From positions 1 to 64,000 of IMG/VR virus record IMGVR_UViG_3300029993_000005: a stretch of DNA of 64,000 bases; one strand, written 5' to 3'. A program made the translations under genes and the position numbers. Shown piece by piece: positions 1-64,000 of this stretch (the first letter of the stretch is position 1; the number at the start of each line of letters is the position of its first letter). The notes beneath the pieces were generated by a model. That model was not told where the DNA came from. It ran no database searches and saw only the letters and a program-made list of their open reading frames with translations.

Positions 1-353
1 TCTTTTAAGGCCTCCAGCTGCCGTTCGTGACGGGCAACTGCTAGCTTCCATTGGACGGGTTCCAAATCCTTCCCTATGGGGATTGCCTCCAATAAGTCAG
101 TACCAAATTGAGGAGCCTCTATAGCTGGCAAGCCTTCAAAAATAGAGTCAGCCAAATGTGCTAGCCATTGAGGCCTGATTTGTTTGGCAAAAGATTCATG
201 ATTGTATTCGTTCATTGTACAGCCGATAAAACAGCCACGTCCCCCTGAAAAACCCGTACCTTGGAGTACTTCATCAGCGACACGGTGTTGATCAAAACGC
301 GCTTGAAACATTTCTTTTACTTTGGGATCGTTTTGATAAGAAAGAATGGTCAT
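1..353 (-). CDS. Family-P paralogue 1 (truncated by window edge), hypothetical
   Basis: Manual translation MTILSYQNDPKVKEMF...GCFIGC...WLAHLADSIFEGLP...AIPIGKDLEPVQWKLAVARHERQLEALK; ATG at 353 behind an AAAGGAA RBS and a promoter cassette; not in the ORF track. Confidence 0.85.
   Translation of the reverse strand, partial: MTILSYQNDPKVKEMFQARFDQHRVADEVLQGTGFSGGRGCFIGCTMNEYNHESFAKQIRPQWLAHLADSIFEGLPAIEAPQFGTDLLEAIPIGKDLEPVQWKLAVARHERQLEALK
3..90. repeat. 88-bp dispersed direct repeat, copy 1 (copy 2 at 55613-55700)
   Basis: Direct comparison gives 4 mismatches in 88 bp, all synonymous on the coding strand. Confidence 0.95.
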
Positions 354-390
354 GATCTTGTTCCTTTAGTTGGGTTGTTGGTTCACGCTT

Positions 391-446
391 CAGTGCAGTG
401 ATTCCAGTATAATACAGATTGAAGCTGGTGCCAACAATTATTTTAA
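391..446 (-). promoter_or_regulatory. Class-A promoter cassette (TTGGCA-17-TATACT) with GCTGGTGCCAAC box
   Basis: -35 at 429-434, -10 at 406-411, conserved leader GGAATCACTGCACTGAAG. Confidence 0.8.
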
Positions 447-895
447 ATTACGCCAGCGTCCATTAGAGGTGGACGAGTCGCGAACACTCTGTGATTAAGA
501 TTAGGGTTCATCAGGCTCAACGTCACTTTTAACACTGGTCGCTGATCAGGGTACATTTCATCAATAAACAGAATGTGAGAAATGTGCATATTCGGAATGT
601 GATGCTTCAAGTCCAGCACGTTCATAAACAAAACTTTACGAGCGGTTAAGCGTTGTTCCTTCAGTGAATTCACAGTGAATCGCCACAAATTGTGCATAGC
701 CCTTGGTGCAACCACAATTATAGGTGACGACCGGTCAACCGGTACTTGACTCTCTAACGCGTCCAAGACAGCTAGGAAACGAGCCTCACGTTCGGGCGGT
801 GAACCCAGTTCGTGACCAGCGAATCGCGTGGTATTGTTAGCTAGTTTCTCGATTTCCTGGTCCGTGAGCTTTCGTGGATCTTTGTTTGAGTTCAT
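443..895 (-). CDS. hypothetical protein
   Basis: 150-aa ORF, start coupled to the stop of the upstream gene; stop lies in the cassette TTTAAAATAATT. Confidence 0.75.
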   Translation of the reverse strand: MNSNKDPRKLTDQEIEKLANNTTRFAGHELGSPPEREARFLAVLDALESQVPVDRSSPIIVVAPRAMHNLWRFTVNSLKEQRLTARKVLFMNVLDLKHHIPNMHISHILFIDEMYPDQRPVLKVTLSLMNPNLNHRVFATRPPLMDAGVI

Positions 896-1125
896 GCAGG
901 TTCCTCGTTTCCTTTGTGCTTGTGTTGTTGATTGCTTGCTCGTGTTCGGTGTTTGAGTTTAAGCCAAATCCTGAACATAGGATAACACAAGATCACTATT
1001 AAAGAGGCTTGACCCAAGCCATACATAAAGGCTAGAACTAAACTGAGCTTCGGGTACATTGGAGCACCGCAGATGCTGGCCGTCAAGAATAGAACAGACA
1101 GACAGTAAATTAGTTTGGACTTCAT
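892..1125 (-). CDS. small membrane protein
   Basis: Two hydrophobic stretches followed by a basic tail. Confidence 0.7.
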   Translation of the reverse strand: MKSKLIYCLSVLFLTASICGAPMYPKLSLVLAFMYGLGQASLIVILCYPMFRIWLKLKHRTRASNQQHKHKGNEEPA

Positions 1126-1128
1126 GGG

Positions 1129-1215
1129 TTATACCTCAATTGTAGTCAAGCAGTAAGCGTGGTATACATCGCGTTTTTTGCGCCCGGTCCCGAGGTAATA
1201 AGTTTGATGAATCAT
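1129..1215 (-). CDS. 28-aa peptide MIHQTYYLGTGRKKRDVYHAYCLTTIEV
   Basis: Manual translation; ATG directly behind the cassette RBS AAAGGGA and the promoter at 1250-1278. Confidence 0.55.
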   Translation of the reverse strand: MIHQTYYLGTGRKKRDVYHAYCLTTIEV

Positions 1216-1249
1216 GATTTTCCCTTTCGTTAGGACTTTCAATGAATTC

Positions 1250-1279
1250 AGTATAGTAAAGATTGAAGCTGGTGCCAAC
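1250..1279 (-). promoter_or_regulatory. Class-A promoter (TTGGCA-17-TATACT)
   Basis: -35 at 1273-1278, -10 at 1250-1255. Confidence 0.8.
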
Positions 1280-1336
1280 ATTTATATTTAAGTTTCGGTG
1301 AAGCTATCCAAAACAGCTTCCAAGTCTGCTAGGAGT

Positions 1337-1372
1337 ATTTGCTGTTTTCCAGCAATTTGCTGTTTTCCAGCA
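1337..1372. repeat. Perfect 18-bp tandem repeat x2; each unit contains TGCTG-N5-CAGCA
   Basis: atttgctgttttccagca at 1337-1354 and 1355-1372. Confidence 0.95.
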
Positions 1373-1378
1373 GTTCGA

Positions 1379-1513
1379 CTATAAATAGTGTCTAAGATGC
1401 GTCTCTAGAACTTGAGTAGCTTTAGCATTGGCATTCGTCGTGTAACAGAAATGCACGAAAGCCATGATCAACAAGAGGGCTATTACAAACCCAAGGGTTT
1501 CGTCTGGGGTCAT
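1379..1513 (-). CDS. 44-aa single-TM peptide MTPDETLGFVIALLLIMAFVHF...
   Basis: Manual translation; ATGA coupling with the 27-aa ORF. Confidence 0.6.
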   Translation of the reverse strand: MTPDETLGFVIALLLIMAFVHFCYTTNANAKATQVLETHLRHYL

Positions 1514-1593
1514 TTTGTCACCACTGCAGCAAGTGCCGATTGTAAATCAGCTATGAGCTTTCGGGCCGTTAGTGCAGAGAGCGTCTCAAGCAT
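1510..1593 (-). CDS. 27-aa peptide MLETLSALTARKLIADLQSALAAVVTK
   Basis: Manual translation; AAAAGGAG RBS upstream. Confidence 0.55.
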   Translation of the reverse strand: MLETLSALTARKLIADLQSALAAVVTK

Positions 1594-1614
1594 GCGAATC
1601 TCCTTTTGGTAGGG

Positions 1615-1655
1615 AAATGGGGATACCAACAGTGCAGTGAGTAGTATCCCCATTT
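1615..1655 (-). terminator. 12-bp stem-loop after nadV (possible terminator)
   Basis: aaatggggatac 1615-1626 / gtatccccattt 1644-1655, 17-nt loop. Confidence 0.5.
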
Positions 1656-1663
1656 ATTTACTA
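1655..1663 (-). promoter_or_regulatory. TAGTAAATA motif
   Basis: One of 9 intergenic copies, all upstream of minus-strand starts. Confidence 0.55.
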
Positions 1664-1682
1664 CGTGCTATAATAGGTGTGA

Positions 1683-3074
1683 TTACTTCAGATTGCTATT
1701 TGCCCGGACTTGCGCAAAGGTCTGGTCGTTGTACGATACACCATTCTCGTACACAACACGCAGAAGATTCTGACTCTCAGGACGCGAGCCTTTCGGGACA
1801 GCAATCATTTTGCCTGTAGCGTCATATACAACCATCTGACGACCCTTCAGCGACGCTTTCTCAGGTGCAGTAATCGGACTCTTGTTGATACCCGTCCAAT
1901 GTTCACCATCAGCGGAAATCGCTGAAGCCTTCTGCGCCCAACCTAAGTCATCCCGCATAACTTCTTGCAACAGCGCACCACCCATACCGTACCCGTTATT
2001 CTCGATTGAGAGCTTGTTAAGCTCCAAAGCGTGACAGATACCGTTAATGGATGTACGGTTTACGCCGTCACCCTGGATAATGCGTGCTGCAGGGTTCACC
2101 ACATCGTAACCCTTCTTATTGGTGTGGAAACCGTAAGAGTTAGCGATAGACTTAACCGCGTAAACAACTTCTGCGATAGGCTTACCTGAGTCAAGACGGA
2201 TGACGGCGGTACCACCTTTCGCCAAGACCTTATCCTTCAACTGCTTGCCCCAGATGTTATCTACTGAGTTACGTTGATCGTAAGCATCGCAAACACACGC
2301 GTACTTCTTGCCTTCGCCACCATACACATCAATCATGCGTTCGTAAGCTTGGGCTTCCCTTTCACGACCCCATGCGGTCACGGTGAAATGTTCCATGGCA
2401 GGAATTGAATACCCCGCCATCCATTCATCGTAGAACTCGGTTGCGGCCTCTAAGGCTGGGACAGTATCAGTGCCCATAAAGTTGATCAAATGCGACATAC
2501 CACCAAGCGCAGCTGATTCTTCAGAACTGGCACCGCGACCCCCAAAGTCATGCAAGCGAAATGCAAGCTCTTCCTCGGGATTATCGCACGTTTGCTCTAA
2601 CCACTTACGCAAGTCCTGTTTGATATGCCAGCTCAGTGTAGCGACCGAAGACTGATACCATGCAGCACGCAGAATCTCGGTCTCAAGAAACGAACCAAGA
2701 GTCGGCAATAACGGGTCCGTGCTTACTACCTGATAACACGGGACACCGACCGGAACAATCAACCCCTCGGGAAGAGCTTCAATGCGAACCGGAGGCAGTC
2801 CGTTATGGACCTCAACGATACGCTTGAACTCTTCGTATGGAAAGATGCCGCAGTGCTCGACAATACGACGGTTTGCGTACTCCACACTTTCCATTGTCAG
2901 CGGATTCTTCATCAGCTTCCGCTTCCAACTTTGGAGACCAAACCACAGTACCTGCTTGTACATGTTCAGACTACGAGCTGAACCATAGTTACTGGCGTAT
3001 TTCAAATCGTCGGGCAGCTGCGGTCCATGCGAATACTTGTAGCTGTCCGACCCTAAAGCAAATCCGTAAGTCAT
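1683..3074 (-). CDS. nadV: nicotinamide phosphoribosyltransferase (NAMPT)
   Basis: DSYKYSH, LHDFGGRG, GTDT, SIPAMEH, IRLDSG, IIQGDG and GMGGALLQ motifs. Confidence 0.95.
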   Translation of the reverse strand: MTYGFALGSDSYKYSHGPQLPDDLKYASNYGSARSLNMYKQVLWFGLQSWKRKLMKNPLTMESVEYANRRIVEHCGIFPYEEFKRIVEVHNGLPPVRIEALPEGLIVPVGVPCYQVVSTDPLLPTLGSFLETEILRAAWYQSSVATLSWHIKQDLRKWLEQTCDNPEEELAFRLHDFGGRGASSEESAALGGMSHLINFMGTDTVPALEAATEFYDEWMAGYSIPAMEHFTVTAWGREREAQAYERMIDVYGGEGKKYACVCDAYDQRNSVDNIWGKQLKDKVLAKGGTAVIRLDSGKPIAEVVYAVKSIANSYGFHTNKKGYDVVNPAARIIQGDGVNRTSINGICHALELNKLSIENNGYGMGGALLQEVMRDDLGWAQKASAISADGEHWTGINKSPITAPEKASLKGRQMVVYDATGKMIAVPKGSRPESQNLLRVVYENGVSYNDQTFAQVRANSNLK

Positions 3075-3075
3075 G

Positions 3076-3126
3076 GCAAATCTCCTTTGCAGTTTTTAAA
3101 GACCCAGGCTCTCTGCCTAGGGTTTG
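3076..3126 (-). promoter_or_regulatory. Twin-hairpin 5' leader of nadV
   Basis: Hairpin with AGAGA loop at 3103-3122, then GCAAA-GGAGA-TTTGC around the SD at 3076-3090; same design upstream of nadM. Confidence 0.6.
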
Positions 3127-3156
3127 GTCTAGTATAAACGACCGAACACGGAATTA

Positions 3157-4275
3157 TTAATCACACGGAATCAAGTTAATCATCTTATGGATGATCCAGA
3201 AGTGATCCGAGTATAGCTCATGCGCTTGAAGTAGCCCGAGCGGTACCCACTTGACCTCTTCGAAATCATCGTTTGCCTCTACGAGAGGTAAAGAAGTATT
3301 GTCGTTCAGTAGATACAGATACGCATGCGTGATGATGCGTCCCCGGTCATCTGACCGATTCGGATCAGAGAACACGTGCTTGAACCTGAATGACAGGTCC
3401 AACATTGAACGCGGTAACTTAATGCGTGTTTCCTCGTGAGATTCACGCAATGAACTGTCAGCTAACACTTCGTCATCGTGTGCAAATCCACCTGGTAGCG
3501 CCCACAGTCCTTTACCAGGATTCAATTTGCGTTTACCCAGCAGTACGTGTGATGACTGAATGAACACTGAATCAGTAGTCGTCATTATAGGACGATAGGG
3601 TTTGTTGCCCGCATACTGGTGCTCAATTTTGTACTGAGCAGCAAAGTCACGCTGATCGCGCAAACCATCTATAAACTCAACGTTACGTGGAATCCAAGTA
3701 TCAAGATACTCCGCCACGGGTTCAGGTACGTGCTGCCGTGAATAGTTCCACGTACCGGCCAGAATGGAATCGCGTAGATCCGTTGCATTTAGAGTCACAC
3801 CTAAGCCGGGCATACCCAACTGTTGTACCTTGTAACCATGCACGTTGACTGAACCCCACTGCGGGAATTTCTTCAGATAGTACGAGGTATGGTCCTTAGA
3901 GAAACCAATCAGTCCTATAGTCCTAGGTATAGGCCAATCATCATCTGCAAGTTTGTTCTGAACGTAAGCAACCTTCTTATGGACATCCATACACCAGTGG
4001 AAATCGTGGTCATGCATGTGATCGTCTAAGAACTGAACGATGATGCGACTGTCTCTGATTTCCTGCTTGTACGTGCGCCATAGCATCTCTTCGACTTCAA
4101 CTGCCGTCCAGGGATTCTTTCGGGTACGAGGGCGGTTGGCTGAACCCGTCAAGACCAGTACATGACGCGCTTTCTTTAATGCTTCATCAATAACATGCTT
4201 GTGGCCATTATGTAAGGGGCGAAATCGACCAATGAACACAAGCATATCGAATTCATACTCATAGATGTTTGACAT
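3157..4275 (-). CDS. nadM: bifunctional NMN adenylyltransferase / Nudix (ADP-ribose) hydrolase
   Basis: GRFRPLHNGH nucleotidyltransferase motif, NATDLR, Nudix box ALPGGFAHDDEVLADSSLRESHEET; start moved to ATG 4275 behind GGAG. Confidence 0.93.
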   Translation of the reverse strand: MSNIYEYEFDMLVFIGRFRPLHNGHKHVIDEALKKARHVLVLTGSANRPRTRKNPWTAVEVEEMLWRTYKQEIRDSRIIVQFLDDHMHDHDFHWCMDVHKKVAYVQNKLADDDWPIPRTIGLIGFSKDHTSYYLKKFPQWGSVNVHGYKVQQLGMPGLGVTLNATDLRDSILAGTWNYSRQHVPEPVAEYLDTWIPRNVEFIDGLRDQRDFAAQYKIEHQYAGNKPYRPIMTTTDSVFIQSSHVLLGKRKLNPGKGLWALPGGFAHDDEVLADSSLRESHEETRIKLPRSMLDLSFRFKHVFSDPNRSDDRGRIITHAYLYLLNDNTSLPLVEANDDFEEVKWVPLGLLQAHELYSDHFWIIHKMINLIPCD

Positions 4276-4276
4276 T

Positions 4277-4325
4277 TGCAAATCTCCTTTGCAGTTAATA
4301 AAAGAACACTCTCTGTGTTCAGTTT
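4277..4325 (-). promoter_or_regulatory. Twin-hairpin 5' leader of nadM
   Basis: GAACAC-AGAGA-GTGTTC at 4304-4320; TGCAAA-GGAGA-TTTGCA at 4277-4293. Confidence 0.6.
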
Positions 4326-4352
4326 GATTCAATTTGTATTTACTCCGCCGTT

Positions 4353-4670
4353 TTAATGACGAAAATCCTTAGGGTGTTGTCTCGTACTCCGACAGGAATG
4401 TGCGCACACGATGTAACCACAATTGTTTGTCTGACATTGAACGAACGTTTTTAGTTGGATGACGGTCATAATCACTGTGATATGCAGGCTTGAATAAATT
4501 AACTGCTTGAGTTGTCCCAGTTTTTCCTTAGGCACCAACTTCAGTAATTCAGCCGTGCGAGCTTTCTCGCTTTCAAGCTCGATGTTGGCCTGCATCCACA
4601 AATTCTTGAAATGCTCGGCCAGCGCGGCTTGGGAACGAACTCCGTTGCATAGGTCATCCGCGATTGACAT
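4353..4670 (-). CDS. hypothetical, paralogue of 22839-23030
   Basis: Shared AEHFKNLWMQA; start moved to ATG 4670 behind GAGG. Confidence 0.75.
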   Translation of the reverse strand: MSIADDLCNGVRSQAALAEHFKNLWMQANIELESEKARTAELLKLVPKEKLGQLKQLIYSSLHITVIMTVIQLKTFVQCQTNNCGYIVCAHSCRSTRQHPKDFRH

Positions 4671-4678
4671 AGTAGTCC

Positions 4679-5029
4679 TCAGATTTGAGCCGAAACTAAC
4701 ATCTTCGCGAATTTGCAGGCGTTCGACCAACCGCTAGTAGTGGGTTGGAAACGAGCAATTGGACTAACCCCGGAGGACGCGAAGTGCGGGTCTAATTTGT
4801 TTTGTGCTTGGTCCAGAAGTTCAGCCACCGAGGAGTAACCAAGATAAACCAAGGTCTTCATCCCTTCATAGTTTTTGGCATCGGGGTAGTGAACTTGAAG
4901 AACCAACACGTCTTGGTCCAGGCCTGGGAATGTTCGCGAATTGATGATCTTGAAATTCGATGGACTTGGATTGCTGTTGGGTGCAGCGTAAGGAGACGAC
5001 GAGCAACTCTTTAGCGGTGAGAGTCCCAT
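4679..5029 (-). CDS. hypothetical, paralogue of 12765-13121
   Basis: Shared SCSSSPYA..NSNP.P.NFKI, HYPDAKN.EG.K.LVY, DPHF. Confidence 0.85.
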   Translation of the reverse strand: MGLSPLKSCSSSPYAAPNSNPSPSNFKIINSRTFPGLDQDVLVLQVHYPDAKNYEGMKTLVYLGYSSVAELLDQAQNKLDPHFASSGVSPIARFQPTTSGWSNACKFAKMLVSAQI

Positions 5030-5031
5030 GA

Positions 5032-5625
5032 CTACTCCTCAAAGGGAATGAAACGGGAAAGAACCCGTTCAAGGTCAGCGAATAAAATTGAGTGACGACC
5101 TTCCTTTTCACTATTGACGGTGTACAGCGTAGGATTGGGCGAAGTATACCAACCGGGTGCAGCTTTGTAGGCTTTGACGAAGGCACGTAGGCGGGAAACT
5201 GCGTCCCTGCTCGTCCCACCAACCTTCTTTAGTGGTTGGTGGGAAGACACACTGGAGTCTACACGTTTAACTAAGGCCTCTGCCGTATGAACGGCATCAC
5301 GGGGACTTAAATACGGCCTATACTTAGCTGGTACTGTATCACACTTCGACACCCAGCGAATCGTAGTATCGTGCCAAGTGATCGTATGGATATACGCATC
5401 GGGCTTCTCGCTGCCCATCTCGTCCAGCTCTCTAAATGCGTCTTCAAGTTCTCTCGCTGCTTCTTCTGCACTGTCGTTCGCCGTTCGATCGGGATCCGGC
5501 TTGGATAGTGTCAGAAAGTTTGAAACAACGTGGTTGTTGACCGTAAGCTTAGCTTCAGCCACTAGCTCCGGACCAAGCTTGATGTTAGGAGCGCATAGAA
5601 TTGCAAGTGCATCAGTGATGTTCAT
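5032..5625 (-). CDS. hypothetical protein
   Basis: 197-aa ORF in the minus-strand array, AGGA RBS. Confidence 0.75.
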   Translation of the reverse strand: MNITDALAILCAPNIKLGPELVAEAKLTVNNHVVSNFLTLSKPDPDRTANDSAEEAARELEDAFRELDEMGSEKPDAYIHTITWHDTTIRWVSKCDTVPAKYRPYLSPRDAVHTAEALVKRVDSSVSSHQPLKKVGGTSRDAVSRLRAFVKAYKAAPGWYTSPNPTLYTVNSEKEGRHSILFADLERVLSRFIPFEE

Positions 5626-5699
5626 ATCAATTTCCTAATAGACGTCTACGATTTCTACTGAGTTTTAAATGATCGGCTTCCGTTGGGTCCCATAGAATA

Positions 5700-6164
5700 T
5701 CATAGAATATGCTGGCGGAAGTCAATATCCCAGGTACGTGGTGCATGCATGGCGAAACGTGGGTGGTAACTATCAGATTCAGATTTCCTAATGTCGAGGC
5801 GTAAGATTTGTAGGTCTTTCTCTAGTGGCAGGCACGCGAGATCCAGCTCATTTAACATGAGCATCAGTCCGTAGTCAGTGGGGGCAAAGACCGGGCTTTT
5901 ATACGCGCAGTCCACTCCTCTAGGTGAGGTCCATGGCCTATAGACTTCACCGACGCGCACCATGAGACCCGCCTTTACCAGCGCCTTACACGTATTGGAT
6001 ATACCAAGTGCTACATAGCCCACACGCCACAAGTTGTCGAACGTCCGTGGGCTTAGCTTGTGAATGTGACGAGCTTGCAGCCCTCTCAAGTCCTTGAAGG
6101 TGGTCCATCTAGTGTAGAAGGTGAAGGCCCCGAGTACTGCCCTATGTTTTAGGTTGAGTTGCAT
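5700..6164 (-). CDS. hypothetical protein (possible winged helix)
   Basis: 154-aa ORF; GISNTCKALVKAGLMVRVG resembles a wHTH recognition helix plus wing. Confidence 0.6.
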   Translation of the reverse strand: MQLNLKHRAVLGAFTFYTRWTTFKDLRGLQARHIHKLSPRTFDNLWRVGYVALGISNTCKALVKAGLMVRVGEVYRPWTSPRGVDCAYKSPVFAPTDYGLMLMLNELDLACLPLEKDLQILRLDIRKSESDSYHPRFAMHAPRTWDIDFRQHIL

Positions 6165-6779
6165 TATTGGTTAGTTCCTGCAATACGTGGTCCTCAATCG
6201 CACGGGCGAAGGCCTGCCGCAACATTGGTTCCCACTCTTTGTACGGCCGTCCGCTGTCTACGATAGCGCGTGGATCCAGCCCTTCCCACATGGCGCACAC
6301 CTGATTGGGTTCCAGCCGTTTGTAACCGGGGTCGTTGATGGATCGCCAAAAATCGTGGTCAAAACGTGAAGTGCCATGGCCATACGTGCTATGGTCTTTC
6401 CAGACTTCCCCCTCGGTGATCTGATGCTTAACTATATAGGCCTTAACTGCAGAAATAGATTCAAAATCTGGGTACGATTGTTGCGGATCATACGAGTAGA
6501 TATGATAGCTCGTCTGGTGACCCCAAGCGCGTTCAAGCTTCCATATGTGTCTACCACGGTAGTCCCTGAGCCGACGCCTGTCCACAATGCGTACCTCGCC
6601 ATAGCGACCGGGCTTGCGGTATATATATACCCACGCTTTATCGATTCGATAACACCGCCAACTAATACTTGGCAATACTTGTTACGGTCGTAGCTTATGA
6701 TCTCGACTTCGCGCACGGGTGCCTCTGCGTGCGGGCGGTCACCCAATTGGGTTATCGGATAGTCAGTCCAGGCTTTCAG
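6142..6779 (-). pseudogene. Gene split by a +2 slip in a (TA)5 tract; CTG start overlapping the upstream TGA
   Basis: Removing one TA at 6620-6629 joins MKAWTDYP...IKRGYIY to RKPGRYGEV..., giving 212 codons. Confidence 0.65.
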
Positions 6780-7153
6780 CGTAAGTAGTCCTCGTCGTCA
6801 TCGTCAACAACATTTATGACTCTGTAAATTTCTAACTCTGTACCATACAGTGCTTCAGCCTCCTTTATGAAAAAGTGCGTAGGACTCAACAAGAACGTAA
6901 CGCATACTTCATGCTCTGGTCTATGCTTGTCAGCTGGGTAACTATTGACCGCAATGTAATAACCACCGACCATCATGTTGAACGAAGCACGTCCTTCTGA
7001 GAGTGCGTCGTAATTCTCATCTATGATTTCCCGCATGTCTTTCAGAATCAGCTGCTCAATGTCCTGAACTGACCCGTAAGGGTACGCAGTCACCTGCCCC
7101 TTAAGCTTTAAGGCAACTACGCGAAGCTCGACTTCGTTGTAGGAGTATTTCAT
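6776..7153 (-). CDS. hypothetical protein
   Basis: 125-aa ORF, ATGA-coupled. Confidence 0.75.
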   Translation of the reverse strand: MKYSYNEVELRVVALKLKGQVTAYPYGSVQDIEQLILKDMREIIDENYDALSEGRASFNMMVGGYYIAVNSYPADKHRPEHEVCVTFLLSPTHFFIKEAEALYGTELEIYRVINVVDDDDEDYLR

Positions 7154-7374
7154 TTCGTTTGGTTCTTCGGGTATAGTGCCTCGTTCAACTTATCGATGAT
7201 GTCCATACGTGCGCGCACTTGTGCCACGTGAAGGTCGTAGTCGGCAACACTAACATTGCCGGTAACACTGACGACACTACGCAAGCACTTTATCGCAGAG
7301 ATTATAACTTCTGCGTCGTCCTCGCGTAGGTCTTTGTCCAGCACAACTGTAAGAGAATGATAACGATCAGTCAT
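7150..7374 (-). CDS. hypothetical protein
   Basis: 74-aa ORF in the array. Confidence 0.75.
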   Translation of the reverse strand: MTDRYHSLTVVLDKDLREDDAEVIISAIKCLRSVVSVTGNVSVADYDLHVAQVRARMDIIDKLNEALYPKNQTK

Positions 7375-7385
7375 GTTATTTACCT

Positions 7386-7616
7386 TTAGCGTTTAGCTAG
7401 TTCCCGCCGACGGCGATTTCTTTCTGTTTTCTGTGCTGCTTCATCTAGATCAATTTCAAGCCCCAGCTCTTTCTGATAACTGATCAGAAAATCGCCTAAC
7501 GCTTCTTTCATAGTTCGACCCCGACCTACCGAGGGTGACCCACATTTTTCATAAGGATCAATTTCGAACGAACGTCCATGGTTAATTATGCGAATTTTCA
7601 TAGCTTGTCTGTTCAA
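7386..7616 (-). CDS. hypothetical protein
   Basis: 76-aa ORF; start uncertain. Confidence 0.7.
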   Translation of the reverse strand: MNRQAMKIRIINHGRSFEIDPYEKCGSPSVGRGRTMKEALGDFLISYQKELGLEIDLDEAAQKTERNRRRRELAKR

Positions 7617-7618
7617 TA

Positions 7619-7939
7619 TCAGGAAATGTTTTTTGAGTAGACTTGATAAAATGATGAGTCGTCTATTAAATCATTGGTGCCTAGAGCCTTAACTATTTGT
7701 CGGGCAATCAATGCAGCCTCTAACCAATCCTCATCATCAGCCGCTGATGAAGTCTTAATATAAACCTTGTTGAAGGCTTCGGTCAAGACCTGCATTCGTT
7801 TCAACTCTGACTTGAGTAGATAGCGAGTCACATAATCTTTTCGATACCAACGAAACCAAGAATAAGATATGGAGAATAAGCTCAGGGTTAGGGCAAGCAC
7901 AGCAAAAATCAGAGCTACTATTTGTGGATTATGGTTCAT
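7619..7939 (-). CDS. N-terminally anchored membrane protein
   Basis: Hydrophobic IVALIFAVLALTLSLFSISYSWF. Confidence 0.7.
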   Translation of the reverse strand: MNHNPQIVALIFAVLALTLSLFSISYSWFRWYRKDYVTRYLLKSELKRMQVLTEAFNKVYIKTSSAADDEDWLEAALIARQIVKALGTNDLIDDSSFYQVYSKNIS

Positions 7940-7943
7940 AGTC

Positions 7944-8405
7944 TTAGACCAAAACTTGATTGTGTTTAGTAAAGAATAGACGCATGCGCGATAAAAATAT
8001 TTGACGGTCGGTACAGGCAGACCAATCTACATAGTCCTCAATTTGTTCGTTAGTTTTTACTGAGTCAAAAAGTTCCCTAGCAATAAGGTCATAACAAGTC
8101 CTAGGAAAATTAAATAATTTCGACAGCGCGTTAAAACTATAACTCGGGTCCGCATCTTCTGATGTTCTAAACACTAGGTGGAAGTACGTCAGGTCGTCGT
8201 CAAAAAAACGCCTATCACGTTCTAGACGTAATCCAAGGTCTCTGAATTTCTTTGCCTGTGTTAACTTGCCAGCAGCACAGAACTGCGTTCCGCACACCCA
8301 GGTATCCAGGTTGATTTCCTCGTCAGGAGAATCTTTTATCACTTCGTAAGCAGCACGCAGCAGATCGAAGTTTGGGATCCCCTGGTCTTTCAAGACTGAG
8401 TCCAT
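7944..8405 (-). CDS. hypothetical, tandem paralogue of 8414-8857
   Basis: Shared PNFDLLR, DSP.EEINLD.WVCGTQFCA, CTDRQIFLSRMR. Confidence 0.85.
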   Translation of the reverse strand: MDSVLKDQGIPNFDLLRAAYEVIKDSPDEEINLDTWVCGTQFCAAGKLTQAKKFRDLGLRLERDRRFFDDDLTYFHLVFRTSEDADPSYSFNALSKLFNFPRTCYDLIARELFDSVKTNEQIEDYVDWSACTDRQIFLSRMRLFFTKHNQVLV

Positions 8406-8413
8406 TTGAGTCC

Positions 8414-8857
8414 TTAAAGAGTTTGGCCTTCTCTGATAAAGTATACACGCATACGGGACAGGAAGATTTGACGGTCAGTACATTTCTCCCAGTCTACACT
8501 GCGTGGTTCGTCATGGTAATTATCGATAACGCTATCGAATAGAAATTCTGCGTCGGGATAGGGTATACCGAATAGGTTAGACAGGGCCTTAAATCCCAGA
8601 AAGTTATTACCATCCACAGACAGATACAACCAATCTGGTGGGTATCTCCGATCACCATATAGAGGTGTGAGTCCAAGACCTAGGTCTTGGAATTTCTTAA
8701 CCGTGGTTAGCTTACCTCCGGCACAGAACTGGGTGCCGCACACCCATTTATCTAGGTTGATTTCCTCTTCAGGTGAATCCTCAATAACTTTAAAGGCTTC
8801 ACGCAGAAGATCAAAATTAGGCCCAGATGCGGGGACTTCAGTATTCATGTAGCTCAT
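8414..8857 (-). CDS. hypothetical, tandem paralogue of 7944-8405
   Basis: Same motifs as above. Confidence 0.85.
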   Translation of the reverse strand: MSYMNTEVPASGPNFDLLREAFKVIEDSPEEEINLDKWVCGTQFCAGGKLTTVKKFQDLGLGLTPLYGDRRYPPDWLYLSVDGNNFLGFKALSNLFGIPYPDAEFLFDSVIDNYHDEPRSVDWEKCTDRQIFLSRMRVYFIREGQTL

Positions 8858-9258
8858 GTGGCGCTCCCTTCTTTGTTGGCATTGGCTTTGCGGAAAAGCT
8901 CACGCATCCGCTGTTTGAGTGCGGCGTGTATTTTTGCGTATGCGTCTGGGTCGCGTAGTGAGTCACGGTTGTAAGACGACGCGAATTCGTAGACAAGCAG
9001 CATGTGTTCTTGCATATCCTTCTCTACTTTGGCTTCAGCTCTAACATCCTTGCCGTTGACCTTTACGATGTCCCGCACCAAAATCAAGATTGGGAACCCC
9101 GCTTTGACCCAAGGTGCCACATAAACCCACTCAGGCTCCATTGGGCGTCTAGCACCAGGATTTATACTAATGATGGTACCATCTTTAGTCGGCCTCGATT
9201 TTAATCCAGATCGGTCGCCGCCTAGCCAATGTATCTTGTCACCGACTTCCAACTTCAT
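8854..9258 (-). CDS. hypothetical (N-terminal SH3/KOW-like start)
   Basis: MKLEVGDKI...GTIISI pattern; coupled ORF. Confidence 0.7.
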   Translation of the reverse strand: MKLEVGDKIHWLGGDRSGLKSRPTKDGTIISINPGARRPMEPEWVYVAPWVKAGFPILILVRDIVKVNGKDVRAEAKVEKDMQEHMLLVYEFASSYNRDSLRDPDAYAKIHAALKQRMRELFRKANANKEGSAT

Positions 9259-9698
9259 GACCGTCTCCTTAACTCACCTTTACGCATGGCTTCGAACTCA
9301 CCCTCTGATAGGAGTTGAAGCCCTCCCTTATTAAAGGCGACGTCAACTCTCTTCTGGATCTCGCGAGTGCGCTCTAGGGCCTTCACCTCGCGCAACATTA
9401 ATTCTTCTGAGGTCTCACCACCATCACCAACAACCACGGGTTTCTTTGGCGTCACGGACATATCAAACCGTGAGTGCAAAGTCCCGACATGGTGTACTTT
9501 GTTCTGTCGTGCGTAGACCGGTATCTTTGCGCGGTTATAGGCTTCATCCATTTCTGGCGGGCGCGGTGACCTGGCAAATCCTGCGGTCCTAGTCTTCAAT
9601 TCTGCTACGCGTGCATTTACTGCTGCAACCTCTCGTTCGCGTTGCAGTCTTAATTGCTCACGTTTCTTCTCTGCTTTAGCCTTCGATCTGAGGCTCAT
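9255..9698 (-). CDS. hypothetical basic coiled-coil protein
   Basis: Start moved to ATG 9698 behind GGGGA. Confidence 0.7.
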   Translation of the reverse strand: MSLRSKAKAEKKREQLRLQREREVAAVNARVAELKTRTAGFARSPRPPEMDEAYNRAKIPVYARQNKVHHVGTLHSRFDMSVTPKKPVVVGDGGETSEELMLREVKALERTREIQKRVDVAFNKGGLQLLSEGEFEAMRKGELRRRS

Positions 9699-9789
9699 AG
9701 TGAATCCCCCAATTAGATTGATTGGTGTGAATGCGTGTGACACTTCAATTATACCACACGCACACTCAACCCGTCAGTCAGTCTCTTAA

Positions 9790-10203
9790 TCAATTCTGAG
9801 GTAGCGGCAATTGCGTTACCTTCAACATAAAGGCTTGGGTGTCGTCTATACCGAGCTGGATTCTGCGTATGTCTGCGCGATAGTCCTCGACAACTTCGCC
9901 TAGCTTTCGCTCCCAGCTCTTTTGGAAGCTCGTAAACGTACTGAACTTTATGGTAAAACGTGCGCCGTCTACGTCGGTATCCTCGTATGCAGTCCATAAC
10001 CACACATCAAGTAGGAAACTGCGACGACCACCCACACAGGTACTCAAATCTACCTGAATCACCAGATTATTTATATTCTGCGTGGGCCAGCTAACACCGT
10101 GTCCCGTGCCGTAATAAGATTCCAACTCATAGCCCGTACCTAGGAAGGAGCACAAGAAAGCCATCACCTTATCTATCTGCTTGTTGCTATTCTTTGTCGT
10201 CAT
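9790..10203 (-). CDS. hypothetical protein
   Basis: Start moved to ATG 10203. Confidence 0.7.
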   Translation of the reverse strand: MTTKNSNKQIDKVMAFLCSFLGTGYELESYYGTGHGVSWPTQNINNLVIQVDLSTCVGGRRSFLLDVWLWTAYEDTDVDGARFTIKFSTFTSFQKSWERKLGEVVEDYRADIRRIQLGIDDTQAFMLKVTQLPLPQN

Positions 10204-10378
10204 GATATATGTCTCGTTCAGCGTACCCGGTCGTCCAGCCGTCTGCATAATCAAACCATGCCTGAGTATTTAGGTCTATGTAGTTCTGGGCGTACACACC
10301 TTTTAGACCATAGGTGTGTCCATCGTTCCAGGCGGCAGACATGCAGTCTGCGTTCGCGTAACAGGGTTTGTCGTTCAT
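10187..10378 (-). CDS. hypothetical protein
   Basis: 63-aa ORF with repeated Y.DGW..GY-type motifs. Confidence 0.65.
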   Translation of the reverse strand: MNDKPCYANADCMSAAWNDGHTYGLKGVYAQNYIDLNTQAWFDYADGWTTGYAERDIYHDDKE

Positions 10379-10452
10379 GGTAATCCCTAGAAACTAGGCA
10401 GCGTCAAACTCAGGGTCGTTCCAACACTTGAGAATGACCTTACGGTTCAGAT

Positions 10453-10860
10453 TCAAGCTTCCGACTTACACCATTTAAGGAATTCCTCGACACCACCCGA
10501 GAACAACATTTCGGGCTTCCGACTAAAAACTTGAACGCGCAGAGTTGGGGCTTCAAGCCCAACCCAGGTTTCGACTCGAATATCGTATCTGAATTCTTCA
10601 GTCGCAGCTGCGTCATAAGCCCGAACATAAATATGGCCGGGGCATGTTTTGAGTGAAGCAATCAATTGGGCAGCCAAACAGCCAGCGCCGTTACAACTTC
10701 GTTGTGTATCAGCTGGACCTAACCCGGTAACTAAACGCTGGGTACTGAGAAATTCTGCCAGTGCCAGTCCGTGGCCCGAAGGATAGCCATCGCTATGAAC
10801 GTACAGGCTAACAAGAGGCTGTTGGTTTTCAAAAACATTGGTGATTGCTCGCGTACCCAT
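10453..10860 (-). CDS. conserved-looking phage hypothetical (MGTRA...YVHSDGYPSGHG)
   Basis: First gene behind the cassette at 10893-10936; start moved to ATG 10860. Confidence 0.8.
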   Translation of the reverse strand: MGTRAITNVFENQQPLVSLYVHSDGYPSGHGLALAEFLSTQRLVTGLGPADTQRSCNGAGCLAAQLIASLKTCPGHIYVRAYDAAATEEFRYDIRVETWVGLEAPTLRVQVFSRKPEMLFSGGVEEFLKWCKSEA

Positions 10861-10892
10861 TTTATTCTTCCTTTTCGTTGGACTGTTTGCTT

Positions 10893-10936
10893 CAGTGCAG
10901 TGATTCCAGTATAGCACAATTTAAGATGGTGCCAAC
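10893..10936 (-). promoter_or_regulatory. Class-A promoter cassette (TTGGCA-16-TGnTATACT)
   Basis: -35 at 10930-10935, -10 at 10908-10913, extended -10, conserved leader. Confidence 0.75.
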
Positions 10937-10942
10937 ATCTAA

Positions 10943-11296
10943 TCAAATCTTTTTGAGTTTCGCCAGCAACTCGGCAACGTCAAACTCGGGGTCATTCCAA
11001 TATTTCAGAATGACCTTACGGTTCAGGTTCATCCATTCGATGACGGCCTTCACATCTTTCGGCGAAACCTTCACTTCGCCTTCGATAGACTCATCGTGAA
11101 GCGCGATTGAAAAATTGTCCTCGCCCGAGAACTTACCGCGTATATTGGAAACTTTCACACGACAAGCATGTGTTGGTTCCTTCTTTGAAATCCACACGAC
11201 AACATGAGGTATGCCCGTCGTCTTCGGATTCAAGTTAGCCATAGCCCCAACGAAGGACGTGGCAATCAATCGTTCTGCTGCCTTAACATGTGTCAT
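10943..11296 (-). CDS. TG[IL]P...NR..[IL]LKYW family protein, copy 1
   Basis: Aligns by eye to 35688-36182 and 36202-36708. Confidence 0.8.
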   Translation of the reverse strand: MTHVKAAERLIATSFVGAMANLNPKTTGIPHVVVWISKKEPTHACRVKVSNIRGKFSGEDNFSIALHDESIEGEVKVSPKDVKAVIEWMNLNRKVILKYWNDPEFDVAELLAKLKKI

Positions 11297-11304
11297 TTCA
11301 AGTC

Positions 11305-11412
11305 CTAGCTAAGTTGAAAGAATATGGTGATGGCCAGAAGCATACCAAGGATACAGGCACCAAGCAGTCCCAAGGTAGAATTTAACTTGGATTGTTGTTC
11401 AAATTTGTACAT
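11305..11412 (-). CDS. 35-aa membrane peptide MYKFEQQSKLNSTLGLLGACILGMLLAITIFFQLS
   Basis: Manual translation; fills the gap exactly, AAGGA RBS. Confidence 0.6.
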   Translation of the reverse strand: MYKFEQQSKLNSTLGLLGACILGMLLAITIFFQLS

Positions 11413-11422
11413 TGTTGGGTCC

Positions 11423-11593
11423 TTAATATTCGTTGCTTTCGGCAATGCGGTGATGCTTGTCGATCTCGTACTGTTCCATGGACTCAGTAAAGTCTAGACT
11501 ACATTTACCGCATATACTTTGTTCCATCTCTTCGTCGTAACCAATATATCCAAATTTGTGGCAACGTTCACATAAGGCTTGCTTTAACGACAT
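11423..11593 (-). CDS. 56-aa Zn-ribbon peptide (CERC...CGKC)
   Basis: Manual translation; AAGGA RBS. Confidence 0.65.
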   Translation of the reverse strand: MSLKQALCERCHKFGYIGYDEEMEQSICGKCSLDFTESMEQYEIDKHHRIAESNEY

Positions 11594-11602
11594 GATAAAT
11601 CC

Positions 11603-12250
11603 TTACTGTTGATCCTGTACGATGATCTTCGTACTCTGAATTGGGGGGACGATTGAGTTGGAACTGTCGGCCTTGTTGTCGGCTTCAATTTCTTTCGTGT
11701 CCGTATCCTCATCGTCAGACTTTTCTTGTTCACTGATTTCAGCCTGTTTCTTATTCCAAGCCCAAGGATTCTTTGCGTACCAGTCGACCACGCATTGACG
11801 AGCATTGTTATCATTTCGAGCCATGCACTGGTCCAAAAACTGGTGTTCAACCTGTGACATCGGGGATGGTGCATTCGGGTTGCTGGACTCGTTTGCTGGC
11901 CCAGCCTCGTCGGTCTCTGCTGGTGTGGAACTCGCGCTCGCAACCGGAGGCACATCAGCATTTGAGATGGCAGACGAGGCTACGTCAGTAGCCTTGTTCA
12001 GGACGTCACCAACAGTTACTGGCGGAATGGTGATTAAATTCTGATTCAGCTTCGCATGATAGGCATCAACGGCTGAACCTAAGAAATCGGAGACCCCGGT
12101 CATCGGATCCGAACTGTGGCCCATGAACACGAGTACAACAACAATTAGGGCTGCTACCAAGGCAATTCGCCAGAAGGCGACGATCAAGGCACCAGCAATA
12201 ACAGCCACTAGGATTAGGGCTAAAATATGGGGGTCTACTGAATAGTTCAT
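11603..12250 (-). CDS. membrane-anchored protein with acidic low-complexity segments
   Basis: About 40-aa hydrophobic N-terminus; first gene after the promoter at 12306. Confidence 0.75.
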   Translation of the reverse strand: MNYSVDPHILALILVAVIAGALIVAFWRIALVAALIVVVLVFMGHSSDPMTGVSDFLGSAVDAYHAKLNQNLITIPPVTVGDVLNKATDVASSAISNADVPPVASASSTPAETDEAGPANESSNPNAPSPMSQVEHQFLDQCMARNDNNARQCVVDWYAKNPWAWNKKQAEISEQEKSDDEDTDTKEIEADNKADSSNSIVPPIQSTKIIVQDQQ

Positions 12251-12305
12251 GATCTTTTCCTTTTTCGTTAGGACTTTGAATCGGTTATTACTTAACCATG
12301 AACCC

Positions 12306-12335
12306 AGTATAGACTAATTTGGTGCTGGTGCCAAC
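12306..12335 (-). promoter_or_regulatory. Class-A promoter (TTGGCA-17-TATACT)
   Basis: -35 at 12329-12334, -10 at 12306-12311. Confidence 0.75.
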
Positions 12336-12358
12336 ATTTATTTTAAATAGTTTATAGT

Positions 12359-12433
12359 TGGTCTGCCCTCTAGGAATCGAACCTAGACCCACAGCTTAGA
12401 AGGCTGTTGCTCTATCCGTTGAGCTAAGGGCAG
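12359..12433 (-). tRNA. tRNA-Arg (anticodon UCU), CCA encoded
   Basis: Full cloverleaf: CTGCCCT/AGGGCAG acceptor, GCTC/GAGC D stem, ACAGC-CTTCTAA-GCTGT, CTAGG-TTCGATT-CCTAG, A73-CCA. Confidence 0.97.
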
Positions 12434-12448
12434 ATTTGACACTAGATT

Positions 12449-12670
12449 TTATAGATCTTCTTCGTCCATGTGGGCATACTGGGGCGGAAAATCAGGATCG
12501 AATTCAACGTACTTGGAGACTTGGCTATAGTCACCATACATGTCAAGTGCTTTAGACTTGCATTCTTCTTTGTTATAACCACAAACTTCAAAAGTACGAG
12601 GAAGACGGTCGGCACCGGTTCTGTAATCAGTTCCACCGAAGGCTGTGATGGTGATTCGCGCGTGGATCAT
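12449..12670 (-). CDS. hypothetical protein
   Basis: 73-aa ORF behind the class-B cassette. Confidence 0.75.
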   Translation of the reverse strand: MIHARITITAFGGTDYRTGADRLPRTFEVCGYNKEECKSKALDMYGDYSQVSKYVEFDPDFPPQYAHMDEEDL

Positions 12671-12708
12671 TTTGTTCTTCCTTTTCGTTGGGTTGTTTGA
12701 TTCAGTGG

Positions 12709-12755
12709 AGTGATTCCAGTATAGTTTAGGTTGGTGCCAACGTCAACAATTATTT
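12709..12755 (-). promoter_or_regulatory. Class-B promoter cassette (TTGACG-17-TATACT, palindrome in the spacer), copy 1
   Basis: 47 bp identical to 54281-54327 and 57516-57562. Confidence 0.85.
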
Positions 12756-12764
12756 AGAGTTTAA

Positions 12765-13121
12765 TTAAGATTCTAGTCTAACCAGTAATTTAGCAAAGGC
12801 TAAAGCATTTCGCCAGCCTTTCTGCGTAGGCGGGAACCTAGCATCAGGACATGGTCCTGAATCATTGAAATGAGGATCGATTTTGTTACTCAGTTTAGCC
12901 AGTAGGTTATCAGCACCGTCTATATCACAATATACCAGTATTTTTATACCCTCAAAATTTTTGGCATCTGGATAGTGAATTTTAACAACTAAACAAACTT
13001 TAGAAGCATAGCGGGTCACCACAGACTGAAGAATCTTAAAATTATATGGATTCGGATTGCTGTTAGCTACAGCATAAGGTGAGCTGCTGCAGCTATCATG
13101 AAAAGGTTTCCAACCACCCAT
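12765..13121 (-). CDS. hypothetical, paralogue of 4679-5029
   Basis: Shared motifs, see 4679. Confidence 0.85.
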   Translation of the reverse strand: MGGWKPFHDSCSSSPYAVANSNPNPYNFKILQSVVTRYASKVCLVVKIHYPDAKNFEGIKILVYCDIDGADNLLAKLSNKIDPHFNDSGPCPDARFPPTQKGWRNALAFAKLLVRLES

Positions 13122-13204
13122 ATTGAAATCCTAGATTAAATAATATTGCTATTAGTTGGGACTGAGCAAGTAGTGATTGACCTGAACTTTCAGTATTTTG
13201 ATTT

Positions 13205-13525
13205 TCATGATAGCACATTTGAACGTATGTTATAGCCCGGGTTAGCTGCTTCCCAAGCTTCCAGCCTCTGGACTCCAACGTACAGTTCACCGTTCAAGAA
13301 CTTTTGATGTGCTTCTAGTTCCTGTTCTGGAGTCAATACCTCACAGCACGGGGGCGCGTGAGGGTATTCGTTGAGCCTGTTAGCACACGGAATACAGTAA
13401 TAAGTTTTAGTTGCTTTATTAAACACGGGTGCGAATTTTGAACTACAAGCATCGCGATTACATTTAGGTAACTGCAAGCTGCGTCCGAACTCTGCGTCAT
13501 AGCTATTCAGATTAACTAATGCCAT
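13205..13525 (-). CDS. Zn-finger-like hypothetical
   Basis: CNRDAC...YYCIPCA; start moved to ATG 13525. Confidence 0.7.
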   Translation of the reverse strand: MALVNLNSYDAEFGRSLQLPKCNRDACSSKFAPVFNKATKTYYCIPCANRLNEYPHAPPCCEVLTPEQELEAHQKFLNGELYVGVQRLEAWEAANPGYNIRSNVLS

Positions 13526-13991
13526 ATCTTTCCTTTGGTTTGATGTCAAGCCAAGTGGCAACGTCCGTAATGAAGGCCATGAACTCGTCACTAGGCTTCA
13601 CGTTATGCACCTCGATGTAGTGTCGATAACCTTCGGGCCACACCCAGTCACCAACGTGGAATTCGCGGTAGCCCATATCACGACCCTGCGAATCACAGAT
13701 CCGACAATTAGACGACCCCATGTAACTAAGGACTAACGCTTCTTCGTATCGCGGCTGAGGGGGTCGGTTGTCGGGATGAATGCTGCCCCAGGTATCATAG
13801 TACTCTGCGTACTCCTTGTTGTGCGCTAGAACGGCGGACATAGCTTCAGCCAGTAACTTGTCCTCGAATGGAACTAACACTGCAAGAAATTGATAAGGGT
13901 TCCACCCATCACTAGCACTCACTGGGTGAGGCAGACCCTGTTCGTACTTCGAATACCAAAAACCTTCACGCTTGGTCAATGCTGATTCCAT
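13512..13991 (-). CDS. hypothetical, paralogue of 14665-14991
   Basis: Shared REGFW, Y.G.S.CRIC, W.WP.G.RHY.EVH.V.PS. Confidence 0.85.
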   Translation of the reverse strand: MESALTKREGFWYSKYEQGLPHPVSASDGWNPYQFLAVLVPFEDKLLAEAMSAVLAHNKEYAEYYDTWGSIHPDNRPPQPRYEEALVLSYMGSSNCRICDSQGRDMGYREFHVGDWVWPEGYRHYIEVHNVKPSDEFMAFITDVATWLDIKPKERYGIS

Positions 13992-14367
13992 GATTAAGTC
14001 TACCTCTCTTGTAGTCGTAATCTATAGCCGTGTAGAAGGCCCGTAGGTTAGGACGCGCATACCAAGGAAACGTATGCAATGGTGATATATCGGCGGTTAG
14101 AGCATAAGCTCTAACCTCGAACCTCAGGTGAATTTCGAAGTCAATAAGTCTGGCATGGTGAAACCGAATACCACCTAGGTGCTCAGTCTTCTTTTTCTTC
14201 TTGTTGTATATGCGTTCGACGTTACGCTCATCGAACGCGCCCATACTTACTACTTCTCTATAGAAACCTTTGTCCCTAACATTCAAGCGCGGTATGACGT
14301 GGACTGCCCGTTTCTCACCCTCGGCAGACTCTGTGAAATACCATAGGTCCTCATGCAGAATCATCAT
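13966..14367 (-). CDS. hypothetical protein
   Basis: Start moved to ATG 14367. Confidence 0.7.
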   Translation of the reverse strand: MMILHEDLWYFTESAEGEKRAVHVIPRLNVRDKGFYREVVSMGAFDERNVERIYNKKKKKTEHLGGIRFHHARLIDFEIHLRFEVRAYALTADISPLHTFPWYARPNLRAFYTAIDYDYKRGRLNHGISIDQA

Positions 14368-14668
14368 TATACAACGCCTGCTCAACACACCAAACCGAAA
14401 TACCAAGCATCCTACCTATGGCACCATTGGAGTGACCAAGACTCACGAGCTTTCTAATCAGCGGTCGACGTTCTGTCGGTGTTAGAGAATCAGCACTACG
14501 CAGCTCATCATGCAGGAATAGAACAGTCTTGGTTACGCGCCCACCTGTTGAGGGACTATGCACAGAGTTCGCATACGTGAGTCCTGGACAACCTACAATA
14601 CTAAAGCCTATGACGGTGGGGTCACGAATCAATGCTTCTAAATAATTAGAGCTATTAATCATACTCAT
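14351..14668 (-). CDS. small C-terminal HTH protein
   Basis: LVSLGHSNGAIGRMLGISVWCVEQAL fits an HTH pattern. Confidence 0.65.
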   Translation of the reverse strand: MSMINSSNYLEALIRDPTVIGFSIVGCPGLTYANSVHSPSTGGRVTKTVLFLHDELRSADSLTPTERRPLIRKLVSLGHSNGAIGRMLGISVWCVEQALYNDDSA

Positions 14669-14991
14669 TTCAGATGCTCCCCAATTATAAATTCCTCAAA
14701 GGCCAATGAAGGCCTGACGAGATGGACCTCAACGTAATGTCGGAACCCAGAAGGCCAAGTCCACCCATCAGACGAATATTGTGAACAACCATTTCCTTTA
14801 TTGCAGATGCGGCACGTCGACCAACCACGGTACGAGGTACATAGTGTTGCTGCATCTTCCTCTTTGTCTTTTAACTTGTCAAGAAAACGTTGGTGCCCCG
14901 GCCAAGGCTTAGCTTTTGTCCTGGGAATCGGTAAGATCGAATCGGCACTATCTCGCCAGAATCCCTCACGTCTAATAAATGGTGTGGTCAT
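14665..14991 (-). CDS. hypothetical, paralogue of 13512-13991
   Basis: Shared motifs. Confidence 0.85.
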   Translation of the reverse strand: MTTPFIRREGFWRDSADSILPIPRTKAKPWPGHQRFLDKLKDKEEDAATLCTSYRGWSTCRICNKGNGCSQYSSDGWTWPSGFRHYVEVHLVRPSLAFEEFIIGEHLK

Positions 14992-14996
14992 GTCTT

Positions 14997-16514
14997 TTAT
15001 TTATTTGCCAATACTAGACCTTCTGCGACTAAGCCTTTGATAAGGGTCTCTAACTCGGGTTCAGAAAAATCGGTGTCTTTAATGGTGATCGACCGGTTAA
15101 CCAGACTATTTTGGGCTGGAGCCACAACTTTACCATAACCCAAGTTCCGTAACTCGTGAACCAGTTGGCGGCACTCGCTTAGGCTGAGGGGCAATCCTTT
15201 AATACGAACAGTTAGGTCCAACAATGGTACTTCTTGGACTAAGGATTCGTGGACCCTGACCTGGACCAAAGATTTAGAAGCTGGTGTTTGTAGACTTTGG
15301 CTAGTGTTGACGCTGGGCATTTCAAGTTTCTCCGGTGCAATTTGCATTACTTGTTTTTCAAGTTCTTGCTTGTCAATATTTTTGTATTTATAGTTGGCAT
15401 CCGTTGTTGTGTAGCTATGCGGATCAACTATTTCAGGCTTGAGTCTCCACATTAATCCCGCGACAGCACCTTTAGTCAGGCCCGCTGCAGGTTCAGTAAT
15501 GAACCAGCCCTTGGCTTTCATTGTTGACATCGTGTTCTGAATACGTAGGGCCTTCAAGTCGGGTCTAACTGCCTGAATTAATGCCGCGATGTCAGCTGAT
15601 TTATAAGGCTTCCTATCGGACATCGCTTTCCATATCAGGACAATCAAGGGATCATCTTTTGACATTGAAGCTGAGTGATCGACAAATTGCGAATTAGTGC
15701 TGGCGCTGCCTTCAACTGAAATTGATTCCTGTACTACTTGCTTCCAACCCAGAGTCATATCCAGATTATTTGTTGGCGCTTTATGCTTTGTTTCGTGGCC
15801 CTGACTCTGATTATAGGCATCAACCTCGACCTTAGTGGGTTGTGTCTGGTCAACTAAATTTTCAGTAGATTTCAGCAAGGACGGCATCGGGAAATCCTTT
15901 CTCAATGTATAAGAAGTACCACTCCCTTTATGTGACCGGCGTTCAAACCATCGATTGGTTCTAATCAGGGTGTCCAATCGTTTGTCAGTAATCCGGCTAT
16001 CGAACTTGTATTCAGCTAGAATTTTTCGAATTTCATAAGCGGTACGTGGCTTGTAATCAGACATCACTTTCCAGATACCGATGTCTAGTCCCTCCTCCGG
16101 ACGAATCACGCCTTTCGGGTCAGGGGCCAGTCTAACATTCGGTTCTCGGTGAACCCGTTTAGCCCTATGCGCGGTAATTGTCGTGTCCAAGATTTTCTTC
16201 TTTAGAGTAAATGTCAATATTCCGTTCGCGCCACGGACAGCCTCCAGTCTACCATCGGCTGCGTATTTAGCCATAATCGTTGGCACCAGATAACATTCTG
16301 GGTGATCCGGTAGCCTTAATTGTACGTCATGCACGGTCCATCCGCGATAATTGTACATTAATCCTAATACAGCATCATGGATATCCTGAACAGGTTCTGG
16401 TTTATTTTGTTCCTCCTCCAGCATAAGCCCGAAACCTAGTTCCGGCTCTGACTCTGGCTCAACAAACAATTCTGGCAACTGTGTCAGGTCGTTGACTTTG
16501 CGACTCTTAGTCAT
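14997..16514 (-). CDS. multi-winged-helix-like protein
   Basis: Internal repeats IWKVMSDYKPRTAYEI / IWKAMSDRKPYKSADI plus a third, weaker copy. Confidence 0.6.
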   Translation of the reverse strand: MTKSRKVNDLTQLPELFVEPESEPELGFGLMLEEEQNKPEPVQDIHDAVLGLMYNYRGWTVHDVQLRLPDHPECYLVPTIMAKYAADGRLEAVRGANGILTFTLKKKILDTTITAHRAKRVHREPNVRLAPDPKGVIRPEEGLDIGIWKVMSDYKPRTAYEIRKILAEYKFDSRITDKRLDTLIRTNRWFERRSHKGSGTSYTLRKDFPMPSLLKSTENLVDQTQPTKVEVDAYNQSQGHETKHKAPTNNLDMTLGWKQVVQESISVEGSASTNSQFVDHSASMSKDDPLIVLIWKAMSDRKPYKSADIAALIQAVRPDLKALRIQNTMSTMKAKGWFITEPAAGLTKGAVAGLMWRLKPEIVDPHSYTTTDANYKYKNIDKQELEKQVMQIAPEKLEMPSVNTSQSLQTPASKSLVQVRVHESLVQEVPLLDLTVRIKGLPLSLSECRQLVHELRNLGYGKVVAPAQNSLVNRSITIKDTDFSEPELETLIKGLVAEGLVLANK

Positions 16515-16523
16515 ATGTGTTCC

Positions 16524-16889
16524 TCATGTATATTTGTTAGACGCTCGTGTCAGTATCCTGTATATGCGGAATAATACGTATTCAACAGAACTAGGCATGT
16601 CCAGAGCTATACTAGGCCCACGTTGCTGGGCATAAATCGTTCTAATAGTGTGAGCCTCTAATTTTGGACTGTTCACTAGTATAGAATCTAAAATAGACAA
16701 ATTCAGTTTGCCTAGCCATCGCTCAGCAGCCAACAGTTTTGACAAAGAACGGGCCTCGGTAAATTGTCGAATCAGAAGTGACAAAATTGTAGCCAAGGTT
16801 TCAGCGTCTAAGTCCAAGTTCATACTTCTACCAACTGTATTTACACAGTGCAAAAGTTTTGGGTAGTCTTGCACAGTTTTAGGACTCAT
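16524..16889 (-). CDS. hypothetical protein
   Basis: 121-aa ORF coupled to ligA. Confidence 0.7.
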   Translation of the reverse strand: MSPKTVQDYPKLLHCVNTVGRSMNLDLDAETLATILSLLIRQFTEARSLSKLLAAERWLGKLNLSILDSILVNSPKLEAHTIRTIYAQQRGPSIALDMPSSVEYVLFRIYRILTRASNKYT

Positions 16890-18820
16890 TATTTTACTCC
16901 GTACTTGATACAGAATTTATCCCAGGTAATGGCCTTGGCACCAGCTTTTTCGATTTTGTCCATAAACCTTGCAGTTTCGCGGTAAAGCAGGATGTCCATG
17001 GACGCACCGTATTTCACGATGTCGCCACCATTTTCTTCTACGGTTTTTTCTTCATCCTTTGATCTATAACTGGTCCAAGCAACTTTTAGTCCCGCCAAGG
17101 GCAGGCCCTTAGCCCTAACTTTTTTCTTGGGTATTTCGCCATCAACGTCCAGCATAGTCTTCACCCGCTTGTACCACTTGCGAAACTCAATAACACCAGC
17201 TACAAGAATTTCAGCAGTTGTGGTATTAAAACCTTTGATCTTGGGGACCTCGCTACGTATTGTCTCCGGGGACATAGTTAAGAGCTCGCCCATAGACAAG
17301 CCAGCGGCTTCCAGCTGTTCGAGTTTACGTTTGCCCATACCACCTTTTTCAAAACAGCCAGAGGCCACCATCAAAAGCTTGATTGGAATCTTGGACTTCA
17401 GGACACGGCACAACTCAACTACGATTTTGGCTGATTGTTTTTCACCTAAGCCTCCGTCAGTAACCAAAAAATTGGTCGCTACCGATTCATTGTAGTTGTA
17501 AACCAAATCAATATACTGCTCAGGTGAATCAAGTCCCGAATAATATAGTTTTTCCAAAGTCTTAGCGGCCAGGAACTCAACATCCAGTGTGGTCATGAAA
17601 TGATGGATGCCCCGCACATCGGATGCCTTGTCACCTTCTAACATCAAGAAATGCACACCTTCGATTTTGTAGGGACCAGGAGGCGGTTCGAATTTCGCGG
17701 TCTTGACGACACCAACAATCTTTGGTATGACACCACCTGAACGTAGGACCTTGATTATAGCTCCAGGCCCTATACCACGGTCCATCATCCACTTGGCGTT
17801 GTGTGCTGTCGCGTGTTCGACCATGGCACCGTCCATTAGTGTTGGGGGAATCTTAACCTTACCTATCCAGCGCTTTAAGCGAGTTTTCTGCCAAATAATG
17901 GATTCAACTTTGACTTGGGGTGCGTTATCCTCGTCATTGAACTTGAAGGCCACCAACTCTTTCGGCTTGTCGCTTGTTTTATAGTCCAGTACGAAATTAG
18001 CGGGGGCAATTACTAAACCGTCCATCTCGTAGTTGGAACTATCCTTATGAGCTGCGAGGTGTAAGGAGTGCGCCGCTGAACTACGACTGTCGACGACCAC
18101 AGAATAGCGCACTGTTTTAAATCCCCAATCTTTGGCAAGTTCCAAACCGCATTCAAGCTCCAGGCCGTACACACCCAACACAACCATATCAATTAATTCA
18201 AGGGCAGGGTGTGCCTTCTTCTGGTTGAAGAGGCCGTTAGTCATATTGCGTATATTGTCAAACCCCGTTTTGCCCTTGGCCTCGCGACTCCACCGAGCCT
18301 CAAAAGTTTTGACCCGCATCAAAGCTTCCAGCCGAAAGACCGTGCTTTCGTTTACAGGAATTTGTGGCGGTATGCGCCCCCACTTAACTAGAGCAGGAAG
18401 CAAGAAGCTGACGTCGCCACCAAGTGTGCCGTCACCGCGTGTGAATAATTTGTAGGGCTTACCCTTCTCATAAACGACCTGTAGGCTTGCACCATCCAGT
18501 TTATCCATCCAAATCCATTTACGTGTCCCTACCATGGTCATGCGTTTATAGAACTTGTCCACCCCATCTTCGTACATTTTGTTGAGAGACGGCATCAGTT
18601 CAAAAAGCGGGGCTTCAACCTTCTTATCTTCGACCTGCACGCCAGTCTTCTTGAGTCCTACCCATTTTGGATCAAGCTTACGAATCCTGTCCTCCAGAGC
18701 ATCAAACTCTGCATCGGACATCAACAGTTTTTTCTTGCTGCCGTCAGCACTGTAGTACGCGGCCTTGGCCTTCGTGTAGACCAGTTTCAGTTCGGCCAGT
18801 AGTTCTGCTTTGGTCTTCAT
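16889..18820 (-). CDS. ligA: NAD-dependent DNA ligase
   Basis: AAYY...MSDAEFDAL (Ia), KLDGAS (motif I), TRGDG, EMDGLV, AFKF, RSGGVIPKI, HhH region, BRCT-like end. Confidence 0.95.
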   Translation of the reverse strand: MKTKAELLAELKLVYTKAKAAYYSADGSKKKLLMSDAEFDALEDRIRKLDPKWVGLKKTGVQVEDKKVEAPLFELMPSLNKMYEDGVDKFYKRMTMVGTRKWIWMDKLDGASLQVVYEKGKPYKLFTRGDGTLGGDVSFLLPALVKWGRIPPQIPVNESTVFRLEALMRVKTFEARWSREAKGKTGFDNIRNMTNGLFNQKKAHPALELIDMVVLGVYGLELECGLELAKDWGFKTVRYSVVVDSRSSAAHSLHLAAHKDSSNYEMDGLVIAPANFVLDYKTSDKPKELVAFKFNDEDNAPQVKVESIIWQKTRLKRWIGKVKIPPTLMDGAMVEHATAHNAKWMMDRGIGPGAIIKVLRSGGVIPKIVGVVKTAKFEPPPGPYKIEGVHFLMLEGDKASDVRGIHHFMTTLDVEFLAAKTLEKLYYSGLDSPEQYIDLVYNYNESVATNFLVTDGGLGEKQSAKIVVELCRVLKSKIPIKLLMVASGCFEKGGMGKRKLEQLEAAGLSMGELLTMSPETIRSEVPKIKGFNTTTAEILVAGVIEFRKWYKRVKTMLDVDGEIPKKKVRAKGLPLAGLKVAWTSYRSKDEEKTVEENGGDIVKYGASMDILLYRETARFMDKIEKAGAKAITWDKFCIKYGVK

Positions 18821-18858
18821 ATTCAGTCCCTTATTCTGATGATCTTAGGTTTGAGTAG

Positions 18859-19566
18859 TCATAAACAAAACCATTGTTCGATGGCGGCTATTAATAATAG
18901 GTAGTTCTTGCCATACTTGTTATCCCGATGCTCGAAAATAACGCGTTCTTTGAACTCGGAAAGACTACCCACGAAACATCCTCTGTTCACCCATACCCAC
19001 TGGTCAGAGCATCGATAGGCAGTTAGTACCCCACCCTCAGACCCTACGCCGCCGTACCACTGCACGTCCTCATTGTGCTGTATGAAAGCAGTCCCTAATA
19101 GTCTAGCCATGCCACTCACTCTAGCAACACCTGCAATATGCGCGTCGTCTTCCATAACAACATTGTCGCTAATTCCGCCGTTTCCTGTGAGCTTTGATCG
19201 ACCGTGCATGACAGCGTTACCAGAAGCTACTGTGTAGTCGGTAACCAGAGCATGATCGAATAGTATAGCGTTACCAAGAACTCGTGCGTGACCACTTAGG
19301 CTTGCGTGGTCTGATATGCACGCAGTACCGTAGAGTTTCGCGTCTTCAGTAACACGACTATAACCGCAGGCTTTGGCCTCACCACCGACCCAGCACTGCC
19401 CTTCATGTGAGAGATTGTCTTCAGAATGTATGTATCCGCCTAACGCTCCGGCCTTGACAGAAGAGCTACCGCCGCCAAGACTTACTAAGGCACGGATACG
19501 ATACAGCTCGTATCCCTGGTAAGTGATAACGTCCCCGCTTACAAACTCATATTTTTTGGCTATCAT
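18859..19566 (-). CDS. hexapeptide-repeat (left-handed beta-helix) phage protein
   Basis: LYRIRAL...GGYI.SEDNLS, repeated xGxAxx hexads, C-terminal GCFVGSLSEF. Confidence 0.75.
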   Translation of the reverse strand: MIAKKYEFVSGDVITYQGYELYRIRALVSLGGGSSSVKAGALGGYIHSEDNLSHEGQCWVGGEAKACGYSRVTEDAKLYGTACISDHASLSGHARVLGNAILFDHALVTDYTVASGNAVMHGRSKLTGNGGISDNVVMEDDAHIAGVARVSGMARLLGTAFIQHNEDVQWYGGVGSEGGVLTAYRCSDQWVWVNRGCFVGSLSEFKERVIFEHRDNKYGKNYLLLIAAIEQWFCL

Positions 19567-20012
19567 TTTATTTCCGTATGCGTATAATTTCTAAGGGTCC
19601 CAGCGAAGTGCTCCCAAGGCTCATCATCCTCCAGACAATTAGCCAAGTGCAGGTACAGGCCTGTTGTCATGCTGTCTAATACGTGCAGATCTCGAATCGG
19701 AAACCTCTCCAGTTTAAGTTCGGGGTTTCCCACGATTACACCTTTATAAATCTTTTTAAGGCCCTCGCCCATAAGTGGTCTAATCAAGATATCGAAGTAG
19801 TCGTCAGCATTAAGCTTCTTGCCCTTCTTTATGTTGCTACCCGTATCCGCTACCGACGAGTACCAGGCATTAAGTTCCTTGAGCCAGCCTTTAGTATAGG
19901 TACAGTGCGGAAACAAAAATACCTTGATGATGTGCTCTGCGATTTTTGGGGCTAAGTTTCCAACATGTTTTAATGCGGTCCCCCGATTCAGTGACATAGC
20001 AAGAATTTTCAC
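19563..20012 (-). CDS. hypothetical, DUF29-like pattern
   Basis: IAEHIIK.FLFP....GWLKEL resembles the DUF29 HLLK...W..EI signature (from memory). Confidence 0.45.
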   Translation of the reverse strand: MKILAMSLNRGTALKHVGNLAPKIAEHIIKVFLFPHCTYTKGWLKELNAWYSSVADTGSNIKKGKKLNADDYFDILIRPLMGEGLKKIYKGVIVGNPELKLERFPIRDLHVLDSMTTGLYLHLANCLEDDEPWEHFAGTLRNYTHTEIK

Positions 20013-20087
20013 TTTGAAATTCCCTTTTAATAATTTCTAGTTATTCCCGTTAAAAGACACCCAACTTAAAGTTGTTCGTTATATCTA

Positions 20088-20117
20088 AGTATATACTAAA
20101 TTAGGGTTGGTGCCAAC
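20088..20117 (-). promoter_or_regulatory. Class-A promoter (TTGGCA-17-TATACT), perfect GTTGG-TG-CCAAC
   Basis: -35 at 20111-20116, -10 at 20088-20093. Confidence 0.8.
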
Positions 20118-20322
20118 AATTATTTGCTGATATAGCATCAACTAAAGTACAGCGGATTTTTGGTGACAGCTACTCGGATGTTACGCATAGCCGCAGCCGA
20201 TCCCCAAATCTGATTAAACTTTGCATTGAAATCTTCAATCGTTTTGACACGTACCACCTGAATAACTTTACTGCCTTTGATCAAGAACTATTTTCACAGG
20301 ATAATCCTGATAGCCGATAATT

Positions 20323-21042
20323 TTAGCCTGCATATGCAATACGCAATCCTGTTGGGGTCTCTAGATTGTGCTCAGCATACCATTTTATAATTTGGTCGTA
20401 TAGACGGAGTGCGGAAGCCTCATTAGAAATCACGATGACCGTATTGTGTTCACAGACGTCCTCAGATTCAAACATGGGACCATCTGATTCCGAAAAATGA
20501 ATCAGATGTCGATAGGTAGGACCTTGGTCACTCCAGTCAGCAAGGGACACCGGGACCACGCTTCGAATCACAATGAAGAACTTGGTATCCAAATGTGCAT
20601 AATTTGGTACTCGTCTTGATACACCTTTCTTTGATGTATAAGCCCTGTCCTTGGAGTACTCGGCAACCACTTTAAACGTTGACGATTGGTCTTTATTCTT
20701 TGAGACCTCAACAATACCTGCTTTCTTCAACAAAGATAGTGAGGAACTGATTGAGGCAAACGTAGGACGCTTACCGTATTGTAAGGACTCTTGGTTCTTG
20801 ACTATGTAGAAGATCGTACATCCAGCCGGTTGGACCTTCACGAAATCGTAGACACACTCAATCAGAGGTTTTCCTTTGGCCTCGGATTTGAATCCAGAAT
20901 CAGTTTCATTTTCCGTTTCTTGAAATACAGAACTGAGCAACAAACGCATTGCTTTTTTAGCTGATTTATCAGTGCCCGTGCCCACGCTCGTGACGACTTG
21001 ATTTAACATTTGAGACTCCAGTTCACGTATTATGGACAACAC
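20323..21042 (-). CDS. winged-helix-containing hypothetical
   Basis: SISSSLSLLKKAGIVEVSK pattern; start uncertain. Confidence 0.6.
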   Translation of the reverse strand: MLSIIRELESQMLNQVVTSVGTGTDKSAKKAMRLLLSSVFQETENETDSGFKSEAKGKPLIECVYDFVKVQPAGCTIFYIVKNQESLQYGKRPTFASISSSLSLLKKAGIVEVSKNKDQSSTFKVVAEYSKDRAYTSKKGVSRRVPNYAHLDTKFFIVIRSVVPVSLADWSDQGPTYRHLIHFSESDGPMFESEDVCEHNTVIVISNEASALRLYDQIIKWYAEHNLETPTGLRIAYAG

Positions 21043-21916
21043 TGAGCTGCCTGTTAATGAGATTACGAAGGGTCTCTAGGCCACCCATAGTGCAGGTAAT
21101 CTTATCCAAAGACGATAACTTACCCTCAATGTTGGCCCACTTGGTTTTGTAGGTCCAGTCCATGAGTTCTACCGTTTTCTTTAATCGGTTAAATCCAATA
21201 TTACCGTCAAGAAAATGTAGGTCCAGCACATTAGCATATTGGTGCCTAAACAATTCTTGTTGAGAGGGCAGCAAACCTATGACACATACTTTAGGTAATC
21301 GAGTACGAGATACAGGGTCCTCAAAGTCGGTCCTTGGTTCTTCTGGTACGTCTGGTGCCAACACTCCGGGTAGTCGACGATTCAGCACGTCATTAACTTC
21401 CGATCTGATGAGGGTCCTCAGTTGTTCCGGACTAGAAAGGTCTTTGATGCGGACCGTTACTTCTGCCAATAGTTCGTCTAGGCTAAAAGTTTCCATACAG
21501 TGTGCAGCACTACATTGAGATTGAGAGTGGGTGTGGGCTTGAGCCAAGGCCTGTCTTTCGACTTCAGGAACAACCATTGGTTTGATTGCCTGATATTTCT
21601 CACTAGGGGCTGCGTCTACTCTTGCTGCAGATACAGGCAGCAAAGCCGACTCGGGATTGTCAGGATCCAGATGAAATGTAGATAAGCCTTGATTCTCGGC
21701 TGCTAGACCAGCATCAAAGATTTTCCACAGAGGCATCAACCAAGACATGTAGCTTTGCGACTGGCGGATGTCTCGGTGCCTAGAGCTTACGATTTGCTCT
21801 TCCATAGAGTCTCTAACGATTCGCGTCAAATTCCGGGCTGGGTGAATTTGACGCGTTAGCCAAGCGGCCAGAGCAATCTTGTGCTTCTCTTCCTTCGTCC
21901 ATATGATGTGTGCCAT
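21023..21916 (-). CDS. hypothetical protein
   Basis: 297-aa ORF; C-terminal KVCVIGLLPSQ alpha/beta domain. Confidence 0.75.
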   Translation of the reverse strand: MAHIIWTKEEKHKIALAAWLTRQIHPARNLTRIVRDSMEEQIVSSRHRDIRQSQSYMSWLMPLWKIFDAGLAAENQGLSTFHLDPDNPESALLPVSAARVDAAPSEKYQAIKPMVVPEVERQALAQAHTHSQSQCSAAHCMETFSLDELLAEVTVRIKDLSSPEQLRTLIRSEVNDVLNRRLPGVLAPDVPEEPRTDFEDPVSRTRLPKVCVIGLLPSQQELFRHQYANVLDLHFLDGNIGFNRLKKTVELMDWTYKTKWANIEGKLSSLDKITCTMGGLETLRNLINRQLSVVHNT

Positions 21917-21997
21917 TTCAGCCTTTTAGTTCCATGTACTATGTAAATAAGTTTAAGTCTGAGTCTAAGTTCAGCACAACATAACTTATATGAAAAT

Positions 21998-22026
21998 ATA
22001 ATAGCACAAGTTTTTAAAAGTGTGAA
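21998..22026 (-). promoter_or_regulatory. sigma70-like promoter TTCACA-17-TGnTATTAT
   Basis: -35 at 22021-22026, -10 at 21998-22003, upstream of the 21916 start. Confidence 0.55.
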
Positions 22027-22071
22027 ATTTACGAGCCGACGAATGCGGATGAGAGGTTAAATGTAGAATTA

Positions 22072-22099
22072 GGCCTATAGATTTCATTTTCTATAGGCC
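22072..22099. terminator. 10-bp hairpin after the 22109 gene
   Basis: ggcctataga / tctataggcc; no clear U tract. Confidence 0.4.
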
Positions 22100-22108
22100 C
22101 TTCATAGT

Positions 22109-22525
22109 TTAGACTTCGCCGTCTATAAGTTTAGCATGACGAGTCTTGCGCGCTTTCTTTGTGCCTTTTTCGACTTGCGGGTTCTGACCAGAACTGTGAA
22201 ACGCGCTGGTTAGGGCTGCAAAGTTCAAGGCTAGTGCTCTTGCTAAATTATCCCAATCCACCTTTCCGTCCACGGGAATACCTCGGATGTCATCGTCGCC
22301 GTCACAACCGCATTCATCGTAGTCCTGGGCATGCTCATCATCGTCACACTCACACTCACAACCGCCACCGCCGTCAATAATGGTTGTTACCAGAGGTCCA
22401 AAAGTCTCAGTTACAGCCTGAATAAAGACCTTGTCTTGTGCTACATTTATCAAAAACTCGTAGTTGCTACACTCGGTATCCGATTCAAATATTTTGCCGT
22501 CTGCCGCTTGGTAAACTGTTTTCAT
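22109..22525 (-). CDS. hypothetical with Cys/Asp-rich insert
   Basis: YQAADGKIFESDTEC..YE start; GGGCECECDDDEHAQDYDECGCDGDDD. Confidence 0.75.
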   Translation of the reverse strand: MKTVYQAADGKIFESDTECSNYEFLINVAQDKVFIQAVTETFGPLVTTIIDGGGGCECECDDDEHAQDYDECGCDGDDDIRGIPVDGKVDWDNLARALALNFAALTSAFHSSGQNPQVEKGTKKARKTRHAKLIDGEV

Positions 22526-22584
22526 TTTAATCCTTGTTCGTTGATTCTGACTGAACTGGCGTTAAATGCCGATTGAGTTTACGG

Positions 22585-22836
22585 TTATTCGTCATCTGGA
22601 TCAAATAGCATGGATGCGTAAACTTGTATGTGCGATGCTACCCAACATTTGCTTGTCCGCTTGAACGCACGAATAGCTGAAATCTTAGTTTCGAATTCGT
22701 AAACGTAGGACGTGGCCGAGAGGCTTTTGGCTGCGTTCGTGAAGCCTCTAGTCGTTGTTGTGAACAGTACCGGGTATTTACGAGCACCCTCGGTATTAGG
22801 TAAGTCACAAAGTCCATCCCCTCCTGATGGCGGCAT
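22585..22836 (-). CDS. hypothetical protein
   Basis: 83-aa ORF. Confidence 0.6.
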   Translation of the reverse strand: MPPSGGDGLCDLPNTEGARKYPVLFTTTTRGFTNAAKSLSATSYVYEFETKISAIRAFKRTSKCWVASHIQVYASMLFDPDDE

Positions 22837-22838
22837 GG

Positions 22839-23030
22839 TCAGGTCCTCATTAATTTAAGATGGTGCTCATAAGATCTGGTAGTGGCCTTGTGCGCAATCT
22901 TCTCCTCAACTAGCTCGGCTTTGACGCGTTCCAACTCTTCGCTGGCTTGCATCCAAAGATTCTTGAAATGCTCAGCAGCTTCAACCTGAGACTTAACTTC
23001 TGCTGCTAGATCCTCCGCTAGAGTACCCAT
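22839..23030 (-). CDS. hypothetical, paralogue of 4353-4670
   Basis: AEHFKNLWMQA shared. Confidence 0.8.
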   Translation of the reverse strand: MGTLAEDLAAEVKSQVEAAEHFKNLWMQASEELERVKAELVEEKIAHKATTRSYEHHLKLMRT

Positions 23031-23060
23031 AAAAATTCCTTAAATTAGAAGTTTAGCACT

Positions 23061-23165
23061 TTAGATGCTACCAGTATGGTGAAACAGACTAGCAAAAAAC
23101 ACTGCGCAAATGAACAGAATGACGCCCAGCATCAAGGCGAAGGGTCCCCAATAGGGAAAGGTCAC
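23061..23165 (-). CDS. 34-aa membrane peptide MTFPYWGPFALMLGVILFICAVFFASLFHHTGSI
   Basis: Manual translation; GTG start abutting the upstream stop. Confidence 0.5.
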   Translation of the reverse strand: MTFPYWGPFALMLGVILFICAVFFASLFHHTGSI

Positions 23166-23396
23166 CTAGTACCAAGACCAATCGACAACTAGGGGCACGC
23201 GAAATATCTTAAGCATGGGTAGCGCGAAGTAAGAAATGGACCAAACGATGCCTAACAGACGTAGGAAATCAATCCTTAGTTTGTAGCCTACCTGTGAACC
23301 TGAACTAGCCTTGGTCCCCGTACCATACTTTTGATTACTGTCCATGAGTCTAGCCTTGTATTTAGCCTCAACATCAGAAATAGGTTTATGCCTCAT
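23166..23396 (-). CDS. small protein with C-terminal hydrophobic segment
   Basis: 76-aa ORF. Confidence 0.6.
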   Translation of the reverse strand: MRHKPISDVEAKYKARLMDSNQKYGTGTKASSGSQVGYKLRIDFLRLLGIVWSISYFALPMLKIFRVPLVVDWSWY

Positions 23397-23437
23397 ATTC
23401 AGTAGTCTCGGTTACTAGCTTGACTAGCTTGAATAAT

Positions 23438-23734
23438 TTAACGCTTACGCTTTTTATTTCCGTAGGCACTCAAGTTTAAGGCCAGATAGTTTTGTTTTGC
23501 CTCAACCGGCTTTGGCTTAGTTTTGGACTCGGACTTATCCCCAAACCTAGACTTCAAGCAATAGAAACAAGCATTTAATAAAGCTTCACTTTTTCCGGAC
23601 CGTCCTGCGCGGTAAGCCAACATCCTGAACACGTTAAGTTCCATGCTACCAAAGTCAATGTCTGATTTGAAGTCTACTAAGGAGCCGTCAGACAAAAGGG
23701 CGTCAGCTTTAGTCTGAAAATCAGGATCAGTCAT
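23438..23734 (-). CDS. hypothetical protein
   Basis: 98-aa coupled ORF. Confidence 0.65.
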   Translation of the reverse strand: MTDPDFQTKADALLSDGSLVDFKSDIDFGSMELNVFRMLAYRAGRSGKSEALLNACFYCLKSRFGDKSESKTKPKPVEAKQNYLALNLSAYGNKKRKR

Positions 23735-24071
23735 GATTAAGGCTCCGGTCCACCACTAACTGTTTATGCCACTTAACACACTCTTGGATTCCGTATTCAA
23801 AGGCCTGCGGTCCTGCTAATCTAGGACTCGGTCGTAAGTTACGTATGTCAACAACCCTTATAGGTGCTCCATCCATGAGTTCAAGATTGTGTACTTGGGG
23901 CACTGCATACAAGACAGGCATTGTCGAAACAAGTACCATTGTGAAAGTCATATTGAGGCTCCGAACGTCCACAGAATAATCACAGATGCCGCCGTTACGT
24001 GTTGATTGGATATCACCAGATACGGTTAGTCCATCACATAAACAACTGAAGGGCCGTGAATAAGTGGTCAT
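23727..24071 (-). CDS. hypothetical protein
   Basis: 114-aa coupled ORF. Confidence 0.7.
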   Translation of the reverse strand: MTTYSRPFSCLCDGLTVSGDIQSTRNGGICDYSVDVRSLNMTFTMVLVSTMPVLYAVPQVHNLELMDGAPIRVVDIRNLRPSPRLAGPQAFEYGIQECVKWHKQLVVDRSLNHD

Positions 24072-24250
24072 TCTTTAGTCCTCAATTTAAAGGCTTTACT
24101 GTCGCGCTTGGCCTGAGCCTTTAACAACCGCTGTTTATCTTTCTCAGTTAAACGACCAGTAGTGAGACCAGGTCCGTTATGTTTCACGTGAGTCACTAAA
24201 GCTTCAGTAAGCTGAGCTAATTTCGTTTTAGATTTAATCATGTCGGGCAA
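24068..24250 (-). CDS. hypothetical basic peptide
   Basis: 60-aa ORF; true start probably ATG 24241. Confidence 0.6.
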   Translation of the reverse strand: MPDMIKSKTKLAQLTEALVTHVKHNGPGLTTGRLTEKDKQRLLKAQAKRDSKAFKLRTKE

Positions 24251-24351
24251 GCCTCAGGACCACAGGTGTACACCGCGTGAATAGTCATACCCTCGTCGGT
24301 CTCGTTGATGCTGGTCGGCGTCCGGCCCGGAAGTCTCAGAATGTCCGTCAT
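24238..24351 (-). pseudogene. 37-aa ORF resembling the N-terminus of an ISL3-family transposase (remnant)
   Basis: MTDILRLPGRTPTSINETDEGMTIHAVYTCGPEACPT* stops where CPxCG would continue; resemblance is from memory. Confidence 0.35.
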
Positions 24352-24358
24352 TGGGCTA

Positions 24359-24823
24359 TCAATTGTTCTGGATGGCTGGTGTTTCGCAGTTCTTCACTGC
24401 CCACTGCATCCAGAACTCAAGCCACATCAGCCGAGCAAGGTGGTAGTCATAGTTCGCGGACCCCTCGTAAGTCCAGTCCTTCTCAAATCCTGCGGGAAGG
24501 GTCGAGATCGACCGGTACCGATTCAACGCAGCAGTTACAAAGTCAGCATCTTCTTGCGTTATTCCGATACAGCCAGGATGATCTGCATGAAGGTGCCCCC
24601 GTGCATCGTAGAAAAATTCGTACAGACTAGTCGCACGGCAAAAATCTGACCACGCGGAATACGTCGGGCTCCGTGAATTGCTTTTTCCTGTCATCTCGTC
24701 ACCAGGAAACGATGGGGCCTCGTCAAGTTCCTTGCTCTCCACCTCCCATCTTGCGCTCAGGTGTGGGAAATAGTCTTTGTGATGCACGGGCACTGCGTTG
24801 CCAACCGTAAATGTGTAACCCAT
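24359..24823 (-). CDS. hypothetical protein
   Basis: 154-aa ORF, AAAGGAG RBS. Confidence 0.8.
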   Translation of the reverse strand: MGYTFTVGNAVPVHHKDYFPHLSARWEVESKELDEAPSFPGDEMTGKSNSRSPTYSAWSDFCRATSLYEFFYDARGHLHADHPGCIGITQEDADFVTAALNRYRSISTLPAGFEKDWTYEGSANYDYHLARLMWLEFWMQWAVKNCETPAIQNN

Positions 24824-24978
24824 ATCAGCTCCTTTCTACCAGTTAATCCGATTTCCTATTGTGCGGAGGAATCATGTTGTCTACCACTTATTCCGGAGAG
24901 CCACTATAGGCTCTAAACTATTCCTTATCCCAAATATATTATAGGGATATCCGCTGAATTGTTTATCAAGGCTCATGA

Positions 24979-25383
24979 TTATTCATCATCAACATGTCGG
25001 TCACCCGCTTGTAAGTCACGAACTGACTCAGTCAGAAGCACACCATTGTCAACGAACATGGTTAGGGCTTCAATAGCCATTTCGAACAACTTGGTTTCTG
25101 TCTTGGCCTCCATGACGAATGTATGAATGCTCAGTACGTAACCGTGGACATTACGCACATACAAATATCGAGATTGCCAAATTGTTCCGGATTTGTAGAT
25201 GATGAAATCGTAGTATGCAGAGGCCACCCTACACTTCACGTCAAATATGTAGTCTTTGATAGGCTTAGTTGAATCCGCAGCAACAGGCATCAAGCTTCGC
25301 GTAACCGTGCCCTCAACATTGAGGTTCGGTATGGCAAAGGCCTGGACTTCACCTTGTAAATCTAGCACTGTGGTTGCGGACAT
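24979..25383 (-). CDS. hypothetical protein
   Basis: 134-aa ORF. Confidence 0.75.
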   Translation of the reverse strand: MSATTVLDLQGEVQAFAIPNLNVEGTVTRSLMPVAADSTKPIKDYIFDVKCRVASAYYDFIIYKSGTIWQSRYLYVRNVHGYVLSIHTFVMEAKTETKLFEMAIEALTMFVDNGVLLTESVRDLQAGDRHVDDE

Positions 25384-25391
25384 TAGATTCT

Positions 25392-25601
25392 CTATTTTAA
25401 GCCTAGTTGTTGAATTATACGATTAGCCGTGTCTACGGTCAGTCGTCCGCTCTTAGTCATTCGATGCAGGCTTCGAAACACGTCTATAGCCTTCACGTAG
25501 TCACCCGTTTCGTCTTCCACTAGAAGGTCTATGTCAGGCGGTCCATAGTTGGTGCACGGACGATAGCGCTTGCACTTCAAATCAGAAATAGCTTTTGTCA
25601 T
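25392..25601 (-). CDS. hypothetical protein
   Basis: 69-aa ORF. Confidence 0.7.
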   Translation of the reverse strand: MTKAISDLKCKRYRPCTNYGPPDIDLLVEDETGDYVKAIDVFRSLHRMTKSGRLTVDTANRIIQQLGLK

Positions 25602-25602
25602 G

Positions 25603-25965
25603 TCAGGCTACATTTGTCATGTCGGATGTCAATTCTGTTTCTTCTGACTCTGGCTCCTGACTCAGGGCCATCAGCAGAGCTACAGCAGCCCTTGACTCGC
25701 TTAATACCGGACTTACATTCAGACCCTTAGCTCTAAGAAAAGCACCCAGTTTGTGAACACCAACCTGAAGCCTAGTGAACTGAATTTCTGAGGACTCAGA
25801 GTTCCCGTCTGGCAAACATTCACTGAGAGAGTTTACAGCGTTTTTAATATTAGTCAAGGCATCTGCATAATCAATATTGGCGCTGAATCCTGCAGCCTCT
25901 GCCTTAGTCAAAGGGCTAGTGCTGAATCGACGTTTTACGTTTTGTACCATGGTAGAAAGCTCCAA
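25603..25965 (-). CDS. hypothetical protein
   Basis: 120-aa ORF. Confidence 0.7.
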   Translation of the reverse strand: MELSTMVQNVKRRFSTSPLTKAEAAGFSANIDYADALTNIKNAVNSLSECLPDGNSESSEIQFTRLQVGVHKLGAFLRAKGLNVSPVLSESRAAVALLMALSQEPESEETELTSDMTNVA

Positions 25966-25973
25966 TTAATATA

Positions 25974-26318
25974 TCAATATGAAAGACGTGGGAGTTGCCA
26001 TGTAATAGGCCACGTCGGTTTAAGCCAACCGAATTGTGAACTGGTGAAGGGCTTGCCGAAGCCATCGTTGTCCAACCAATTCTTGAGATGCAAATGCATA
26101 CGAGCCCTGAACTGCGTCTTGTGTTTCTTTACCTTCAGCAGTTCAAGGACCGTCACCAGTTCTTCAGTCCTACATACGTGTGTGAGCTTTAGAAATTGAG
26201 CCAACGTTAATCCAAATTTCGCGGCGAATACTTCTTGCCTTTCGCGTAGCGAATTCTGCAACTCGATTTCGCCTAGATCACGGTCACCAGCTTCATGCTC
26301 GTACATAGGACTCTCCAT
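25974..26318 (-). CDS. hypothetical protein
   Basis: TAAATG coupling to the sigma-like gene. Confidence 0.75.
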   Translation of the reverse strand: MESPMYEHEAGDRDLGEIELQNSLRERQEVFAAKFGLTLAQFLKLTHVCRTEELVTVLELLKVKKHKTQFRARMHLHLKNWLDNDGFGKPFTSSQFGWLKPTWPITWQLPRLSY

Positions 26319-27269
26319 TTATCTTATGTGTTGTTGCAACCTTGTGAATAGTTTTTGAACCTGATTATCCGTGTACCCGAAGTAAGTTTGAGCCTTCTTC
26401 TGGTACCTGCTGAATGCTACATTATCAACTAATACCGAATTGTCGGATCCCAAGAATTCAGAAAATCCTTCATGGAAGTGTCCGGCACAACACAACAAAA
26501 ATTCTTGCGCGTCCTCACGAACCCTGTGCGATATATTTACTAGGGCCTCCAGATGCTCCTTAGCATGCGCTAAATAGGTGCTAGGGGCCTCCAAAGACAG
26601 TACTTCATCCACCTGTACATGATAGCTCTCGGTCATACCCTCGTGGTTGACGTACAAGCGTTGTCGTCCGGGACTCGTGTGATAAGTAATTAAGGTCTGT
26701 CCTGTGTTGTGAATCGCTGATTTTGCCGTGTTCTCAAAGTGCAGCAACGATTCAAAACGTGGGTACGACATATACAACGCCTTTATTGCTGCTGTCTCCA
26801 TGTCGGCTTGCAGATCATCCCTGCGTACACCATAACTCTTGATCAGAAAAGTCATCTTCTTGCTGATAAACTTTCCGATGTACGAGGACAAGGACTGACC
26901 AGTAATCGTGTCCGAGACTAAGGTATCGAAGTCCTCCACCGAGTATGCAGGATAAGTCAAAGGCAAGTGTTTCAGATTCAACCTAGATAGAAACTTAGCA
27001 TCTTTTAAAGTGACTCCAAAGTCAGAGGCCTTTGGCTTAGGTGAACCGAACCTAGATTTGTAGAAGGCCCAAGCATACAGCTTGCAGTTCTTTAACACCT
27101 CTCCGTCTGTTCGCACCATAGAGAGTACACGTTCGGCCTTCTCAGGGTCACCTACTAGTTTGACTAGTGTTCGTTGATCAATATCCGGTCTGTGAAACAG
27201 ATAAGCAAATAAAGCACCGCCAACATATGCCATCTCATGACTGGATAGCCCCAATTTATTTTGCAACAT
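26319..27269 (-). CDS. putative divergent sigma70-family factor
   Basis: RRDDLQADMETAAIKALYMSYPRFESLLHFENTAKSAIHN resembles region 2; C-terminal AQTYFGYTDNQVQKLFTRLQQHIR resembles region 4 HTH; ATG 27269 behind GGGGGA. Confidence 0.55.
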   Translation of the reverse strand: MLQNKLGLSSHEMAYVGGALFAYLFHRPDIDQRTLVKLVGDPEKAERVLSMVRTDGEVLKNCKLYAWAFYKSRFGSPKPKASDFGVTLKDAKFLSRLNLKHLPLTYPAYSVEDFDTLVSDTITGQSLSSYIGKFISKKMTFLIKSYGVRRDDLQADMETAAIKALYMSYPRFESLLHFENTAKSAIHNTGQTLITYHTSPGRQRLYVNHEGMTESYHVQVDEVLSLEAPSTYLAHAKEHLEALVNISHRVREDAQEFLLCCAGHFHEGFSEFLGSDNSVLVDNVAFSRYQKKAQTYFGYTDNQVQKLFTRLQQHIR

Positions 27270-27310
27270 GTTAAGTCCCCCGACGAGTCTTGAATACGTA
27301 TAAGTACAAT

Positions 27311-28021
27311 TCAACGTGTGATATTGAAACTCAATTGATCCACAACATCGGCAACGCGACTTCGCCGGGACCTGGACTTAGAGCTAGTCTTGGACTTATC
27401 TTTAGTATCAAACATTTGGGGAAACGTATCGATAGTCGGCGGTTCATACGCATCGATAATAGAGTTTCGTACAATCACTTTATTATTGGGATCATGAATC
27501 TTGTTGGCTAGTTGCAGTTCAGTGCGCTTGACTCGCCACTGCTGGGCCGTCATAAGTCCTTCTGAATTTTGATTGATATAAGAAACAAAGGATGAGCCAC
27601 GTGTGCGCTTGTCAGGACTACCCATGAGTATAAGTTGACCACCCGAGGTATAACCCATGACGAAAGCAGCCAGATAGTTTGAAACGAAGTCGCGACCCAC
27701 CTTGAAATAGAGTTTGGTTCCCATCTCGAATTGACGCTTGCGCTGGTCCCTGAGCAAGCCTAGAAATATCTTACGTTCTTTGGTAGTGAAATTTTGAAAC
27801 AGAGAAGCAATCTGTACAAACTGATCGCTATTTTTAGCTACTTGAGTGACGTCAGGGGTGAAACAACGAGGGGCAATACCCACGCCCTTCACTCCCTCCT
27901 CGATACATACTTTGTCTCTACTTGAGTGTGCATGATGTTTGTAATGCAGACACTCGTTGCAGCGAAATGCTTCACTTAAGGACTTTGCGCTTGCAGTACC
28001 CAGCGAGTCTTTTTTCAACAT
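27311..28021 (-). CDS. hypothetical with N-terminal Cys/His metal-binding motif
   Basis: CNECLHY...VC...PRCF. Confidence 0.75.
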   Translation of the reverse strand: MLKKDSLGTASAKSLSEAFRCNECLHYKHHAHSSRDKVCIEEGVKGVGIAPRCFTPDVTQVAKNSDQFVQIASLFQNFTTKERKIFLGLLRDQRKRQFEMGTKLYFKVGRDFVSNYLAAFVMGYTSGGQLILMGSPDKRTRGSSFVSYINQNSEGLMTAQQWRVKRTELQLANKIHDPNNKVIVRNSIIDAYEPPTIDTFPQMFDTKDKSKTSSKSRSRRSRVADVVDQLSFNITR

Positions 28022-28050
28022 GCTCTGTGATCCTAGTTAAGGCCTCAAAC

Positions 28051-28157
28051 ACTGTCTAGTATGAGTCCCTTAATGTGTAGCCTAGTCCCTAATCAAAGGT
28101 CTAGATCCCTTGTGAACTAATGTAGCCCCGAGTCCCAAGTATAGATGGGCTACATTA
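28051..28157. repeat. 20-nt periodic TCCCT motifs plus an 11-bp hairpin
   Basis: tccct at 28066, 28086 and 28106, tccca at 28133; taatgtagccc 28118-28128 / gggctacatta 28147-28157. Confidence 0.7.
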
Positions 28158-28170
28158 CGCGTGGCCTACA

Positions 28171-28545
28171 CTACACAATAATACTGGATTTATTTTGCTG
28201 GGTCTGGGGCAGGGACTGGGCCACCTGAATACTGGTCGTTGCCTTGATGTAGTCATTGACCAAGGCTTGTGGCGCGGGCAGCATGACTAATACAAGGTCA
28301 TCGGGTAGAACCAATGATTCTAAGGTCGGTAGAAACCCACCTAGACTTAGCCAAGGGCTTAATGTAAGTGCAGGTGCCCCCGTTTGAGGGTTACGTGTGG
28401 GCACCACTTCTAAGGCTCTGTGAACCCGCAGTCCAGGACTTTCTTCGTCGCTTAGTTCTGATTCGAATGTGGCCTTGGTCAGCAGAACAACACCGGTCTT
28501 GAGATGGATAAGAACCACATCGCCGTCATTCATTTGCGCACTCAT
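28171..28545 (-). CDS. hypothetical, possible Sm-like beta-barrel as seen in large myoviruses
   Basis: LIHLKTG..LL...LSPW...Y.K.TTSI pattern (from memory). Confidence 0.4.
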   Translation of the reverse strand: MSAQMNDGDVVLIHLKTGVVLLTKATFESELSDEESPGLRVHRALEVVPTRNPQTGAPALTLSPWLSLGGFLPTLESLVLPDDLVLVMLPAPQALVNDYIKATTSIQVAQSLPQTQQNKSSIIV

Positions 28546-28575
28546 TTTGCGTACTCCGTTGTTGTCTTTGTGGAT

Positions 28576-29022
28576 TTAGTCTGAGAAGTGTCTACGGTAC
28601 AAATTGTCTAAGGCTAGATTAATCAAGGCCTCTCTACTGCGCAAGCTTGGATACACTTTCTTTAGTACTTCTAACTGATGCTGCTTTTTTCGATCAAGCG
28701 TTAGTATAACAACGACTCGTTTGTTTGGATCATTTTTTACAGCTTCGAACGCATTAAAAACACGTGTTGCCAACCACAATATTTTCTGTTTAGCCTCGTC
28801 CGGCTCACCTAGCAAAAGTTGAAAATAGGGTTTTTTAGACTTGATGCTCAGCGCGATTTTGTGTAGGCAAGTATGGTGTCCATCGCACAGAGACACCGTG
28901 GGCCCGTCAGAGCCGCCAGCTGCACGGGGGACTATATGATGTTCCTCTCTGTTGGCCGAGCCACCGCAGCCTACGAACTTAGAACGACACACCCAACAGT
29001 GGTCAAGAACTATTGAGTCCAT
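28576..29022 (-). CDS. HNH endonuclease with C-terminal RHH-like segment
   Basis: CWVC...EEHHIVPRAAGG...LCDGHHTCLH; VILTLDRKKQHQLEVLK...SREALINLAL. Confidence 0.85.
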   Translation of the reverse strand: MDSIVLDHCWVCRSKFVGCGGSANREEHHIVPRAAGGSDGPTVSLCDGHHTCLHKIALSIKSKKPYFQLLLGEPDEAKQKILWLATRVFNAFEAVKNDPNKRVVVILTLDRKKQHQLEVLKKVYPSLRSREALINLALDNLYRRHFSD

Positions 29023-29045
29023 GATTAACTCCAGTTGGTTACAAG

Positions 29046-29450
29046 TTAAGACATGGTTGCTAACCAGTCAGCAGCCTGGTCACTATCGTCAGAGTCACAG
29101 CCAAGACCAATACCTAGAGCAGCTGCAATCTCATTGGCTAGTTCGTCACCAACAGCACTTCTGGGTGCTTCTAGGACAGAAACCTCAGCATTTGGATGTG
29201 CAGCTTTGAATAAATAGCCGAGAGGGTCGCGGACTAGTCCGCAAATAAATTTGGTTTCTGTTCTCTCCAGAGCTATACAAGGACCAGTAATACAGCCCAG
29301 GAATTCTTGAGCCAACATACAAGGTTCGACAGAACAGCAATAACCGCAACCATTACAGGATTCACCCATTTTTGGTTTTGCTAGACTTAAGCTGATTTGA
29401 GTCACGATTAATTTTAACTTTGAATTTATTTGGGATTGGGTTGGGGGCAA
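29046..29450 (-). CDS. CxxCxxCC (YkgJ-like) Cys-rich metal-binding protein
   Basis: CNGCGYCCSVEPC...GPC.AL...CGL; start uncertain. Confidence 0.7.
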   Translation of the reverse strand: MPPTQSQINSKLKLIVTQISLSLAKPKMGESCNGCGYCCSVEPCMLAQEFLGCITGPCIALERTETKFICGLVRDPLGYLFKAAHPNAEVSVLEAPRSAVGDELANEIAAALGIGLGCDSDDSDQAADWLATMS

Positions 29451-29510
29451 GAACTGCCAGATAGCCTTTTCGATAGCTTAGATGAATTTGGTATGTGTGA
29501 AACTATAGTG

Positions 29511-29519
29511 TATTTACTA
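29511..29519 (-). promoter_or_regulatory. TAGTAAATA motif
   Basis: Intergenic, upstream of 29450. Confidence 0.55.
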
Positions 29520-29533
29520 GCTAGCTTTAAGTT

Positions 29534-30049
29534 TTAGCGTTGAGTCTCAGCCATCATTGATGCATAAAAATCTGCTTGAGGCACCGAATGAAAGTCAGAT
29601 GCTGAAATAAGCTCAGCGTCAAAAGTAAGGGGTTGATAAGAACCCTGCAGGCTGTTCGAAATACTGATAATAAAGCTGCGGTAAGACCGGCTCAACGAGG
29701 GCATATCTGTTTTGATCACTAAATGCGGAAAATAGTGATCACCGTAGAAAGCAGATGGTGCGTGCTCGCGGACTTCAAGACAACGGTCAGTTAGCGATCT
29801 ACTGGTCAACGGAAGTAACAAGGACGATGTCATAGTCGAGGTGTCAAAATATACTTTGGCCGTGCCAGCCTGAGCCTCATAGAATGCCTCTTGATCAACT
29901 TCCATTTCATGCGCCGAAGAATTGATTTCAACAAAGGTTTGGTTCAAGTTCAAGTCAAATGGACAGCCGCTAAAAACATTCGACAAATAGCTCAATGTTT
30001 CTTTGGATGGTAAAACCAATAATTGATAGACTAACATTTGATGCCTCAA
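29534..30049 (-). CDS. Acb1/T4-57B-like 2H-phosphodiesterase fold with degenerate HxT motifs
   Basis: S.ETL..L, LLL.L.S..L..R, DHYFPHLVI and PLTFDAEL line up with the recalled Acb1 layout; first HxT replaced by FVE. Confidence 0.55.
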   Translation of the reverse strand: MRHQMLVYQLLVLPSKETLSYLSNVFSGCPFDLNLNQTFVEINSSAHEMEVDQEAFYEAQAGTAKVYFDTSTMTSSLLLPLTSRSLTDRCLEVREHAPSAFYGDHYFPHLVIKTDMPSLSRSYRSFIISISNSLQGSYQPLTFDAELISASDFHSVPQADFYASMMAETQR

Positions 30050-30627
30050 GTTTTGATCTGCAAAGGAATTTGGCTGATAGCTGCGAACGTCCTCAAATGT
30101 CCCGCTTCAGTGCCCCATAAATCCTTACGATGTTGAACCGCATCTTCTATAGAACGAAGCTCTATCAGTTTGTTTGGTGATGTCCTTCGGTTTAAGAAAT
30201 AAACCCGCAAATTGCTTTCCAGTGCACGATTAATAGCGTAGGTCCAAAATCTTTGGCCTTGTGAGGTCTGCTGCTTGTCTGCAATAAGTGCCTTGTACTT
30301 TGGCAGCAAATAGTCAAAGAAGATGTGGGCCGCAAACCCAGCAGAAGCGGGATCGGTTTTGTTGGACCACACCAAAACCTGACGCCCCAGCTCAAGCCTG
30401 TTGTGCTTCACGGCTTCATATCTAACGAAGTACAAGATTTCGTTATCACGTGCAAGAATAGAGTAGCCGTTCTGTTTGTCGCCGAGAAAATAAACGTCGG
30501 CTCCATGATATTTTGTTGTTGGCTTCGCCTTCTTCTCTCTTATTCTGGAGACAAGCAATTTCTTAACATACTCCACTAGGGAGTCGTCAAGTGGTTCTAT
30601 TAACTGAGTTGCAAGATGCTCTTCCAT
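30046..30627 (-). CDS. hypothetical, possible GNAT-fold protein
   Basis: RQVLVW...GFA..IF..YLLPKY..LIAD.QQTSQGQRFW resembles phage GNAT-like proteins (inference). Confidence 0.45.
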   Translation of the reverse strand: MEEHLATQLIEPLDDSLVEYVKKLLVSRIREKKAKPTTKYHGADVYFLGDKQNGYSILARDNEILYFVRYEAVKHNRLELGRQVLVWSNKTDPASAGFAAHIFFDYLLPKYKALIADKQQTSQGQRFWTYAINRALESNLRVYFLNRRTSPNKLIELRSIEDAVQHRKDLWGTEAGHLRTFAAISQIPLQIKT

Positions 30628-30646
30628 GATTTTTCCTAATCAAACA

Positions 30647-31642
30647 TTAAAAGGCTGGCCCCCAGGATTTCAACAGTATATGTGATCCTGGGAAGGCCTT
30701 GGCAAACAGCGTGACCTCAGAACTAGGCATGACCCAGAACCAGGCTCCACCAGCCATACCACAGGGCTTTTCTTCCACAAATGATAGCTTAGTTTTGAGC
30801 TGGAGTTCAATTAATTTTTTCACCGCGAACGCCACTTGTAGCCATTTGTCCCTAGGCACTTCCTGCCCGTCAGCATGGCGTTTGCTGAGCTTCACAGACT
30901 TGGGGTTGATGCCTATCACAAGCTGGCCGTGAACCACAGGGTAGCCACCAATCGAGTCAACGTTAAACCCATTGGCCTTGAGTGTTTCATAGTGCATGGA
31001 CTTTAGAGCAATCGGTATAACAGGAATTCTGGAGATTACAAAGTCTTTATCCTTCAGCGATTCTAGGTTCTTGCTGTCTTTAGAAAGACGTTCAATAATT
31101 GATGCGGCATCAACAGAAAACAGGGGATCGGCGTCTTCACCCAATAATAATCGTTGGTGCTTTGCTAAACTGGCTTTAGCCTTAACCAATTGTTTGTCGA
31201 TTTCTACTAAGGCCTTCGGCAACTCAGTCACTTCAAGCATAGACTCTTCTATGTCACCTATGAACACACCTTCTCTGAGTGTTGTGAGTTCATTCATATA
31301 TGATTTCAGGACCTTGCCTAGTCCGTGGGGGACCGGAGCCTTGAATAGGAGCTCAAGCTTACGCCTAGCAATCGTTAACTTCTTGAGCTTTAATTCTTTA
31401 GCTACAACTGGTAATGCCGCCAGACTGGCTGCGGATTTTCGCAGTTCAAATCTCAAGTCGGTTAGTGCTGAAACTCTACGTTCTAATTTGGTCCCTATCT
31501 GTGCGTCATCGGGTCCGGCCTTGGACCCGACTTGGAGTAAAGGTATGAGTTTCGTCAACTGCGATTGGTTCTTTGCTGATAAGCCTTGTCGTGCTTGATA
31601 ACGATCAAAATTTGAGTCAACAACCCGTGTCGCGTTTTTCAT
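30647..31642 (-). CDS. hypothetical protein
   Basis: 331-aa ORF. Confidence 0.8.
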   Translation of the reverse strand: MKNATRVVDSNFDRYQARQGLSAKNQSQLTKLIPLLQVGSKAGPDDAQIGTKLERRVSALTDLRFELRKSAASLAALPVVAKELKLKKLTIARRKLELLFKAPVPHGLGKVLKSYMNELTTLREGVFIGDIEESMLEVTELPKALVEIDKQLVKAKASLAKHQRLLLGEDADPLFSVDAASIIERLSKDSKNLESLKDKDFVISRIPVIPIALKSMHYETLKANGFNVDSIGGYPVVHGQLVIGINPKSVKLSKRHADGQEVPRDKWLQVAFAVKKLIELQLKTKLSFVEEKPCGMAGGAWFWVMPSSEVTLFAKAFPGSHILLKSWGPAF

Positions 31643-31682
31643 ACGTTTCTCTAGTGGCTTGTACTAAAATTGAATTCCAAAT

Positions 31683-31727
31683 AAAGAATGGGGCCGAACT
31701 CTTGACCTTGAGTAAGCCCCATTCTTT
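31683..31727 (-). terminator. intrinsic terminator after the 31766 gene
   Basis: aaagaatgggg / ccccattcttt stem, T-rich follow-on on the minus strand. Confidence 0.7.
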
Positions 31728-31765
31728 TGTTTCCTTCAGTTACCAAACGTATACTGATTCAGCTA

Positions 31766-32191
31766 TTAAATCAAGAAATCGTCCTTGCTGATTTTCTTGA
31801 CCTTGGTTTGCGCCGGAACTTTCGGACCCGGCTTTGTTGCTTGCGGACGGATCTTATTCTCAACTTTACCCTTGGTGTTGGCTACTTTAGCCTTCGGTGC
31901 CGGGGCAGCTTGGACTTTGGCGTTAGCACGAACCTTACGTACCGGCTCGTCATCTTCCTCAGCTGCACGCTTGGCACGCGGACCCTTCGGGGCACCCAGC
32001 TTCTTACCTTGGGTCGTGCCCTTAGCTTCAGCCTTTTCCTTAGCAGCTGCAGCGCGAGCCTTGATGTTTTCAATGCGTTCCGACAGCTTTTCATTCTGAG
32101 CTGTCAGCTTTGCATTTTCACGACTCAGATTTGCGACTACTGCCGCAATGTTCTTTGCTTGTTGCACTACGTTTTCTTGAGACGTTGCCAT
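31766..32191 (-). CDS. Lys/Ala-rich basic protein with N-terminal coiled coil
   Basis: Start moved to ATG 32191 behind AAAGGAAA. Confidence 0.8.
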   Translation of the reverse strand: MATSQENVVQQAKNIAAVVANLSRENAKLTAQNEKLSERIENIKARAAAAKEKAEAKGTTQGKKLGAPKGPRAKRAAEEDDEPVRKVRANAKVQAAPAPKAKVANTKGKVENKIRPQATKPGPKVPAQTKVKKISKDDFLI

Positions 32192-32253
32192 TTTGAATTT
32201 CCTTTGAGGGAGGGGTTTTAATTGCATGCACGTTTATTGTAATGCACACATAG

Positions 32254-32262
32254 TATTTACTA
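32254..32262 (-). promoter_or_regulatory. TAGTAAATA motif
   Basis: Intergenic, upstream of 32191. Confidence 0.55.
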
Positions 32263-32340
32263 CAAGACAAACAATGTTGTTCGAGAAAATAAATTTGTTT
32301 TTAAATCCTCGAACTGAATCATTAAATTACGGTTTGTGCA

Positions 32341-33744
32341 TTATTCGGGAAACGGGTAGATACCAACCAAATCAGTCTGACGGAAACGACGTTTTGCTGT
32401 CGTGGACTTTGGGTGACTCAATGTCGCAAGCATAGCGAACGGCTCTTGACTATCACCACGGACCTCGCAGCGAATACCCGTTGAGTTACCGACCTTGATC
32501 CAGGTGCAACCAACATGAAGGAATGGGCGGAAGAATTCTAGTTCTTTAAACTTGATGCGTGCCTGTGCCTGACTCGGAGTTGGTTCTTCGGCTTCGGCTT
32601 CGCACTCATCTGAACTTTCGTCTCCGTCCTCATCTAGTTCAAGTTCTGAGGAAGGAACTAACGTTAAGCCAGGAGTTAGCACTTGTTCAAAGTCTACCAA
32701 GGTCACCAATGTTTTCGGATGGGTAGCTTCAACTACTACACCATTACCAAACACTTTGTGATAGACGGAGGTCCCAGAGGCCCACCAGGATTCAGGTATA
32801 ACGTCACACATCAAATGCTCAGTGGCATCATTGTCTTCATCGGATTTAGCAAAAGTGTCGTCAACCCAAACTGAGTGCCATTCGCAATAAGGATCAAAAT
32901 CAAGATCAACAATTAGACCAAGAAGTTCTCCACTAGACTTGTCTCTGGCTGCCATATCAACCGCGAACTTTACACCGTTGTGGACCAAGGACACGCACTT
33001 GCCGTTTTTGTAGACGACATCACTGATCACGGGTTTCTGGTTGGCTACTGTGACTGTGCAACTAGTCTGGTCCACGCTAGACCGGCTCTTCTTTGTTTTC
33101 TTGGTCGATTTTATAGCAGTCTTTGACAACAGATTAGAGATCTTGGCTTTATCAATTTCAGCATCAGTGGCTAAACTCAAGTGTTCTTTAAGAACGTAAC
33201 TTGTCTTATCTGAAAAGTTTAAGCGAATGTCCAAATCACTGGAAAACGGAAACTCCACCACTTGACCGGTACCATATTGAGGATGACTGTACCAATCACC
33301 GGGCCTGAAGTCCGGCAGTTTAACTTTTTCAGGAAATTCTACAAGCTGACTATTATTGACGACGCTCCCTGCCTTATTGACATCTGACCTAAGTGCTGGA
33401 GTAAGATCAGAAATCTCAACTAGATATTTCCCATCCAGAAAACTCAACCACGCATGGTTAGGATCGCAGTCTTGAACTGATAGCGCCTGTCCAGGCCCCC
33501 GTTTGGGATGAATGTACCAAGCACAAGCAATAATGCGAATATCTGGTTGATTTTTGGCCTGTGCTTTTTTCGCAGCCTCAATAGACTTGCGGGTCGGAAA
33601 CTGAAATGCAAGGGCCTTTACCTTATCCTGCTTTTGTTGATCGCTTACAGCCTGCGTGTCCAGTGTGAGCTTGTCCCCATCCCCACCTTTTGGCTTCAGT
33701 TTAGAACTACGATCAGTATCTTGCACAACATTAGATTTTGCCAT
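32341..33744 (-). CDS. protein with three Tudor-like H(P)xxGxG repeats
   Basis: WYIHPKRGPGQALSV, GDWYSHPQYGTGQVVE, GTSVYHKVFGNGVVVE; start moved to ATG 33744. Confidence 0.65.
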   Translation of the reverse strand: MAKSNVVQDTDRSSKLKPKGGDGDKLTLDTQAVSDQQKQDKVKALAFQFPTRKSIEAAKKAQAKNQPDIRIIACAWYIHPKRGPGQALSVQDCDPNHAWLSFLDGKYLVEISDLTPALRSDVNKAGSVVNNSQLVEFPEKVKLPDFRPGDWYSHPQYGTGQVVEFPFSSDLDIRLNFSDKTSYVLKEHLSLATDAEIDKAKISNLLSKTAIKSTKKTKKSRSSVDQTSCTVTVANQKPVISDVVYKNGKCVSLVHNGVKFAVDMAARDKSSGELLGLIVDLDFDPYCEWHSVWVDDTFAKSDEDNDATEHLMCDVIPESWWASGTSVYHKVFGNGVVVEATHPKTLVTLVDFEQVLTPGLTLVPSSELELDEDGDESSDECEAEAEEPTPSQAQARIKFKELEFFRPFLHVGCTWIKVGNSTGIRCEVRGDSQEPFAMLATLSHPKSTTAKRRFRQTDLVGIYPFPE

Positions 33745-33767
33745 TCTTTTGCACTCTTCAATTGCCG

Positions 33768-33787
33768 GACATTCGATAGGGAGCCCG
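33768..33787. repeat. 20-bp exact repeat in 5' leaders (copy 2 at 34213-34232)
   Basis: gacattcgatagggagcccg at both sites, followed by gctagccctt / actaagccctt. Confidence 0.9.
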
Positions 33788-33808
33788 GCTAGCCCTTTGA
33801 AATTAAGA

Positions 33809-34192
33809 CTATACGTGTTTACGATTACTGAACACGATGATGGACCCATTCTTGCCGTACTTATGAACAGAAGCTGTGTGGTTGTCACCAAATGTTACGA
33901 CCTTTATGTCCAAGACACCGCACTTATTACGTTCGATGGGGAACCCGCCCTTCCACCATTTGCTGGTTGAATACTTATTAATTCGCATCAACCGGGCGAT
34001 AACTTTCGAACGTTTGCTTGCCACGACCACGGACACCAGTGTGCGTGATTCGTTGGATTCCCTCTGCAGCCATGCGGTAACCGGATGTAACCCGGCTTCT
34101 CGGGCTAACAAAAAGGCCCGACCTACGACATCGGTTTCAAAGCCGATGCTCTGTAATCGGGTGGGAATTGCTGGCCTGTATTTTTGCATCAT
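33809..34192 (-). CDS. hypothetical basic protein
   Basis: Start moved to ATG 34192 behind GGAG. Confidence 0.7.
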   Translation of the reverse strand: MMQKYRPAIPTRLQSIGFETDVVGRAFLLAREAGLHPVTAWLQRESNESRTLVSVVVASKRSKVIARLMRINKYSTSKWWKGGFPIERNKCGVLDIKVVTFGDNHTASVHKYGKNGSIIVFSNRKHV

Positions 34193-34333
34193 TCGTACTC
34201 CGTGGTATGCCTGACATTCGATAGGGAGCCCGACTAAGCCCTTGTACATTATTTACGAGCATATCAAAATCAAGAAATTGTTGTCAGGAAGTTGCGTAAC
34301 CAATTTTCATCAACGAGCTATGAAAGTGGGGGT

Positions 34334-35557
34334 TCAGCCCTTAACGCAGAGTACTTGTTTCAGCGTAGCCTTGATTTCTACCAATTCCGATTGTGCCTCC
34401 ATAACATCATCAATATTTTTATAAGCACCTGGAATTTCGTCCAACACGCTACTATCTTTTTTGCATTCAACACCGGCTGTTTGTGTAGCAATATCGGCTA
34501 ACGAAAAACTACGTTTTGCTTGCCCGCGAGACATGACGCGACCGGCCCCATGACTGCAAGAACAATAAGCTGCTTCATGTCCCTTACCACAGACAATGAA
34601 AGAACGGGCACCCATGGATCCAGGAATGATACCCAGTTGACCTTTGTACGCACCTACAGCACCTTTGCGGGTGATCCATAGAGGGCGTCCACCAAATTCC
34701 TCTTTAGACAGAAAGTTATGATGGCAGTTTACGGCTTCGTTCACCAAAGTGAAAGGTTTAATTGTGCGCTCAACAGCGGACAAAACAAGCATCAGCATGA
34801 GGTCACGATTCAGCTTCGCGTATTCTTGGCTCCACAGCATGGCTTCAACGTACTCATCAAATAGCTCGGTGCCCTCAGCGAACCAGGAAAGATCCTTGTC
34901 TGGCAAATTGACGTGCTGCCTGTACAGCTCTTCTTTTGCCAAGTTGGTCGCGGCCTCACCCACGGTCTTGCCAACATTACGACTACCCGAATGCAACATC
35001 ACCCACACATTTTGGTTTTCATCCACGCACAACTCGATGAAATGATTGCCACCACCCAAAGTACCTAACTGCATGTTCATACGAGCTTCGTCAAAACGTT
35101 TGATACGTTTCATGATACGAATTGAGGGAAATCTAGATAACAGTTCCGCACGACGACGGCTGAGTTCCATGCCGACTAAACCTTGATGACGCAGGTGAAT
35201 ATCCCGTTGATGGTAGCTAAAACCTACAGGTACATCGCGTTCGATTTGATGACGGACACCAACCAAACTATCAGGAAGGTCAGAGGCCTTAAGTGACGTC
35301 TGTACAGCACACATGCCGCATCCGATGTCGACTCCAACAGCTGCGGGTATAACTGCCCCAGTCAGAGGTATAACGGAACCAACAGTTGCACCCATACCAA
35401 AGTGTACATCAGGCATCACCGCAACGTGTCCACCAAGAATAGGCAGGTTTGACACGTTGCGTAATTGATCAAGGGCCGTCTGTTCCACGGGCATATTGCC
35501 CGTCCACAGTTTGATTTTACCGCCAAACATTTGCTCATAAACTTCGTTCTGTTGCAT
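34334..35557 (-). CDS. rtcB: RtcB 3'-phosphate/5'-OH RNA ligase
   Basis: MPDVH.G.G, VGVDIGCGM, GTLGGGNHFIE, HSGSR, HHN, RKGA, PGSMG, SHGAGR, DEIPGAYK. Confidence 0.97.
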   Translation of the reverse strand: MQQNEVYEQMFGGKIKLWTGNMPVEQTALDQLRNVSNLPILGGHVAVMPDVHFGMGATVGSVIPLTGAVIPAAVGVDIGCGMCAVQTSLKASDLPDSLVGVRHQIERDVPVGFSYHQRDIHLRHQGLVGMELSRRRAELLSRFPSIRIMKRIKRFDEARMNMQLGTLGGGNHFIELCVDENQNVWVMLHSGSRNVGKTVGEAATNLAKEELYRQHVNLPDKDLSWFAEGTELFDEYVEAMLWSQEYAKLNRDLMLMLVLSAVERTIKPFTLVNEAVNCHHNFLSKEEFGGRPLWITRKGAVGAYKGQLGIIPGSMGARSFIVCGKGHEAAYCSCSHGAGRVMSRGQAKRSFSLADIATQTAGVECKKDSSVLDEIPGAYKNIDDVMEAQSELVEIKATLKQVLCVKG

Positions 35558-35687
35558 AATAATCCTCTATTTAGTGATCGGAGTATTTTTACTGCTAGTT
35601 TTAATTACTTAACTTGGTCTAGTGTACACCAAGTCTTTCCACTGACAGATATTTAATGTTGGAGCCTAAATTAAAGATCCGTCAGTC

Positions 35688-36182
35688 TTATTTACGATCA
35701 GGAAACAGCTTGGAATTAGTATCAATAATTAGGTCGACTGCGTCTACTGGGACTTCCATTTGCGTGCTGATTTCTTGTTTGGTTGCTTGAGAAACCCACA
35801 TAGAACGCATACGGCCTATGATTTGGTCAAAGGTTTTGCCTTGGTCTTTACCATCAATCAGATGCTGTTCTACCTTACGTGTTTCAGTCTCAATACCATA
35901 CCAATATTTTAGAAGCATGGACCGGTTGGTACTTACCCACTCAGCAACAGATGCTAAGTCCTGATGCGACATACCTTTTGGGATTTTAGTTAAGGCTTCT
36001 GGATGTGGTGCTATGGACAACGACATGTTCAGACTATTGTTTTTGAAATCTGTCGTAGCTTGTGCAACCTTAATACGCGGTACCTTTTTGTTTGATGGTG
36101 CGTCACTGATCATAACAGCCAAGGGCAGACCCGTATCATTTCTTGATAGTCTGGACATGCCGGTTATTTCATGTTTGCTCAT
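35688..36182 (-). CDS. TGLP...LLKYW family protein, copy 2
   Basis: Tandem paralogue of 36202-36708; start moved to ATG 36182. Confidence 0.85.
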   Translation of the reverse strand: MSKHEITGMSRLSRNDTGLPLAVMISDAPSNKKVPRIKVAQATTDFKNNSLNMSLSIAPHPEALTKIPKGMSHQDLASVAEWVSTNRSMLLKYWYGIETETRKVEQHLIDGKDQGKTFDQIIGRMRSMWVSQATKQEISTQMEVPVDAVDLIIDTNSKLFPDRK

Positions 36183-36201
36183 TTTATTTTCCGCACACCA
36201 G

Positions 36202-36708
36202 TTATTTACGAACAGGAAACAAAGCTCGATTTCGTTTAACGATAAGCTCAACAGCCTGAATATTTATTTTAGCTAAAGCTGCCCGGGCCTGCGGCGTCAA
36301 AGATAGGTTCCACGCAGTACGTAACAGGTCTAAGGTAGTGTCAAAGGGCACACCGTAGTCTTTGTTCGAAATAAGCAAATTCTGTACAGTAATGCTGTCC
36401 GTGGTTATACCATACCAATATTTCAGGAGTAGCGAGCGATTCGACACAACCCAATTCGCAACTTTTCTAACGTCGCTAGCTTTAAACTTTATGCCTACAG
36501 GTGGGTCCATCAATTTTTTAGGCTCAAGACTAATAGACAATGAAAAATTCGGGCCTTTGTCGACTAAGCCGTCAGTGGAGTGTGCGATCTTGACGCTAGG
36601 GTCTTTCTTATTTTGAGGTGCTGCGCGAACCATCACAGCAAGAGGCAATCCTGTATGCTGTTGGGCCAGATTCGACATACCAAATATTTCATGCTTGCTC
36701 ATTTTCAT
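36202..36708 (-). CDS. TGLP...LLKYW family protein, copy 3
   Basis: MSKHEI.GMS.L...TGLPLAVM, NRS.LLKYWYGI and LFP.RK shared with copy 2. Confidence 0.85.
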   Translation of the reverse strand: MKMSKHEIFGMSNLAQQHTGLPLAVMVRAAPQNKKDPSVKIAHSTDGLVDKGPNFSLSISLEPKKLMDPPVGIKFKASDVRKVANWVVSNRSLLLKYWYGITTDSITVQNLLISNKDYGVPFDTTLDLLRTAWNLSLTPQARAALAKINIQAVELIVKRNRALFPVRK

Positions 36709-36798
36709 TCCTTTGACTGGGACTTAGCCACTAACTATTTGACTCTATCCTATACTAAGACTTTTCCACTAGCAAGACTTTAATGTTGGCCCCAACAG

Positions 36799-36831
36799 GG
36801 GGTTGCTTTTCGTGACCTATAAAGCAACCCC
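36799..36831 (-). terminator. hairpin after the topoisomerase A gene
   Basis: ggggttgcttt / aaagcaacccc; GTTGG-CC-CCAAC palindrome adjacent at 36785-36796. Confidence 0.6.
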
Positions 36832-36839
36832 ATCCAGAT

Positions 36840-38408
36840 TTAAATAACTTTGAGCTTACGTGTATCCTTGTTGGCCTGGAACGAACGATCTTTTAGAATC
36901 GCTGCCTTTACCTCAGCCAAGTCCAGCAGGACCTTGGATCGGGGTCGTTTAAGCCATTCATCCAGTTGCTTCAAAACTAATCGCTGTTCTTTCAGCTTGA
37001 GCTTAAGTACCTCTTGATCCAGTTTTGAAAGTTGCCTGACCCTGAGTTCAAGAATCTGCTTTGCCTGATCCCCATCGATTTCTAGATTCTTGGTGAGGAA
37101 CATATCAGGGTCCTTTGCTCGCAGGGCCTTGACTATGATATCAAGTTTATCACAGGCATAAATCAAGAGTTCCGAATAAGCAATAGCTGCTCGTTGCTTA
37201 GTCTGCCTGTAGGCCAAACTCTTGCGTTCCAACTCGATACGCATTACCAGCCACTGCTTAAGCAACTCAGGTACAGACAGTGCAAGAAACTCAGTCTTGA
37301 ACGTGGTGACGCCATCCAGGATCTGGGCCTTACGTTTCGTCACATTGAGTTTGAAACTCACGCTCTTGCGGGTAGCCAGCCTAATCTTTTCCACATATTT
37401 CTCAAACTGCGTCAGATTGTACGCCGGTTTGCATTCAATGGTAAGCGTGGCTGAACCCTTCGAATTGAAGCATCGTAGAGTCTCAGGCATAGCCCGAACC
37501 TTCTCTACAAATTTCTGTAGGTTGGTGCCCGGAGGCCAGTCATTGATTATCAGTTTCTTGCGGTCTAGTTCTACTTGAAGTTCGGACTCGAACTTAACTT
37601 GGGTCTCGCTGCCGGTGAAAAGCCCCATCCACCCTTTTTTGTTCTCCGGAGTCTTGAGTAATTGACCACCCCATTTGTGCGCAAACTTCAGGGTTCGTGC
37701 ATAATCCGTTGGGGCCAGCACTTCACCTTTGAGCATGCGTTCTAGAATCAGAATTACGGAGTCCGGGGTAAAAGTAGGAATCAATGTCGTGATGCCAACG
37801 CCAATTCCTTCGCCACCATTAAGAATTACATTAGGCAATTGAGCGGGTAGTGTTACAGGCTCCACTTCTTTGTTATCGTAGTTAGGTACAAAGCTAGTGA
37901 CGGATGCATGTAGGTAATTGGGATCAAAGAATGTTTGCCCGTATGCTGATAATTGCATGTTCGTGTAGCGCATGGCCGCCGCACCATCAACCATGTTACC
38001 CCAGTTACCTTTTCCGTAGAACACAGAAGTTGGGTGGTTGACCATGGTGGTTATAGCATCGCTAATTGACTTGTCGCCATGTGGATGATATCGACCTAGT
38101 ACAACGCCTACAATACGAGCTGTCTTTTCAAACGATGAAAAAGCTTCCTTTGCCGTCCCATACATATTGCGGCGCTGTACAGGTTTAAGCCCGTCATACA
38201 TATCAGGTACAGAGCGGTCTAGATTAACAGAGATTGCATAGGTAGTCATACGACTACGACCAAAATCTCTTAACGTGGAAGATTTAATGTCATTGTCTTT
38301 TGTGGGCACCAAATCTGCAGAACTTACGGTTTTACGTGATTTCGTCGTAATTCGACGTTTGGCTATCATCTTATTCCTTGTTGATTTGGGCTGGGGCTTG
38401 AACTTCAA
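36840..38408 (-). CDS. gyrA: type IIA topoisomerase subunit A (GyrA/ParC-like, lacks the pinwheel CTD)
   Basis: DGLKPVQRR, YHPHGD, GNWG, AAAMRYT catalytic Tyr; only 522 aa. Confidence 0.92.
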   Translation of the reverse strand: MKFKPQPKSTRNKMIAKRRITTKSRKTVSSADLVPTKDNDIKSSTLRDFGRSRMTTYAISVNLDRSVPDMYDGLKPVQRRNMYGTAKEAFSSFEKTARIVGVVLGRYHPHGDKSISDAITTMVNHPTSVFYGKGNWGNMVDGAAAMRYTNMQLSAYGQTFFDPNYLHASVTSFVPNYDNKEVEPVTLPAQLPNVILNGGEGIGVGITTLIPTFTPDSVILILERMLKGEVLAPTDYARTLKFAHKWGGQLLKTPENKKGWMGLFTGSETQVKFESELQVELDRKKLIINDWPPGTNLQKFVEKVRAMPETLRCFNSKGSATLTIECKPAYNLTQFEKYVEKIRLATRKSVSFKLNVTKRKAQILDGVTTFKTEFLALSVPELLKQWLVMRIELERKSLAYRQTKQRAAIAYSELLIYACDKLDIIVKALRAKDPDMFLTKNLEIDGDQAKQILELRVRQLSKLDQEVLKLKLKEQRLVLKQLDEWLKRPRSKVLLDLAEVKAAILKDRSFQANKDTRKLKVI

Positions 38409-38421
38409 TCAGTCAGCAGAC

Positions 38422-41400
38422 TTAGCCCTCGCTATCACAGTTTCCACCCGTAGCATTTGCGGGCAAGCCTAACATGTCCCTGCGATAAGCTACGTCTTCA
38501 TTCATGAGTCTGACAAAATCAACGTGGTCCTCGGACTCAAGAGCCTTGATTTTTATCAGGGATCTAGTAGCTGGATCCATAGCCATGATACGCATCAAGT
38601 CTACATCAATCTCACCGTACCCTTTAACGTGATTTATTAGCGTTGATGATGGGGCTTTAATTTTCTTGAGCTTAACCTGAACTTGACTTAAGGTCTCACC
38701 GCACACTAATTGGTCCTTATGAATAGCATAAAACTCAGGGCTGTTAGCCACGTAGATCAAACCTCGGGTGAACAGGTCCGGCAGATACTTATAAAACAGA
38801 GATAGGAGCAAAGAGTTGATGTGACAATTGCTGGACACGACTCCTGACGGCAGGACGAACGAATGATAGCGTGGGACTGTCAAACAATAGACGGGCACCG
38901 GCTCTTTCAGTTCTTGAACTCTAAGCTTGGATACCGCTTGGTAACCCAATCCACTTTCTTTGTCTGTTAAAGCCTGGTCTTTCAGATGATTGTTTGAGGG
39001 ACACCACACACGATCACCGACCTTCATATCCTTGGACTTAACGTACACAAGTTTTTCATGCTCTGGATGTGGTTCAGTATCACGACCATACATTGCTCGG
39101 GTTACTACACACACCCATTTATGATTTTCATCAACTCTGAATTTCGAACGTCCGATTTCAAAAGCCATTAGTCGGTCTACGTTTTTGACCAATTGCGCGG
39201 TTGCTGGTGCCCAGATTTCTTTTCCGTGGTGCCATACAGGCACCTCAAACACTAGTTGTTCTGCAGTGTTTCCCCGTTCCTGAGTTAAAGAACTATTAGC
39301 GAGGCCTCTAATAGTTGCCGTATGCTCAGTCCAAACAAAGTCCTCTGATTTTGACTGGCTGCGGGCCATACTCCTGACCCGAATTTGAGTGTCGCCAATA
39401 AATGGGCCATCTGGATCCGGGTCAGCCAAACAGATGATTTTGCCAACCGTGAGTTTTGCACAAGGGTCTACGGCCTTTGCGTCATATCCAATAGCTGCCA
39501 GAATATTAACAATTTCTTCACTTTCCAGTGTTGTACCTTTTTTATCCTTTTTTAGTGCATTTTTGACTTTGCCTTTTAATGGCAGTACAGCCTGGTAGGG
39601 GAACCTGGCCTCTTTGGCCGAGCCGCCTGCCGATTCCCCTTCTACGATAAAGAGTTCACGATCCGCAACTTTGGTACGCATATCAAATGAAGCATATTTG
39701 GCGGGCAGTCCATTGCGCTTCACAGCATTCAACGTGGCTGCTGCCTTTTTCGACATCGTGAATTTGGTCTTCAACTCATTGAGCTTAGTCGCTCTTTCAC
39801 ATAAGCGTGAAGCCAATGCTTTATTAGCCTTGAAGAATTCTATGGTGGCTACCGTTAATTTCTTTTGAAATTCAGGACCCATGCGCTCATCGCTAAGTTT
39901 TACCTTATCCTGGGAATTGAACTTGGCTTTATGCAATTTTGCGTTGACTAGGCCAACCAAGCCTTCTTTGAAATCCGATTCACGGAAAGGCAGAATTACT
40001 TTTCCTTTGACCGTTCGGGTCTTGATATGGGGCTTTAAACCCGCGTATAGGGCGCTGACAACGCTATCAACGTGCTTGCCACCCTGGCTATTGGGTAGCC
40101 CGTTGGTGAACCCCCTGAGATCACATCCATCGTAATTGGAGAACGACACAACTACGTCTGCTGCATTCGGATCACCGGGTTCTGATTTATACTCGAAATA
40201 TTTTGATTCGGCACCAACTTTAAACTTGTCTAAGCGTGCTTGAACATACTCAGCGACACCTGTCTTTGACAAGAACTGACGCTTGCCCCTGGGGGTGGAA
40301 ATAATGATGGCGAAACCTGGATTGAAATAAGCCATGATTTCAGCCCATTCAAGTGCTAGTGCCCCAGGGAACTTGTTGGTCGAGAAAATTGAAGCATCGG
40401 GCTTGAAATGAATAACCGTACCCTTCTTGACCAGTGTGCCGTCCGGACCTTTCGGAGCCTTACATTTTGCAACGGGGGATGTTAGCTTACCTTTCTTGAA
40501 ACCTACCGAGTACCATTGGTTCTCGTAGAAAGTATGAACATCAAAGAATTCGGCGGTAGCATTAGTTCCTTTAGCGCCAATACCATGAGTATTTGATACC
40601 AGCACTCCGGGTTCAATAAAATAAGTATGTTGGTTGTCAACAGTCATGCCGTAAACAGGCACGGGTTCTGTTGTGTGGAAAGTTTCCACACTAATGACCG
40701 TGAGCTCACTGTGCGTATACGGCGTGATCAGCATTTGTCCAGGTTCCAACTGTTGGGCCTGAACTTTCAACGTCCAGTAATCAGTGCGAACGTAGTACGG
40801 ATGGTCGGGAGTATTCTCAATAACCGAACCATCGCTTAGGGTTACGCGCACCAATTCATCAACGTATTTGGTTAGTTGTACATGTGATATGAAAGACTGT
40901 GCCTGGACATCATTATCAACGTCCCAAGCAACGATAGGAATTGGTTCTTTATTCGTGGTCCAACGTTCGTATAGTTCTTTGAAGGCTACGGTGTTTCCTT
41001 TAGCTATTCTGACTTGTGTTGAACCAACAAAGCAACCAATCGACACCTCGTAGGCTTCGCTATCATACTTACCTGACGTGTGCAAGGCACCAAAAGCCGC
41101 CTGCATCGTGTCCATTTTGTTGACGACATCCTTGCCATTCACATGAATGTGAGTTTTGGTCACGCCTTGAGGGATGCCGTGGCCCCTATCCAGTACCCAA
41201 AAACTACCGTCGCTATCTACGTGCAACAATACTGCATCGTTACGACCGGCCAGCCCTTCGTCCAACCCGTTGTCCATAAGCTCACGTACAACTAACCACA
41301 ATCCCGACGAATCAGTACCCCCAATGTATTGACTTGCGTTTTTGCGAATAGTGTCAGGCCAAACAAGAGTTTCAATATTTTTACTGGTGTAGGCTGCTAC

Positions 41401-41445
41401 TTTCTTTAACGCTGGATTTGCTTTTGTATTTGGTGTAAGGGCCAT
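38422..41445 (-). CDS. gyrB: type IIA topoisomerase subunit B (GyrB/ParE-like) with two inteins; 666 aa after splicing
   Basis: ELMDNGLDE, D.GHGIP, SIG|THGIG, VEGESAGG, PLKGK, DPDPDG|CHI, KGYGE. Confidence 0.95.
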   Translation of the reverse strand: MALTPNTKANPALKKVAAYTSKNIETLVWPDTIRKNASQYIGGTDSSGLWLVVRELMDNGLDEGLAGRNDAVLLHVDSDGSFWVLDRGHGIPQGVTKTHIHVNGKDVVNKMDTMQAAFGALHTSGKYDSEAYEVSIGCFVGSTQVRIAKGNTVAFKELYERWTTNKEPIPIVAWDVDNDVQAQSFISHVQLTKYVDELVRVTLSDGSVIENTPDHPYYVRTDYWTLKVQAQQLEPGQMLITPYTHSELTVISVETFHTTEPVPVYGMTVDNQHTYFIEPGVLVSNTHGIGAKGTNATAEFFDVHTFYENQWYSVGFKKGKLTSPVAKCKAPKGPDGTLVKKGTVIHFKPDASIFSTNKFPGALALEWAEIMAYFNPGFAIIISTPRGKRQFLSKTGVAEYVQARLDKFKVGAESKYFEYKSEPGDPNAADVVVSFSNYDGCDLRGFTNGLPNSQGGKHVDSVVSALYAGLKPHIKTRTVKGKVILPFRESDFKEGLVGLVNAKLHKAKFNSQDKVKLSDERMGPEFQKKLTVATIEFFKANKALASRLCERATKLNELKTKFTMSKKAAATLNAVKRNGLPAKYASFDMRTKVADRELFIVEGESAGGSAKEARFPYQAVLPLKGKVKNALKKDKKGTTLESEEIVNILAAIGYDAKAVDPCAKLTVGKIICLADPDPDGPFIGDTQIRVRSMARSQSKSEDFVWTEHTATIRGLANSSLTQERGNTAEQLVFEVPVWHHGKEIWAPATAQLVKNVDRLMAFEIGRSKFRVDENHKWVCVVTRAMYGRDTEPHPEHEKLVYVKSKDMKVGDRVWCPSNNHLKDQALTDKESGLGYQAVSKLRVQELKEPVPVYCLTVPRYHSFVLPSGVVSSNCHINSLLLSLFYKYLPDLFTRGLIYVANSPEFYAIHKDQLVCGETLSQVQVKLKKIKAPSSTLINHVKGYGEIDVDLMRIMAMDPATRSLIKIKALESEDHVDFVRLMNEDVAYRRDMLGLPANATGGNCDSEG
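38827..39405 (-). mobile_element. mini-intein 2 (193 aa), Pro-start, class-3-like, in the TOPRIM DxDG motif
   Basis: PFIGDT...NHKW (B12 Trp)...VYCLTV (F4 Cys)...GVVSSN|C; removal restores DPDG-CHINSLLL. Confidence 0.9.
40591..41034 (-). mobile_element. mini-intein 1 (148 aa), class 1, in the GHKL ATP lid
   Basis: CFVGST...TPDHPY...VYGMTV...GVLVSN|T; removal restores SIG-THGIG. Confidence 0.92.
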
Positions 41446-41458
41446 GGTCTTTATTAAG

Positions 41459-42070
41459 TTAGGCAGCGATTACGAAACGATAGGTAAATGGTGTAATTGC
41501 TTTCTCTAGTTTGGATTCGAAAGCTATAAATTGAGTATGAACGTCTCTAGCGGTTGGTCCCCACAAGTCAAGAACGTTATCCACTAGTACTCCAACTCTG
41601 TGTCCTGCATCAGTTTGATGTGCAAGTCGGTCTCCCCAGAAATACATACCATTAGCATCCGATGATAGTCTTAGACTCGAACACACGTAATTACCAGTTT
41701 TCAACAGCTCACGAATAAACCAATCATTGGGGCTAGTGGGTCCTCCCAGATCAGCAATGAGTTCCCGCCATACTTCTACCTGAATGGCTATTCTAGGTAG
41801 CACGGTATTACGCAAGACCAGCATGTGGACTAACCAACGTATCTCTGGATCGCAATAGGGTTCTTCCGTCGAGTGTATCAAATAGACTTCGTTGTGGGCT
41901 AAACTGAATTCCTCGAACTTGTTCCCGTTAAAATAGTTGGTGCTCAACAATTTATAGTCTTTACGGAAACGCTGGAGCTCAGCTGCATTAAACGCAAGAT
42001 GACCTTCGGCATTAGCCTTACCTAGACCCAAGTCGAGTAGATATGCAGCAGACGCAACATCGCAGCCCAT
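41459..42070 (-). CDS. hypothetical protein
   Basis: 203-aa ORF. Confidence 0.7.
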   Translation of the reverse strand: MGCDVASAAYLLDLGLGKANAEGHLAFNAAELQRFRKDYKLLSTNYFNGNKFEEFSLAHNEVYLIHSTEEPYCDPEIRWLVHMLVLRNTVLPRIAIQVEVWRELIADLGGPTSPNDWFIRELLKTGNYVCSSLRLSSDANGMYFWGDRLAHQTDAGHRVGVLVDNVLDLWGPTARDVHTQFIAFESKLEKAITPFTYRFVIAA

Positions 42071-42088
42071 GTTAGGTTCTCCTGTCTA

Positions 42089-42919
42089 TCAGTCAGCAGT
42101 GTTGTCGAAATTATGCTCGTCTTTGTCCAAGACCGACATCAAGGCATTCAGCATAGGCCTAACACTCGATACCTGGCTATAGAGACAGCGCGTCGTATGC
42201 AGCGGTGTAAAATTACCACCTTGGCTGATCTCAATCGCAGTATCAATGTACTTGGTCCCGAACTGCAGGGTAATTCTCGTGAATCCAAGCTTAAGCTGGA
42301 TCTTGGGTAGCGGTTTAGGTTCTTCTTCCAAGACCACGATGGGTAGCTTCTGGCTATCATACCAGTACTCTACATTTAATTTACAACGACCACGACTTTC
42401 GCTGTAGTCAAAGGTCGAACTGTAGCCCCAACGCTGAAAGAACGCACGCAGCTTTTCCTCCATTTGGGGCACCCAGCGCTTGGCCTTGTCCAACACTTCC
42501 GGTTTCAGGGTCTCGAACTTCATTGTTCGGTTCCCAATCGAGGCTTTAAAAAATTCTTTACTGTTCCAGGCGGTCCCCACCTTGTCTAAGAACGGATCCA
42601 GAATTTCGTCTTTGAACGAAACCTCGGTACCTCGCAGTTTATGCTTGTTGGCCAACAACTTTACCGCTGGCATAAAGTTAATGTGGATACGTGTCAAGGG
42701 TAGTCCAATTTCCTTGAGCGCGGTGTACGACTCAGCATCGGCAGGCAAGTACCACTGCTTGATACGCGTAAGCCTGACTGGCTGCTTTTTGTGTCCAGTC
42801 TTTGACGCTGGCTGGACGCTAGGCTCCGACGTGTCGTCGCTATCGTCAGCGTCGAGGTCAGTATCTAAGGAATTGGGGGCTTGGGATGGAGCTTTCGTAA
42901 CTCCAGATGGGATATTCAC
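42089..42919 (-). CDS. hypothetical protein
   Basis: 276-aa coupled ORF. Confidence 0.75.
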   Translation of the reverse strand: MNIPSGVTKAPSQAPNSLDTDLDADDSDDTSEPSVQPASKTGHKKQPVRLTRIKQWYLPADAESYTALKEIGLPLTRIHINFMPAVKLLANKHKLRGTEVSFKDEILDPFLDKVGTAWNSKEFFKASIGNRTMKFETLKPEVLDKAKRWVPQMEEKLRAFFQRWGYSSTFDYSESRGRCKLNVEYWYDSQKLPIVVLEEEPKPLPKIQLKLGFTRITLQFGTKYIDTAIEISQGGNFTPLHTTRCLYSQVSSVRPMLNALMSVLDKDEHNFDNTAD

Positions 42920-43227
42920 TCGGGCGTCTCCGGTGTTGTCTCAATAGCTGAATAGAAGCGTTCTTTGAAGGCCTCTGTTTGGGTCACAACAAAGGCTAAG
43001 ATACGAGCCTCACTTACAGCATCACGTGCATTACGCGCTTTCTTTATTTGTTCGGCCAAACGATAGGCCTTACCCACAACAACGATCTGAACTTCTTTAG
43101 CTGGACAGTAAGGATTGCCTTTTGTGTGATGGCACGAACTCCACTTTTTAGACTCAGCAGGGTCAAGGTGTCCACATTTCTTGCAATTTACTGAATACAG
43201 CGCGAGGTGATCTCTAGTGTCCACCAT
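42916..43227 (-). CDS. Zn-finger-like hypothetical
   Basis: CKKC...CH...YCP. Confidence 0.75.
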   Translation of the reverse strand: MVDTRDHLALYSVNCKKCGHLDPAESKKWSSCHHTKGNPYCPAKEVQIVVVGKAYRLAEQIKKARNARDAVSEARILAFVVTQTEAFKERFYSAIETTPETPE

Positions 43228-43315
43228 TACCCCTACTTTAAGTATAACAAATGAAGATAGGGCTAGGATCTACAAAAAGACCCCAACCCTAAGTTTACTC
43301 TAAAATGGCAACAAA

Positions 43316-44314
43316 TTAATCATCGGTATCAAACAAATCTTCTTCGGTATCATCGCTATCATCGCCGGAATCCGAATCATCGTCATCGTACTCCGAATCC
43401 GAGTCCTCGTCGTTATCAGAATCGTCATTGTCAGAGTCATCGTAATCTTGATCTTCGTCATCGTCCGGCGCTAGTTCATCGTCATCCGAGCTATCGTCGT
43501 CATCGTCATCCGAGGACACATCCAGTTCATCTTCGTCATCGGCGGTATCATCCGAATCGTCGTCTGAGTAATCATCAGCGTCATCCGAATCGTCGTTGTC
43601 TAAATCGACCTGATCTTCGTCGTCGCTGTCATCCGAGTCATCGTCCTCACTATCCGAATCCTGATTCTGTTCGTCATCCGCAGCTGCTGCAACACCGCTG
43701 ACGAACACATAATTAGGATCCAGGGCAATTACCGGTCCTGCCTTTGTGACGTAGATGAAAATACCGTCTTGCAATTGCACATCGTCAATCGTACCCACTT
43801 GTTGCAAAATTTCGTGATAGATCAGGTTGCCGACAACTGCCTTTACCGTTGAGCGCGGAATAACCAATCCACCGGCACCGAAGTACGCAACTTTTGAAGG
43901 CTTGCCCGAGGCTACAGTAGTCGTAATCACCCGGATAAACACTTGAGAACCCGTTTTAAGGGCCTCAGCTACAACAGACTGGGTGCTAGCCTTCGGACGA
44001 CCAGGCTTAGCCTTTGGCGTGGACTGGGCTTGGGCCTGTGCCTGACGTGCGGCCTTGGCACCAGGCTTCGGACCACGACGCTTGACTTCAGGTTCCGGCT
44101 GGGCCTTCGGACGCCCTGGTTTAGCTTTGGCCTTATTGGCCTGAGCCTTACGCGCTGCCAGCGCATCTGCTTTTTCTTGAGCCAGGGCTTCGGCCTTGCG
44201 CTTAGCCAGAACTGCAGGGTTCACTTTCTTCTGGACCTGCTCTTGAGGTTTCGGGCCTCGGCGTTGTTGCTGTTGTTGAGCCGCAGGACGTCCGACTTTT
44301 TTCTGAATTGCCAT
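43316..44314 (-). CDS. basic AT-hook-like N-terminus plus very long Asp-rich C-terminal tail
   Basis: VGRP, KPGRPK x2, RRGPK x2; C-terminal third almost only D/E/S. Confidence 0.85.
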   Translation of the reverse strand: MAIQKKVGRPAAQQQQQRRGPKPQEQVQKKVNPAVLAKRKAEALAQEKADALAARKAQANKAKAKPGRPKAQPEPEVKRRGPKPGAKAARQAQAQAQSTPKAKPGRPKASTQSVVAEALKTGSQVFIRVITTTVASGKPSKVAYFGAGGLVIPRSTVKAVVGNLIYHEILQQVGTIDDVQLQDGIFIYVTKAGPVIALDPNYVFVSGVAAAADDEQNQDSDSEDDDSDDSDDEDQVDLDNDDSDDADDYSDDDSDDTADDEDELDVSSDDDDDDSSDDDELAPDDDEDQDYDDSDNDDSDNDEDSDSEYDDDDSDSGDDSDDTEEDLFDTDD

Positions 44315-44404
44315 TTTTGAAATCCTTTGTTTAACGCGTTAATTAATTAGTTATAACTAGTTGGTGTTGTGACGGACACCCACATAAACCGTTTCTTCAC
44401 TTCT

Positions 44405-44413
44405 TATTTACTA
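44405..44413 (-). promoter_or_regulatory. TAGTAAATA motif
   Basis: Intergenic, upstream of 44314. Confidence 0.55.
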
Positions 44414-44418
44414 GGGTC

Positions 44419-45036
44419 TTAATTTTCGAACAGACTTTCCCCTTGAGCTATTAGTTCAGTCTCGTAGGCTCTTGCAATGATATGCAGATCGTCAGGTGTT
44501 ACTTGCTCGTTGACCAACATATAGTCCAAGGTCTCCAAGGCTGATGCCTTTTGGTTCTCTTTGATTTCTTTCTGTTTGAGAGACCCTAAATGTTTAAGCA
44601 CCAACGCTAATTGAGACTTAGACAAAATACCTAACATAGGCAATACGCTGTGCAGTCTGCGTGTGATAAGTGCCGTGGACTTGAATTGAAACGAGATCAA
44701 ACCTGAGTCCTCATTTCGTACTTCTTTTACGTTGGTGTCTGTCCTACGAAGATTATAGCTGGGTACCAAGATCGGGGCTTTTGATTCAACTAATCCGTTT
44801 AATGTTGGCTTTGTTGATCCTTCTACTAAGGGAAACACAAATAAGGTACCGTCGTCACTGATCGTATAACCTGGGGTCAATGTCTGTTTCTGTGTCTTGC
44901 GATTAGCCTCCAAGGACGCAAGCTGGAGTTCATGAACTTCAAATTCCTGGTCTTTTCCGAACTCCAACACTTTTGGTATAAAAACAAGGCTAGTGAACCG
45001 TTCAACTTTGGCTGTCATGGCTGTATGGAACCTCAA
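44419..45036 (-). CDS. hypothetical protein
   Basis: 205-aa ORF; ATG 45018 is an alternative start. Confidence 0.75.
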   Translation of the reverse strand: MRFHTAMTAKVERFTSLVFIPKVLEFGKDQEFEVHELQLASLEANRKTQKQTLTPGYTISDDGTLFVFPLVEGSTKPTLNGLVESKAPILVPSYNLRRTDTNVKEVRNEDSGLISFQFKSTALITRRLHSVLPMLGILSKSQLALVLKHLGSLKQKEIKENQKASALETLDYMLVNEQVTPDDLHIIARAYETELIAQGESLFEN

Positions 45037-45053
45037 AGGGTGTTGTTGACATG

Positions 45054-45062
45054 TATTTACTA
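45054..45062 (-). promoter_or_regulatory. TAGTAAATA motif
   Basis: Intergenic, upstream of 45036. Confidence 0.55.
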
Positions 45063-45092
45063 GCTTGAAATTAAAAGCTCACAACTAGCTAT

Positions 45093-45863
45093 TTACTCTG
45101 CTTCTTGAGTCTCAGCATTTTGTCCGCGTGTGCGCTTCGGTGGCATCAATACGTCCTTGAATGCAGCGGGCAACGTGCGCGAGGACTTACGGAAAGAGCG
45201 ATAAACCGGATCACTTTTTTCCAGGTCAACAATGACGGGACGTCCCGTTTTTTCATTCTTCGTGATTTGCTGAATGTACTTGAAGAGCACAGACAATGAA
45301 CCATCAGCGGCCTTGCGGTTGACGCGCAGGATCAGACGAAATACGGTGTTGGCAGGAAGTCGCATTGCGCCCTTGACCTCGGTACGACCTTTAATTTGAG
45401 TTGGAAATTTCTTGTCATTGGTTGCCTTGAACAAAGGTCCCGAGATACGAGCCATCAAGCCATTCAATGTACGTGGATCATAGGATCCCAAATCTGCTTT
45501 CTTGTTGTCCGCTGCGTTGACATCATAACGACCTTGATAGCGAATGGCGCGAACGGCGTTACCCAAGAGTCCATCTTTTTCGGTACGGACCGTGACTTCA
45601 AGAAAATGCGGTTTGAAATCCGCTGGTGCCTGGAACGTAGGTAGTCCTTTGCGGGCCACTGTTTTTGCTGCAGGCTTAGCCTTTGTTTTTTGGTTTGTTG
45701 ATGTGGTGGCGTGGGCTTGGATGGGTGCTGATGTCGGACTTTTGGATTTCAGCTTTGGACTTGAACTTGATGACTTTGTGGATGAGCTACTGGCTACTTT
45801 CTTTTGTGTCGGTGCTGGGTGCTGGGTGGAAGCTTGATTCTTCGCTACTTTCTTGTTGATCAT
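45093..45863 (-). CDS. basic protein with Ser/Lys-rich disordered N-terminus
   Basis: 256-aa ORF, CAGGAAA RBS. Confidence 0.8.
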   Translation of the reverse strand: MINKKVAKNQASTQHPAPTQKKVASSSSTKSSSSSPKLKSKSPTSAPIQAHATTSTNQKTKAKPAAKTVARKGLPTFQAPADFKPHFLEVTVRTEKDGLLGNAVRAIRYQGRYDVNAADNKKADLGSYDPRTLNGLMARISGPLFKATNDKKFPTQIKGRTEVKGAMRLPANTVFRLILRVNRKAADGSLSVLFKYIQQITKNEKTGRPVIVDLEKSDPVYRSFRKSSRTLPAAFKDVLMPPKRTRGQNAETQEAE

Positions 45864-46548
45864 GGTTATTTCCTGTTGTGTTTGAAACTGTCAATAGTGA
45901 ATGAAGCTCTGCATTTAAAGTTACGATCAGTTCCAGCAATCTGGTTTGAGCCAGAATAGATGCTCCTTTGTGATCCCCTTTCATGTGCAATCTGCAGATT
46001 TCAAATTCCGGTGTTGTCTGCAGAATTTTGGTGCTCACTTGCGGACGATCTACTTCTTGCTGCATATACAATAGGCCGTCTCTACAGCGCCAGAACGGAT
46101 TGTCAACTTTCAACGTAATATACAGCTCTTGGAGGAAAGTTAAATCCTTGAGTCTGTATGCTGCATTTACTAGCTGAAATAATTCAGGGTCTCCACCCCT
46201 ATCTGGATGCACTAAAGAAGCAACCATTCGATACGCAGCTTGTACCAAATGAGATTCCGCGTTGTATAGCTGCTCGGTGCCAAAACTAATGTATCCAGCA
46301 GTTGTTATAGCGTCCTGTGCAATTGTTTGTGGCGTGCCTTTGGTTGCGAGTCGGATTTCACGGCGCAATCGAATGACTGTTTTTGCTTCGGGTAGGGCAT
46401 CAAAATATAAATTGGCGAATTTCAGGACCTGTGTATGGAGCTTGTAGTATTTCTGACGATTGGCCTCCATCCTTGATTTTAGAATTCGATAATGATGAAG
46501 CTTAGCCAAGTCAATTGATGATCGTTCATAAACAGTTAATTGTCCCAT
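45787..46548 (-). CDS. J-domain (DnaJ-like) protein
   Basis: AYRMVASLVHPDRGGDPELFQLVNAAY with intact HPD. Confidence 0.8.
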   Translation of the reverse strand: MGQLTVYERSSIDLAKLHHYRILKSRMEANRQKYYKLHTQVLKFANLYFDALPEAKTVIRLRREIRLATKGTPQTIAQDAITTAGYISFGTEQLYNAESHLVQAAYRMVASLVHPDRGGDPELFQLVNAAYRLKDLTFLQELYITLKVDNPFWRCRDGLLYMQQEVDRPQVSTKILQTTPEFEICRLHMKGDHKGASILAQTRLLELIVTLNAELHSLLTVSNTTGNNHDQQESSEESSFHPAPSTDTKESSQ

Positions 46549-46907
46549 GACTTTTCCGAAATTTCAGCGTAAGCACCGCAGCCATGGGCCTGAATTTCGT
46601 AGATGCGGATGACAAAGAATTCGCGATTCGGTGGTGCCTCTTCCAAGAACACAATAATACCTAGGTGACCTGTGCTCAGTACAGATTCCCAATTGTTGGA
46701 ATTCTTGTTGAACCGCGAAGCCGTAACCCAGTTATCATTTGTTACGTCATAAGCAATACGACACAGGTAGTTTCGACCATCAGTAGACAAGGTGATGTCG
46801 TCTGAGCTCAACGTAACTTCCGTACCTAGTTGCGGTACATTCTTGAACTTAGGAATCGGCGGCTTAACGAAAGGTTTTTCTTGCGTGTTCGTGTTTGAGG
46901 TGGTCAT
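46536..46907 (-). CDS. hypothetical protein
   Basis: 123-aa ORF. Confidence 0.7.
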   Translation of the reverse strand: MTTSNTNTQEKPFVKPPIPKFKNVPQLGTEVTLSSDDITLSTDGRNYLCRIAYDVTNDNWVTASRFNKNSNNWESVLSTGHLGIIVFLEEAPPNREFFVIRIYEIQAHGCGAYAEISEKSWDN

Positions 46908-46949
46908 TTTAGTGTCTGGTATTTTGGTACTGATTAAATTCTATTTAGG

Positions 46950-47288
46950 CTAGGCTAGCACACCACGGGCTGGCGGCTTCAACAATCGTGCTTGATCCGA
47001 CGAAGCTTCGATGAATGCTTTTATTTCTGAGGGCTGGCGAACAACGGGCAGGCACTCAGGCAGATTGTCCGCGATCCACATATCGGCTTCGCCCTTAGTC
47101 TTGAAACTGTCGATAGCCGGACGCTTTTGAATTTCTACACCGAATTCATCCTGCACTGAAATGCTACGTGTTTTTGAGCGCAGGGCAGTCCATTCTTTGT
47201 GCCCTGGATTCTTGATGAGAACCACCCAGTGCGGACTATGATATTCGATACAGACTTCAAGTTTCGGACTTTTCTGTGCACGCCACAT
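46950..47288 (-). CDS. hypothetical protein
   Basis: 112-aa ORF, AAAGGA RBS. Confidence 0.7.
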   Translation of the reverse strand: MWRAQKSPKLEVCIEYHSPHWVVLIKNPGHKEWTALRSKTRSISVQDEFGVEIQKRPAIDSFKTKGEADMWIADNLPECLPVVRQPSEIKAFIEASSDQARLLKPPARGVLA

Positions 47289-47301
47289 AAACTGTATCCT
47301 T

Positions 47302-47310
47302 TATTTACTA
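47302..47310 (-). promoter_or_regulatory. TAGTAAATA motif
   Basis: Intergenic, upstream of 47288. Confidence 0.55.
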
Positions 47311-47362
47311 GGCTAAAAATGGTGATTGGGTGAAAGCTGTAATTAGTGTTGTTTTTGTCTAT

Positions 47363-47845
47363 TTACCGGGCTTGAATTTCTGCTCCTGCCTGGTCCAATA
47401 ATTGAAACAACCCGTCACGACACTTTAAAGCTCTTCCTTGCGAGTCAGTGGTACTCTTACGATCAACTGATCTATAATAATCAAATAATAAATCAAGATC
47501 AGCACCAACAGGGATCCTTTCGCGTAATTGCACATGGAAGATCTCACGTTCGCCTGCGGGCAGAGCTTCGAACATGGTGTCGTTTAACTCCACAAACCAA
47601 ATAGGCCATCCAGCGCTCTCAGCCACGATTTCATGTAAAAAATCTATATTAGTGTGAAAATTGGGTTTGAGCTCATATGCCATGCATCCAACGCTACAAC
47701 CCTTGAACTTTTGTCCCTTGATTGCAGGGAGAATACCGTAGGTGCCGGACATAAGCATATCCAGCTCGTAGTGCTTCTTGGCTAGATTGACGTGCAGTTC
47801 TTTGACTTTGGGATCGTTGTGATAAGACAGAATCTTGTTGGACAT
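47363..47845 (-). CDS. Family-P paralogue 2
   Basis: ILSYHNDPKVK, HYELD.L.SGTYG, GCSVGC, GWP.W, IPVGADL. Confidence 0.85.
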   Translation of the reverse strand: MSNKILSYHNDPKVKELHVNLAKKHYELDMLMSGTYGILPAIKGQKFKGCSVGCMAYELKPNFHTNIDFLHEIVAESAGWPIWFVELNDTMFEALPAGEREIFHVQLRERIPVGADLDLLFDYYRSVDRKSTTDSQGRALKCRDGLFQLLDQAGAEIQAR

Positions 47846-47888
47846 TTCGGTTTCCTTTTCGTTGGGTTTTTGTTTGGTAACTGCTAAT

Positions 47889-47897
47889 TATTTACTA
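47889..47897 (-). promoter_or_regulatory. TAGTAAATA motif
   Basis: Intergenic, upstream of 47845. Confidence 0.55.
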
Positions 47898-47978
47898 TAC
47901 ACTACTATTTCTCGCAGGCAGCAAAAATGTGTCAAGAACAGTTTTGTTGGGCAGTATAGACCTTTTAAACGTTTGAAT

Positions 47979-48656
47979 TTAGGTTGGTGCCGGAATAGGT
48001 GCTTTAGCCAGCAGGTAAGTAAGCATCAAGGATTCGAACACATAGTAATCAACTTCGGGTTGTCCACGAAATACTTGGGCTGCGCTAACTGTAGCACGGG
48101 ATGAACGTGTTAAGGATTGTACTGCAGACTGAGCCGCTGATTGATAGGACCAAGCCTCAGGATTTGTTTGAGACAACGCTAGTCTAGCATGGGCCGCCGC
48201 TTGTTCACAGGCGTCAATAGCCTCCACTAATTTCGAATATACAGGGTTACCAGTTAGCACCGAATTGCAGTAATCCTTGCACAGTTCAATAGCGGCACGG
48301 GTCTCCTTAGCGTAGTCCTCATCATTGTTGGTCAGGGCCGTCAACGTTTTGTTGGCCCTAACGATTGCCAATTGCCATTCAACTACAGACAGATCGGCAC
48401 CAACGGGAATTGCTTTCAGAGTTTGTACCAAATAGGCCCCTGAGTTGTCAGCCGGTTGTCCATCCAAAATAGCTGACACCAACCGAGCTAGCCACGATGG
48501 GATTCCCAGTTTATTTACTTTTTGCTCGGTAAAGGCTCCACCATACATATTTTGCTGTTGAATTAAACCTATTACTTCACGCACGTAATCAATGTCTGTT
48601 GTCAGTTGAGCAAGGCACTGGGCCTTGACTAAAGGATCACTATTGAAGGCTGGCAT
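47979..48656 (-). CDS. Family-P paralogue 3 (GCxxGC motif absent)
   Basis: AFNSDP..KA, LGIPSWLARL, AIPVGADLS.V.WQLA, NDEDYA. Confidence 0.85.
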   Translation of the reverse strand: MPAFNSDPLVKAQCLAQLTTDIDYVREVIGLIQQQNMYGGAFTEQKVNKLGIPSWLARLVSAILDGQPADNSGAYLVQTLKAIPVGADLSVVEWQLAIVRANKTLTALTNNDEDYAKETRAAIELCKDYCNSVLTGNPVYSKLVEAIDACEQAAAHARLALSQTNPEAWSYQSAAQSAVQSLTRSSRATVSAAQVFRGQPEVDYYVFESLMLTYLLAKAPIPAPT

Positions 48657-48733
48657 TTTGTTTTCCTATTTTCGGTTAGGTTTTGATGTAATAATTTTGT
48701 TAAGACTAGCACAGCACAAAAGATTCAACTAGA

Positions 48734-48979
48734 CTATTGTTGTTGCTTAATTTCATCGCGTTGAAAAATCAAATTACTAATCTGGTCTTGCATATCATCT
48801 GCTTGCTGTTGAAGCTCGTCAACTTGTTCTTGAAGAGCCTCATGTTCTGATTGTAGGTCAATCAGATCATTAGTTTTAGACCCATACTTGTTATCCATAT
48901 AGGTGTGGAAAGCATCGGCTAGCATCATGGCGCAGAAAAACAAAAAGGCGCAAATTATAAGTACGTTGAGACTGTTCAT
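48734..48979 (-). CDS. single-TM plus coiled-coil small protein
   Basis: Hydrophobic N-terminus, heptad-rich C-terminus. Confidence 0.7.
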   Translation of the reverse strand: MNSLNVLIICAFLFFCAMMLADAFHTYMDNKYGSKTNDLIDLQSEHEALQEQVDELQQQADDMQDQISNLIFQRDEIKQQQ

Positions 48980-49125
48980 TTGGACTCGTCCTTAGGAAAT
49001 TTTGTGGACAGCATCTCTTCTAGTTTAATACAATCCTCTAGGTTAGATGTCAGCATCCAATGGTTAAATAGTTTTCTCAGTCTGCCCCGTGTTGTTTTAT
49101 TTGCTTCTGAGTTCGGGGGCCTCAT
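48976..49125 (-). CDS. 49-aa peptide MRPPNSEANKTTRGRLRKLFNHW...
   Basis: Manual translation; stop overlaps the next ATG (ATGA). Confidence 0.5.
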   Translation of the reverse strand: MRPPNSEANKTTRGRLRKLFNHWMLTSNLEDCIKLEEMLSTKFPKDESK

Positions 49126-49152
49126 TCTCAGGGTATTGTTTCGACGCAGCCC

Positions 49153-49746
49153 TTATTTATCGTGGGCAATAGCGATGGCTTCAATCTCAGAAATGGCTTC
49201 ACGTAGAGCCTGCACATATGAATAACAGGCAACGCGGTCAAACGAGAAGTACGAAGACGAACGAATTTCTGGGGAAGTCTGCCGCTTACTTACGTTCAGA
49301 CAAGCGTGTGGGTTACCAAGCTGGGTTACTACGTTTATAGACAATGTGTATTCTTCCAGCTTATGGACGATCCAATCGATCAAGCCTGCCTCAACCTTGA
49401 CAACAGGTTGACCGAACGGCCGTTCAGTGTTCGCCATCCGGGTCACAGGAAATCCCTGTTCAATGTTTATACCACGAGAATTGAGGGCCATCGTCAAGTA
49501 AGCTGAAAATTCAATAACCGACATTTTGGCGACTGCACGCTTGCCGATCAGGGTATTGGCGTATCGGGTGTAAAGGACGGCACATAATTCCTTGACCTCT
49601 TTTATGGTCAGATGACTGCCGATCAATTCGTTAGTACCAATACGGTTTGTATCTGCAGATACCTCGCCTTTACGATTGTTGACGATGACGCGCATGTTGT
49701 TCAACACATTAAACTGGATCAATTCAAATTTCTGTTCGAAATTCAT
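49153..49746 (-). CDS. hypothetical protein
   Basis: 197-aa ORF. Confidence 0.75.
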   Translation of the reverse strand: MNFEQKFELIQFNVLNNMRVIVNNRKGEVSADTNRIGTNELIGSHLTIKEVKELCAVLYTRYANTLIGKRAVAKMSVIEFSAYLTMALNSRGINIEQGFPVTRMANTERPFGQPVVKVEAGLIDWIVHKLEEYTLSINVVTQLGNPHACLNVSKRQTSPEIRSSSYFSFDRVACYSYVQALREAISEIEAIAIAHDK

Positions 49747-49832
49747 TTGCTTTCTCTTCTTGGTTGTAAGAGGGTTAGACCGGCTTGGCCCTAGCGGTGT
49801 TGTCTGTGAACTCTATTTCAAATGTCCATTAG

Positions 49833-50708
49833 TTACGAAATGTTGAAGCCAGCCAGTGTCTTGGCACGCACACGTTCACCGAGATCGCGATTTTCAAAAC
49901 GTTGTGCACGGATGCTGGGTGGTGCACCAAAAAATCCCTGTGCTACGTTGAAGCCATCGGCTACACCCGCTTTGACAGCCGCTAGGATGTCATCCTTAGT
50001 CCAGGAAAAATTCTGTGTACTGGGGTTGCGAACCTCGCGAACTCGATCAAGCATGAAATCAAACTTGATTTCCTCCTCTAAGGAATAGAAGGTAACGGGT
50101 AGGTGGCGGTAATGATTGTATATGACACCACGTTTCACTAGATGCATATCGATGTCACGGTGCATTTGGCTGAAGGCCCGACCCTCAGGAGTATAAGCAC
50201 CAACGTCATAGCAATAGCCACGATCATCGCGTTCCATATAATACTGGATAGACTGGATAACCCAAGTGTAGGTTAAACGTTCCTTAGCAGTCTGCTGTTG
50301 AACCCAAACTTCGTCACCTTCCCAAAATTTGGTATCAGGTAATGGTCCGACGTAAGAACGGTTCACGAGTTTATTTTGCAAATCGTTGTAATTGTCCTCC
50401 TTAAGAAGACTGGCATATTCTTCTTGGTAGCGACGGTCGTCTTCTTGTTTGTCTATCAGACAGATAGAGTAACCATCACTGTTTTCAGTGACGCCGTTGT
50501 CCCAAGACACCACGGCTACCCCGTCTTGTTCATACACGCCTTGTTCGCGACACAGATAACCAATGCGTTCTCGATATGACAGAATACGCGTCTTGGATAG
50601 TATGGTGCCCTCTGTGCCATCGGCTACGCCCCGGCGACCCCAGACACGAGCCTCGTTATCCATTTGCATTACGACGCGATCACCGACACGAAGTTGTGAA
50701 CTTAACAT
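49833..50708 (-). CDS. hypothetical with SH3-like segments
   Basis: LRVGDRV...GTEGTI; FWEGDEV. Confidence 0.75.
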   Translation of the reverse strand: MLSSQLRVGDRVVMQMDNEARVWGRRGVADGTEGTILSKTRILSYRERIGYLCREQGVYEQDGVAVVSWDNGVTENSDGYSICLIDKQEDDRRYQEEYASLLKEDNYNDLQNKLVNRSYVGPLPDTKFWEGDEVWVQQQTAKERLTYTWVIQSIQYYMERDDRGYCYDVGAYTPEGRAFSQMHRDIDMHLVKRGVIYNHYRHLPVTFYSLEEEIKFDFMLDRVREVRNPSTQNFSWTKDDILAAVKAGVADGFNVAQGFFGAPPSIRAQRFENRDLGERVRAKTLAGFNIS

Positions 50709-50723
50709 TTGATTAACTCCAAA

Positions 50724-51617
50724 TTAGGAAATGAGGCGCATGAGGCGCTTCAAGTCGAGTAAGGCTTTCAGGGTTGCGGCGGTGAAAGACTCGGTATCCT
50801 CAGATGCGTATATACAGCGCTTGCTGGCGCGACCTTTGGCGAAGGTCTGCACATACATACACATACCGTACTCGAGACCTACCAAGTCGCGCTTGATCGA
50901 GATCTGAGGATTGAGCTCAGCTACTAGCCGCATAATTTCTGACAGGTTCGCAGCGGTCCCCGTAGGTTCAGGCTTTTCGAAATCCTCGATTGCGAGGTGC
51001 AACGCACGTACATAATCAGCTGTGACCGAAGGTTCATACAGAACCCAAAGCTTGGGTTCGCTGCCGAAGGTGTGGACGCCTAGGTAATGTCCATCGTCTT
51101 CCTTTATGGATACAGCCAATCCGTTGTGCGCCAGTCTATGGATCAAGCTGGTTTGATCGAGGTGCTCGTCGGTCGGGTCAACGGCTTTGTCGTTCGTAGG
51201 TTCGTCTTCGGAAGACTTGCCCAACGACTCGCGCGTGGCTTTCTGATTTGCGACGGCCAAACGTACCGAACGTTCAACTTTGCTAAGTCCCTCCTCACCG
51301 TGGATGGCGAGAATCTCGTAGAAGACCAGAAGCAATTGCTGTACGAATTCCTCGCCGGTCTTGGACCGGTAGCCTTTAAATGTAGTGAACGGGACCCGCA
51401 GGGCGGAAGTCAGGAACCGAATAAAGAACGAATGGTCTTCTATGCAACGAACAAATCCTTTGAGCTCAAACTGCAAATCACATTCGGTGTACACTATGAA
51501 TTCGGTATGAGTACGCTTAGCTTGTCTTAAGCTTAAGCAGTTTAGGGCAGTCAAAACCAGGCTACAAACCAGGCTACGGATGAGGTTGGTGTCTTCTGTT
51601 AAGTTGCGTGAGGTCAT
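50724..51617 (-). CDS. hypothetical protein
   Basis: 297-aa ORF. Confidence 0.7.
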   Translation of the reverse strand: MTSRNLTEDTNLIRSLVCSLVLTALNCLSLRQAKRTHTEFIVYTECDLQFELKGFVRCIEDHSFFIRFLTSALRVPFTTFKGYRSKTGEEFVQQLLLVFYEILAIHGEEGLSKVERSVRLAVANQKATRESLGKSSEDEPTNDKAVDPTDEHLDQTSLIHRLAHNGLAVSIKEDDGHYLGVHTFGSEPKLWVLYEPSVTADYVRALHLAIEDFEKPEPTGTAANLSEIMRLVAELNPQISIKRDLVGLEYGMCMYVQTFAKGRASKRCIYASEDTESFTAATLKALLDLKRLMRLIS

Positions 51618-51647
51618 GTTATGAAGTCCTGTCTTTGATTGTTGTGG

Positions 51648-51959
51648 TTACGCGGGAGCGCCGTTTACCATCCAACGGGCACAGAGGATACGGTCGTCAT
51701 GTAGCAACGATATACGAGCATTGACCGGAAAGACAAATTCAGGGCGGTTGCGAACCAAGGCCCCATACAGGGGGATCGAAGGCTGCGCCAATGCAGCGGC
51801 CATACTTTCGGACACAACCGGTTTGGAGTCGGCAGAAGCCAGTGTTAGGTACACACATTTTTGTGTGGATTCGACCACGCGTCGAGCCTTTTGTTGGTCG
51901 ATCGCACAGAAGCTACAGACATTAACATATGCGTGTTGGTGCGTTGAGCAGAACGGCAT
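51648..51959 (-). CDS. hypothetical with N-terminal C..H....C..C motif
   Basis: Start moved to ATG 51959 behind CCCAACGAAAAGGAAG. Confidence 0.7.
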   Translation of the reverse strand: MPFCSTHQHAYVNVCSFCAIDQQKARRVVESTQKCVYLTLASADSKPVVSESMAAALAQPSIPLYGALVRNRPEFVFPVNARISLLHDDRILCARWMVNGAPA

Positions 51960-51993
51960 GGTCTCTTCCTTTTCGTTGGGGTGCGGTTCATGA

Positions 51994-52395
51994 CTATGAA
52001 TAATAGTTCTCAGTGCGTGATAGGTAATCCACGAATTTTTCGGGGCCAGCGGCACGTGCTTTCACAAAAGCTGGATAGTCCTGTAGATGCTGCAATACAT
52101 GAAGAAGATCTTGAATAGTACTGCCGTAGCTATCGGAGATAATATAAGTATGATCGTCATATTTGCCCAAACCCAGTTCCCAACGTTCATCTTTGGTGGC
52201 GGTGTATAACAATTCGCCTCGAAACATCGGTTCTGAGTAGTCCACATTATCGTCCAGCTTGTCTGTGAGGGTTAGAGTTAGGCGGGACTCTGCGTGTTCG
52301 ATAGTTATTTTGTTTGCATTGTCCTTACGCTCAATAGTTAGACCCCATGCTTTTGCGAACTCTCTGAATACTATTGACGGTTTGTTGATTTTCAT
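51994..52395 (-). CDS. hypothetical protein
   Basis: First gene after the promoter at 52430. Confidence 0.75.
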   Translation of the reverse strand: MKINKPSIVFREFAKAWGLTIERKDNANKITIEHAESRLTLTLTDKLDDNVDYSEPMFRGELLYTATKDERWELGLGKYDDHTYIISDSYGSTIQDLLHVLQHLQDYPAFVKARAAGPEKFVDYLSRTENYYS

Positions 52396-52429
52396 TTTGA
52401 TTTCCTTTTCGTTAGGACCTAGTCACTAC

Positions 52430-52459
52430 ACTATAATTTATATTGCAGCTGGTGCCAAC
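52430..52459 (-). promoter_or_regulatory. Class-A promoter (TTGGCA-17-TATAGT)
   Basis: -35 at 52453-52458, -10 at 52430-52435. Confidence 0.75.
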
Positions 52460-52559
52460 CTTTATTTTACAAATCCAATGACATCAGCCAGTAACTGAGC
52501 CAAAAAATGAAGGGCATCTAACTTAGACAGCTCGGTATGAGTTGGGCTTAAACTCACGT

Positions 52560-52886
52560 TCACGCTTGTGCGTAACGCACTTTAACTTCAATCCACTCTT
52601 CAGTTTTGACCGGCGGTTGTTCTTGAATGTCCTCGAAATGGGCACGTACTAAATCTTCGTCTAGGATTTGGTTCGAACGGTCCTTGAATTCGAGTTCCAT
52701 CAAATAACCTTCATCACCATTGAACTGGAAATTCTGACCTTTAGCCTTATCGTACACGAACTGTTCCAAGCTCTCGATTTCGGTCTTGATATCTTTAAGC
52801 TGGGCTACTAAGGCCGCTCTCTTGACGCGTAGACTATATAATTCGTTGGCACGTTCACGTATCGTTTTGTTGTTAATGAACTTCAT
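52560..52886 (-). CDS. coiled-coil protein (Gam/Gp157-like layout)
   Basis: N-terminal heptads followed by a short beta-rich domain. Confidence 0.6.
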   Translation of the reverse strand: MKFINNKTIRERANELYSLRVKRAALVAQLKDIKTEIESLEQFVYDKAKGQNFQFNGDEGYLMELEFKDRSNQILDEDLVRAHFEDIQEQPPVKTEEWIEVKVRYAQA

Positions 52887-52888
52887 AA

Positions 52889-53137
52889 TCAGTCCTTACA
52901 ATGGAGCGGGGCAAAGAACAAGTTAAGTAGATCGGACATTTGCATGTTGAAACCAGCGTAGGCCTCGTTTTCAACATAGTCAACTTTATGTTTGAGTAAG
53001 CACAAACGGAAGCACGAGGCATTATTTCTCTCAAAGCTCCAGAACCTGGACAAAAATTTTATAGCTACGTTATTGTCTGCAAAGCCATCATAGGAATCCC
53101 ATACAATTTCTACTGCTGGGTTCCCTCTCAAAAGCAT
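52889..53137 (-). CDS. hypothetical protein
   Basis: 82-aa ORF. Confidence 0.6.
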   Translation of the reverse strand: MLLRGNPAVEIVWDSYDGFADNNVAIKFLSRFWSFERNNASCFRLCLLKHKVDYVENEAYAGFNMQMSDLLNLFFAPLHCKD

Positions 53138-53287
53138 ACCCGGAAGTTTTAGAATCTCTTTTTCCAGGATAAGTATAACTATAGCTTTTTAGTTTGAGAA
53201 TTCAGTGCTAATAGCTCATTGTATAAATCGAGATTGGTTTTCACAATTTCTCCTTTTCGTTAGGTAGTTTAGTTGGTGCCTAGGAAT

Positions 53288-53470
53288 TTATGTTACCAGT
53301 TCCCACTTGAGTTCTGAACCGGGCAGGAAATCCTCTTCAAATACAAGTTGCTCAAAAATTGAGCCATCAAAACGTATGACTAAAGCCTCTGCTTGACCCC
53401 TGAACTCGGGCACCTGACGTTCGGTAATAACGAATGACTCCAAACTAGAAAACACAACAACGTAGAACAT
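53288..53470 (-). CDS. hypothetical protein
   Basis: 60-aa ORF, AGGAG RBS. Confidence 0.65.
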   Translation of the reverse strand: MFYVVVFSSLESFVITERQVPEFRGQAEALVIRFDGSIFEQLVFEEDFLPGSELKWELVT

Positions 53471-53509
53471 GGTAACTCCTAATTAGGATCGTATAAATTC
53501 AAATAGACA

Positions 53510-54247
53510 TTAAATTTCTACAGGCATGGGCACAGGCACGGACGCAGCAGATAGCAAGTTTAGAAGTGTGTCGCGCTCCCAGAGCCAATGAGCTTCAGCT
53601 GAATCTGCTGCTGAGTATGCTGAATCTATTGCTGAGTATGCTGAATCTGATAATGACCAGTAGGCTGACCGTGCTGCTGACTCTGCTGACCAGGATGCTG
53701 ACTCTGCTGACCAGGATGCTGACCAGTAGGCTGACCGTGCTGACTCTGCTGCTGACTCTGCTGCTGACTTTGCTGCTTCTTTAGCCCTCAGTCTTTGTTC
53801 AGGATTAGCTAAATTTGCAATTTCGGCCTCAAAATAAGCCACGCATTGTTCAATTGCGCTAACACAAACGATGGCATACTCGGCGGGGTTCAAACGCAAA
53901 GGGACAAGTGTATGTTCTGCCCTAGCCTTTGCTAACTGCCATTTAACTTTAGAAACGTCGGCGCCTACGGGTATTACAGTCAAAAAGTCTACCGCAAATT
54001 GTTGAGCATCAATGGGAGAAAGATTCTCAAAAATAGTGTCCTCAAGTCGCGCCAGCCACACGGGTAGACCAAGTTCGATTGGATACTGATCGTGATCGTA
54101 GCTCTCCAAGGTACAGCCAACAGCGCATCCATGTTTAGCTTCAGGGTCCCAGCCTACACGCTGCATGATATTGTCTGCTTCATGATGAGCTTTAAGACGC
54201 GCTACGTATTTAGCTTTAATTGCAGGGTCGCCGTGAAATGCTTTCAT
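53510..54247 (-). CDS. Family-P paralogue 4 with Ser/Ala/Trp repeat tail
   Basis: AFHGDPAIKA, GCAVGC, LGLPVWLARL, IPVGADVS, SAYWSASWSAESASWSAE, HWLWERDTLL; start moved to ATG 54247. Confidence 0.9.
   Translation of the reverse strand: MKAFHGDPAIKAKYVARLKAHHEADNIMQRVGWDPEAKHGCAVGCTLESYDHDQYPIELGLPVWLARLEDTIFENLSPIDAQQFAVDFLTVIPVGADVSKVKWQLAKARAEHTLVPLRLNPAEYAIVCVSAIEQCVAYFEAEIANLANPEQRLRAKEAAKSAAESAAESARSAYWSASWSAESASWSAESAARSAYWSLSDSAYSAIDSAYSAADSAEAHWLWERDTLLNLLSAASVPVPMPVEI
53680..53741. repeat. 62-bp exact repeat (copy 2 at 55384-55445)
   Basis: Encodes the SAYWSASWSAESASWSAE block in paralogues 4 and 5. Confidence 0.9.
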
Positions 54248-54277
54248 GATCTTGTTCCTTTTCGTTGGGTTGTTTGA

Positions 54278-54333
54278 TTCAGTGATTCCAGTATAGTTTA
54301 GGTTGGTGCCAACGTCAACAATTATTTTAAATA
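54278..54333 (-). promoter_or_regulatory. Class-B promoter cassette, copy 2
   Basis: 56 bp identical to 57513-57568; TTGACG 54313-54318, TATACT 54290-54295. Confidence 0.9.
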
Positions 54334-54893
54334 GTCTCGTCAATCTGAGATTCGGCATCAAGCAACAAGCGTGTGAGAACCTGGGTCTTGTTCAATTTCC
54401 AAGTCTTGGCTAGGGCCTCCAAAATTTTTGAGGTTTCGGGACTAAGTGTACTACCGGGCAGGCGCTTGCCTCCAGCTTCTTTCAGTGATGTATAAGCATT
54501 GGTCTTACGAACTCGCTGTTTTGGTTCGGTCTTGGGTTCAATCACGGAGTCATCACTGGTCAGGAGTCTCGCCAAATAGGCGGTCTTTGCATATTGATAC
54601 TCATAGGCGGTCTTTGCATATTGATACTCGGTGAACATAAGTTCAGAGACTTCTTGAGCATACTCAGCAGTACGCAGACTTGCTGAGAAAGTACTCCAAT
54701 TAGGGGCCTCCGGGTAAACCGAGCTATACAGAGAAGTGCTTTTGTCAGCCACAGCTGCTTCAACCAAGCTGAGCATGTCGGCCTGAACTAAATCTGCCTT
54801 GAGTGTTATTTTGTCAAAGAAATCATGACCATCAGCATACGTCGCGGTCAAAATTTCCACCAGTGAGGCAGCGCTATAATATTGTGTGTTCAT
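54327..54893 (-). CDS. protein with C-terminal RHH-like domain; contains a 27-bp tandem duplication
   Basis: SLKEAGGKRLPGSTLSPETSKILEAL resembles the neighbouring gene; EYQYAKTAY x2. Confidence 0.75.
   Translation of the reverse strand: MNTQYYSAASLVEILTATYADGHDFFDKITLKADLVQADMLSLVEAAVADKSTSLYSSVYPEAPNWSTFSASLRTAEYAQEVSELMFTEYQYAKTAYEYQYAKTAYLARLLTSDDSVIEPKTEPKQRVRKTNAYTSLKEAGGKRLPGSTLSPETSKILEALAKTWKLNKTQVLTRLLLDAESQIDETI
54576..54629. repeat. perfect in-frame 27-bp tandem duplication
   Basis: ataggcggtctttgcatattgatactc x2. Confidence 0.95.
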
Positions 54894-54937
54894 TATCTTT
54901 CCTTAATTACGATTTATTTTGTTTTATTACCTACGTT

Positions 54938-55192
54938 TTACTTCGAGCTGGCACCAATACGCTTAGCCTGACGAATCAACGATTCTTCGATAGCCGAACG
55001 CTTGGTCCCATAGTGTTCGGTCAATGTAGCTAAGGCTGCGCTAGCCTCAGCGTTGATGCGGACGGTTCCTAGTCGCTGTCCACCATCTGCAAACAGTGAA
55101 TTCTCCATGGCTTGTACGCGCTCGTTAGCCGTCATGGCTGTGCCTGTGAAAGGACGACCGCGCTTGACTACTATGTTTTTAATTTTTTTCAT
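54938..55192 (-). CDS. AT-hook plus RHH-like small DNA-binding protein
   Basis: KRGRPFTG.AMTANER; SLFADGGQRLGTVRINAEASAAL. Confidence 0.7.
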   Translation of the reverse strand: MKKIKNIVVKRGRPFTGTAMTANERVQAMENSLFADGGQRLGTVRINAEASAALATLTEHYGTKRSAIEESLIRQAKRIGASSK

Positions 55193-55241
55193 TTTGCATG
55201 CTCCAGTTGTTTATTGATCGTTGGTGCCGTGCCTTGCCCTA

Positions 55242-55269
55242 ATTATAGCACAGAGGATTTAGGCTTCAA
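55242..55269 (-). promoter_or_regulatory. sigma70-like promoter TTGAAG-16-TGnTATAAT; half-box GTTGGTGCC in the leader (55220-55228)
   Basis: -10 at 55242-55247 with TG extension. Confidence 0.55.
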
Positions 55270-56008
55270 TCAACAGCTTCAGTAAGGTATCGCGCTCCCA
55301 GAGCCAATGAGATTCAGCTGAATTGGCTGACAGTGCTAACTCTGCTGATGACCATACTGCTGACCAGTAGGCTGAAAGTGCTAACTCTGCTGACCAGGAT
55401 GCTGACTCTGCTGACCAGGATGCTGACCAGTAGGCTGACCGTGCTAAATCTGCTAAACGTGCTGACTCTGCTGAATCCGCTGCTGAATCTGCTGCTTTTT
55501 CAGCTTCTTTACGCTGGTCCTCCGTAGCTGTTCCCTCAACCTTAGCTTTGCAATAGTTGATTACCAGATGGAGGGCTTGGTAGCATTTAACAGCGTAGTC
55601 CTCTTTGTTATATTTTAATGCTTCCAGCTGCCGTTCGTGACGAGCAACTGCTAGCTTCCATTGGACGGGTTCCAAATCCTTCCCTATGGGGATTGCTTCC
55701 CTCAAATCTACATGGAATTTAGCTCTAAGGTCTGCGGGCAATCCCTCAAACATTGACTCACTCAAGTATGCTAGCCACAAGGGCCATCCGGCATGATCAG
55801 CTACTGTCTTGTGCTTGTCCTCACTATCTGGGTCAATATCGTGCGCCATACAACCAATACTACAGGCTACAAATACTTCGTGGTCGTCACGCTTCTCTAA
55901 GTTACCGTATGTACCGGAACGAAGAATATCAAGTTCGTAATGTCTACGGGCCTGAGCTACATGGTAGTCTTTTACTGCTTGATCGTTGTGATAAGAAAGT
56001 ACGGTCAT
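55259..56008 (-). CDS. Family-P paralogue 5 with Ser/Ala/Trp repeat tail
   Basis: N-terminus like paralogue 2, middle nearly identical in DNA to paralogue 1, tail identical in part to paralogue 4. Confidence 0.9.
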   Translation of the reverse strand: MTVLSYHNDQAVKDYHVAQARRHYELDILRSGTYGNLEKRDDHEVFVACSIGCMAHDIDPDSEDKHKTVADHAGWPLWLAYLSESMFEGLPADLRAKFHVDLREAIPIGKDLEPVQWKLAVARHERQLEALKYNKEDYAVKCYQALHLVINYCKAKVEGTATEDQRKEAEKAADSAADSAESARLADLARSAYWSASWSAESASWSAELALSAYWSAVWSSAELALSANSAESHWLWERDTLLKLLIEA

Positions 56009-56033
56009 TTTAAGTTCCTTAGTGGTTTAAATT

Positions 56034-56090
56034 TAGTGCAGTGATTCCAGTATAGCTCAACTTAACGATGGTGCCAACAATTATTTTAAA
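56034..56090 (-). promoter_or_regulatory. Class-A promoter cassette (TTGGCA-17-TATACT)
   Basis: -35 at 56072-56077, -10 at 56049-56054, conserved leader. Confidence 0.8.
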
Positions 56091-56332
56091 TAGTCTTGAG
56101 CTTTTACCATCAGGGTCTCGAATTCTGAGGCAGTTAATCCAGTATTCATGCCACAACCACCGTCGCAGGTATCCAGGAATTCGGAAATCTCTAGAACGTA
56201 GGGGTCAGTGCCGTAGACAATCAAACAGTGGTCAATGATGCGTTGACGAGCTACGAACGCATCATTGTTGGATTCAGCCAAAATTCTTAAAGCTGAATTC
56301 AGGTTAGCCTTTGAAAGTTTGGTCTTCATCAA
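56081..56332 (-). CDS. hypothetical protein
   Basis: Ends YLK* inside the cassette. Confidence 0.7.
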   Translation of the reverse strand: MMKTKLSKANLNSALRILAESNNDAFVARQRIIDHCLIVYGTDPYVLEISEFLDTCDGGCGMNTGLTASEFETLMVKAQDYLK

Positions 56333-56545
56333 TTAGTCCATAGGTGGGTCAAAGGAACGAGCCTCTATGCACAGTGTATGGGCTTCGCTTAATGCCTTTT
56401 GCCCCAGTTCAAAGCCATTACCGTTGCGGTCATTTCCGTGATGCATCAAAGCCGTACCTATAAGCTTCTGCAATTCAGTGATAACCCTTAACAGGTCCTT
56501 ACGTGTGGGCTTACGTGTGGGCGCGGGCTTGGACTTGGTCCTCAT
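56333..56545 (-). CDS. hypothetical protein
   Basis: 70-aa coupled ORF. Confidence 0.7.
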   Translation of the reverse strand: MRTKSKPAPTRKPTRKDLLRVITELQKLIGTALMHHGNDRNGNGFELGQKALSEAHTLCIEARSFDPPMD

Positions 56546-56991
56546 AACTCATTCTCCGGTTGCCAATCATGACCGCACTTAACACAACGCTTGTACGCTG
56601 CGGTGCCACATCTCAGACTGTAACTGGTTCCTGCGCGGCCTCGACCCTCAGCACAGACCGGACATTTCGGCCAGTGACTAGGTTGATACACAACGTCATC
56701 TTTAATGTCTAAGTCCAAAAGTACCAAAGTTGTAACAAGTTCTTGGATAACCTCATGGGCTACCAAATGATTTACAAAATCGGTCAACAGTACCGCGCAG
56801 TGGTTTAATCCCGAACTCTTCTTAGACTCAAATAATTGGGTTCTGTAGTGTTTAGCCAGATCATCAAAGTCTAGGCCTACAGGACCTAGATAAGGGCCCA
56901 GTTCGTAATAATCGTCAGACGGGCCTTCGCCAAACATATAAAGAGTCATACCCTCGGGAATCAAAGTTGACGCGATGTTTGAGACGTTCAT
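56542..56991 (-). CDS. hypothetical with C-terminal Zn ribbon
   Basis: CPVC...CVKCGHDW; AGGAG RBS. Confidence 0.75.
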   Translation of the reverse strand: MNVSNIASTLIPEGMTLYMFGEGPSDDYYELGPYLGPVGLDFDDLAKHYRTQLFESKKSSGLNHCAVLLTDFVNHLVAHEVIQELVTTLVLLDLDIKDDVVYQPSHWPKCPVCAEGRGRAGTSYSLRCGTAAYKRCVKCGHDWQPENEL

Positions 56992-57028
56992 TTTTTGAAA
57001 CTCCTAAATTAAATAGGCTTAAACATCG

Positions 57029-57040
57029 GTTGGTGCCAAC
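57029..57040. promoter_or_regulatory. perfect GTTGG-TG-CCAAC box without a matching -10
   Basis: Intergenic, upstream of 56991. Confidence 0.55.
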
Positions 57041-57049
57041 TTTTTACGG

Positions 57050-57289
57050 CTAATCTTTAACTATACTTTTGTGGGTCAGATGAATTTTACGCTTAACGCA
57101 TGTCGGGCAATAGTCCAAGGTTCCAACGGAATACCAACCTCTGGTCTTAAGATCAGTCCTAAATTGAGCCTTAGTTGTATTTGGGCTATTCGTGTTATCC
57201 ACTCGGTGAGGATCGTCACAGCCCTCGCAGGAAATTTGAAGCCAGACCTCAATCCTGATTTGACTCAGGAACAAAGTATGAGCCGTCAA
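57050..57289 (-). CDS. small CxxC...CxxC protein
   Basis: CEGC...YCPTC. Confidence 0.65.
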   Translation of the reverse strand: MTAHTLFLSQIRIEVWLQISCEGCDDPHRVDNTNSPNTTKAQFRTDLKTRGWYSVGTLDYCPTCVKRKIHLTHKSIVKD

Positions 57290-57482
57290 TGCAGATAGCG
57301 CCGCTAGCCAGATGCACTTCGTATATACCGTTGTGGTAATGCCTCAAAACAGTAACTGAGAACCCACTATAGGTTCCACGTTGACCTGGAAAAAGTACAA
57401 CAGGTTCAAGACCACGCTGGTCCATGCTCGCTACCCAATCAGCATCGGTTCTGTGTGTCTTGGCAAATTCTGCTGCTTTCAT
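57249..57482 (-). CDS. hypothetical protein
   Basis: Start moved to ATG 57482 behind the cassette RBS. Confidence 0.7.
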   Translation of the reverse strand: MKAAEFAKTHRTDADWVASMDQRGLEPVVLFPGQRGTYSGFSVTVLRHYHNGIYEVHLASGAICIDGSYFVPESNQD

Positions 57483-57512
57483 TTTGCTCTTCCTTTTCGC
57501 TAGGTTGTGCGC

Positions 57513-57568
57513 TTCAGTGATTCCAGTATAGTTTAGGTTGGTGCCAACGTCAACAATTATTTTAAATA
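57513..57568 (-). promoter_or_regulatory. Class-B promoter cassette, copy 3
   Basis: TTGACG 57548-57553, TATACT 57525-57530. Confidence 0.9.
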
Positions 57569-57886
57569 ATTTATAGTTGCTTCGTCGGAGCCTTGCCATT
57601 CGGCAAACAAGAAGTCTGTGTTCTCAGTGTTCAAGCGTTCGTTCATGCGAATTCTGATGAATTCAAGTTCGCGTGCAGACTGAGCGTTACCTACGTGATG
57701 AACGAAACCCCGAATACACATGTCAGCCAGTCTACGCAGTCTTTGATCGCTAACACGTTGGGCTATCAACTTCTTGTTGATCATCACTTCTTGTTGGGCC
57801 TTGAAATTGTTATACAGCATGTCACTGGTGATCATGGACAGAAGTTGCGGGGCTGTCAACTTTGCCTTCTTGGATCGGTAGCTCAT
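57557..57886 (-). CDS. hypothetical protein
   Basis: Ends YLK* inside the cassette. Confidence 0.75.
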   Translation of the reverse strand: MSYRSKKAKLTAPQLLSMITSDMLYNNFKAQQEVMINKKLIAQRVSDQRLRRLADMCIRGFVHHVGNAQSARELEFIRIRMNERLNTENTDFLFAEWQGSDEATINYLK

Positions 57887-58160
57887 TTTAGTCTTCCCTT
57901 TCGTTAGGAACTTAATTTAAACTTGGTGTATGTACTTATTATACACAGGACAAAACGAAAAACAAGTATTTAATGTTGGTGCGTGCGTGGGTGGATGCCT
58001 GCTTAGAATTATAGACCCCTGATTAGAACCGAAATAGACGCGCCACGTGCTGTTTTGAGGCCCTTTTGAGGCCCGTGGCGACCCTAAATTGGGGGTCCTT
58101 GGTATTTGTACATAAACCGAAGTTTTGCCCGTAAAAGCATCAATTTGAGCCTCGAATGGG

Positions 58161-58205
58161 AAAAGGCTGCAGGAATCCACTAATCAAGGATTCCTGCAGC
58201 CTTTT
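58161..58205. terminator. 18-bp perfect hairpin, likely bidirectional intrinsic terminator
   Basis: aaaaggctgcaggaatcc / ggattcctgcagcctttt, 9-nt loop, 3 nt past the 58209 stop. Confidence 0.85.
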
Positions 58206-58208
58206 CTA

Positions 58209-58676
58209 TTAACGAACAATACTTTCTGTTATTACCTGAATTCGTTTATTTAAATAATGCAAGTTATTGAGCTGACGATTAATTGAATGTACTGTAGACG
58301 AAAGTTCTGAACCATGTTGGTTAAACGGAGAGATTTCACAATCACCTTGTTGAGCTTCTTTGTCCTCGAGCCAAGAACGGGGAAGATAAGGTTCAAGAGC
58401 TTGGACTAGACTTTTGATGTTCTCCTCTGCTGATGAAACTTGTGCCTCTAAATTGTATAGGGCTTCGTCCATAGGTCCTTGAAACTGAGTTTCCGCCGCA
58501 TCATAGTCCTCGTCGTAATCTGGAGCTTGGGTAACGTCAACGTCATCTTTACATTTGGGTTGGTGTTTAGTCATCTCTGCATAAACTCCTTTTAAGCCAC
58601 GGTTAATTGATTCCTGATCCAATCCGCTGAAAGCATCATGTAAATCAATAGACGCATATTTGTCATTAGCATACAT
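58209..58676 (-). CDS. hypothetical coiled-coil protein
   Basis: 155-aa ORF, AAAGGAA RBS. Confidence 0.75.
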   Translation of the reverse strand: MYANDKYASIDLHDAFSGLDQESINRGLKGVYAEMTKHQPKCKDDVDVTQAPDYDEDYDAAETQFQGPMDEALYNLEAQVSSAEENIKSLVQALEPYLPRSWLEDKEAQQGDCEISPFNQHGSELSSTVHSINRQLNNLHYLNKRIQVITESIVR

Positions 58677-58747
58677 CGCTTGTTCCTTTTGAACTAGCCT
58701 TTGGATATTGCGAATCTCTGGGCAGGGCTAGGCTAAGTCAAAAATCT

Positions 58748-59482
58748 TTATTTAGCTACTTTGGACGCAGCAATAAAAGACTTAACAGCAGCCACAGCTT
58801 TCGGATGATTCTTCAGGTTGTCACGGATGAACCGCAATTCTTTACGGCTGAACTTCGAACGTGTGCGAATCGCGTTTAAGGCCGAGATATCGTTCTCGGC
58901 CTTAATCTTGTCGACAAACATTAGGAACGATGGTTTGTAACCATCGTTGTCCTCAATGCCAGCTAGTGCAGCTTTCGCCACATTAACTTCTTCGTAGTCC
59001 TGTCCGTAGACGTCAACACGCAAGTCCTCGTCGTCCTTGTCCTTGCCGCCCTGCGAATTTGGCACATACATATCAACGTTAGAGTCACTAATGGTCCGGG
59101 CTGTCCCTGCCTGACGCACGTGACGATCAGAAGCTAGCAAACGTTGCTGTTCCTCACGTGCACCTTCACGTTCAAGAATTTTTTGAGCTTGGACCGGGTC
59201 AACCAGCGATAATAGACCGCTGTTAATTGCTGACCTGAATTCAGAACTCTCCAGCAGACGTTCTTTGGGGAACTTGGAGCTTGCGTCAAATGGGAGCCAG
59301 GATTCTTGAATAATCAGCGGGTCACCACCATTACCATTTAGTTTCGGAATACTAACAATAACGTTGCCACGGAAACCATGAACAGAGACTGCAGCGGCAG
59401 CAGAAGTAGACGCAGTATTCAGCACCCACACTGAACCCTTGACACCCTGCTCTTCAAGTTGCGATACGGTAAGAAATTTCAT
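58748..59482 (-). CDS. hypothetical protein
   Basis: 244-aa ORF downstream of a TAGTAAATA motif. Confidence 0.8.
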   Translation of the reverse strand: MKFLTVSQLEEQGVKGSVWVLNTASTSAAAAVSVHGFRGNVIVSIPKLNGNGGDPLIIQESWLPFDASSKFPKERLLESSEFRSAINSGLLSLVDPVQAQKILEREGAREEQQRLLASDRHVRQAGTARTISDSNVDMYVPNSQGGKDKDDEDLRVDVYGQDYEEVNVAKAALAGIEDNDGYKPSFLMFVDKIKAENDISALNAIRTRSKFSRKELRFIRDNLKNHPKAVAAVKSFIAASKVAK

Positions 59483-59592
59483 AAGTAAAACTCCATCTAT
59501 TTAATAAGTTTGCGCTTTAGTCTGTGGATTTGTGGGGTGGGTAGGTTTTGTTTTAAAAGCCGTCTGTTAAACAGATCTTTGCTTATGCACTT

Positions 59593-59601
59593 TATTTACT
59601 A
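59593..59601 (-). promoter_or_regulatory. TAGTAAATA motif
   Basis: Intergenic, upstream of 59482. Confidence 0.55.
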
Positions 59602-59614
59602 GCGGAGTAGAACT

Positions 59615-60466
59615 TTAGTCCAAAGGTGTAATCCTTGGTTTTATAGAGCCTTCAGGTTCCATGTGGTTCATCAATTCAGTCCAATTGCCGTAGGCTGTTA
59701 GAGGTTCCATATTTAGGGCTACTACTTTTGTCCTAGTAATGGGTCCTAACGGACGGTTCTTCTCCGGAATTCTTTCTATTTCAGCTTCAGTTAAATATTC
59801 TTGTACCTTTACCCTGCTGACATAAGTTCCACGTTTGAAGAACTGCGGGTAGTCGTTCCAATTGACACCCTTAGCAATCATCAGGTCATGCATATTAGCC
59901 GTATTCTTTTTATGCAGTTCTTTCTGCGTGTACAGAGCCTGTGCCGCCATAGACACACTATTCTTTGTCGCATCCAGTTCTCGCCACAAGAAATTATTGT
60001 AGACTTCCGTCGTATTCGGCAATTGAAATACGCGACAATCGAAAATAGGGCTCAGATGATTGCACTTGGGTAGAAAAAATCCAACCTGCTGATTGAAATT
60101 AACACTGGCACCAGCAGCTAATAGCGACGTCCATTTCTGGATACGTCCGTCAAACATCATCTCTGCGGGGGTAGGCATTGGCTTCTCCTCATCCCACTTT
60201 TCATTACGCCAGAATAAAGTTATTTCGTCACTCTGAGTGTACCCAAGATGAGCCTCAAATTTGTCTACCAAATAACGCGTGGTCTCGATCATGCAGCGAC
60301 TAAAACCTGAGTCATAAGGAAGGTCTAGTCCTTTCGTGAACGTGTGAAAAGAACGACCATCTAGTCGTGCCATGATAGGCAATCGCTGCATTAGTCGACG
60401 GCCAGCATTCTCCATTTCATAGCGCTTCATTCGGTCACCCAGCGGGTCTTTCTTGTTACTTGGCAT
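59615..60466 (-). CDS. thg1: tRNA-His guanylyltransferase / Thg1-like 3'-5' polymerase
   Basis: GDRMKRYE, RLDGRSFH, YTQSDEI, FDGRIQK, FDCR, WRELDA.KNS, GVNWND. Confidence 0.93.
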   Translation of the reverse strand: MPSNKKDPLGDRMKRYEMENAGRRLMQRLPIMARLDGRSFHTFTKGLDLPYDSGFSRCMIETTRYLVDKFEAHLGYTQSDEITLFWRNEKWDEEKPMPTPAEMMFDGRIQKWTSLLAAGASVNFNQQVGFFLPKCNHLSPIFDCRVFQLPNTTEVYNNFLWRELDATKNSVSMAAQALYTQKELHKKNTANMHDLMIAKGVNWNDYPQFFKRGTYVSRVKVQEYLTEAEIERIPEKNRPLGPITRTKVVALNMEPLTAYGNWTELMNHMEPEGSIKPRITPLD

Positions 60467-60671
60467 ATTTGTAATAGTCCTCAGTGTTCAGCAGGTTGTG
60501 GATTATACGTTGCCAGTCTTCTTTTGGAAACTGTGCATGAAACTTAGCCTTCTGTTCTTTATACAGCTTCTCGCTTAACGTTGCATCATCCGCTTCAATA
60601 ACTGACATGAGGATCGTGCCTGAGCTAACAATCATGCCGTGATAAACAACTGAACCTTTGTGCCTACTCAT
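60456..60671 (-). CDS. hypothetical protein
   Basis: 71-aa coupled ORF. Confidence 0.65.
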   Translation of the reverse strand: MSRHKGSVVYHGMIVSSGTILMSVIEADDATLSEKLYKEQKAKFHAQFPKEDWQRIIHNLLNTEDYYKYAK

Positions 60672-60976
60672 TTGGTCAACTCTTTTTGTAATTGGTTTAC
60701 AACAGAACGTTTGAGCACCGCTTCTAATGAAGGATCCAACAAAGGTAGGCCAACAATCGAGGCATAAGTGTTGGCACTAAACTTAGAACTGGCAAAATTC
60801 TCGTCATAAGTACAACGACCATGAACCCGGTGCTTCCACATGCAGCTATTTTTTGGGAGCGGGCAATTGGCAACTGCTATTTGCTGCTGGATAACCACAC
60901 AAAAAGTTCCACGTTCAGGATCAATTTTCGGAGTCAGAGTCAGAGTATTTTGCATTTGATATTCCGTTTTGTACAC
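60668..60976 (-). CDS. Cys-containing hypothetical
   Basis: C.....CMW......C pattern. Confidence 0.6.
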   Translation of the reverse strand: MYKTEYQMQNTLTLTPKIDPERGTFCVVIQQQIAVANCPLPKNSCMWKHRVHGRCTYDENFASSKFSANTYASIVGLPLLDPSLEAVLKRSVVNQLQKELTK

Positions 60977-61571
60977 TAGCCATAAGTTCGGTCAAGGCCT
61001 GCATCTGCGCCAAGCTAAAGGAACCGTCGAGATGGATACGATCTTTATCATACTCGTCCCGCACGTCGTAACGTGCGTAGTCCAGTTCACGAACTTCGGT
61101 ATGGACGCGTGACAGCTCTGCATCGATGGCGTCCTGGGTCCAGGTTTTGTACACCGGCAGTTCGCTGGACTTTAATCTCGGGCATTTAGAACTAATCAGT
61201 TCTAGGAACTGGGCACCACTGTTTATATGAAAACGGACGTCGACAACCACGTGCATTTCCACACGTTGGATAATATCGTTCTGATCCACATACACAGTGA
61301 CCGCGTTGTTAGTACCCATGTCCGCCAGTATCTGATCAATCTCTACAACACGCAGGGCCACAGGTCGCAACGTTGAGATGGCAGACAGCGCAATATGGTC
61401 CCACTTCGTACCCTTCAAATATTCACAGACCGGAAGCTTGATAAATACCTGACTCAATGGTGTGGATCCGGCAATAGTCTCTGGACCTACAATCGGCTTC
61501 GGTTCCGTTGGAACATCATGTAGAGCTTTGTATTGGCAGAACTCGCCGTTCTCGTTTTTATAGTTGATCAT
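60921..61571 (-). CDS. hypothetical, central segment resembling the I78/potato-I inhibitor fold
   Basis: LRP..LRV...I.AD...N.VTVYVDQNDIIQRV. Confidence 0.5.
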   Translation of the reverse strand: MINYKNENGEFCQYKALHDVPTEPKPIVGPETIAGSTPLSQVFIKLPVCEYLKGTKWDHIALSAISTLRPVALRVVEIDQILADMGTNNAVTVYVDQNDIIQRVEMHVVVDVRFHINSGAQFLELISSKCPRLKSSELPVYKTWTQDAIDAELSRVHTEVRELDYARYDVRDEYDKDRIHLDGSFSLAQMQALTELMASVQNGISNAKYSDSDSEN

Positions 61572-61771
61572 AAATATCTCCAGCTGGTGACCAGCCGTCC
61601 AACAGAATTGTCCACATCATGGTCAAAGAGCCAGCCGTAATGACCGCAAAGCAAAGTGTAGCGAGCAGTGGTAATGCGTCCGTTGGAGAACTGGACTTCG
61701 ACCTTGACGTCTGTGGCGGGATAATTAAAAATAGTCCATTCGCGGTCGCTGGTCATTCGATGTATCTCCAC
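61568..61771 (-). CDS. small DUF551-like protein
   Basis: W..FNYP...VEV...A.Y...W...V.SWRYL; paralogue of the neighbour. Confidence 0.6.
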   Translation of the reverse strand: MEIHRMTSDREWTIFNYPATDVKVEVQFSNGRITTARYTLLCGHYGWLFDHDVDNSVGRLVTSWRYL

Positions 61772-61974
61772 CTTTGGATTTCACTTGGGCTTATGTGCAT
61801 GTGTGGCGCGTCGTCGGACATCCACCAGTCGACAAGCCCATGATGATGTATGCGCGCCTTGATAAATATTCCGGTCTTCATTTCGAGCTCGACCAAGCGG
61901 CCTACCACTGGATAATTGTAGGTCATCCACGTGTTACACTGCTTGGTCTCGAAGTCTTGAGTTGGAAGATACAT
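61753..61974 (-). CDS. small DUF551-like protein
   Basis: W.TYNYP...VEL...A...W...I.RWRYI. Confidence 0.6.
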   Translation of the reverse strand: MYLPTQDFETKQCNTWMTYNYPVVGRLVELEMKTGIFIKARIHHHGLVDWWMSDDAPHMHISPSEIQRWRYIE

Positions 61975-61976
61975 GA

Positions 61977-62996
61977 TTAGGATTCCTTTGCATTGTTAAG
62001 CACCCGCCTACGGACTTGGCACACGTGCTTACGTGTCTCTACATCAACGTCTAAGCCCCGGACCCAGGTTTGAAAGAAGTCCTCTGTCTTGATGATCAGT
62101 TCTTTACATTCGGATAAATCTTCAGTCAGGACCAGGGCTAAGTCAGATTTTGATTTGTAGTTCTTAATAATTGCGATGTTAGTCAGGGACGCCCAATCAG
62201 AAGGTCCTACATCAGCACCATCTTGAATCACCAACTTTACCAAATCGAACTTCGAGTGCGGTATCAGTTTCAAGTCTTCTCTATGCTCCAACACAATATT
62301 GTGCAACTTGTATTTCGGCTCGTGATTGACCAATGTTATGTTGAAATCTTGAGCACTATTGAACTCGATATGATGGAAATACTTGGGTAGGGACTCTCCA
62401 AAATTAGTCTGATACAGGGTGCCGCAGTAATGCGTGTTACGAATCCTGTGTGCCGTATGTAAGTGACCGCCAATTGCCACAGCCTTTGACTTGGACAATG
62501 ACTCATCGGTAGCTAAACGTCCGCTATCACCTTTCGAGCCATAGACCTCGTTGTGAAATATGTTAAGGGCATTAGGATCGAAATTGGTAGAAGGATAAGG
62601 CAAGAATCTTACGTCCACACCATCAACGGTTATTGATTTAGGACGGGTAAAATATCGAACATTGGGTTGCTTGAAATTCTGTAGAATTTGAAGGCTGTGA
62701 CCGGTGTCCGGGGTCAGTCCGTAGAGATCATGATTTCCAGTCATCAAATAAAACGTAAAATCAGGATTGCTGGAAAACAGTCCCGAGAGAGCCAACATGC
62801 CAGGATAGCTCCCCCTAGGCCCGTCAAAGATATCACCAGGAAATATGATTTTGTTCAGGCCTTTTGAACGTCCATAGGCCAGTACTTTATCAACCTCAGA
62901 AACTACAAACTGGTCGGGGTCCTCTATGTATTTCGATAGTCCACCAGTTCCATCTGAGGCGGTAAGATGCAAGTCACCAACGCAAAGCAGCTCCAC
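61977..62996 (-). CDS. SbcD/Mre11/T4 gp47-like metallophosphoesterase nuclease
   Basis: GDLH, GDIFD, GNHD, FHNE, GGHLH, Y.GTLYQ..FGE. Confidence 0.88.
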   Translation of the reverse strand: MELLCVGDLHLTASDGTGGLSKYIEDPDQFVVSEVDKVLAYGRSKGLNKIIFPGDIFDGPRGSYPGMLALSGLFSSNPDFTFYLMTGNHDLYGLTPDTGHSLQILQNFKQPNVRYFTRPKSITVDGVDVRFLPYPSTNFDPNALNIFHNEVYGSKGDSGRLATDESLSKSKAVAIGGHLHTAHRIRNTHYCGTLYQTNFGESLPKYFHHIEFNSAQDFNITLVNHEPKYKLHNIVLEHREDLKLIPHSKFDLVKLVIQDGADVGPSDWASLTNIAIIKNYKSKSDLALVLTEDLSECKELIIKTEDFFQTWVRGLDVDVETRKHVCQVRRRVLNNAKES

Positions 62997-63592
62997 TATT
63001 TGCTCCGTTTACGTCGTGATAAAATATTCCAATAGCCAGATGCCTGGTCCTCCTCAGGTTCTAGCTCAGGTTCAAGATTTGGAAACGGATGAAATGCTGG
63101 TTTCTGTGTCGGATAGGAATGGTCACTATCAGACAAGACGCGATCAATAATAGGTTTGGGTTCTGTATCAAAGAGTCTTTGACGCTCTACAAGTCCTTCT
63201 TTGGACTTCAGCAAAAGCTTGGTGCGCCACTCAGGAATCACACGTAGTGAATCCCGTTCAACCAAATTAATGAAATCTGCGGTCCAACCAAAATTAGTTA
63301 GTGGTGCTTGCATTGTCAGATCAATGGGTATCCACGCAGCAGGAATCTTAATAGCGATGAGGTGTCTGGCTTCGTCAGCGCCATTAAACTTAGGAACCGA
63401 AAACAGAATCTCTGCCTGCTGGTGGCGAGCATGGGGAATCTGCGATGTTTCCCACGTACTAAGTTGGTGACTATTCACCACGTACAGAGGACCTTTAGCT
63501 TTAGCTAGGATCCCGCGTACCTTAGCCAAAGACTGACCCTTCAACAACCACAGAATGTAGCTCTTACGTAAATTAGCAATAATTTGTTTCAT
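62996..63592 (-). CDS. hypothetical protein
   Basis: 198-aa ORF coupled to the nuclease gene. Confidence 0.75.
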   Translation of the reverse strand: MKQIIANLRKSYILWLLKGQSLAKVRGILAKAKGPLYVVNSHQLSTWETSQIPHARHQQAEILFSVPKFNGADEARHLIAIKIPAAWIPIDLTMQAPLTNFGWTADFINLVERDSLRVIPEWRTKLLLKSKEGLVERQRLFDTEPKPIIDRVLSDSDHSYPTQKPAFHPFPNLEPELEPEEDQASGYWNILSRRKRSK

Positions 63593-63619
63593 TGAGAACT
63601 CCTTTGTATAATTACTTTT

Positions 63620-63628
63620 TATTTACTA
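63620..63628 (-). promoter_or_regulatory. TAGTAAATA motif
   Basis: Intergenic, upstream of 63592. Confidence 0.55.
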
Positions 63629-63636
63629 GACTCGAA

Positions 63637-63966
63637 TTAGTTACTATTGTGGAGATAGTGTGCCAACGCATTAAAATCTTTAGCACTTTTGAGTTCGGAT
63701 ATCAATTTAGGATGAATAACTAATATAGGGTTGCGTGCAAATTCAGTAGCGCCAAGAATGTAGACCGCTGGTTCCAACACAAAACCGTGTATTAAATTTA
63801 ACTTTTCTTGTTGGCGATTAATCCACCACTGGGGATGGAACCACTTTTTGTTGAAAATTACTTTTGGAATCGTTCCTGTCTTGGTCGCTAAATCGGAGAC
63901 CCTGAAGTCTAAGCCTAGTATTTGATTGTGAGTCTTAACGTTGGTCCTCAACATCAAGTCCCTCAC
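63637..63966 (-). CDS. hypothetical protein
   Basis: 109-aa ORF. Confidence 0.65.
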   Translation of the reverse strand: MRDLMLRTNVKTHNQILGLDFRVSDLATKTGTIPKVIFNKKWFHPQWWINRQQEKLNLIHGFVLEPAVYILGATEFARNPILVIHPKLISELKSAKDFNALAHYLHNSN

Positions 63967-64000
63967 CTCGTTGATAGATTTAAGAATATTGTCAGTAGCT

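Follow-up and report, generated by a model that had tools for sequence, protein, structure and literature searches.

Segment exchange between paralogues of a protein family with six copies in a peat jumbo phage

Gene conversion and mosaicism between phage genes are known from the tail-fibre segments of T-even phages and from the mosaic modules of lambdoid phages. The family described here resembles these cases in that short identical blocks mark the crossover sites, dS is lowered in the exchanged segments and the trees of different segments conflict. It differs from them in that the family is non-structural, the exchange is intragenomic and reaches over 55 kb, and a converted tract has been caught as a polymorphism of a natural population.

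A second comparison is offered by bacterial polyimmunity loci and polymorphic toxin systems (PMC3482391). As in polyimmunity loci, several small helical paralogues occur per genome and some of them stand in tandem (P3-P2 of the phage studied here and P0013-P0019 in the genomic context L020), and as in polymorphic toxin systems, recombination reshuffles parts between the copies. However, unlike the genes of polyimmunity loci, the phage genes are scattered over 72 kb, have their own promoters and are not accompanied by toxins, and unlike in polymorphic toxin cassettes, it is the conserved rear half that is exchanged and not a variable tip.

Six paralogues of a large phage protein family

The window analysed here, a DNA stretch of 64,000 nucleotides, is the first 64 kb of the 230-kb genome of a peat phage (contig C1). 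Five open reading frames on its minus strand (P1 to P5) align as one family and are true paralogues, as a preliminary description of this DNA had proposed. The count given there was one short: a sixth copy, P6, emerged from alignments and a genome-wide hmmsearch and lies outside the window on the plus strand (C1:72360-73166). The family genes are thus spread across 72 kb of a virulent-type jumbo phage.

P2 (47363..47845, 160 aa) and P3 (47979..48656, 225 aa) are arranged in tandem. P2 consists of an N-domain and a short helical end and is devoid of the Ala/Ser/Trp repeat described below, and in P3, the most divergent paralogue, the Cys pair, the FE.LP motif and the conserved His residues are all missing. 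P4 (53510..54247, 245 aa) starts with the ATG at 54247; a TTG at 54361 is located upstream of its promoter. P5 (55259..56008, 249 aa) is a mosaic copy. The window contains the first 353 nt of the P1 coding sequence (1..353, ATG at 353), and the remainder, C1:229584-229923, is found across the contig junction. P1 is not a fragment. The contig ends C1:1-187 and C1:229924-230110 overlap (187 bp, 4 mismatches), which completes a gene for a protein of 230 aa (P0007), and the full gene is contiguous in 9 other contigs.

The sequence motifs originally ascribed to the family turned out to be approximately right. Apart from P3, which has neither GC..GC nor FE.LP, the departures affect single residues: the G of G.P.WL is missing in P1, P2 has WF, P4 has FENLS and GADV, and P5 has DQ in place of DP and AC..GC in place of GC..GC.

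A full-length member comprises three parts. The first, an N-domain of some 130 residues, is compact and helical, contains a beta-hairpin, a C-x3-C pair and conserved His, Asp and Glu residues, and is flanked by indel-rich variable loops. It is followed by a helical linker that leads into a heptad Ala/Ser/Trp repeat, and the protein is closed by a capping helix with a ..ERD.LL.LL end. AF2 models of this architecture are confident (pLDDT of 84 over the full length and of 97 within the N-domain). H23 and C53 do not vary in two sets of distant members (145 and 108), where K13, D27, C49, H66, D84, F87 and E88 are either invariant or at least 90% conserved. Four candidate Cys2His2-like ligands are therefore conserved, two invariably (H23, C53) and two at 90% or more (C49, H66). 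In view of the C-x3-C pair and the conserved His, Asp and Glu residues, the N-domain probably carries a metal site.

A profile search (E<=1e-3) placed 4380 representatives or clusters at 50% identity in the family, 1163 of them at E<=1e-30. Neither the paralogues nor 42 + 145 homologues have a relative in Pfam or NCBIfam, where the matches were sub-threshold and of low complexity; in PHROGs they matched groups of unassigned function, besides similar sub-threshold low-complexity hits, and the sequence profile found no relative in the PDB. The N-domain profile matched none of 400 other genomes of a carrier genome's class, so the family is mainly viral. At the nucleotide level, a Megablast search of positions 47000-56500 against 50,697 phage records gave zero matches, and a search for related loci that started from P0007 returned the same phage only. 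The family is among the larger unnamed phage protein families. Its size, the lack of Pfam, NCBIfam and PDB relatives and a confident N-domain model without a convincing match to a solved fold recommend it for structure determination and anti-defence screens.

Recombination between the copies

Sliding identity along the alignment makes the segments of P5 visible. Segment A (55701..56008), which corresponds to the first ~100 codons, is a P2/P6-type N-domain with a nucleotide identity to P2/P6 of 0.42-0.69 and saturated dS. It is followed by the P1-like middle of segment B (55505..55700; nucleotide identity 0.73-0.90, dS 0.61), by segment C (55384..55445), a 62-nt block within the heptad repeat that is identical to P4 (53688-53749 region), and by segment D (55266..55382), a 117-nt block that is identical to the 3' end of P1 and forms a double-depth unitig in the peat runs. 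All four segments are on the minus strand. Exact blocks shared by other pairs of paralogues are at most 9-22 nt long, and hence the blocks of 117 and 62 nt are far beyond chance. An 88-bp match between P1 and P5 reported earlier is confirmed: window positions 3-90 and 55613-55700, the latter within segment B, differ by 4 mismatches, all of them synonymous. The tail of P5 had been assigned to P4, and the 62-nt block as well as a 22-nt exact P4/P5 block inside 55278-55329 are real, but the tail is nearest to P1. Similarly, the N-terminus of P5 does resemble that of P2, but with dS saturated this is an old subfamily kinship and not a recent exchange.

A 3SEQ-like random-walk test with 20000 permutations resulted in p<=5e-5 for P5 against each of the pairs (P1,P2), (P1,P6) and (P1,P4). 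From front to rear, dS between P5 and P1 declines: the N-domain has a value of 1.41, the middle 0.61 and the tail 0.07. Between P5 and P4, it is 0.04 in the repeat, within which the alignment is uncertain due to low complexity, and saturated elsewhere. The N-domain tree places P1 with P0031/P0040 (100/95) and P5, P2 and P6 together in a separate clade (91/84), whereas in the tree of the middle segment P1 and P5 are sisters (99/87). No single congruent tree accounts for all segments. Gene conversion or segment exchange among the paralogues, as suggested in the preliminary description, is strongly supported by the permutation tests, the incongruent segment trees, the collapse of dS and the polymorphic tract described below. 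Gene conversion has indeed exchanged the rear halves of P1, P4 and P5, which is a well-known mode of phage evolution and in itself unsurprising to phage biologists.

The same pattern of similarity might be expected if no recombination had occurred and the rear half was strongly conserved while the front half was free to change. The rear half does end in a conserved capping helix, and the P1/P5 middle is under purifying selection (pN 0.10 versus pS 0.42). However, constraint on a protein cannot erase synonymous differences, yet dS is only 0.07 in the tail, against 1.41 in the N-domain, and a stretch of 117 nt shows no difference at all. Furthermore, P4 has the same conserved tail, but its dS to both P5 and P1 is ~0.5 there, the conflict between the segment trees is supported, and the permutation tests reject a uniform mixture. 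Uneven constraint is already contradicted by these data, and we assign it next to no probability.

Exchange can also be seen in a polymorphism of P1. A 17-bp tract of this gene (44..60, minus strand; CDS nt 294, 297, 309 and 310) is polymorphic. The window copy carries all four P5 bases, which are also present in contig L007, whereas the alternative allele is found in the copy at the other contig end and in 8 of the 9 other contigs. Between 17 and 53 bp were converted, and in run X6 contigs and unitigs break exactly at both edges of the tract. The second P1 allele comes from two assemblies of a single peat project with indirect read-level support, and the presence of a P5-like tract as a polymorphism of P1 in the peat population points to ongoing conversion. 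Such direct sight of gene conversion in a population of uncultured phages is rare.

As the genome is a metagenome assembly, which is broken inside the block shared by P1 and P5, contigs could have been mis-threaded through the paralogous repeats, and the patchwork of P5 would then exist on no real molecule. The two contig ends disagree at 4 bases, L007 connects P1 to the genes downstream of P5, and a 30-bp difference within the repeat of P5 might stem from collapse. Against this, the P2-P5 region is base-for-base identical in a 139-kb contig from another sample, and 8 further contigs carry an identical P1. An independent contig (L001) equals the window over 20.7 kb except for one 30-bp indel. 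Around the mosaic boundaries, the copies share too little sequence for an assembler to switch between them in a de Bruijn graph: the 17-bp tract is flanked by only 11 and 25 shared bases, and the junction of the N-domain and the middle of P5 joins sequences that are 73-90% alike, which no assembler would merge. Finally, k=31 unitigs show the branching expected from real paralogues, with the shared 117-mer at double depth. We consider an assembly artefact to be highly improbable.

Promoter cassettes and time of expression

A copy of a repeated cassette of ~95 bp, in which TTGRCR-17-TATACT follows an A/T-rich stretch, stands directly before each of P1, P4 and P5. In the P1 cassette (354..450, minus strand, as are the other two), the A/T-rich stretch is followed by TTGGCA, 17 nt, TATACT and then by a leader and a Shine-Dalgarno sequence. 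The -35 hexamer is TTGACG in the P4 cassette (54248..54344) and TTGGCA in the P5 cassette (56010..56102), in both cases 17 nt from TATACT. The position of the three genes behind what had been called palindrome cassettes was thus given correctly, but these elements are sigma-70-type promoter cassettes, and the palindrome is a short imperfect inverted repeat that spans the -35 hexamer. The assignment as promoters is by consensus match: the hexamers agree with the sigma-70-type consensus in 10 of 12 positions with a 17-nt spacer. The promoters are situated 35-45 nt before the ATG codons of P1, P4 and P5. The genome has 11 such cassettes, all of them within C1:354-71219.

Three temperate phages or prophages (lambdoid) have homologues of the family in their early-left operons, between repressor/Cro and integrase, where these adjoin a YqaJ exonuclease, NinB and DNA methylases. 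The sequencing runs that contain the phage are all DNA metagenomes, and early expression of the family can reasonably be inferred because consensus promoters precede three of the copies and homologues reside in early-left operons. Alternatively, the proteins could be expressed late or be part of the virion, like internal head proteins or fibre-associated proteins that contain low-complexity repeats. Some members do weakly match the phiKZ internal head protein (E 0.16), and there are weak matches to tail-fibre PHROGs (E about 1e-4). These matches, however, fall in the Ala/Ser-rich repeat and below any cut-off. Moreover, three copies have host-type promoters, the copies in C1 are located among nucleotide-metabolism and replication genes, and the homologues in the early-left operon of temperate phages are far from the structural modules. 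A role in the virion is therefore very unlikely.

Structural likenesses and possible functions

The preliminary description saw the proteins as putative effectors of host takeover or anti-defence. At the sequence level, none of the known families of anti-defence, defence or immunity proteins was matched. The possibility of a DNA mimic (Ocr/ArdA-like) was rejected, with pI values of 4.9-6.1 and net charges of -3 to -14.

Predicted structures provide a weak lead to Imm5 and Imm5_like, the immunity proteins of polymorphic toxin systems (PF14423, PF21805; Zhang et al. 2012, PMC3482391). These are likewise mostly alpha-helical, small, often phage-borne and often present in multiple copies, and the conserved R-D pair in the last helix of the phage family (ERD) recalls the 'R, D' signature of Imm5 (PMC3482391). 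Imm5_like clusters recur in structure and language-model searches with a TM score of 0.37-0.50 by query and 0.54-0.66 by row, all between predicted models, and a BFVD match named 'Imm-5-like' has a probability of 0.80 and an E-value of 0.46. The structural match vanishes when the N-domain is searched alone, and the likeness is hence limited to the helical rear part, whereas the Cys/His N-domain is not part of Imm5. HMMER searches with the Imm5 Pfam models gave no match at E<=1 in the five paralogues and 42 members, at E<=0.01 in 145 further members, or at E<=10 in the six-frame genome, and no Imm5_like was detected by HMMER in 301 sampled genomes. Imm5 genes would be expected next to a cognate toxin (DYW deaminase, CdiA-CT) or in a polyimmunity locus, but no toxin gene or domain is present beside the family genes in the window or in contexts L013, L014, L015, L020 and L021, where the neighbours are small uncharacterised genes, YqaJ, NinB, methylases and integrase.

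The proteins could also be enzymes or redox proteins, in which the Cys pair would form an active or redox site together with His and Glu and the paralogues would differ in substrate. In more than 100 distant members, H23, C53 and E88 are invariant and K13, D27, C49, H66 and D84 nearly so, and an enzyme might equally be expected to keep so many polar positions (H, C, E, D, K) invariant. Bacterial proteins of 385-417 aa (ESM Atlas, Pseudomonadota) combine a thioredoxin domain with this predicted fold. In this comparison, which is between predicted models only, the likeness extends to the whole module (215-222 residues, TM by query 0.68-0.74) and to the N-domain alone (116 residues, TM 0.69). The position of the module beside a thioredoxin domain is a hint of redox chemistry rather than of mere binding. 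The phage proteins, in contrast, are stand-alone, with a thioredoxin domain in 0 of 145 family members. We regard an enzymatic or redox function as rather unlikely.

On the whole, the phage carries six paralogues, of which the promoter-led P1, P4 and P5 exchange their 3' halves, and the data are probably best explained by an accessory role of these proteins in binding host factors. Each of these three genes would be transcribed from its own copy of the sigma-70-type promoter cassette, presumably by host RNA polymerase early in infection. Homologous recombination (gene conversion) has exchanged the 3' halves by crossovers in the conserved stretch that codes for IP.G.DL and in the repeat-coding DNA, with the first ~100 codons remaining anciently diverged. 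The loops of the N-domain may set the specificity of such host-factor-binding proteins, and the exchangeable rear half may be a common scaffold. The six natural variants, three of which have a common rear half and different front halves, represent a ready-made domain-swap series for mapping specificity.

A more far-reaching proposal, which we find unlikely, is that the 5' promoter cassette and the homogenised 3' repeat half act as recombination handles round the divergent N-domain, making specificity modules movable between loci and between co-infecting phages, and that the proteins are phage inhibitors of a new, metal-stabilised class that act on host defence or toxin proteins. If they were such inhibitors, the six copies would be the phage-side counterpart of bacterial polyimmunity loci.

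The N-domains of the family are anciently diverged and under purifying selection overall. The earlier view of a diversifying family is accurate in part: P1, P4 and P5 become more alike in their 3' halves through the exchange, and an omega of about 1 is confined to the loops round the Cys pair (codons 33-68), with 1.06 there and 0.05-0.29 in the flanks, in a young tandem pair that belongs to another phage.

The paralogue set and its genome

The window is the initial 64 kb of a 230,110-bp contig (C1), a virus record of about 97% completeness. Its long ORFs all lie on the minus strand and include topoisomerase II subunits, an NAD-dependent ligase, an RtcB ligase (34334-35557) and a Thg1-like gene identified by a Pfam match (59615-60466). 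Just upstream of P1, the first paralogue, is an adjacent pair encoding NAMPT and an NMNAT-like cytidylyltransferase/NUDIX protein (1683-3074 and 3157-4332); NAD salvage pairs of this kind are reported to counter NAD-depleting defences. The contig size and gene content therefore identify a large (“jumbo”) phage. The public runs that contain it are all peat metagenomes, and no close relative at the DNA level was found among the GenBank phage records searched.

The preliminary description listed five paralogous ORFs on the minus strand, P1 (1-353), P2 (47363-47845), P3 (47979-48656), P4 (53510-54247) and P5 (55259-56008). All five translate as claimed and align together, and the motifs attributed to them are roughly right, but individual copies depart from them at single residues. 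The truncation of P1 is only apparent. Positions 1-187 are repeated with 4 mismatches at C1:229924-230110, and because both contig ends overlap, the genome must be circular or circularly permuted and opened inside P1. Once the ends are joined, P1 becomes a 230-aa protein with exactly the sequence of P0007, the full-length P1, which is uninterrupted in 9 other contigs. The class of the record in IMG/VR is “linear”. A six-frame scan of the circularised genome with an HMM of the five copies added a sole extra member, P6 (C1:72360-73166, plus strand); the same scan gave no further members, the next ORF having E=0.49.

Recombination between the 3' segments of P1, P4 and P5

In a codon alignment of the six copies, the closest relative of P5 changes along its length. 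With P5 as the reference for column-wise identity, P2 and P6 are closest in columns 0-300 (0.42-0.69), P1 in columns 330-540 (0.73-0.90), P4 in columns 570-690 (0.88-1.00) and P1 again from column 690 to the end (0.90-1.00). Synonymous divergence of P5 from P1 drops along the gene, being 1.41 for the N-domain, 0.61 for the middle and 0.07 for the tail; between P5 and P4, synonymous sites are saturated except in the repeat, where the value is 0.04. P1 and P5 share up to 117 nt without a mismatch and P4 and P5 up to 62 nt, against 9-22 nt for the remaining thirteen pairs. A 3SEQ-like test on informative sites with 20,000 permutations identified P5 as a child of (P1,P2), (P1,P6) and (P1,P4), with p ≤ 5e-5.

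A single congruent tree for all segments, which the preliminary description had named as the outcome that would refute mosaicism, was not obtained. When 36 outgroup homologues were taken in, the N-domain of P1 grouped with P0031 and P0040 (100/95), outside a clade of P5, P2 and P6 (91/84). For residues 105-168, P1 and P5 are sisters (99/87), and five of the six paralogues fall in one group (89/92). The conflicting trees, the permutation test, the drop in synonymous divergence and the exact blocks all support gene conversion among the paralogues, as had been proposed, and P1, P4 and P5 have exchanged 3' segments by homologous recombination.

The blocks on which the proposal rested are real: 88 bp shared by P1 and P5 with four synonymous differences, and 62 and 22 nt shared by P4 and P5. 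Two of the assigned sources require correction. The N-terminus of P5 does resemble that of P2, but because synonymous sites are saturated the likeness reflects old subfamily kinship and not recent exchange. The tail, assigned to P4, does carry the two P4 blocks, but its best match is P1, which had escaped notice because the P1 tail sits at the far end of the genome.

The exchange boundaries fall in the conserved stretch encoding IP.G.DL and within the DNA of a length-variable heptad Ala/Ser/Trp repeat with a 21-nt period (55259-55500 and 53590-53790). Over 20.7 kb around P2-P5, a 139-kb contig from a different sample (L001) is identical to the window except for one 30-bp indel inside the P5 repeat, and the repeat of a P4 variant (P0018) is 15 bp shorter. 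Within the 188-aa gene between P5 and P4, 27 nt (9 codons) are perfectly duplicated in tandem (54576-54629).

Comparison of P1 copies points to two alleles. P1 is base-identical across 8 contigs, and the window copy deviates from these and from the other end of its own contig at CDS positions 294, 297, 309 and 310. At all four it has the base of P5, as does contig L007. On its two sides the tract is flanked by just 11 and 25 nt of shared sequence. An assembler could not have changed paths over such short matches, and therefore the P5-like allele must exist in the reads. The k=31 contigs of one peat run (X6) break exactly at both tract edges, and a 77-nt piece (17+30+30) spans the tract; those of two other runs (X1 and X2) have no break there. 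The X6 breakpoints are thus an indirect read-level sign of both alleles. Furthermore, the 117-nt tail common to P1 and P5 forms a separate k=31 piece of about double depth, which branches into P5 sequence on both sides. Together with the agreement between samples over P2-P5, these observations indicate that the mosaic is carried by real molecules, and the P1 tract points to conversion that continues today.

P0034, another family protein, groups with P5 in both segment trees. This placement and the P5-like tract in P1 hint that P5 may have been the donor. The mosaic is a new, well-documented case of a known evolutionary process.

In L007 (JGI Ga0302305_1001368, 3001-4434), the genes upstream of P1 lead into P1 with the P5-like tract and then into the two genes downstream of P5. 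Either recombination across the 117-nt tail produced this arrangement, as a 55.6-kb circle or at the junction of a duplication, or the assembler made the connection at that tail.

Predicted promoter cassettes

Three copies were originally placed behind “palindrome cassettes”. P1, P4 and P5 do each follow a common cassette, in which the supposed palindrome proves to be an inverted repeat, short and imperfect, that covers the -35 hexamer. The cassette consists of an A/T-rich stretch, TTGGCA or TTGACG, 17 nt, TATACT, a leader and a Shine-Dalgarno sequence. An nhmmer model built from these three found 11 copies genome-wide, all within C1:354-C1:71219, of which 3 directly precede a family member. 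Unrelated genes lie behind the other eight (1222-1291, 10867-10941, 12297-12351, 12677-12756, 20088-20125, 52421-52471, 57490-57570 and, on the plus strand, C1:71131-71219). P6 is about 1.1 kb behind the plus-strand cassette, and P2 and P3 are without one.

As far as 57.5 kb the cassettes are on the minus strand, and the one at 71.1 kb is on the plus strand; the switch of orientation between these positions suggests divergent early transcription units. The early regions of large virulent phages look like this, with host-type consensus promoters gathered in a single part of the genome. The early expression put forward for the family is plausible on the strength of such clustering, and transcription by the host polymerase early in infection is the somewhat favoured reading of these promoters.

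Family distribution and predicted structure

The 39 relatives retrieved by a word search are all annotated as “hypothetical”; they come from Xanthomonas siphophages and from assemblies of Lysobacter, Luteibacter and Rhodanobacter. An exhaustive profile search gave 4380 cluster representatives at E ≤ 1e-3, of which 1163 reached E ≤ 1e-30. None of the 187 members examined matched a Pfam or NCBIfam model, and the PHROGs matched are of unknown function; a protein family this large merits a name and experiment. The bacterial copies are prophage-borne, in an operon between repressor/Cro and integrase, beside YqaJ exonuclease, NinB, HNH and DNA methylase genes; a further copy is immediately upstream of an excisionase and integrase. 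The N-domain profile had no match in 400 other genomes from the class of one carrier, and hence the family is mainly viral. In prophages of Lysobacter antibioticus (CP011129) and a Luteibacter MAG, a gene for 68-72 aa stands directly behind the family member, perhaps as a conserved small partner, and genes for large DNA methyltransferases are no more than a few kb away.

AF2 models P5 at a pLDDT of 84 and a pTM of 0.82, with a helical, low-confidence repeat (residues 187-228); the N-domain alone reaches a pLDDT of 97. It comprises a helix, a beta-hairpin, a C-x3-C pair at the hairpin/helix junction and five helices. H23 and C53 are invariant, as is E88 among N-domains, and K13, D27, C49, H66 and D84 are conserved in at least 90%. 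The simplest reading of this pattern would be a Cys2His2 metal site.

Foldseek and VIA-align found no convincing solved structural relative. Among predicted structures, the named neighbours that come nearest are Imm5_like clusters, at TM 0.37-0.66, and bacterial proteins of 385-417 aa with a thioredoxin domain, at TM 0.68-0.74 by query; a search with the N-domain only retains the thioredoxin proteins (TM 0.69) and loses Imm5_like. The family proteins are just mildly acidic. A binding role, with specificity encoded in loops and a shared scaffold, is a tentative proposal, and an enzymatic or redox role appears unlikely. The anti-defence role put forward in the preliminary description is a hypothesis.

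An unrelated phage contig (L020, JGI Ga0451490_007440, 1427-3003) carries a young tandem pair of about 85% nucleotide identity. Omega reaches 1.06 in codons 33-68, which encode the loops around the two cysteines, and is 0.05 before them (codons 1-32) and 0.29 after them (codons 69-135). The amino-acid changes cluster in the two loops on either side of the Cys pair and in the repeat.

What the first reader, a model, noticed from the sequence alone, without database searches (positions are those of the whole stretch)
424..57548. A regulon marked by a 12-bp near-palindrome (GTTGG-NN-CCAAC) that shifts register within sigma70-like promoters
Seen: TGGTGCCAAC occurs at 426, 1270, 10927, 12326, 12732, 20108, 52450, 54304, 56069, 57031 and 57539. 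All are intergenic and co-oriented; I found only one more copy, inside a CDS at 21353. Five have perfect 5-bp arms, and a GTTGG-CC-CCAAC variant sits at 36785. In seven (class A) the box supplies the -35 (TTGGCA, 16-17 nt before TATACT or TATAGT). In three (class B) it lies 6 nt further downstream, in the spacer behind a separate TTGACG -35, and at 57029 it stands alone. Inference: because the box persists when it is not the -35, it is probably an operator for a dimeric phage protein controlling many small accessory (early) genes.
Basis: partly seen in the sequence, partly recalled or inferred. Interest (0 to 1): 0.72.

Follow-up and report, generated by a model that had tools for sequence, protein, structure and literature searches.

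The report
Phage early promoters sharing a dyad box
An uncultured 230-kb peat phage drives many small genes of unknown function from 14 near-consensus bacterial-type promoters that share an invariant short palindrome over or just after the -35 element; the palindrome probably binds a protein, but none was found.

Summary
TGGTGCCAAC occurs 13 times in the window against 0.18 expected.

On the gene strand the box reads GTTGGCACCA-N-C. The whole 230-kb phage has 14 promoter copies, 11 of them in the window. All lie between 0 and 71 kb, on both sides of a divergent switch near 65 kb.

Each copy sits in a roughly 100-bp expression cassette:
- an A/T-rich upstream tract,
- a -35 element, a 16-18 nt spacer, and TATACT or TATAGT,
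- a conserved leader and ribosome-binding site.

In nine cassettes the box supplies the -35 (TTGGCA). In three near-identical cassettes it lies 6 nt downstream of a separate TTGACG.

Five invariant positions lie outside the -35 hexamer. Four of them mirror the left arm, and the box replaces the consensus A of the -35 with G. This favours a second protein reading the dyad.

No regulator, diverged relative or RNA data could be found, so the operator reading is plausible but unproven. The nearest precedent is the PeSL promoter cassette of T4-like phages. There too an inverted repeat shifts position within the promoter, although this dyad does not fold.

The parts
406..435 (-). Class A promoter core. 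Box 424-435 (GTTGGCACCAGC), -35 TTGGCA 429-434, 17-nt spacer, -10 TATACT 406-411. Predicted start near 399. Drives the gene starting at 353, a member of the paralogous family of unknown function.
1250..1279 (-). Class A promoter core. Box 1268-1279, -35 TTGGCA, 17-nt spacer, -10 TATACT 1250-1255. Followed by a 28-aa ORF from 1215, then gene 892-1125.
10908..10936 (-). Class A promoter core. Box 10925-10936 (GTTGGCACCATC), 16-nt spacer, -10 TATACT 10908-10913. Gene start 10860.
12306..12335 (-). Class A promoter core. Box 12324-12335, 17-nt spacer, -10 TATACT 12306-12311. Gene start 12250. Lies directly downstream of tRNA-Arg(TCT) 12359-12433.
12718..12746 (-). Class B promoter core. -35 TTGACG 12741-12746, perfect box 12730-12741 in the spacer, -10 TATACT 12718-12723. 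Gene start 12670.
20088..20117 (-). Class A promoter core with a perfect dyad, box 20106-20117. 17-nt spacer, -10 TATACT 20088-20093. Gene start 20012.
52430..52459 (-). Class A promoter core. Box 52448-52459, 17-nt spacer, -10 TATAGT 52430-52435. Gene start 52395.
54290..54318 (-). Class B promoter core. -35 TTGACG 54313-54318, perfect box 54302-54313, -10 TATACT 54290-54295. Gene start 54247 (paralogous family).
56049..56078 (-). Class A promoter core. Box 56067-56078 (GTTGGCACCATC), 17-nt spacer, -10 TATACT 56049-56054. Gene start 56008 (paralogous family).
57010..57040 (-). Perfect box 57029-57040 with only a weak candidate -10, TATTTA, 18 nt after TTGGCA (57010-57015). The gene starts at 56991, which would leave a leader of about 12 nt. 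Promoter status uncertain.
57525..57553 (-). Class B promoter core. -35 TTGACG 57548-57553, perfect box 57537-57548, -10 TATACT 57525-57530. Gene start 57482.
53272..53283 (-). Decayed class B remnant, CTAGGCACCAAC. The left arm and -35 are mutated, and about 25 nt including most of the -10 and leader are deleted. The ribosome-binding module is retained.
36785..36796 (.). GTTGG-CC-CCAAC variant next to a G/C hairpin downstream of gene 36840-38408. No -10 or A/T tract. Probably a chance match or part of a terminator, not a family member.
21353..21362 (-). Copy of the 10-mer inside CDS 21023-21916 (sense). No -10 at 16-18 nt, and position 12 is not C.
16279..16288 (+). Copy of the 10-mer inside CDS 14997-16514 (antisense to the gene). 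No -10.

Best explanation
**What the sites are.** They are strong early promoters of an RNA-polymerase-less jumbo phage distantly related to Ralstonia phage phiRSL1. The host sigma70-type holoenzyme reads them. Each lies in a portable cassette of about 100 bp: an A/T-rich UP-like tract, a -35, a 16-18 nt spacer, TATACT, a GGAAT discriminator, a conserved leader, an AACGAAAAGGAA ribosome-binding module and a start codon. The cassettes sit in front of small genes of unknown function.

**What the box is.** A 12-bp dyad, GTTGG-CA-CCA-N-C, is superimposed on the core promoter. It spans about -36 to -25 in class A and about -30 to -19 in class B. It is most likely read by a second, sequence-specific protein. 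Because it always overlaps the polymerase footprint but tolerates two registers, that protein is more likely a repressor than an activator. The repressor would switch this promoter class off together, for example at the early-to-middle transition. It is probably phage-encoded, and less likely a host factor.

**Shown:** the promoter anatomy, the invariance of the box, the dyad and the two registers.

**Inferred:** that a protein binds, that it represses, and that the phage encodes it.
For: **Promoter anatomy**
- A generic search for TTG[AGT]C[AGT], 16-18 nt, TA[TC]ANT over the whole phage gave 17 hits. Twelve are this family, and every one carries the box.
- All copies are co-oriented with a downstream ribosome-binding site and start codon.

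**Conservation beyond the -35**
- In the nine class A promoters that this box-independent search retrieved, the G before the hexamer, the CCA after it and C12 never vary.
- Position 11, positions 13-15 and the rest of the spacer vary freely. Flank identity between most copies is 20-45%, close to random.
- By spacer sequence there are about ten separate lineages.

**Dyad symmetry**
- Of the five invariant positions outside the hexamer, four pairings (1 with 12, 8 with 5, 9 with 4, 10 with 3) are exactly complementary.
- The chance of this is about 1 in 256, a post-hoc figure from the sequence itself.
- The box puts G where the sigma70 consensus has A (TTGGCA), and that G is mirrored by C8. When the -35 is separate, in class B, it reads TTGACG with the consensus A.

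**Two registers.** Class B keeps a perfect 12/12 dyad where it cannot act as a -35, only 11 nt before the -10.

**Alternatives that failed**
- The dyad is not an RNA or DNA hairpin. Eleven modules fold no better than shuffles, with z from -0.74 to +1.11.
- There is no sigma54 -12 element.
- A promoter-dead remnant at 53283 has lost the left arm, so unselected copies do decay.

**A separate late promoter class.** Another motif, CTAGTAAATA, marks other operons, including those in the 173-185 kb region I take to hold virion genes. phiRSL1 shares it. This fits a distinct later promoter class.
Against: **No binding protein found**
- Whole-phage six-frame searches for HTH_3, Sigma70_r4, HTH_17, RHH_1, HTH_31, HU, AsiA and MotCF were all negative.
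- Pfam scans of 61 window proteins found no DNA-binding domain.

**No independent data**
- No RNA run was listed.
- No diverged relative carries the box in IMG/VR, JGI metagenomes or GenBank phages. Every hit with promoter context was the same phage at 99.8-100% identity.
- phiRSL1 has no such regulon.

**Features that fit poorly**
- Fourteen of 14 identical 10-mers is tighter than known operator sets, and looks more like a repeat family.
- Some copies are identical over 46-60 nt (56078 and 71148; the class B trio). Duplication or gene conversion is therefore ongoing, and class B counts as one event.
- The half-site centres are only 7 bp apart, which is unusual for helix-turn-helix dimers.
- Position 11 breaks the symmetry in 8 of 14 copies.
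Confidence: 0.45

Rival explanations
1. The box is only the extended -35 of a recently amplified, recombining promoter cassette, analogous to a PeSL. It is kept invariant by selection for maximal promoter strength, by unknown polymerase or DNA-shape preferences, and by duplication or gene conversion. Its palindromy is incidental. Class B arose from a class A copy by a 6-bp insertion that created TTGACG and a compensating 6-bp deletion in the spacer, carrying the old -35 along as a passenger.
For: - PeSL cassettes of RB49 and phi1 combine the same parts: a sigma70-consensus promoter, an A/T tract and a ribosome-binding site across about 100 bp in ORFan-rich regions. Their inverted repeat falls into five position classes relative to the -35 and -10 (PMC2839356).
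- Copies here are identical over 46-60 nt, and paralogous genes follow several of them.
- The distance from the AATAATTG tract to the -10 is the same in both classes. Class B aligns to the 20117 copy with two 6-bp indels.
- Zero variation across 14 copies is typical of repeats.
- No regulator was found.
Against: - The spacer and flanks next to the box have randomised, while five positions outside the hexamer have not.
- Known sigma70 holoenzyme contacts do not read -29 to -25. This rests on established knowledge, not on a test here.
- Four pairings of the extra positions complete a dyad, at about 1 in 256 by chance.
- The -35 departs from the consensus exactly where the dyad requires it, and returns to the consensus A in class B.
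- The modules do not fold, so the defining PeSL stem-loop is absent.
Confidence: 0.33
2. The box is a positive-control element. It would be the binding site of a phage activator, sigma-appropriation factor or phage sigma that recruits polymerase, in the manner of the T4 MotA box centred near -30.
For: - In class A the box spans -36 to -25, much like a MotA box.
- Two boxes (57040 and 65353) have only weak -10 elements and might need help.
Against: - The promoters already have a near-consensus -35, -10 and UP-like tract, and should fire unaided.
- The 6-bp register shift in class B would move an activator by about 200 degrees around the helix.
- There are no AsiA, MotA or Sigma70_r4 homologues.
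- The one weak Sigma70_r2 hit, E 0.013 in a 325-aa ORF, was not confirmed by Pfam or PDB.
Confidence: 0.08
3. The dyad is a target for recombination or DNA modification: a crossover site for cassette shuffling, or a methylase or restriction-type recognition site. It would not be a transcription operator.
For: - Compact 12-bp dyads with an asymmetric 2-bp centre are more typical of enzymes acting on DNA than of helix-turn-helix repressors.
- Logan contigs from low-coverage runs join one promoter module to another (54280 to 56035, and 54284 to 57516).
- A DNA methyltransferase gene in two pieces lies at 70040-70837 of the record, between box promoters.
- The PeSL authors speculated that their repeat has a recombination role.
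Against: - The joints are at repeats longer than the assembler's word size, and may be assembly forks.
- All other assemblies of the phage are collinear.
- GGCACC and GGTGCC are over-represented about 1.7-fold, not avoided, whereas true avoided palindromes such as CGTACG and GGCGCC are nearly absent.
- The 5-bp arms are far shorter than known recombinase half-sites.
Confidence: 0.07

Closest known systems
PeSL (promoter-early stem-loop) cassettes of T4-like phages RB49, phi1, T4/PST and KVP40/nt-1 (PMC2839356, PMC4122927)
   Same: - A repeated cassette of about 100 bp: an A/T-rich tract, a near-consensus sigma70 -35 and -10, a ribosome-binding site and a start codon.
- Located in front of small ORFans in plastic early regions.
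- An inverted repeat whose position relative to the -35 and -10 differs between subclasses.
- Copies long and similar enough to recombine.
   Different: - PeSL repeats are stable G/C stem-loops that terminate upstream transcription.
- Here the dyad has 5-bp arms and a 2-bp centre, and the modules fold no better than shuffles.
- This phage is not T4-like.
- A PeSL-type element carrying the same TTGGCACCA core inside a GGGG...CCCC stem turned up by chance in a T4-like cyanophage contig and in Synechococcus phage ACG-2014f.
Repressor operators overlapping early promoters in phages (lambda and P22 Cro/CI at OR and OL; phi29 p4/p6 at A2b and A2c)
   Same: - A dyad-symmetric site overlapping the -35 or spacer of sigma70-type early promoters.
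- Several copies that would be switched together.
   Different: - Those operators are 17 bp or longer, with half-site centres about 10 bp apart. They vary between copies and have a known cognate protein.
- Here the site is 12 bp with a 7-bp half-site spacing, the core is invariant and no protein is known.
- This comparison rests on my own knowledge of those systems and was not tested here.
T4 early and middle promoters (phage-specific extended consensus; MotA box at -30)
   Same: - A phage promoter family with conserved positions outside the two hexamers.
- A box around -30.
   Different: - There are no AsiA or MotA homologues.
- A good -35 is present.
- The box occurs in two registers.
Sigma54 promoters (-24 TGGCAC, -12 TTGC)
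   Same: The box contains TGGCAC exactly.
   Different: No -12 element: zero matches to TGGCAC-N5-TTGCW even with one mismatch. A sigma70-type -10 lies at the correct spacing instead.

Membership tests
Sigma70-type (-35/-10) bacterial promoter | A -35 hexamer close to TTGACA and a -10 close to TATAAT (A at position 2, T at position 6), separated by 16-18 nt | tested here: met
   TTGGCA or TTGACG (5 of 6), spacer 16-18 nt, and TATACT or TATAGT (5 of 6) in 12 copies. Two copies have only TATTTA or TATTTT.
Sigma70-type (-35/-10) bacterial promoter | Intergenic, co-oriented with a downstream gene, often with an A/T-rich UP tract | tested here: met
   All copies lie upstream of a ribosome-binding site and start codon 12-69 nt after the predicted start. 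The exception is 65353, where no nearby ribosome-binding site and ORF follows. An A/T tract lies immediately 5' of the -35, strongest in the last five bases before the box.
Sigma70-type (-35/-10) bacterial promoter | Transcripts start about 7 nt after the -10 | not testable with these tools
   No RNA run was listed for this DNA. Only DNA runs from peat metagenomes hold it.
PeSL cassette | Strong sigma70-like promoter with an A/T tract and ribosome-binding site, repeated in ORFan-rich regions | tested here: met
   Repeat families D3, D4, D5 and D7 of 38-95 nt. The downstream genes have no Pfam or PHROG function.
PeSL cassette | A stable stem-loop that can terminate upstream transcription | tested here: not met
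   Eleven modules folded as RNA gave z from -0.74 to +1.11 against shuffles, with no conserved hairpin.
PeSL cassette | Recombination between copies (indels, mini-circles) | tested here: inconclusive
   Contig joints between modules appear in low-coverage runs, but they are at repeats longer than the assembler's word. The other assemblies are collinear.
Dyad operator of a dimeric repressor | Dyad symmetry of the conserved positions | tested here: met
   Positions 1/12, 3/10, 4/9 and 5/8 are complementary and invariant in 14 of 14 copies. The 2/11 pair is complementary in 6 of 14.
Dyad operator of a dimeric repressor | Overlap with the polymerase footprint at several co-regulated promoters | tested here: met
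   The box spans -36 to -25 (class A) or -30 to -19 (class B) at 14 promoters.
Dyad operator of a dimeric repressor | A cognate DNA-binding protein | tested here: not met
   No recognisable DNA-binding domain in whole-phage six-frame searches or in 61 window proteins. A novel fold is not excluded.
Dyad operator of a dimeric repressor | Site conserved in diverged relatives along with the regulator | not testable with these tools
   No relative closer than about 60% amino-acid identity exists in the collections searched.
Sigma54 promoter | -12 TTGC element 5 nt after the -24 TGGCAC | tested here: not met
   Zero matches with up to one mismatch, against 2.95 expected by chance.
MotA/AsiA-type sigma appropriation | AsiA and MotA homologues, and a box replacing a missing -35 | tested here: not met
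   No AsiA or MotCF match. A near-consensus -35 is present.

The most novel reading that the evidence does not exclude
The 12-bp dyad is the operator of a phage protein with no recognisable DNA-binding fold. That protein would switch off, all at once, every host-sigma70 early promoter of a lytic jumbo phage that has no RNA polymerase of its own. This would be a global early shut-off by direct promoter occlusion, rather than by modifying or inhibiting host polymerase. The compact 7-bp half-site spacing would point to an unusual mode of DNA recognition.
Probability: 0.3. Interest if true: 0.6.

Novelty: new variant of a known kind. Interest (0 to 1): 0.42.

Why it matters
Little is known about how jumbo phages without their own RNA polymerase time their gene expression. 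This phage offers a clean, self-contained case.

- It has 14 near-identical strong promoters with a candidate switch element built into them.
- A distinct second promoter motif, AGTAAATA, is shared with phiRSL1 and resembles the T4 late promoter TATAAATA.

If the dyad is an operator, its binding protein would be a new early shut-off factor. The promoter and operator pair could also serve as a compact regulatory part.

If the dyad is not an operator, the family extends PeSL-like mobile promoter cassettes beyond T4-like phages. It would also show that a register-shifting inverted repeat is a recurring feature of such cassettes.

The value is limited because the phage is uncultured, its host is unknown and no relatives are available.

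Tried and rejected
**Sigma54 promoter.** TGGCAC lies inside the box, but there is no -12 element. Rejected.

**Terminator or hairpin.** The modules fold no better than shuffles. The only terminator-like call is a G-T-paired stem on the antisense strand of class B. Rejected.

**Restriction or methylation site** (the box centre fits GGYRCC and GGNNCC). GGCACC and GGTGCC are over-represented, not avoided. Not supported.

**Comparative genomics**
- IMG/VR pattern scan: only identical copies of the same phage plus chance CDS hits.
- Topoisomerase-based locus search: self only.
- Homologues of the promoter-proximal ORFan and of Thg1: nearest non-self relatives 47-63% identical, in unrelated or distant phages without the box.
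- GenBank phages: nothing.

**phiRSL1.** No box regulon and no repeated sigma70 promoter family. Its XRE-like ORF016 and DNA-binding ORF064 have no homologue here.

**Population variation from reads.** The low-share runs hold the same strain at low coverage. The differences reported come from paralogous copies, and none lies in a box.

**RNA evidence.** No run was listed.

**Regulator hunt**
- Family searches and Pfam scans were negative (calls cited above).
- A crude helix-turn-helix pattern picked out protein 35688-36251. The Atlas shows a DUF4160-like fold with only weak (TM 0.29-0.39) resemblance to GerE or HTH_23 at the C-terminus. This is a lead, not a candidate.
- The weak Sigma70_r2 hit at 114867 of the record was not confirmed.

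**Relatives search for a virus record.** The record behind L097 is not held.

Full report
**Context**

The window is the first 64 kb of a 230,110-bp virus record (97% complete by CheckV), assembled from peat metagenomes.
- Its type II topoisomerase is 59% identical to that of Ralstonia jumbo phage phiRSL1. No GenBank phage matches at the DNA level.
- Genes run on the - strand from 1 to about 64.8 kb, and on the + strand from about 65.4 to 149 kb.
- G+C content is about 46%.

**Checking the observation**

TGGTGCCAAC occurs 13 times in the window against 0.18 expected. GTTGG-NN-CCAAC occurs 6 times against 0.08 expected. One copy in the opposite orientation, inside a CDS at 16279, was missed.

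Read on the gene strand, the box is GTTGGCACCA-N-C. The whole phage holds 22 copies of the 10-mer.
- Fourteen lie in promoter cassettes.
  - On the - strand: 435, 1279, 10936, 12335, 12741, 20117, 52459, 54313, 56078, 57040, 57548.
  - On the + strand, just beyond the window: 65353, 70842, 71148.
- Eight lie inside CDS.

The promoters therefore flank the divergent switch at about 65 kb and point away from it.

**Anatomy**

I searched the whole phage for a loose sigma70 pattern: TTG[AGT]C[AGT], 16-18 nt, TA[TC]ANT. This pattern does not specify the non-hexamer box positions.
- It gave 17 hits. Twelve belong to this family and every one carries the box.
- The other five lie in CDS or lack the A/T tract, leader and other family features.

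The three arrangements are as follows.
- **Class A (nine copies).** TTGGCA, 16-18 nt, then TATACT or TATAGT.
- **Class B (three copies).** TTGACG, 17 nt, TATACT. The box begins at the last base of the -35, so TTGGCA sits only 11 nt from the -10.
- **Two further boxes (57040 and 65353).** Only TATTTA or TATTTT follows at 18 nt. At 57040 the leader would be about 12 nt, so its promoter status is doubtful.

Around the core, each copy has:
- an A/T-rich tract of the TTTAAAATAATTG type,
- a GGAAT discriminator,
- a probable start at the A of ATCACTG,
- a conserved leader,
- an AACGAAAAGGAA ribosome-binding module.

Repeat families of 38-95 nt confirm this cassette.

**The downstream genes**

The first genes downstream have no Pfam family. 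Only one has a PHROG match, and that family has no known function.
- Five belong to one paralogous family: 3-353, 47363-47845, 53510-54247, 55259-56008, and 72312-73166 of the record.
- That family is widespread in phages and resembles Imm5-like immunity proteins only at the fold level.

**Is the box more than a -35?**

Sites found through the exact 10-mer are invariant by construction. I therefore rely on the nine class A promoters that the box-independent pattern retrieved.

| Positions | Behaviour |
|---|---|
| G before the hexamer; CCA after it (about -29 to -27); C12 (about -25) | Invariant |
| Position 11 | A, G or T |
| Positions 13-15 and the rest of the spacer | Differ freely |

- Flank identity between most pairs is 20-45%.
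- By spacer sequence there are about ten lineages.
- Neighbouring unconstrained positions have therefore had time to randomise.
- A promoter-dead class B remnant at 53283 has lost its left arm.
- No degenerate family members exist. The only 1-2-mismatch intergenic matches lack a promoter context.

Known sigma70 holoenzyme contacts do not read -29 to -25. This is established knowledge, not something tested here.

The extra invariant positions pair 1 with 12, 8 with 5, 9 with 4, and 10 with 3. All four pairings are complementary, which would happen by chance about once in 256. That figure is post hoc.

The box also forces G at hexamer position 4 (TTGGCA). The free-standing -35 of class B has the consensus A (TTGACG).

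Together these points favour a second reader of the dyad.

**Why this remains unproven**

- *Class B is one evolutionary event.* Its three copies are identical over 46 nt, although their leaders differ. Class B also aligns to the 20117 copy by a 6-bp insertion before the box and a 6-bp deletion in the spacer. The first step would be nearly neutral. A passenger origin for the displaced box is therefore possible.
- *The core is unusually uniform.* Fourteen identical cores is tighter than known operator sets. Some copies (56078 and 71148) are identical over about 60 nt, so duplication or conversion is ongoing.
- *The geometry is atypical.* Half-site centres are 7 bp apart, which is unusual for helix-turn-helix dimers. 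Position 11 breaks the symmetry in 8 of 14 copies.
- *No binding protein was found.*
  - Six-frame searches of the whole phage for HTH_3, Sigma70_r4, HTH_17, RHH_1, HTH_31, HU, AsiA and MotCF were negative.
  - Pfam scans of 61 window proteins found only metabolic and RNA-repair domains: NAMPT, an NMN-adenylyltransferase/Nudix fusion, RtcB, Thg1 and a phosphoesterase.
  - A weak Sigma70_r2 hit was not confirmed.
- *No RNA run was listed*.
- *The DNA runs with partial coverage hold the same strain* and gave no informative variation.
- *No relative is close enough to test conservation*.
- *phiRSL1 has neither the box regulon nor any repeated sigma70-type promoter family*.

**Alternatives examined**

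- *Sigma54.* The box contains TGGCAC, but no -12 element follows.
- *Hairpin or terminator.* Eleven modules fold no better than shuffles.
- *Restriction or methylation site.* GGCACC is over-represented, while other palindromes are strongly avoided.
- *Activator or sigma appropriation.* The promoters are already near consensus. The 6-bp shift would turn an activator to another face of the helix. AsiA and MotA are absent.

**Comparison with known systems**

The closest described system is the PeSL cassette of T4-like phages (PMC2839356, PMC4122927).
- PeSLs are strong sigma70 promoters with an A/T tract, a ribosome-binding site and an inverted repeat, spread through ORFan-rich regions.
- Five subclasses differ in where the repeat sits relative to the -35 and -10.
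- This is a direct precedent for the register shift that needs no operator.

The defining PeSL stem-loop is not met here, so this is a look-alike and not a member.

By chance, the metagenome scan recovered a T4-like cyanophage contig with two copies of a GGGG...CCCC stem wrapped round the same TTGGCACCA core, 17 nt before TATACT. Synechococcus phage ACG-2014f has a similar element. TTGGCA embedded in a dyad is therefore a recurrent solution.

**Verdict**

- That these are early, host-polymerase promoters forming one co-regulated class: confidence about 0.9.
- That the dyad is a protein-binding operator, most likely for shut-off: about 0.45.
- That it is only an extended promoter or cassette feature: about 0.33.
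- The remainder is split between activation and a DNA-enzyme target.

This is a new variant of known kinds (phage early promoter cassettes; operators overlapping a -35). It is of moderate interest, and its testability is limited because the phage is uncultured.

Noticed in passing
window 29511, 44405, 45054, 47302, 59593, 63620, 64933 (- strand; first base of the motif); also 34250 (CTCGTAAATA); genome-wide about 18 copies: A second intergenic motif, CTAGTAAATA, is co-oriented with genes. It also occurs in the 173-185 kb and 222-227 kb regions. phiRSL1 has 14 copies of gcAGTAAATA[AG], and a related 144-kb metagenome phage (L095) has three. It resembles the T4 late promoter TATAAATA, so it is probably a lineage-conserved middle or late promoter for an unrecognised phage sigma factor.
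   Followed up: partly
G000 16279, 21362, 75155, 90701, 179104, 188208, 196972, 224349: Outside the promoter cassettes, the 10-mer GTTGGCACCA occurs 8 times, in both orientations. Expectation is 0.5-2.5, and its 30 one-substitution neighbours average 1.27. All eight lie inside called CDS, although 196972 directly follows a ribosome-binding site and ATG on the opposite strand, so that gene call is uncertain. None has a -10, and only 2 of 8 keep C12. Unexplained.
   Followed up: partly
window 12359-12433 (-): tRNA-Arg (anticodon TCT) lies directly upstream of the box promoter at 12335.
   Followed up: yes
window 3-353, 47363-47845, 53510-54247, 55259-56008; G000 72312-73166: A five-member paralogous family of unknown function. 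It is widespread in phages and has homologues in Xanthomonadales genomes; its fold resembles Imm5-like immunity proteins. Three members sit directly behind box promoters. Two carry variable tandem repeats of 9-21 nt (53597-53784 and 55316-55494).
   Followed up: partly
window 55242-55269, about 9760, about 22000 (- strand): Candidate extended -10 promoters (TGCTATAAT, TGGTATAAT, TGCTATTAT) without a box. The first two also lack a -35. This may be a third promoter type that would stay active if -35 recognition were blocked.
   Followed up: no
whole record: Strong avoidance of some 6-bp palindromes: CGTACG 1 against 52 expected, GGCGCC 1 against 20, and also CCGCGG, CGATCG, CTCGAG. This suggests pressure from host restriction systems.
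   Followed up: no
G000 70040-70534 and 70604-70837 (+): A DNA methyltransferase appears split into two ORFs. One carries a DLPY motif and the other an SGTTG motif. It lies between the box promoters at 65353 and 70842, and ThyX lies just upstream (69342-70037).
   Followed up: no
window 1683-4332, 34334-35557, 59615-60466: NAD-salvage genes (NAMPT and an NMN-adenylyltransferase/Nudix fusion) and tRNA-repair genes (RtcB, Thg1-like), as in other phiRSL1-like jumbo phages.
   Followed up: partly
window 54280 to 56035 and 54284 to 57516: Contigs from low-coverage peat runs join one promoter module to another, skipping 1.75 and 3.2 kb. These are either assembly forks at repeats over 31 nt long, or rare cassette deletions.
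   Followed up: no
L140 28-57 and 357-386; L218 (Synechococcus phage ACG-2014f 49295-49340): T4-like cyanophages carry a GGGG...CCCC stem wrapped round TTGGCACCA, 17 nt before TATACT or TATAAT. This is a PeSL-type element with the same core as the box.
   Followed up: partly
L097 19677 and 20360: A 254-kb metagenome jumbo phage whose Thg1 is 56% identical has two promoters of the form TTGAC(A/G), 16 nt, TAGAAT. They share an identical TTCTGTGCA block directly after the -35. This is another case of conserved sequence just 3' of the -35. Only two copies were visible.
   Followed up: no
window 54576-54629: A perfect 27-nt tandem duplication inside gene 54327-54893.
   Followed up: no

What the first reader, a model, noticed from the sequence alone, without database searches (positions are those of the whole stretch)
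1655..63628. Second promoter-like motif TAGTAAATA, reminiscent of the T4 late -10-only promoter
Seen: exact TAGTAAATA on the minus strand at 1655, 29511, 32254, 44405, 45054, 47302, 47889, 59593 and 63620. All nine are intergenic and 14-110 nt before a start; one further copy is in a CDS at 26534. I saw none on the plus strand, and under one copy is expected by chance in 64 kb. Variants occur at 4337 (GAGTAAATA) and 34250 (TCGTAAATA). With the exception of 47845, it precedes genes that the palindrome cassettes do not drive, including the basic and acidic low-complexity proteins. Established: T4 gp55 recognises TATAAATA with no -35. Inference: this is a middle/late promoter class read by a phage sigma.
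Basis: partly seen in the sequence, partly recalled or inferred. Interest (0 to 1): 0.65.

Follow-up and report, generated by a model that had tools for sequence, protein, structure and literature searches.

The report
Jumbo-phage middle promoter motif TAGTAAATA
TAGTAAATA is a real, strand-specific signal of a 230-kb jumbo phage: it looks like a promoter with no -35 box that switches on the phage's DNA-replication and nucleotide-metabolism genes rather than its virion genes, it is shared by the whole phiRSL1-like phage clade, and it is probably read by one of two very divergent phage-encoded sigma-like proteins.

Summary
TAGTAAATA occurs 10 times in the window, all on the minus strand (0.57 expected), and 32 times in the 230,110-bp phage genome. 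All 32 copies point the same way as the local genes and 23 are intergenic. There is no -35 signal. A purine lies 7 nt after the motif in 30 of 32 copies. The core GTAAATA recurs in Ralstonia phage phiRSL1, Burkholderia phages BcepSauron and BCSR5, Achromobacter phage Motura and in metagenomic relatives. It sits before the same orthologous genes, such as SSB in 9 of 9 genomes checked. Its targets are DNA replication, recombination and nucleotide-metabolism genes (41 against 1 virion gene), plus a tRNA. It is therefore a middle promoter class, not a T4-like late one. Virion genes carry a different motif, (C)AATTTnAT. The clade encodes two sigma-like proteins. The other is a clearer sigma at genome 114306-115241. 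I could obtain no transcript data.

The parts
1655..1663 (-). TAGTAAATA copy, directly after the stop of the NAMPT gene (1683-3074). A stem-loop and a 27-codon ORF follow it.
4337..4345 (-). Variant GAGTAAATA, 61 nt before the NMN adenylyltransferase/Nudix gene (3157-4275).
26534..26542 (-). TAGTAAATA inside the sigma-like gene, sense strand, 227 nt before the next gene. It may be an internal promoter or a chance copy. It is not conserved in phiRSL1.
29511..29519 (-). TAGTAAATA heading the gene block 29450 down to 25974, which contains the sigma-like gene. phiRSL1 has CAGTAAATA at the equivalent place.
32254..32262 (-). TAGTAAATA, 62 nt before the 141-aa gene at 31766-32191.
35689..35697 (-). 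Variant TCGTAAATA, 131 nt before the RtcB RNA ligase gene.
36203..36211 (-). Variant TCGTAAATA, 20 nt before the gene at 35688-36182.
44405..44413 (-). TAGTAAATA, 90 nt before the 332-aa gene. The orthologue in BCSR5 is preceded by CAGTAAATA.
45054..45062 (-). TAGTAAATA, 35 nt before the 199-aa gene. It forms a tandem with GAGTAAATA at 45090-45098.
47302..47310 (-). TAGTAAATA, 13 nt before the 112-aa gene.
47889..47897 (-). TAGTAAATA, 43 nt before the 160-aa gene.
59593..59601 (-). TAGTAAATA, 110 nt before the 244-aa gene (phrog_17686). Orthologues in BcepSauron and Motura also carry the motif.
63620..63628 (-). TAGTAAATA, 27 nt before the 198-aa paralogue of that gene (phrog_17686).
26319..27269 (-). 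Sigma-like protein 'sigma A' (316 aa), orthologue of phiRSL1 ORF011. It is the candidate reader of the motif.
28138..28144 (-). CTATACT, a host-type -10 in the gap before the two-gene unit made of the ORF010-like gene and sigma A. The same word lies at the same place in phiRSL1 and BCSR5. BcepSauron has TTGACA-17-TAGACT there.

Best explanation
TAGTAAATA is this phage's version of a clade-wide promoter element without a -35 box, consensus (T/C)(A/C)GTAAATA. It occupies about -15 to -7, and transcription starts at a purine about 7 nt downstream. It forms the middle class of a three-class programme. Class 1 is early genes, driven by sigma70-type UP/-35/-10 promoters. Class 2 is this motif, before DNA replication, recombination, nucleotide- and NAD-metabolism genes, a tRNA and many small ORFs. 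Class 3 is (C)AATTTnAT before virion genes. Shown here: the motif's statistics, its strict strand bias, the absence of a -35, its conservation at orthologous positions, and its gene class. Inferred: that it is a promoter. I give that about 0.85. Also inferred: that host core RNA polymerase reads it with a phage-encoded sigma-like factor, about 0.65. The likeliest factor is the 26319-27269 protein ('sigma A'), about 0.4. In that model sigma A is made from a host-type promoter. It then turns on the middle genes, among them the second sigma ('sigma B', genome 114306-115241), and sigma B would read the AATTTnAT virion-gene promoters. The confidence given below is for 'a middle promoter read with a phage sigma-like factor'.
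For: Statistics: 10 copies in the window against 0.57 expected. 32 copies in the genome against 0 for the control word. 32 of 32 are co-oriented and 23 of 32 intergenic. The consensus is sharp, with few one-mismatch variants.
Architecture: no information content from -50 to -12, and a purine 7 nt after the motif in 30 of 32 copies (p=2e-7). GAGTAAATA lies 12 nt before tRNA-Met.
Conservation: (A/C)GTAAATA is a top upstream 8-mer in phiRSL1, BcepSauron, BCSR5 and Motura. The 5' dinucleotide is lineage-specific and orientation is strict in each. The motif lies before SSB in 9 of 9 genomes, in flanks that otherwise do not align. It also recurs before the beta clamp, DnaB, DEAD and large helicases, dCMP deaminase, a Cas4-like nuclease, RecA and ThyA.
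Gene class: 41 DNA-metabolism genes against 1 virion gene for this motif, and 4 against 13 for AATTTnAT (Fisher p=8e-9).
Sigma A: it is conserved in all five phages and in 125 metagenomic homologues. In the AF2 model (pLDDT 84.9), residues 106-202 match sigma domain 2. In an unbiased search of 48,161 chains the first 12 hits are sigma factors or sigma complexes, Z 7.3-9.1, and T4 gp55 (7d7d_F) appears at Z 7.1.
Wiring: sigma A's unit has a host-type -10, with GTAAATA further upstream. Sigma B lies downstream of GTAAATA and is always preceded by AATTTnAT. Only 'sigma A reads GTAAATA, sigma B reads AATTTnAT' places replication genes before virion genes.
Against: No transcription start site, RNA-seq or biochemical data could be obtained. 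Sigma A has no sequence-level match to sigma families. Its Z scores of 7-9.6 lie in the range where helical domains can match by chance. The binding prediction gave no verdict. Full-length alignments to sigma28, sigma32 and sigma70 suggest that sigma A has a sigma4-like C-terminal domain. Such a domain would normally go with a -35 box, and none is seen. In this phage the host-type promoter before sigma A is only a -10 word with a poor -35, and it is not evident in two metagenomic relatives. Read as GTAAAT, the motif keeps A-11 and T-7, the two bases that sigma70-type domain 2 flips out (established knowledge). That suits sigma B, which is sigma70-like, or the host sigma70. Four of the 32 copies are followed by terminator-like hairpins. 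Gene calls come from my own simple caller.
Confidence: 0.6

Rival explanations
1. The promoter class is the same, but it is read by the second phage sigma ('sigma B', genome 114306-115241, orthologue of phiRSL1 ORF224). Sigma B has sigma regions 1.2 and 2 and no detectable sigma4, as T4 gp55 does.
For: Sigma B is the better-supported sigma. It matches phrog_17569 'RNA polymerase sigma factor' at 9e-78. 20 of 32 family members give weak Sigma70_r2 hits. AF2 residues 1-240 align to sigma70 residues 102-450 at Z 12-15, and every listed hit is sigma70. No Sigma70_r4 match exists anywhere in the genome, which fits a promoter without a -35. GTAAAT keeps A-11 and T-7. The sigma B gene sits among motif-driven genes (SSB, RecA).
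Against: The operon containing sigma B is preceded in every relative by AATTTnAT, the virion-gene motif. If sigma B read GTAAATA, the AATTTnAT class would have to fire first, putting virion genes before replication genes. GTAAATA lies directly before the sigma B gene in BCSR5, L080 and L082. That suits a gene of the middle class better than the factor that starts the class. The C-terminal 70 residues are unresolved and could be a vestigial HTH.
Confidence: 0.2
2. The motif is read by the host's own sigma70 holoenzyme as a -10-only promoter. The holoenzyme may be remodelled by an early phage protein that blocks -35 recognition, as described for Thermus phage P23-45 gp39/gp76 or T4 AsiA. On this reading neither phage sigma is involved.
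For: The motif contains a -10-like hexamer (GTAAAT or TAAATA) at the right distance from a purine. Both phage sigma genes lie downstream of GTAAATA copies, so something else may have to read the first ones. The early promoters show that the host uses ordinary TTGACA/TATACT signals.
Against: Seven to nine contiguous bases are almost invariant, including positions that sigma70 tolerates freely. There is no TG extended -10. The same core is kept in phages of different hosts and G+C contents of 45-58%. That pattern is typical of a dedicated specificity factor. The more distant relatives PhiXhv-16 and Ep032 lack the motif.
Confidence: 0.13
3. The motif is not a promoter. It is a strand-specific RNA-level or protein-binding signal in intergenic regions, such as an RNA cleavage or processing site, or the operator of a phage regulator.
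For: Strand specificity and intergenic position would also fit an element that acts in RNA. Four copies sit just before terminator-like hairpins. No start site was mapped.
Against: The distance to the start codon varies from 13 to more than 110 nt, so it is not a translational operator. There is no dyad symmetry. The composition is -10-like with a purine at a fixed +7. The motif precedes a tRNA at promoter distance. At 92597 the expected start lies inside the 5' arm of the hairpin, as expected when a promoter overlaps the terminator of the upstream gene.
Confidence: 0.05
4. The motif is a T4-type late promoter in the strict sense: gp55/gp33/sliding-clamp dependent and driving virion genes.
For: It shares the TAAATA core and the lack of a -35 box with T4's TATAAATA (established knowledge).
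Against: TATAAATA itself is not enriched: 13 copies, of which 1 is intergenic and co-oriented. The targets are DNA-metabolism genes, not virion genes. Virion genes carry AATTTnAT. No gp55-family sequence match was found.
Confidence: 0.02

Closest known systems
Bacteriophage T4 late promoters (TATAAATA, read by gp55 with gp33 and the gp45 clamp)
   Same: Both are a single AT-rich element of 8-9 bp at the -10 position with no -35 box, nearly invariant across the genome. Both share the TAAATA core. A phage sigma-like protein built around a sigma domain 2 is the likely reader.
   Different: The first bases differ (TAG/CAG/TCG-T against TA-T), and T4's own word is not enriched here. This motif drives replication and nucleotide-metabolism genes rather than virion genes. 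The candidate sigmas are 311-316 aa and show no sequence match to gp55. Dependence on a clamp or on gp33 is untested.
Bacillus phage SPO1 sigma cascade (gp28 for middle genes, gp33/gp34 for late genes)
   Same: The model proposed here has the same logic. Host sigma makes a first phage sigma, which reads the middle promoters. These include the gene of a second phage sigma, which reads the late promoters.
   Different: SPO1 promoters are bipartite, with -35 and -10 elements (established knowledge), whereas both phage-specific classes here are single blocks. The hosts are Gram-negative. The assignment of each sigma to a class is inferred only from promoter wiring.
Middle/late promoters without a -35 box of Thermus phage P23-45 and Xanthomonas phage Xp10, read by a remodelled host holoenzyme
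   Same: These are also phage middle or late genes with -10-only promoters that contrast with canonical early promoters.
   Different: Those phages use the host sigma and an extended -10 (TG) motif (established knowledge). Here there is no TG, and two phage sigma-like genes are present.
Sigma factors annotated in jumbo phages that lack their own RNA polymerase (Iyer et al. 2021, PMC7824862; review PMC13282480)
   Same: The literature already notes that such phages encode sigma factors that presumably direct host polymerase to phage-specific promoters.
   Different: In the papers I could search, no promoter consensus is given for the phiRSL1/Sarumanvirus/Moturavirus clade. The ORF011-family protein is annotated only as hypothetical.

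Membership tests
T4-type late promoter (gp55 class) | Consensus TATAAATA centred at -10 | tested here: not met
   The motif is (T/C)(A/C)GTAAATA. TATAAATA has 13 copies in the genome, and only 1 is intergenic and co-oriented.
T4-type late promoter (gp55 class) | No -35 element | tested here: met
   Information content is about 0 from -50 to -12 in this phage and in four relatives.
T4-type late promoter (gp55 class) | Precedes late (virion, lysis) genes | tested here: not met
   41 DNA-metabolism genes against 1 virion gene lie downstream across five phages. Virion genes carry AATTTnAT.
T4-type late promoter (gp55 class) | Read by a gp55-family sigma together with gp33 and a sliding clamp | not testable with these tools
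   There is only a fold-level resemblance of sigma A residues 107-221 to gp55 (7d7d_F, Z 7.1). A beta-clamp gene exists at 179870-180883, but dependence on it cannot be computed.
Sigma70-family sigma factor: the 26319-27269 protein ('sigma A') | Sigma domain 2 fold | tested here: met
   AF2 pLDDT is 84.9. Residues 106-202 match sigma28, SigE, sigmaH and sigma70 domain 2 at Z 7-9.6, rmsd 2.5-3. In the unbiased search the first 12 of 48,161 chains are sigma factors or sigma complexes. The Z values are modest for a helical domain.
Sigma70-family sigma factor: the 26319-27269 protein ('sigma A') | Sequence-profile match to sigma regions 2 and 4 | tested here: not met
   Pfam finds no sigma family in any of the 36 members at E<=1. 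PHROGs gives only phrog_19229, function unknown. A profile search of the PDB finds nothing. hhalign against the sigma B family finds no similarity.
Sigma70-family sigma factor: the 26319-27269 protein ('sigma A') | Binds RNA polymerase core (beta' clamp helices) | tested here: inconclusive
   Complex prediction with E. coli beta' residues 250-330 gave no verdict. The host is unknown.
Sigma70-family sigma factor: genome 114306-115241 ('sigma B') | Regions 1.2 and 2 present | tested here: met
   Residues 1-240 align to sigma70 residues 102-450 at Z 12-15, and all hits are sigma70. It matches phrog_17569 at 9e-78. Weak Sigma70_r2 hits occur in 20 of 32 members.
Sigma70-family sigma factor: genome 114306-115241 ('sigma B') | Region 4 (-35 recognition) present | tested here: not met
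   No Sigma70_r4 match at E<=1 in the six-frame genome search or in any family member. The C-terminal 70 residues form three short helices of lower confidence and remain unresolved.
Housekeeping sigma70 promoter | TTGACA, 17 bp, TATAAT | tested here: not met
   There is no -35, and the -10-like block differs from TATAAT. Genuine sigma70-type promoters exist elsewhere in the same genome and serve other genes.

The most novel reading that the evidence does not exclude
The phiRSL1/Sarumanvirus/Moturavirus clade of Gram-negative jumbo phages runs a two-sigma cascade on host core polymerase. An unannotated, extremely divergent sigma (ORF011 family, window 26319-27269) reads the -35-less middle promoters (T/C)(A/C)GTAAATA. 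A second sigma (ORF224 family) reads a second -35-less class, (C)AATTTnAT, before the virion genes. Each sigma gene is wired behind the promoter class of the preceding stage.
Probability: 0.35. Interest if true: 0.7.

Novelty: new variant of a known kind. Interest (0 to 1): 0.55.

Why it matters
Most jumbo phages lack their own RNA polymerase. It is assumed, but rarely shown, that their sigma factors redirect the host enzyme. This analysis gives a whole clade, with cultured members on Ralstonia, Burkholderia and Achromobacter, a concrete and testable transcription map of three promoter classes. It yields about 25-40 predicted middle promoters per genome and two candidate specificity factors, one of them so far annotated as hypothetical. 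That would make temporal annotation of these largely unknown genomes possible. It would also add an orthogonal sigma/promoter pair to the toolbox and a new example of how sigma domain 2 can recognise a single-block promoter.

Tried and rejected
- Literature: the phiRSL1 genome and microarray paper (Yamada et al. 2010) is not held. The Matilda preprint has a transcriptome but names no promoters, and no supplements are held. Searches for the motif words found nothing relevant. One paper search was wasted on too loose a setting.
- T4 late word: TATAAATA is not enriched.
- Terminator or processing signal: only 2-4 of the 32 copies are followed by terminator-like hairpins.
- Sequence-level classification of sigma A: Pfam, PHROGs, a PDB profile search and hhalign against sigma B all gave nothing.
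- Complex prediction of sigma A residues 100-210 with E. coli beta' residues 250-330 gave no verdict, which is evidence neither way.
- The PF08281 genome search failed on the server.
- More distant phages (Xanthomonas PhiXhv-16, Erwinia Ep032, Rhizobium RHph_I42) show no AGTAAATA enrichment, so the motif is confined to the closer clade.
- The MAFFT alignment of the SSB upstream regions is poor because spacing varies. It shows only that nothing but the motif is shared.


Full report
**What the window is.** The window is the first 64 kb of a 230,110-bp virus record (IMG/VR, estimated 97% complete, 45% G+C). DNA and protein searches place it with Ralstonia phage phiRSL1, Burkholderia phages BcepSauron, BcepSaruman and BCSR5, and Achromobacter phage Motura. 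These are jumbo myoviruses that have no RNA polymerase of their own. I called genes with a simple codon-usage caller: 312 genes covering 89% of the genome. All genes in the window are on the minus strand.

**The observation.** Shuffles give 0.57 copies on average.
- Nine copies are intergenic and 13-110 nt before a start codon. One, at 26534, is inside a CDS.
- Genome-wide there are 32 copies, against 0 for the reversed control word.
- The strand of the motif switches wherever the genes switch strand, so 32 of 32 copies are co-oriented (p=5e-10).
- 23 of 32 copies are intergenic, while 11% of the genome is intergenic (p=8e-16).
- It is the most enriched 9-mer in upstream regions, and every one-mismatch variant is rare.

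**Anatomy.** Aligned on the motif, the 32 sites carry no information from -50 to -12, so there is no -35 box. There is a weak C just before the motif and A then A/G just after it. Seven nucleotides after the last A there is a purine in 30 of 32 sites (p=2e-7), preceded by a pyrimidine in 23 of 32. If that purine is +1, the motif spans -15 to -7.

A variant, GAGTAAATA, lies 12 nt before tRNA-Met (genome 91931-92007). This argues for a transcription signal rather than a translation signal.

Four copies are followed by terminator-like hairpins. At 92597 the expected start lies inside the 5' arm of the stem, as expected when a promoter overlaps the terminator of the upstream gene.

**Conservation.** I fetched the four complete relatives and called genes in the same way. 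In each, (A/C)GTAAATA is among the top upstream 8-mers. The core GTAAATA is constant, while the two bases before it are lineage-specific:

| Phage | Bases before GTAAATA |
|---|---|
| This phage | TA |
| phiRSL1 | CA |
| BcepSauron, BCSR5 | TA or CA |
| Motura | TC (31 copies) |

Orientation is strict in all of them: 14/14, 18/18, 17/18 and 31/31. None shows a -35.

The motif lies before the SSB gene in all five phages and in four metagenomic relatives. Its distance to the ATG varies, and the flanks otherwise do not align. It also recurs before the orthologues of:
- the beta clamp;
- DnaB;
- the DEAD-box helicase and the 1,500-aa helicase;
- dCMP deaminase;
- a Cas4-like nuclease;
- RecA and thymidylate synthase.

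More distant phages (PhiXhv-16, Ep032, RHph_I42) show no enrichment.

**Which genes it serves.** I transferred phiRSL1's annotation by BLASTP. Genes directly downstream of the motif are 41 DNA replication, recombination or nucleotide-metabolism genes against 1 virion gene.

A second clade-wide motif, (C)AATTTnAT(G/A)G, gives 4 against 13 (Fisher p=8e-9; orthologues are not independent). That second motif lies before the tail fibre, tail tube, baseplate W, virion structural protein, virion topoisomerase IB and DksA-like genes.

They have an AT-rich UP tract, TTGACG or TTGGCA, 16-18 bp, then TATACT, and they sit before small early-type ORFs.

The genome therefore has three promoter classes. TAGTAAATA is the middle, DNA-metabolism class, not a late one. 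T4's own TATAAATA is not enriched.

**Who reads it.** The genome has a sigma gene outside the window at 114306-115241, which I call sigma B.
- It matches phrog_17569 "RNA polymerase sigma factor" at 9e-78.
- 20 of 32 homologues give weak Sigma70_r2 hits.
- In an AF2 model (pLDDT 85.6), residues 1-240 superpose on sigma70 residues 102-450 (regions 1.2 and 2) at Z 12-15.
- No region-4 match exists in the genome.

- It has no sequence-level match to anything named.
- The ESM Atlas gives sigma-like leads.
- In an AF2 model (pLDDT 84.9), residues 106-202 match sigma domain 2. In a search of 48,161 chains that does not depend on Foldseek, the first 12 hits are sigma factors or sigma complexes (Z 7.3-9.1), and T4 gp55 appears at Z 7.1. 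Full-length alignments to sigma28, sigma32 and sigma70 run to the C-terminus.
- These Z values are modest for a helical domain, so sigma A is a well-founded lead, not a proven sigma.

**Assigning sigma to class (inference).** The two-gene unit made of the ORF010-like gene and sigma A is preceded by a host-type promoter. The word is CTATACT at the same position in this phage, phiRSL1 and BCSR5 (as TGCTATACT in the latter two), and BcepSauron has TTGACA-17-TAGACT there. GTAAATA lies further upstream.

The sigma B gene lies downstream of GTAAATA. The motif is directly before it in BCSR5, L080 and L082. In this phage it lies at 113578, inside the preceding CDS. In phiRSL1 and L079 it lies before the ThyA gene further upstream. 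The gene just upstream of sigma B is preceded by AATTTnAT in every genome where that region was inspected (this phage, BcepSauron and four metagenomic relatives).

Only the scheme [quoted passage not shown] puts replication before virion genes. It also gives each sigma gene the promoter of the previous stage plus its own.

Against this scheme:
- Sigma B, with no region 4 and a sigma70-like domain 2, looks the better fit for a -10-only element that keeps A-11 and T-7.
- Sigma A may have a sigma4-like domain without any -35 box to read.
- The host-type promoter before sigma A is weak in this phage and not evident in two relatives.

I therefore give about 0.85 that the motif is a promoter, about 0.65 that a phage sigma-like factor reads it, about 0.4 for sigma A specifically, about 0.2 for sigma B, and about 0.13 for the host holoenzyme.

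**Comparison with what is known.** The motif works like the T4 late promoter: a single invariant AT-rich block, no -35, a TAAATA core, and a sigma built around domain 2. It fails membership on consensus and on gene class. The inferred cascade resembles that of SPO1.

In the literature I could search, jumbo-phage sigma factors are noted. No promoter consensus is given for this clade, and the ORF011 family is unannotated. The original phiRSL1 paper could not be read and might contain relevant data.

**Limits.** No reads, start sites or biochemistry could be obtained. Gene calls and orthology are my own. Counts across phages are not independent.

Noticed in passing
They are followed by a conserved leader with AACGAAAAGGAA and sit before small ORFs, so they are the presumed early class.
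   Followed up: partly
window 32315, 46927, 53503 (minus strand); genome 113380, 121836, 142550, 151484, 191468, 203602, 216016, 221274 and others: A third clade-wide motif, (C)AATTTnAT(G/A)G with no -35, lies before virion genes. It also lies before the gene just upstream of the second sigma in every genome where that region was inspected. It is the candidate late promoter class. The variable base is lineage-specific: G in phiRSL1, C in Motura.
   Followed up: partly
genome 114306-115241 (+), locus L012:10306-11241: A second phage sigma with sigma70 regions 1.2 and 2 and no detectable region 4. It has 187 homologues in metagenomes, many on contigs of 190-260 kb. The clade is therefore large and mostly uncultured.
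   Followed up: yes
genome 91911-92085 (+), locus L011:7911-8085: tRNA-Met (91931-92007) lies 12 nt after GAGTAAATA. It is followed by a second tRNA-like stretch (about 92013-92085, ending in ...GCAGACGCCA) that ARAGORN does not call. tRNA-Arg lies at window 12359-12433 (minus strand).
   Followed up: partly
genome 126144-130469 (+): The portal gene appears split into two ORFs (126144-127628 and 129564-130469, 70% and 62% identical to parts of the phiRSL1 portal). A 601-aa ORF with no phiRSL1 match lies between them. This may be an insertion such as an intron with a homing endonuclease, or an intein-like element.
   Followed up: no
genome 113412-114032 (+) and orthologues in L078-L082: The gene upstream of the second sigma encodes a conserved protein with a Cys-rich CSC.D...RWE...EIEYSNG...C(K/C)H pattern, resembling a SWIM-type zinc finger. 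It is always co-located with the sigma and could be a transcription cofactor.
   Followed up: no
window 1655; genome 92597, 106430, 212291: Four motif copies are followed within 3-35 nt by G+C-rich hairpins with T tails. These could be terminators of the upstream gene overlapping the promoter, 5' stabilising stem-loops, or short non-coding transcripts.
   Followed up: partly
loci L081 (13007-15256 and 15973-19701): In one metagenomic relative the RecA-like gene (749 aa) and the terminase-position gene (1,242 aa, with faint intein and LAGLIDADG hits) are much longer than in this phage, which suggests intein insertions.
   Followed up: no
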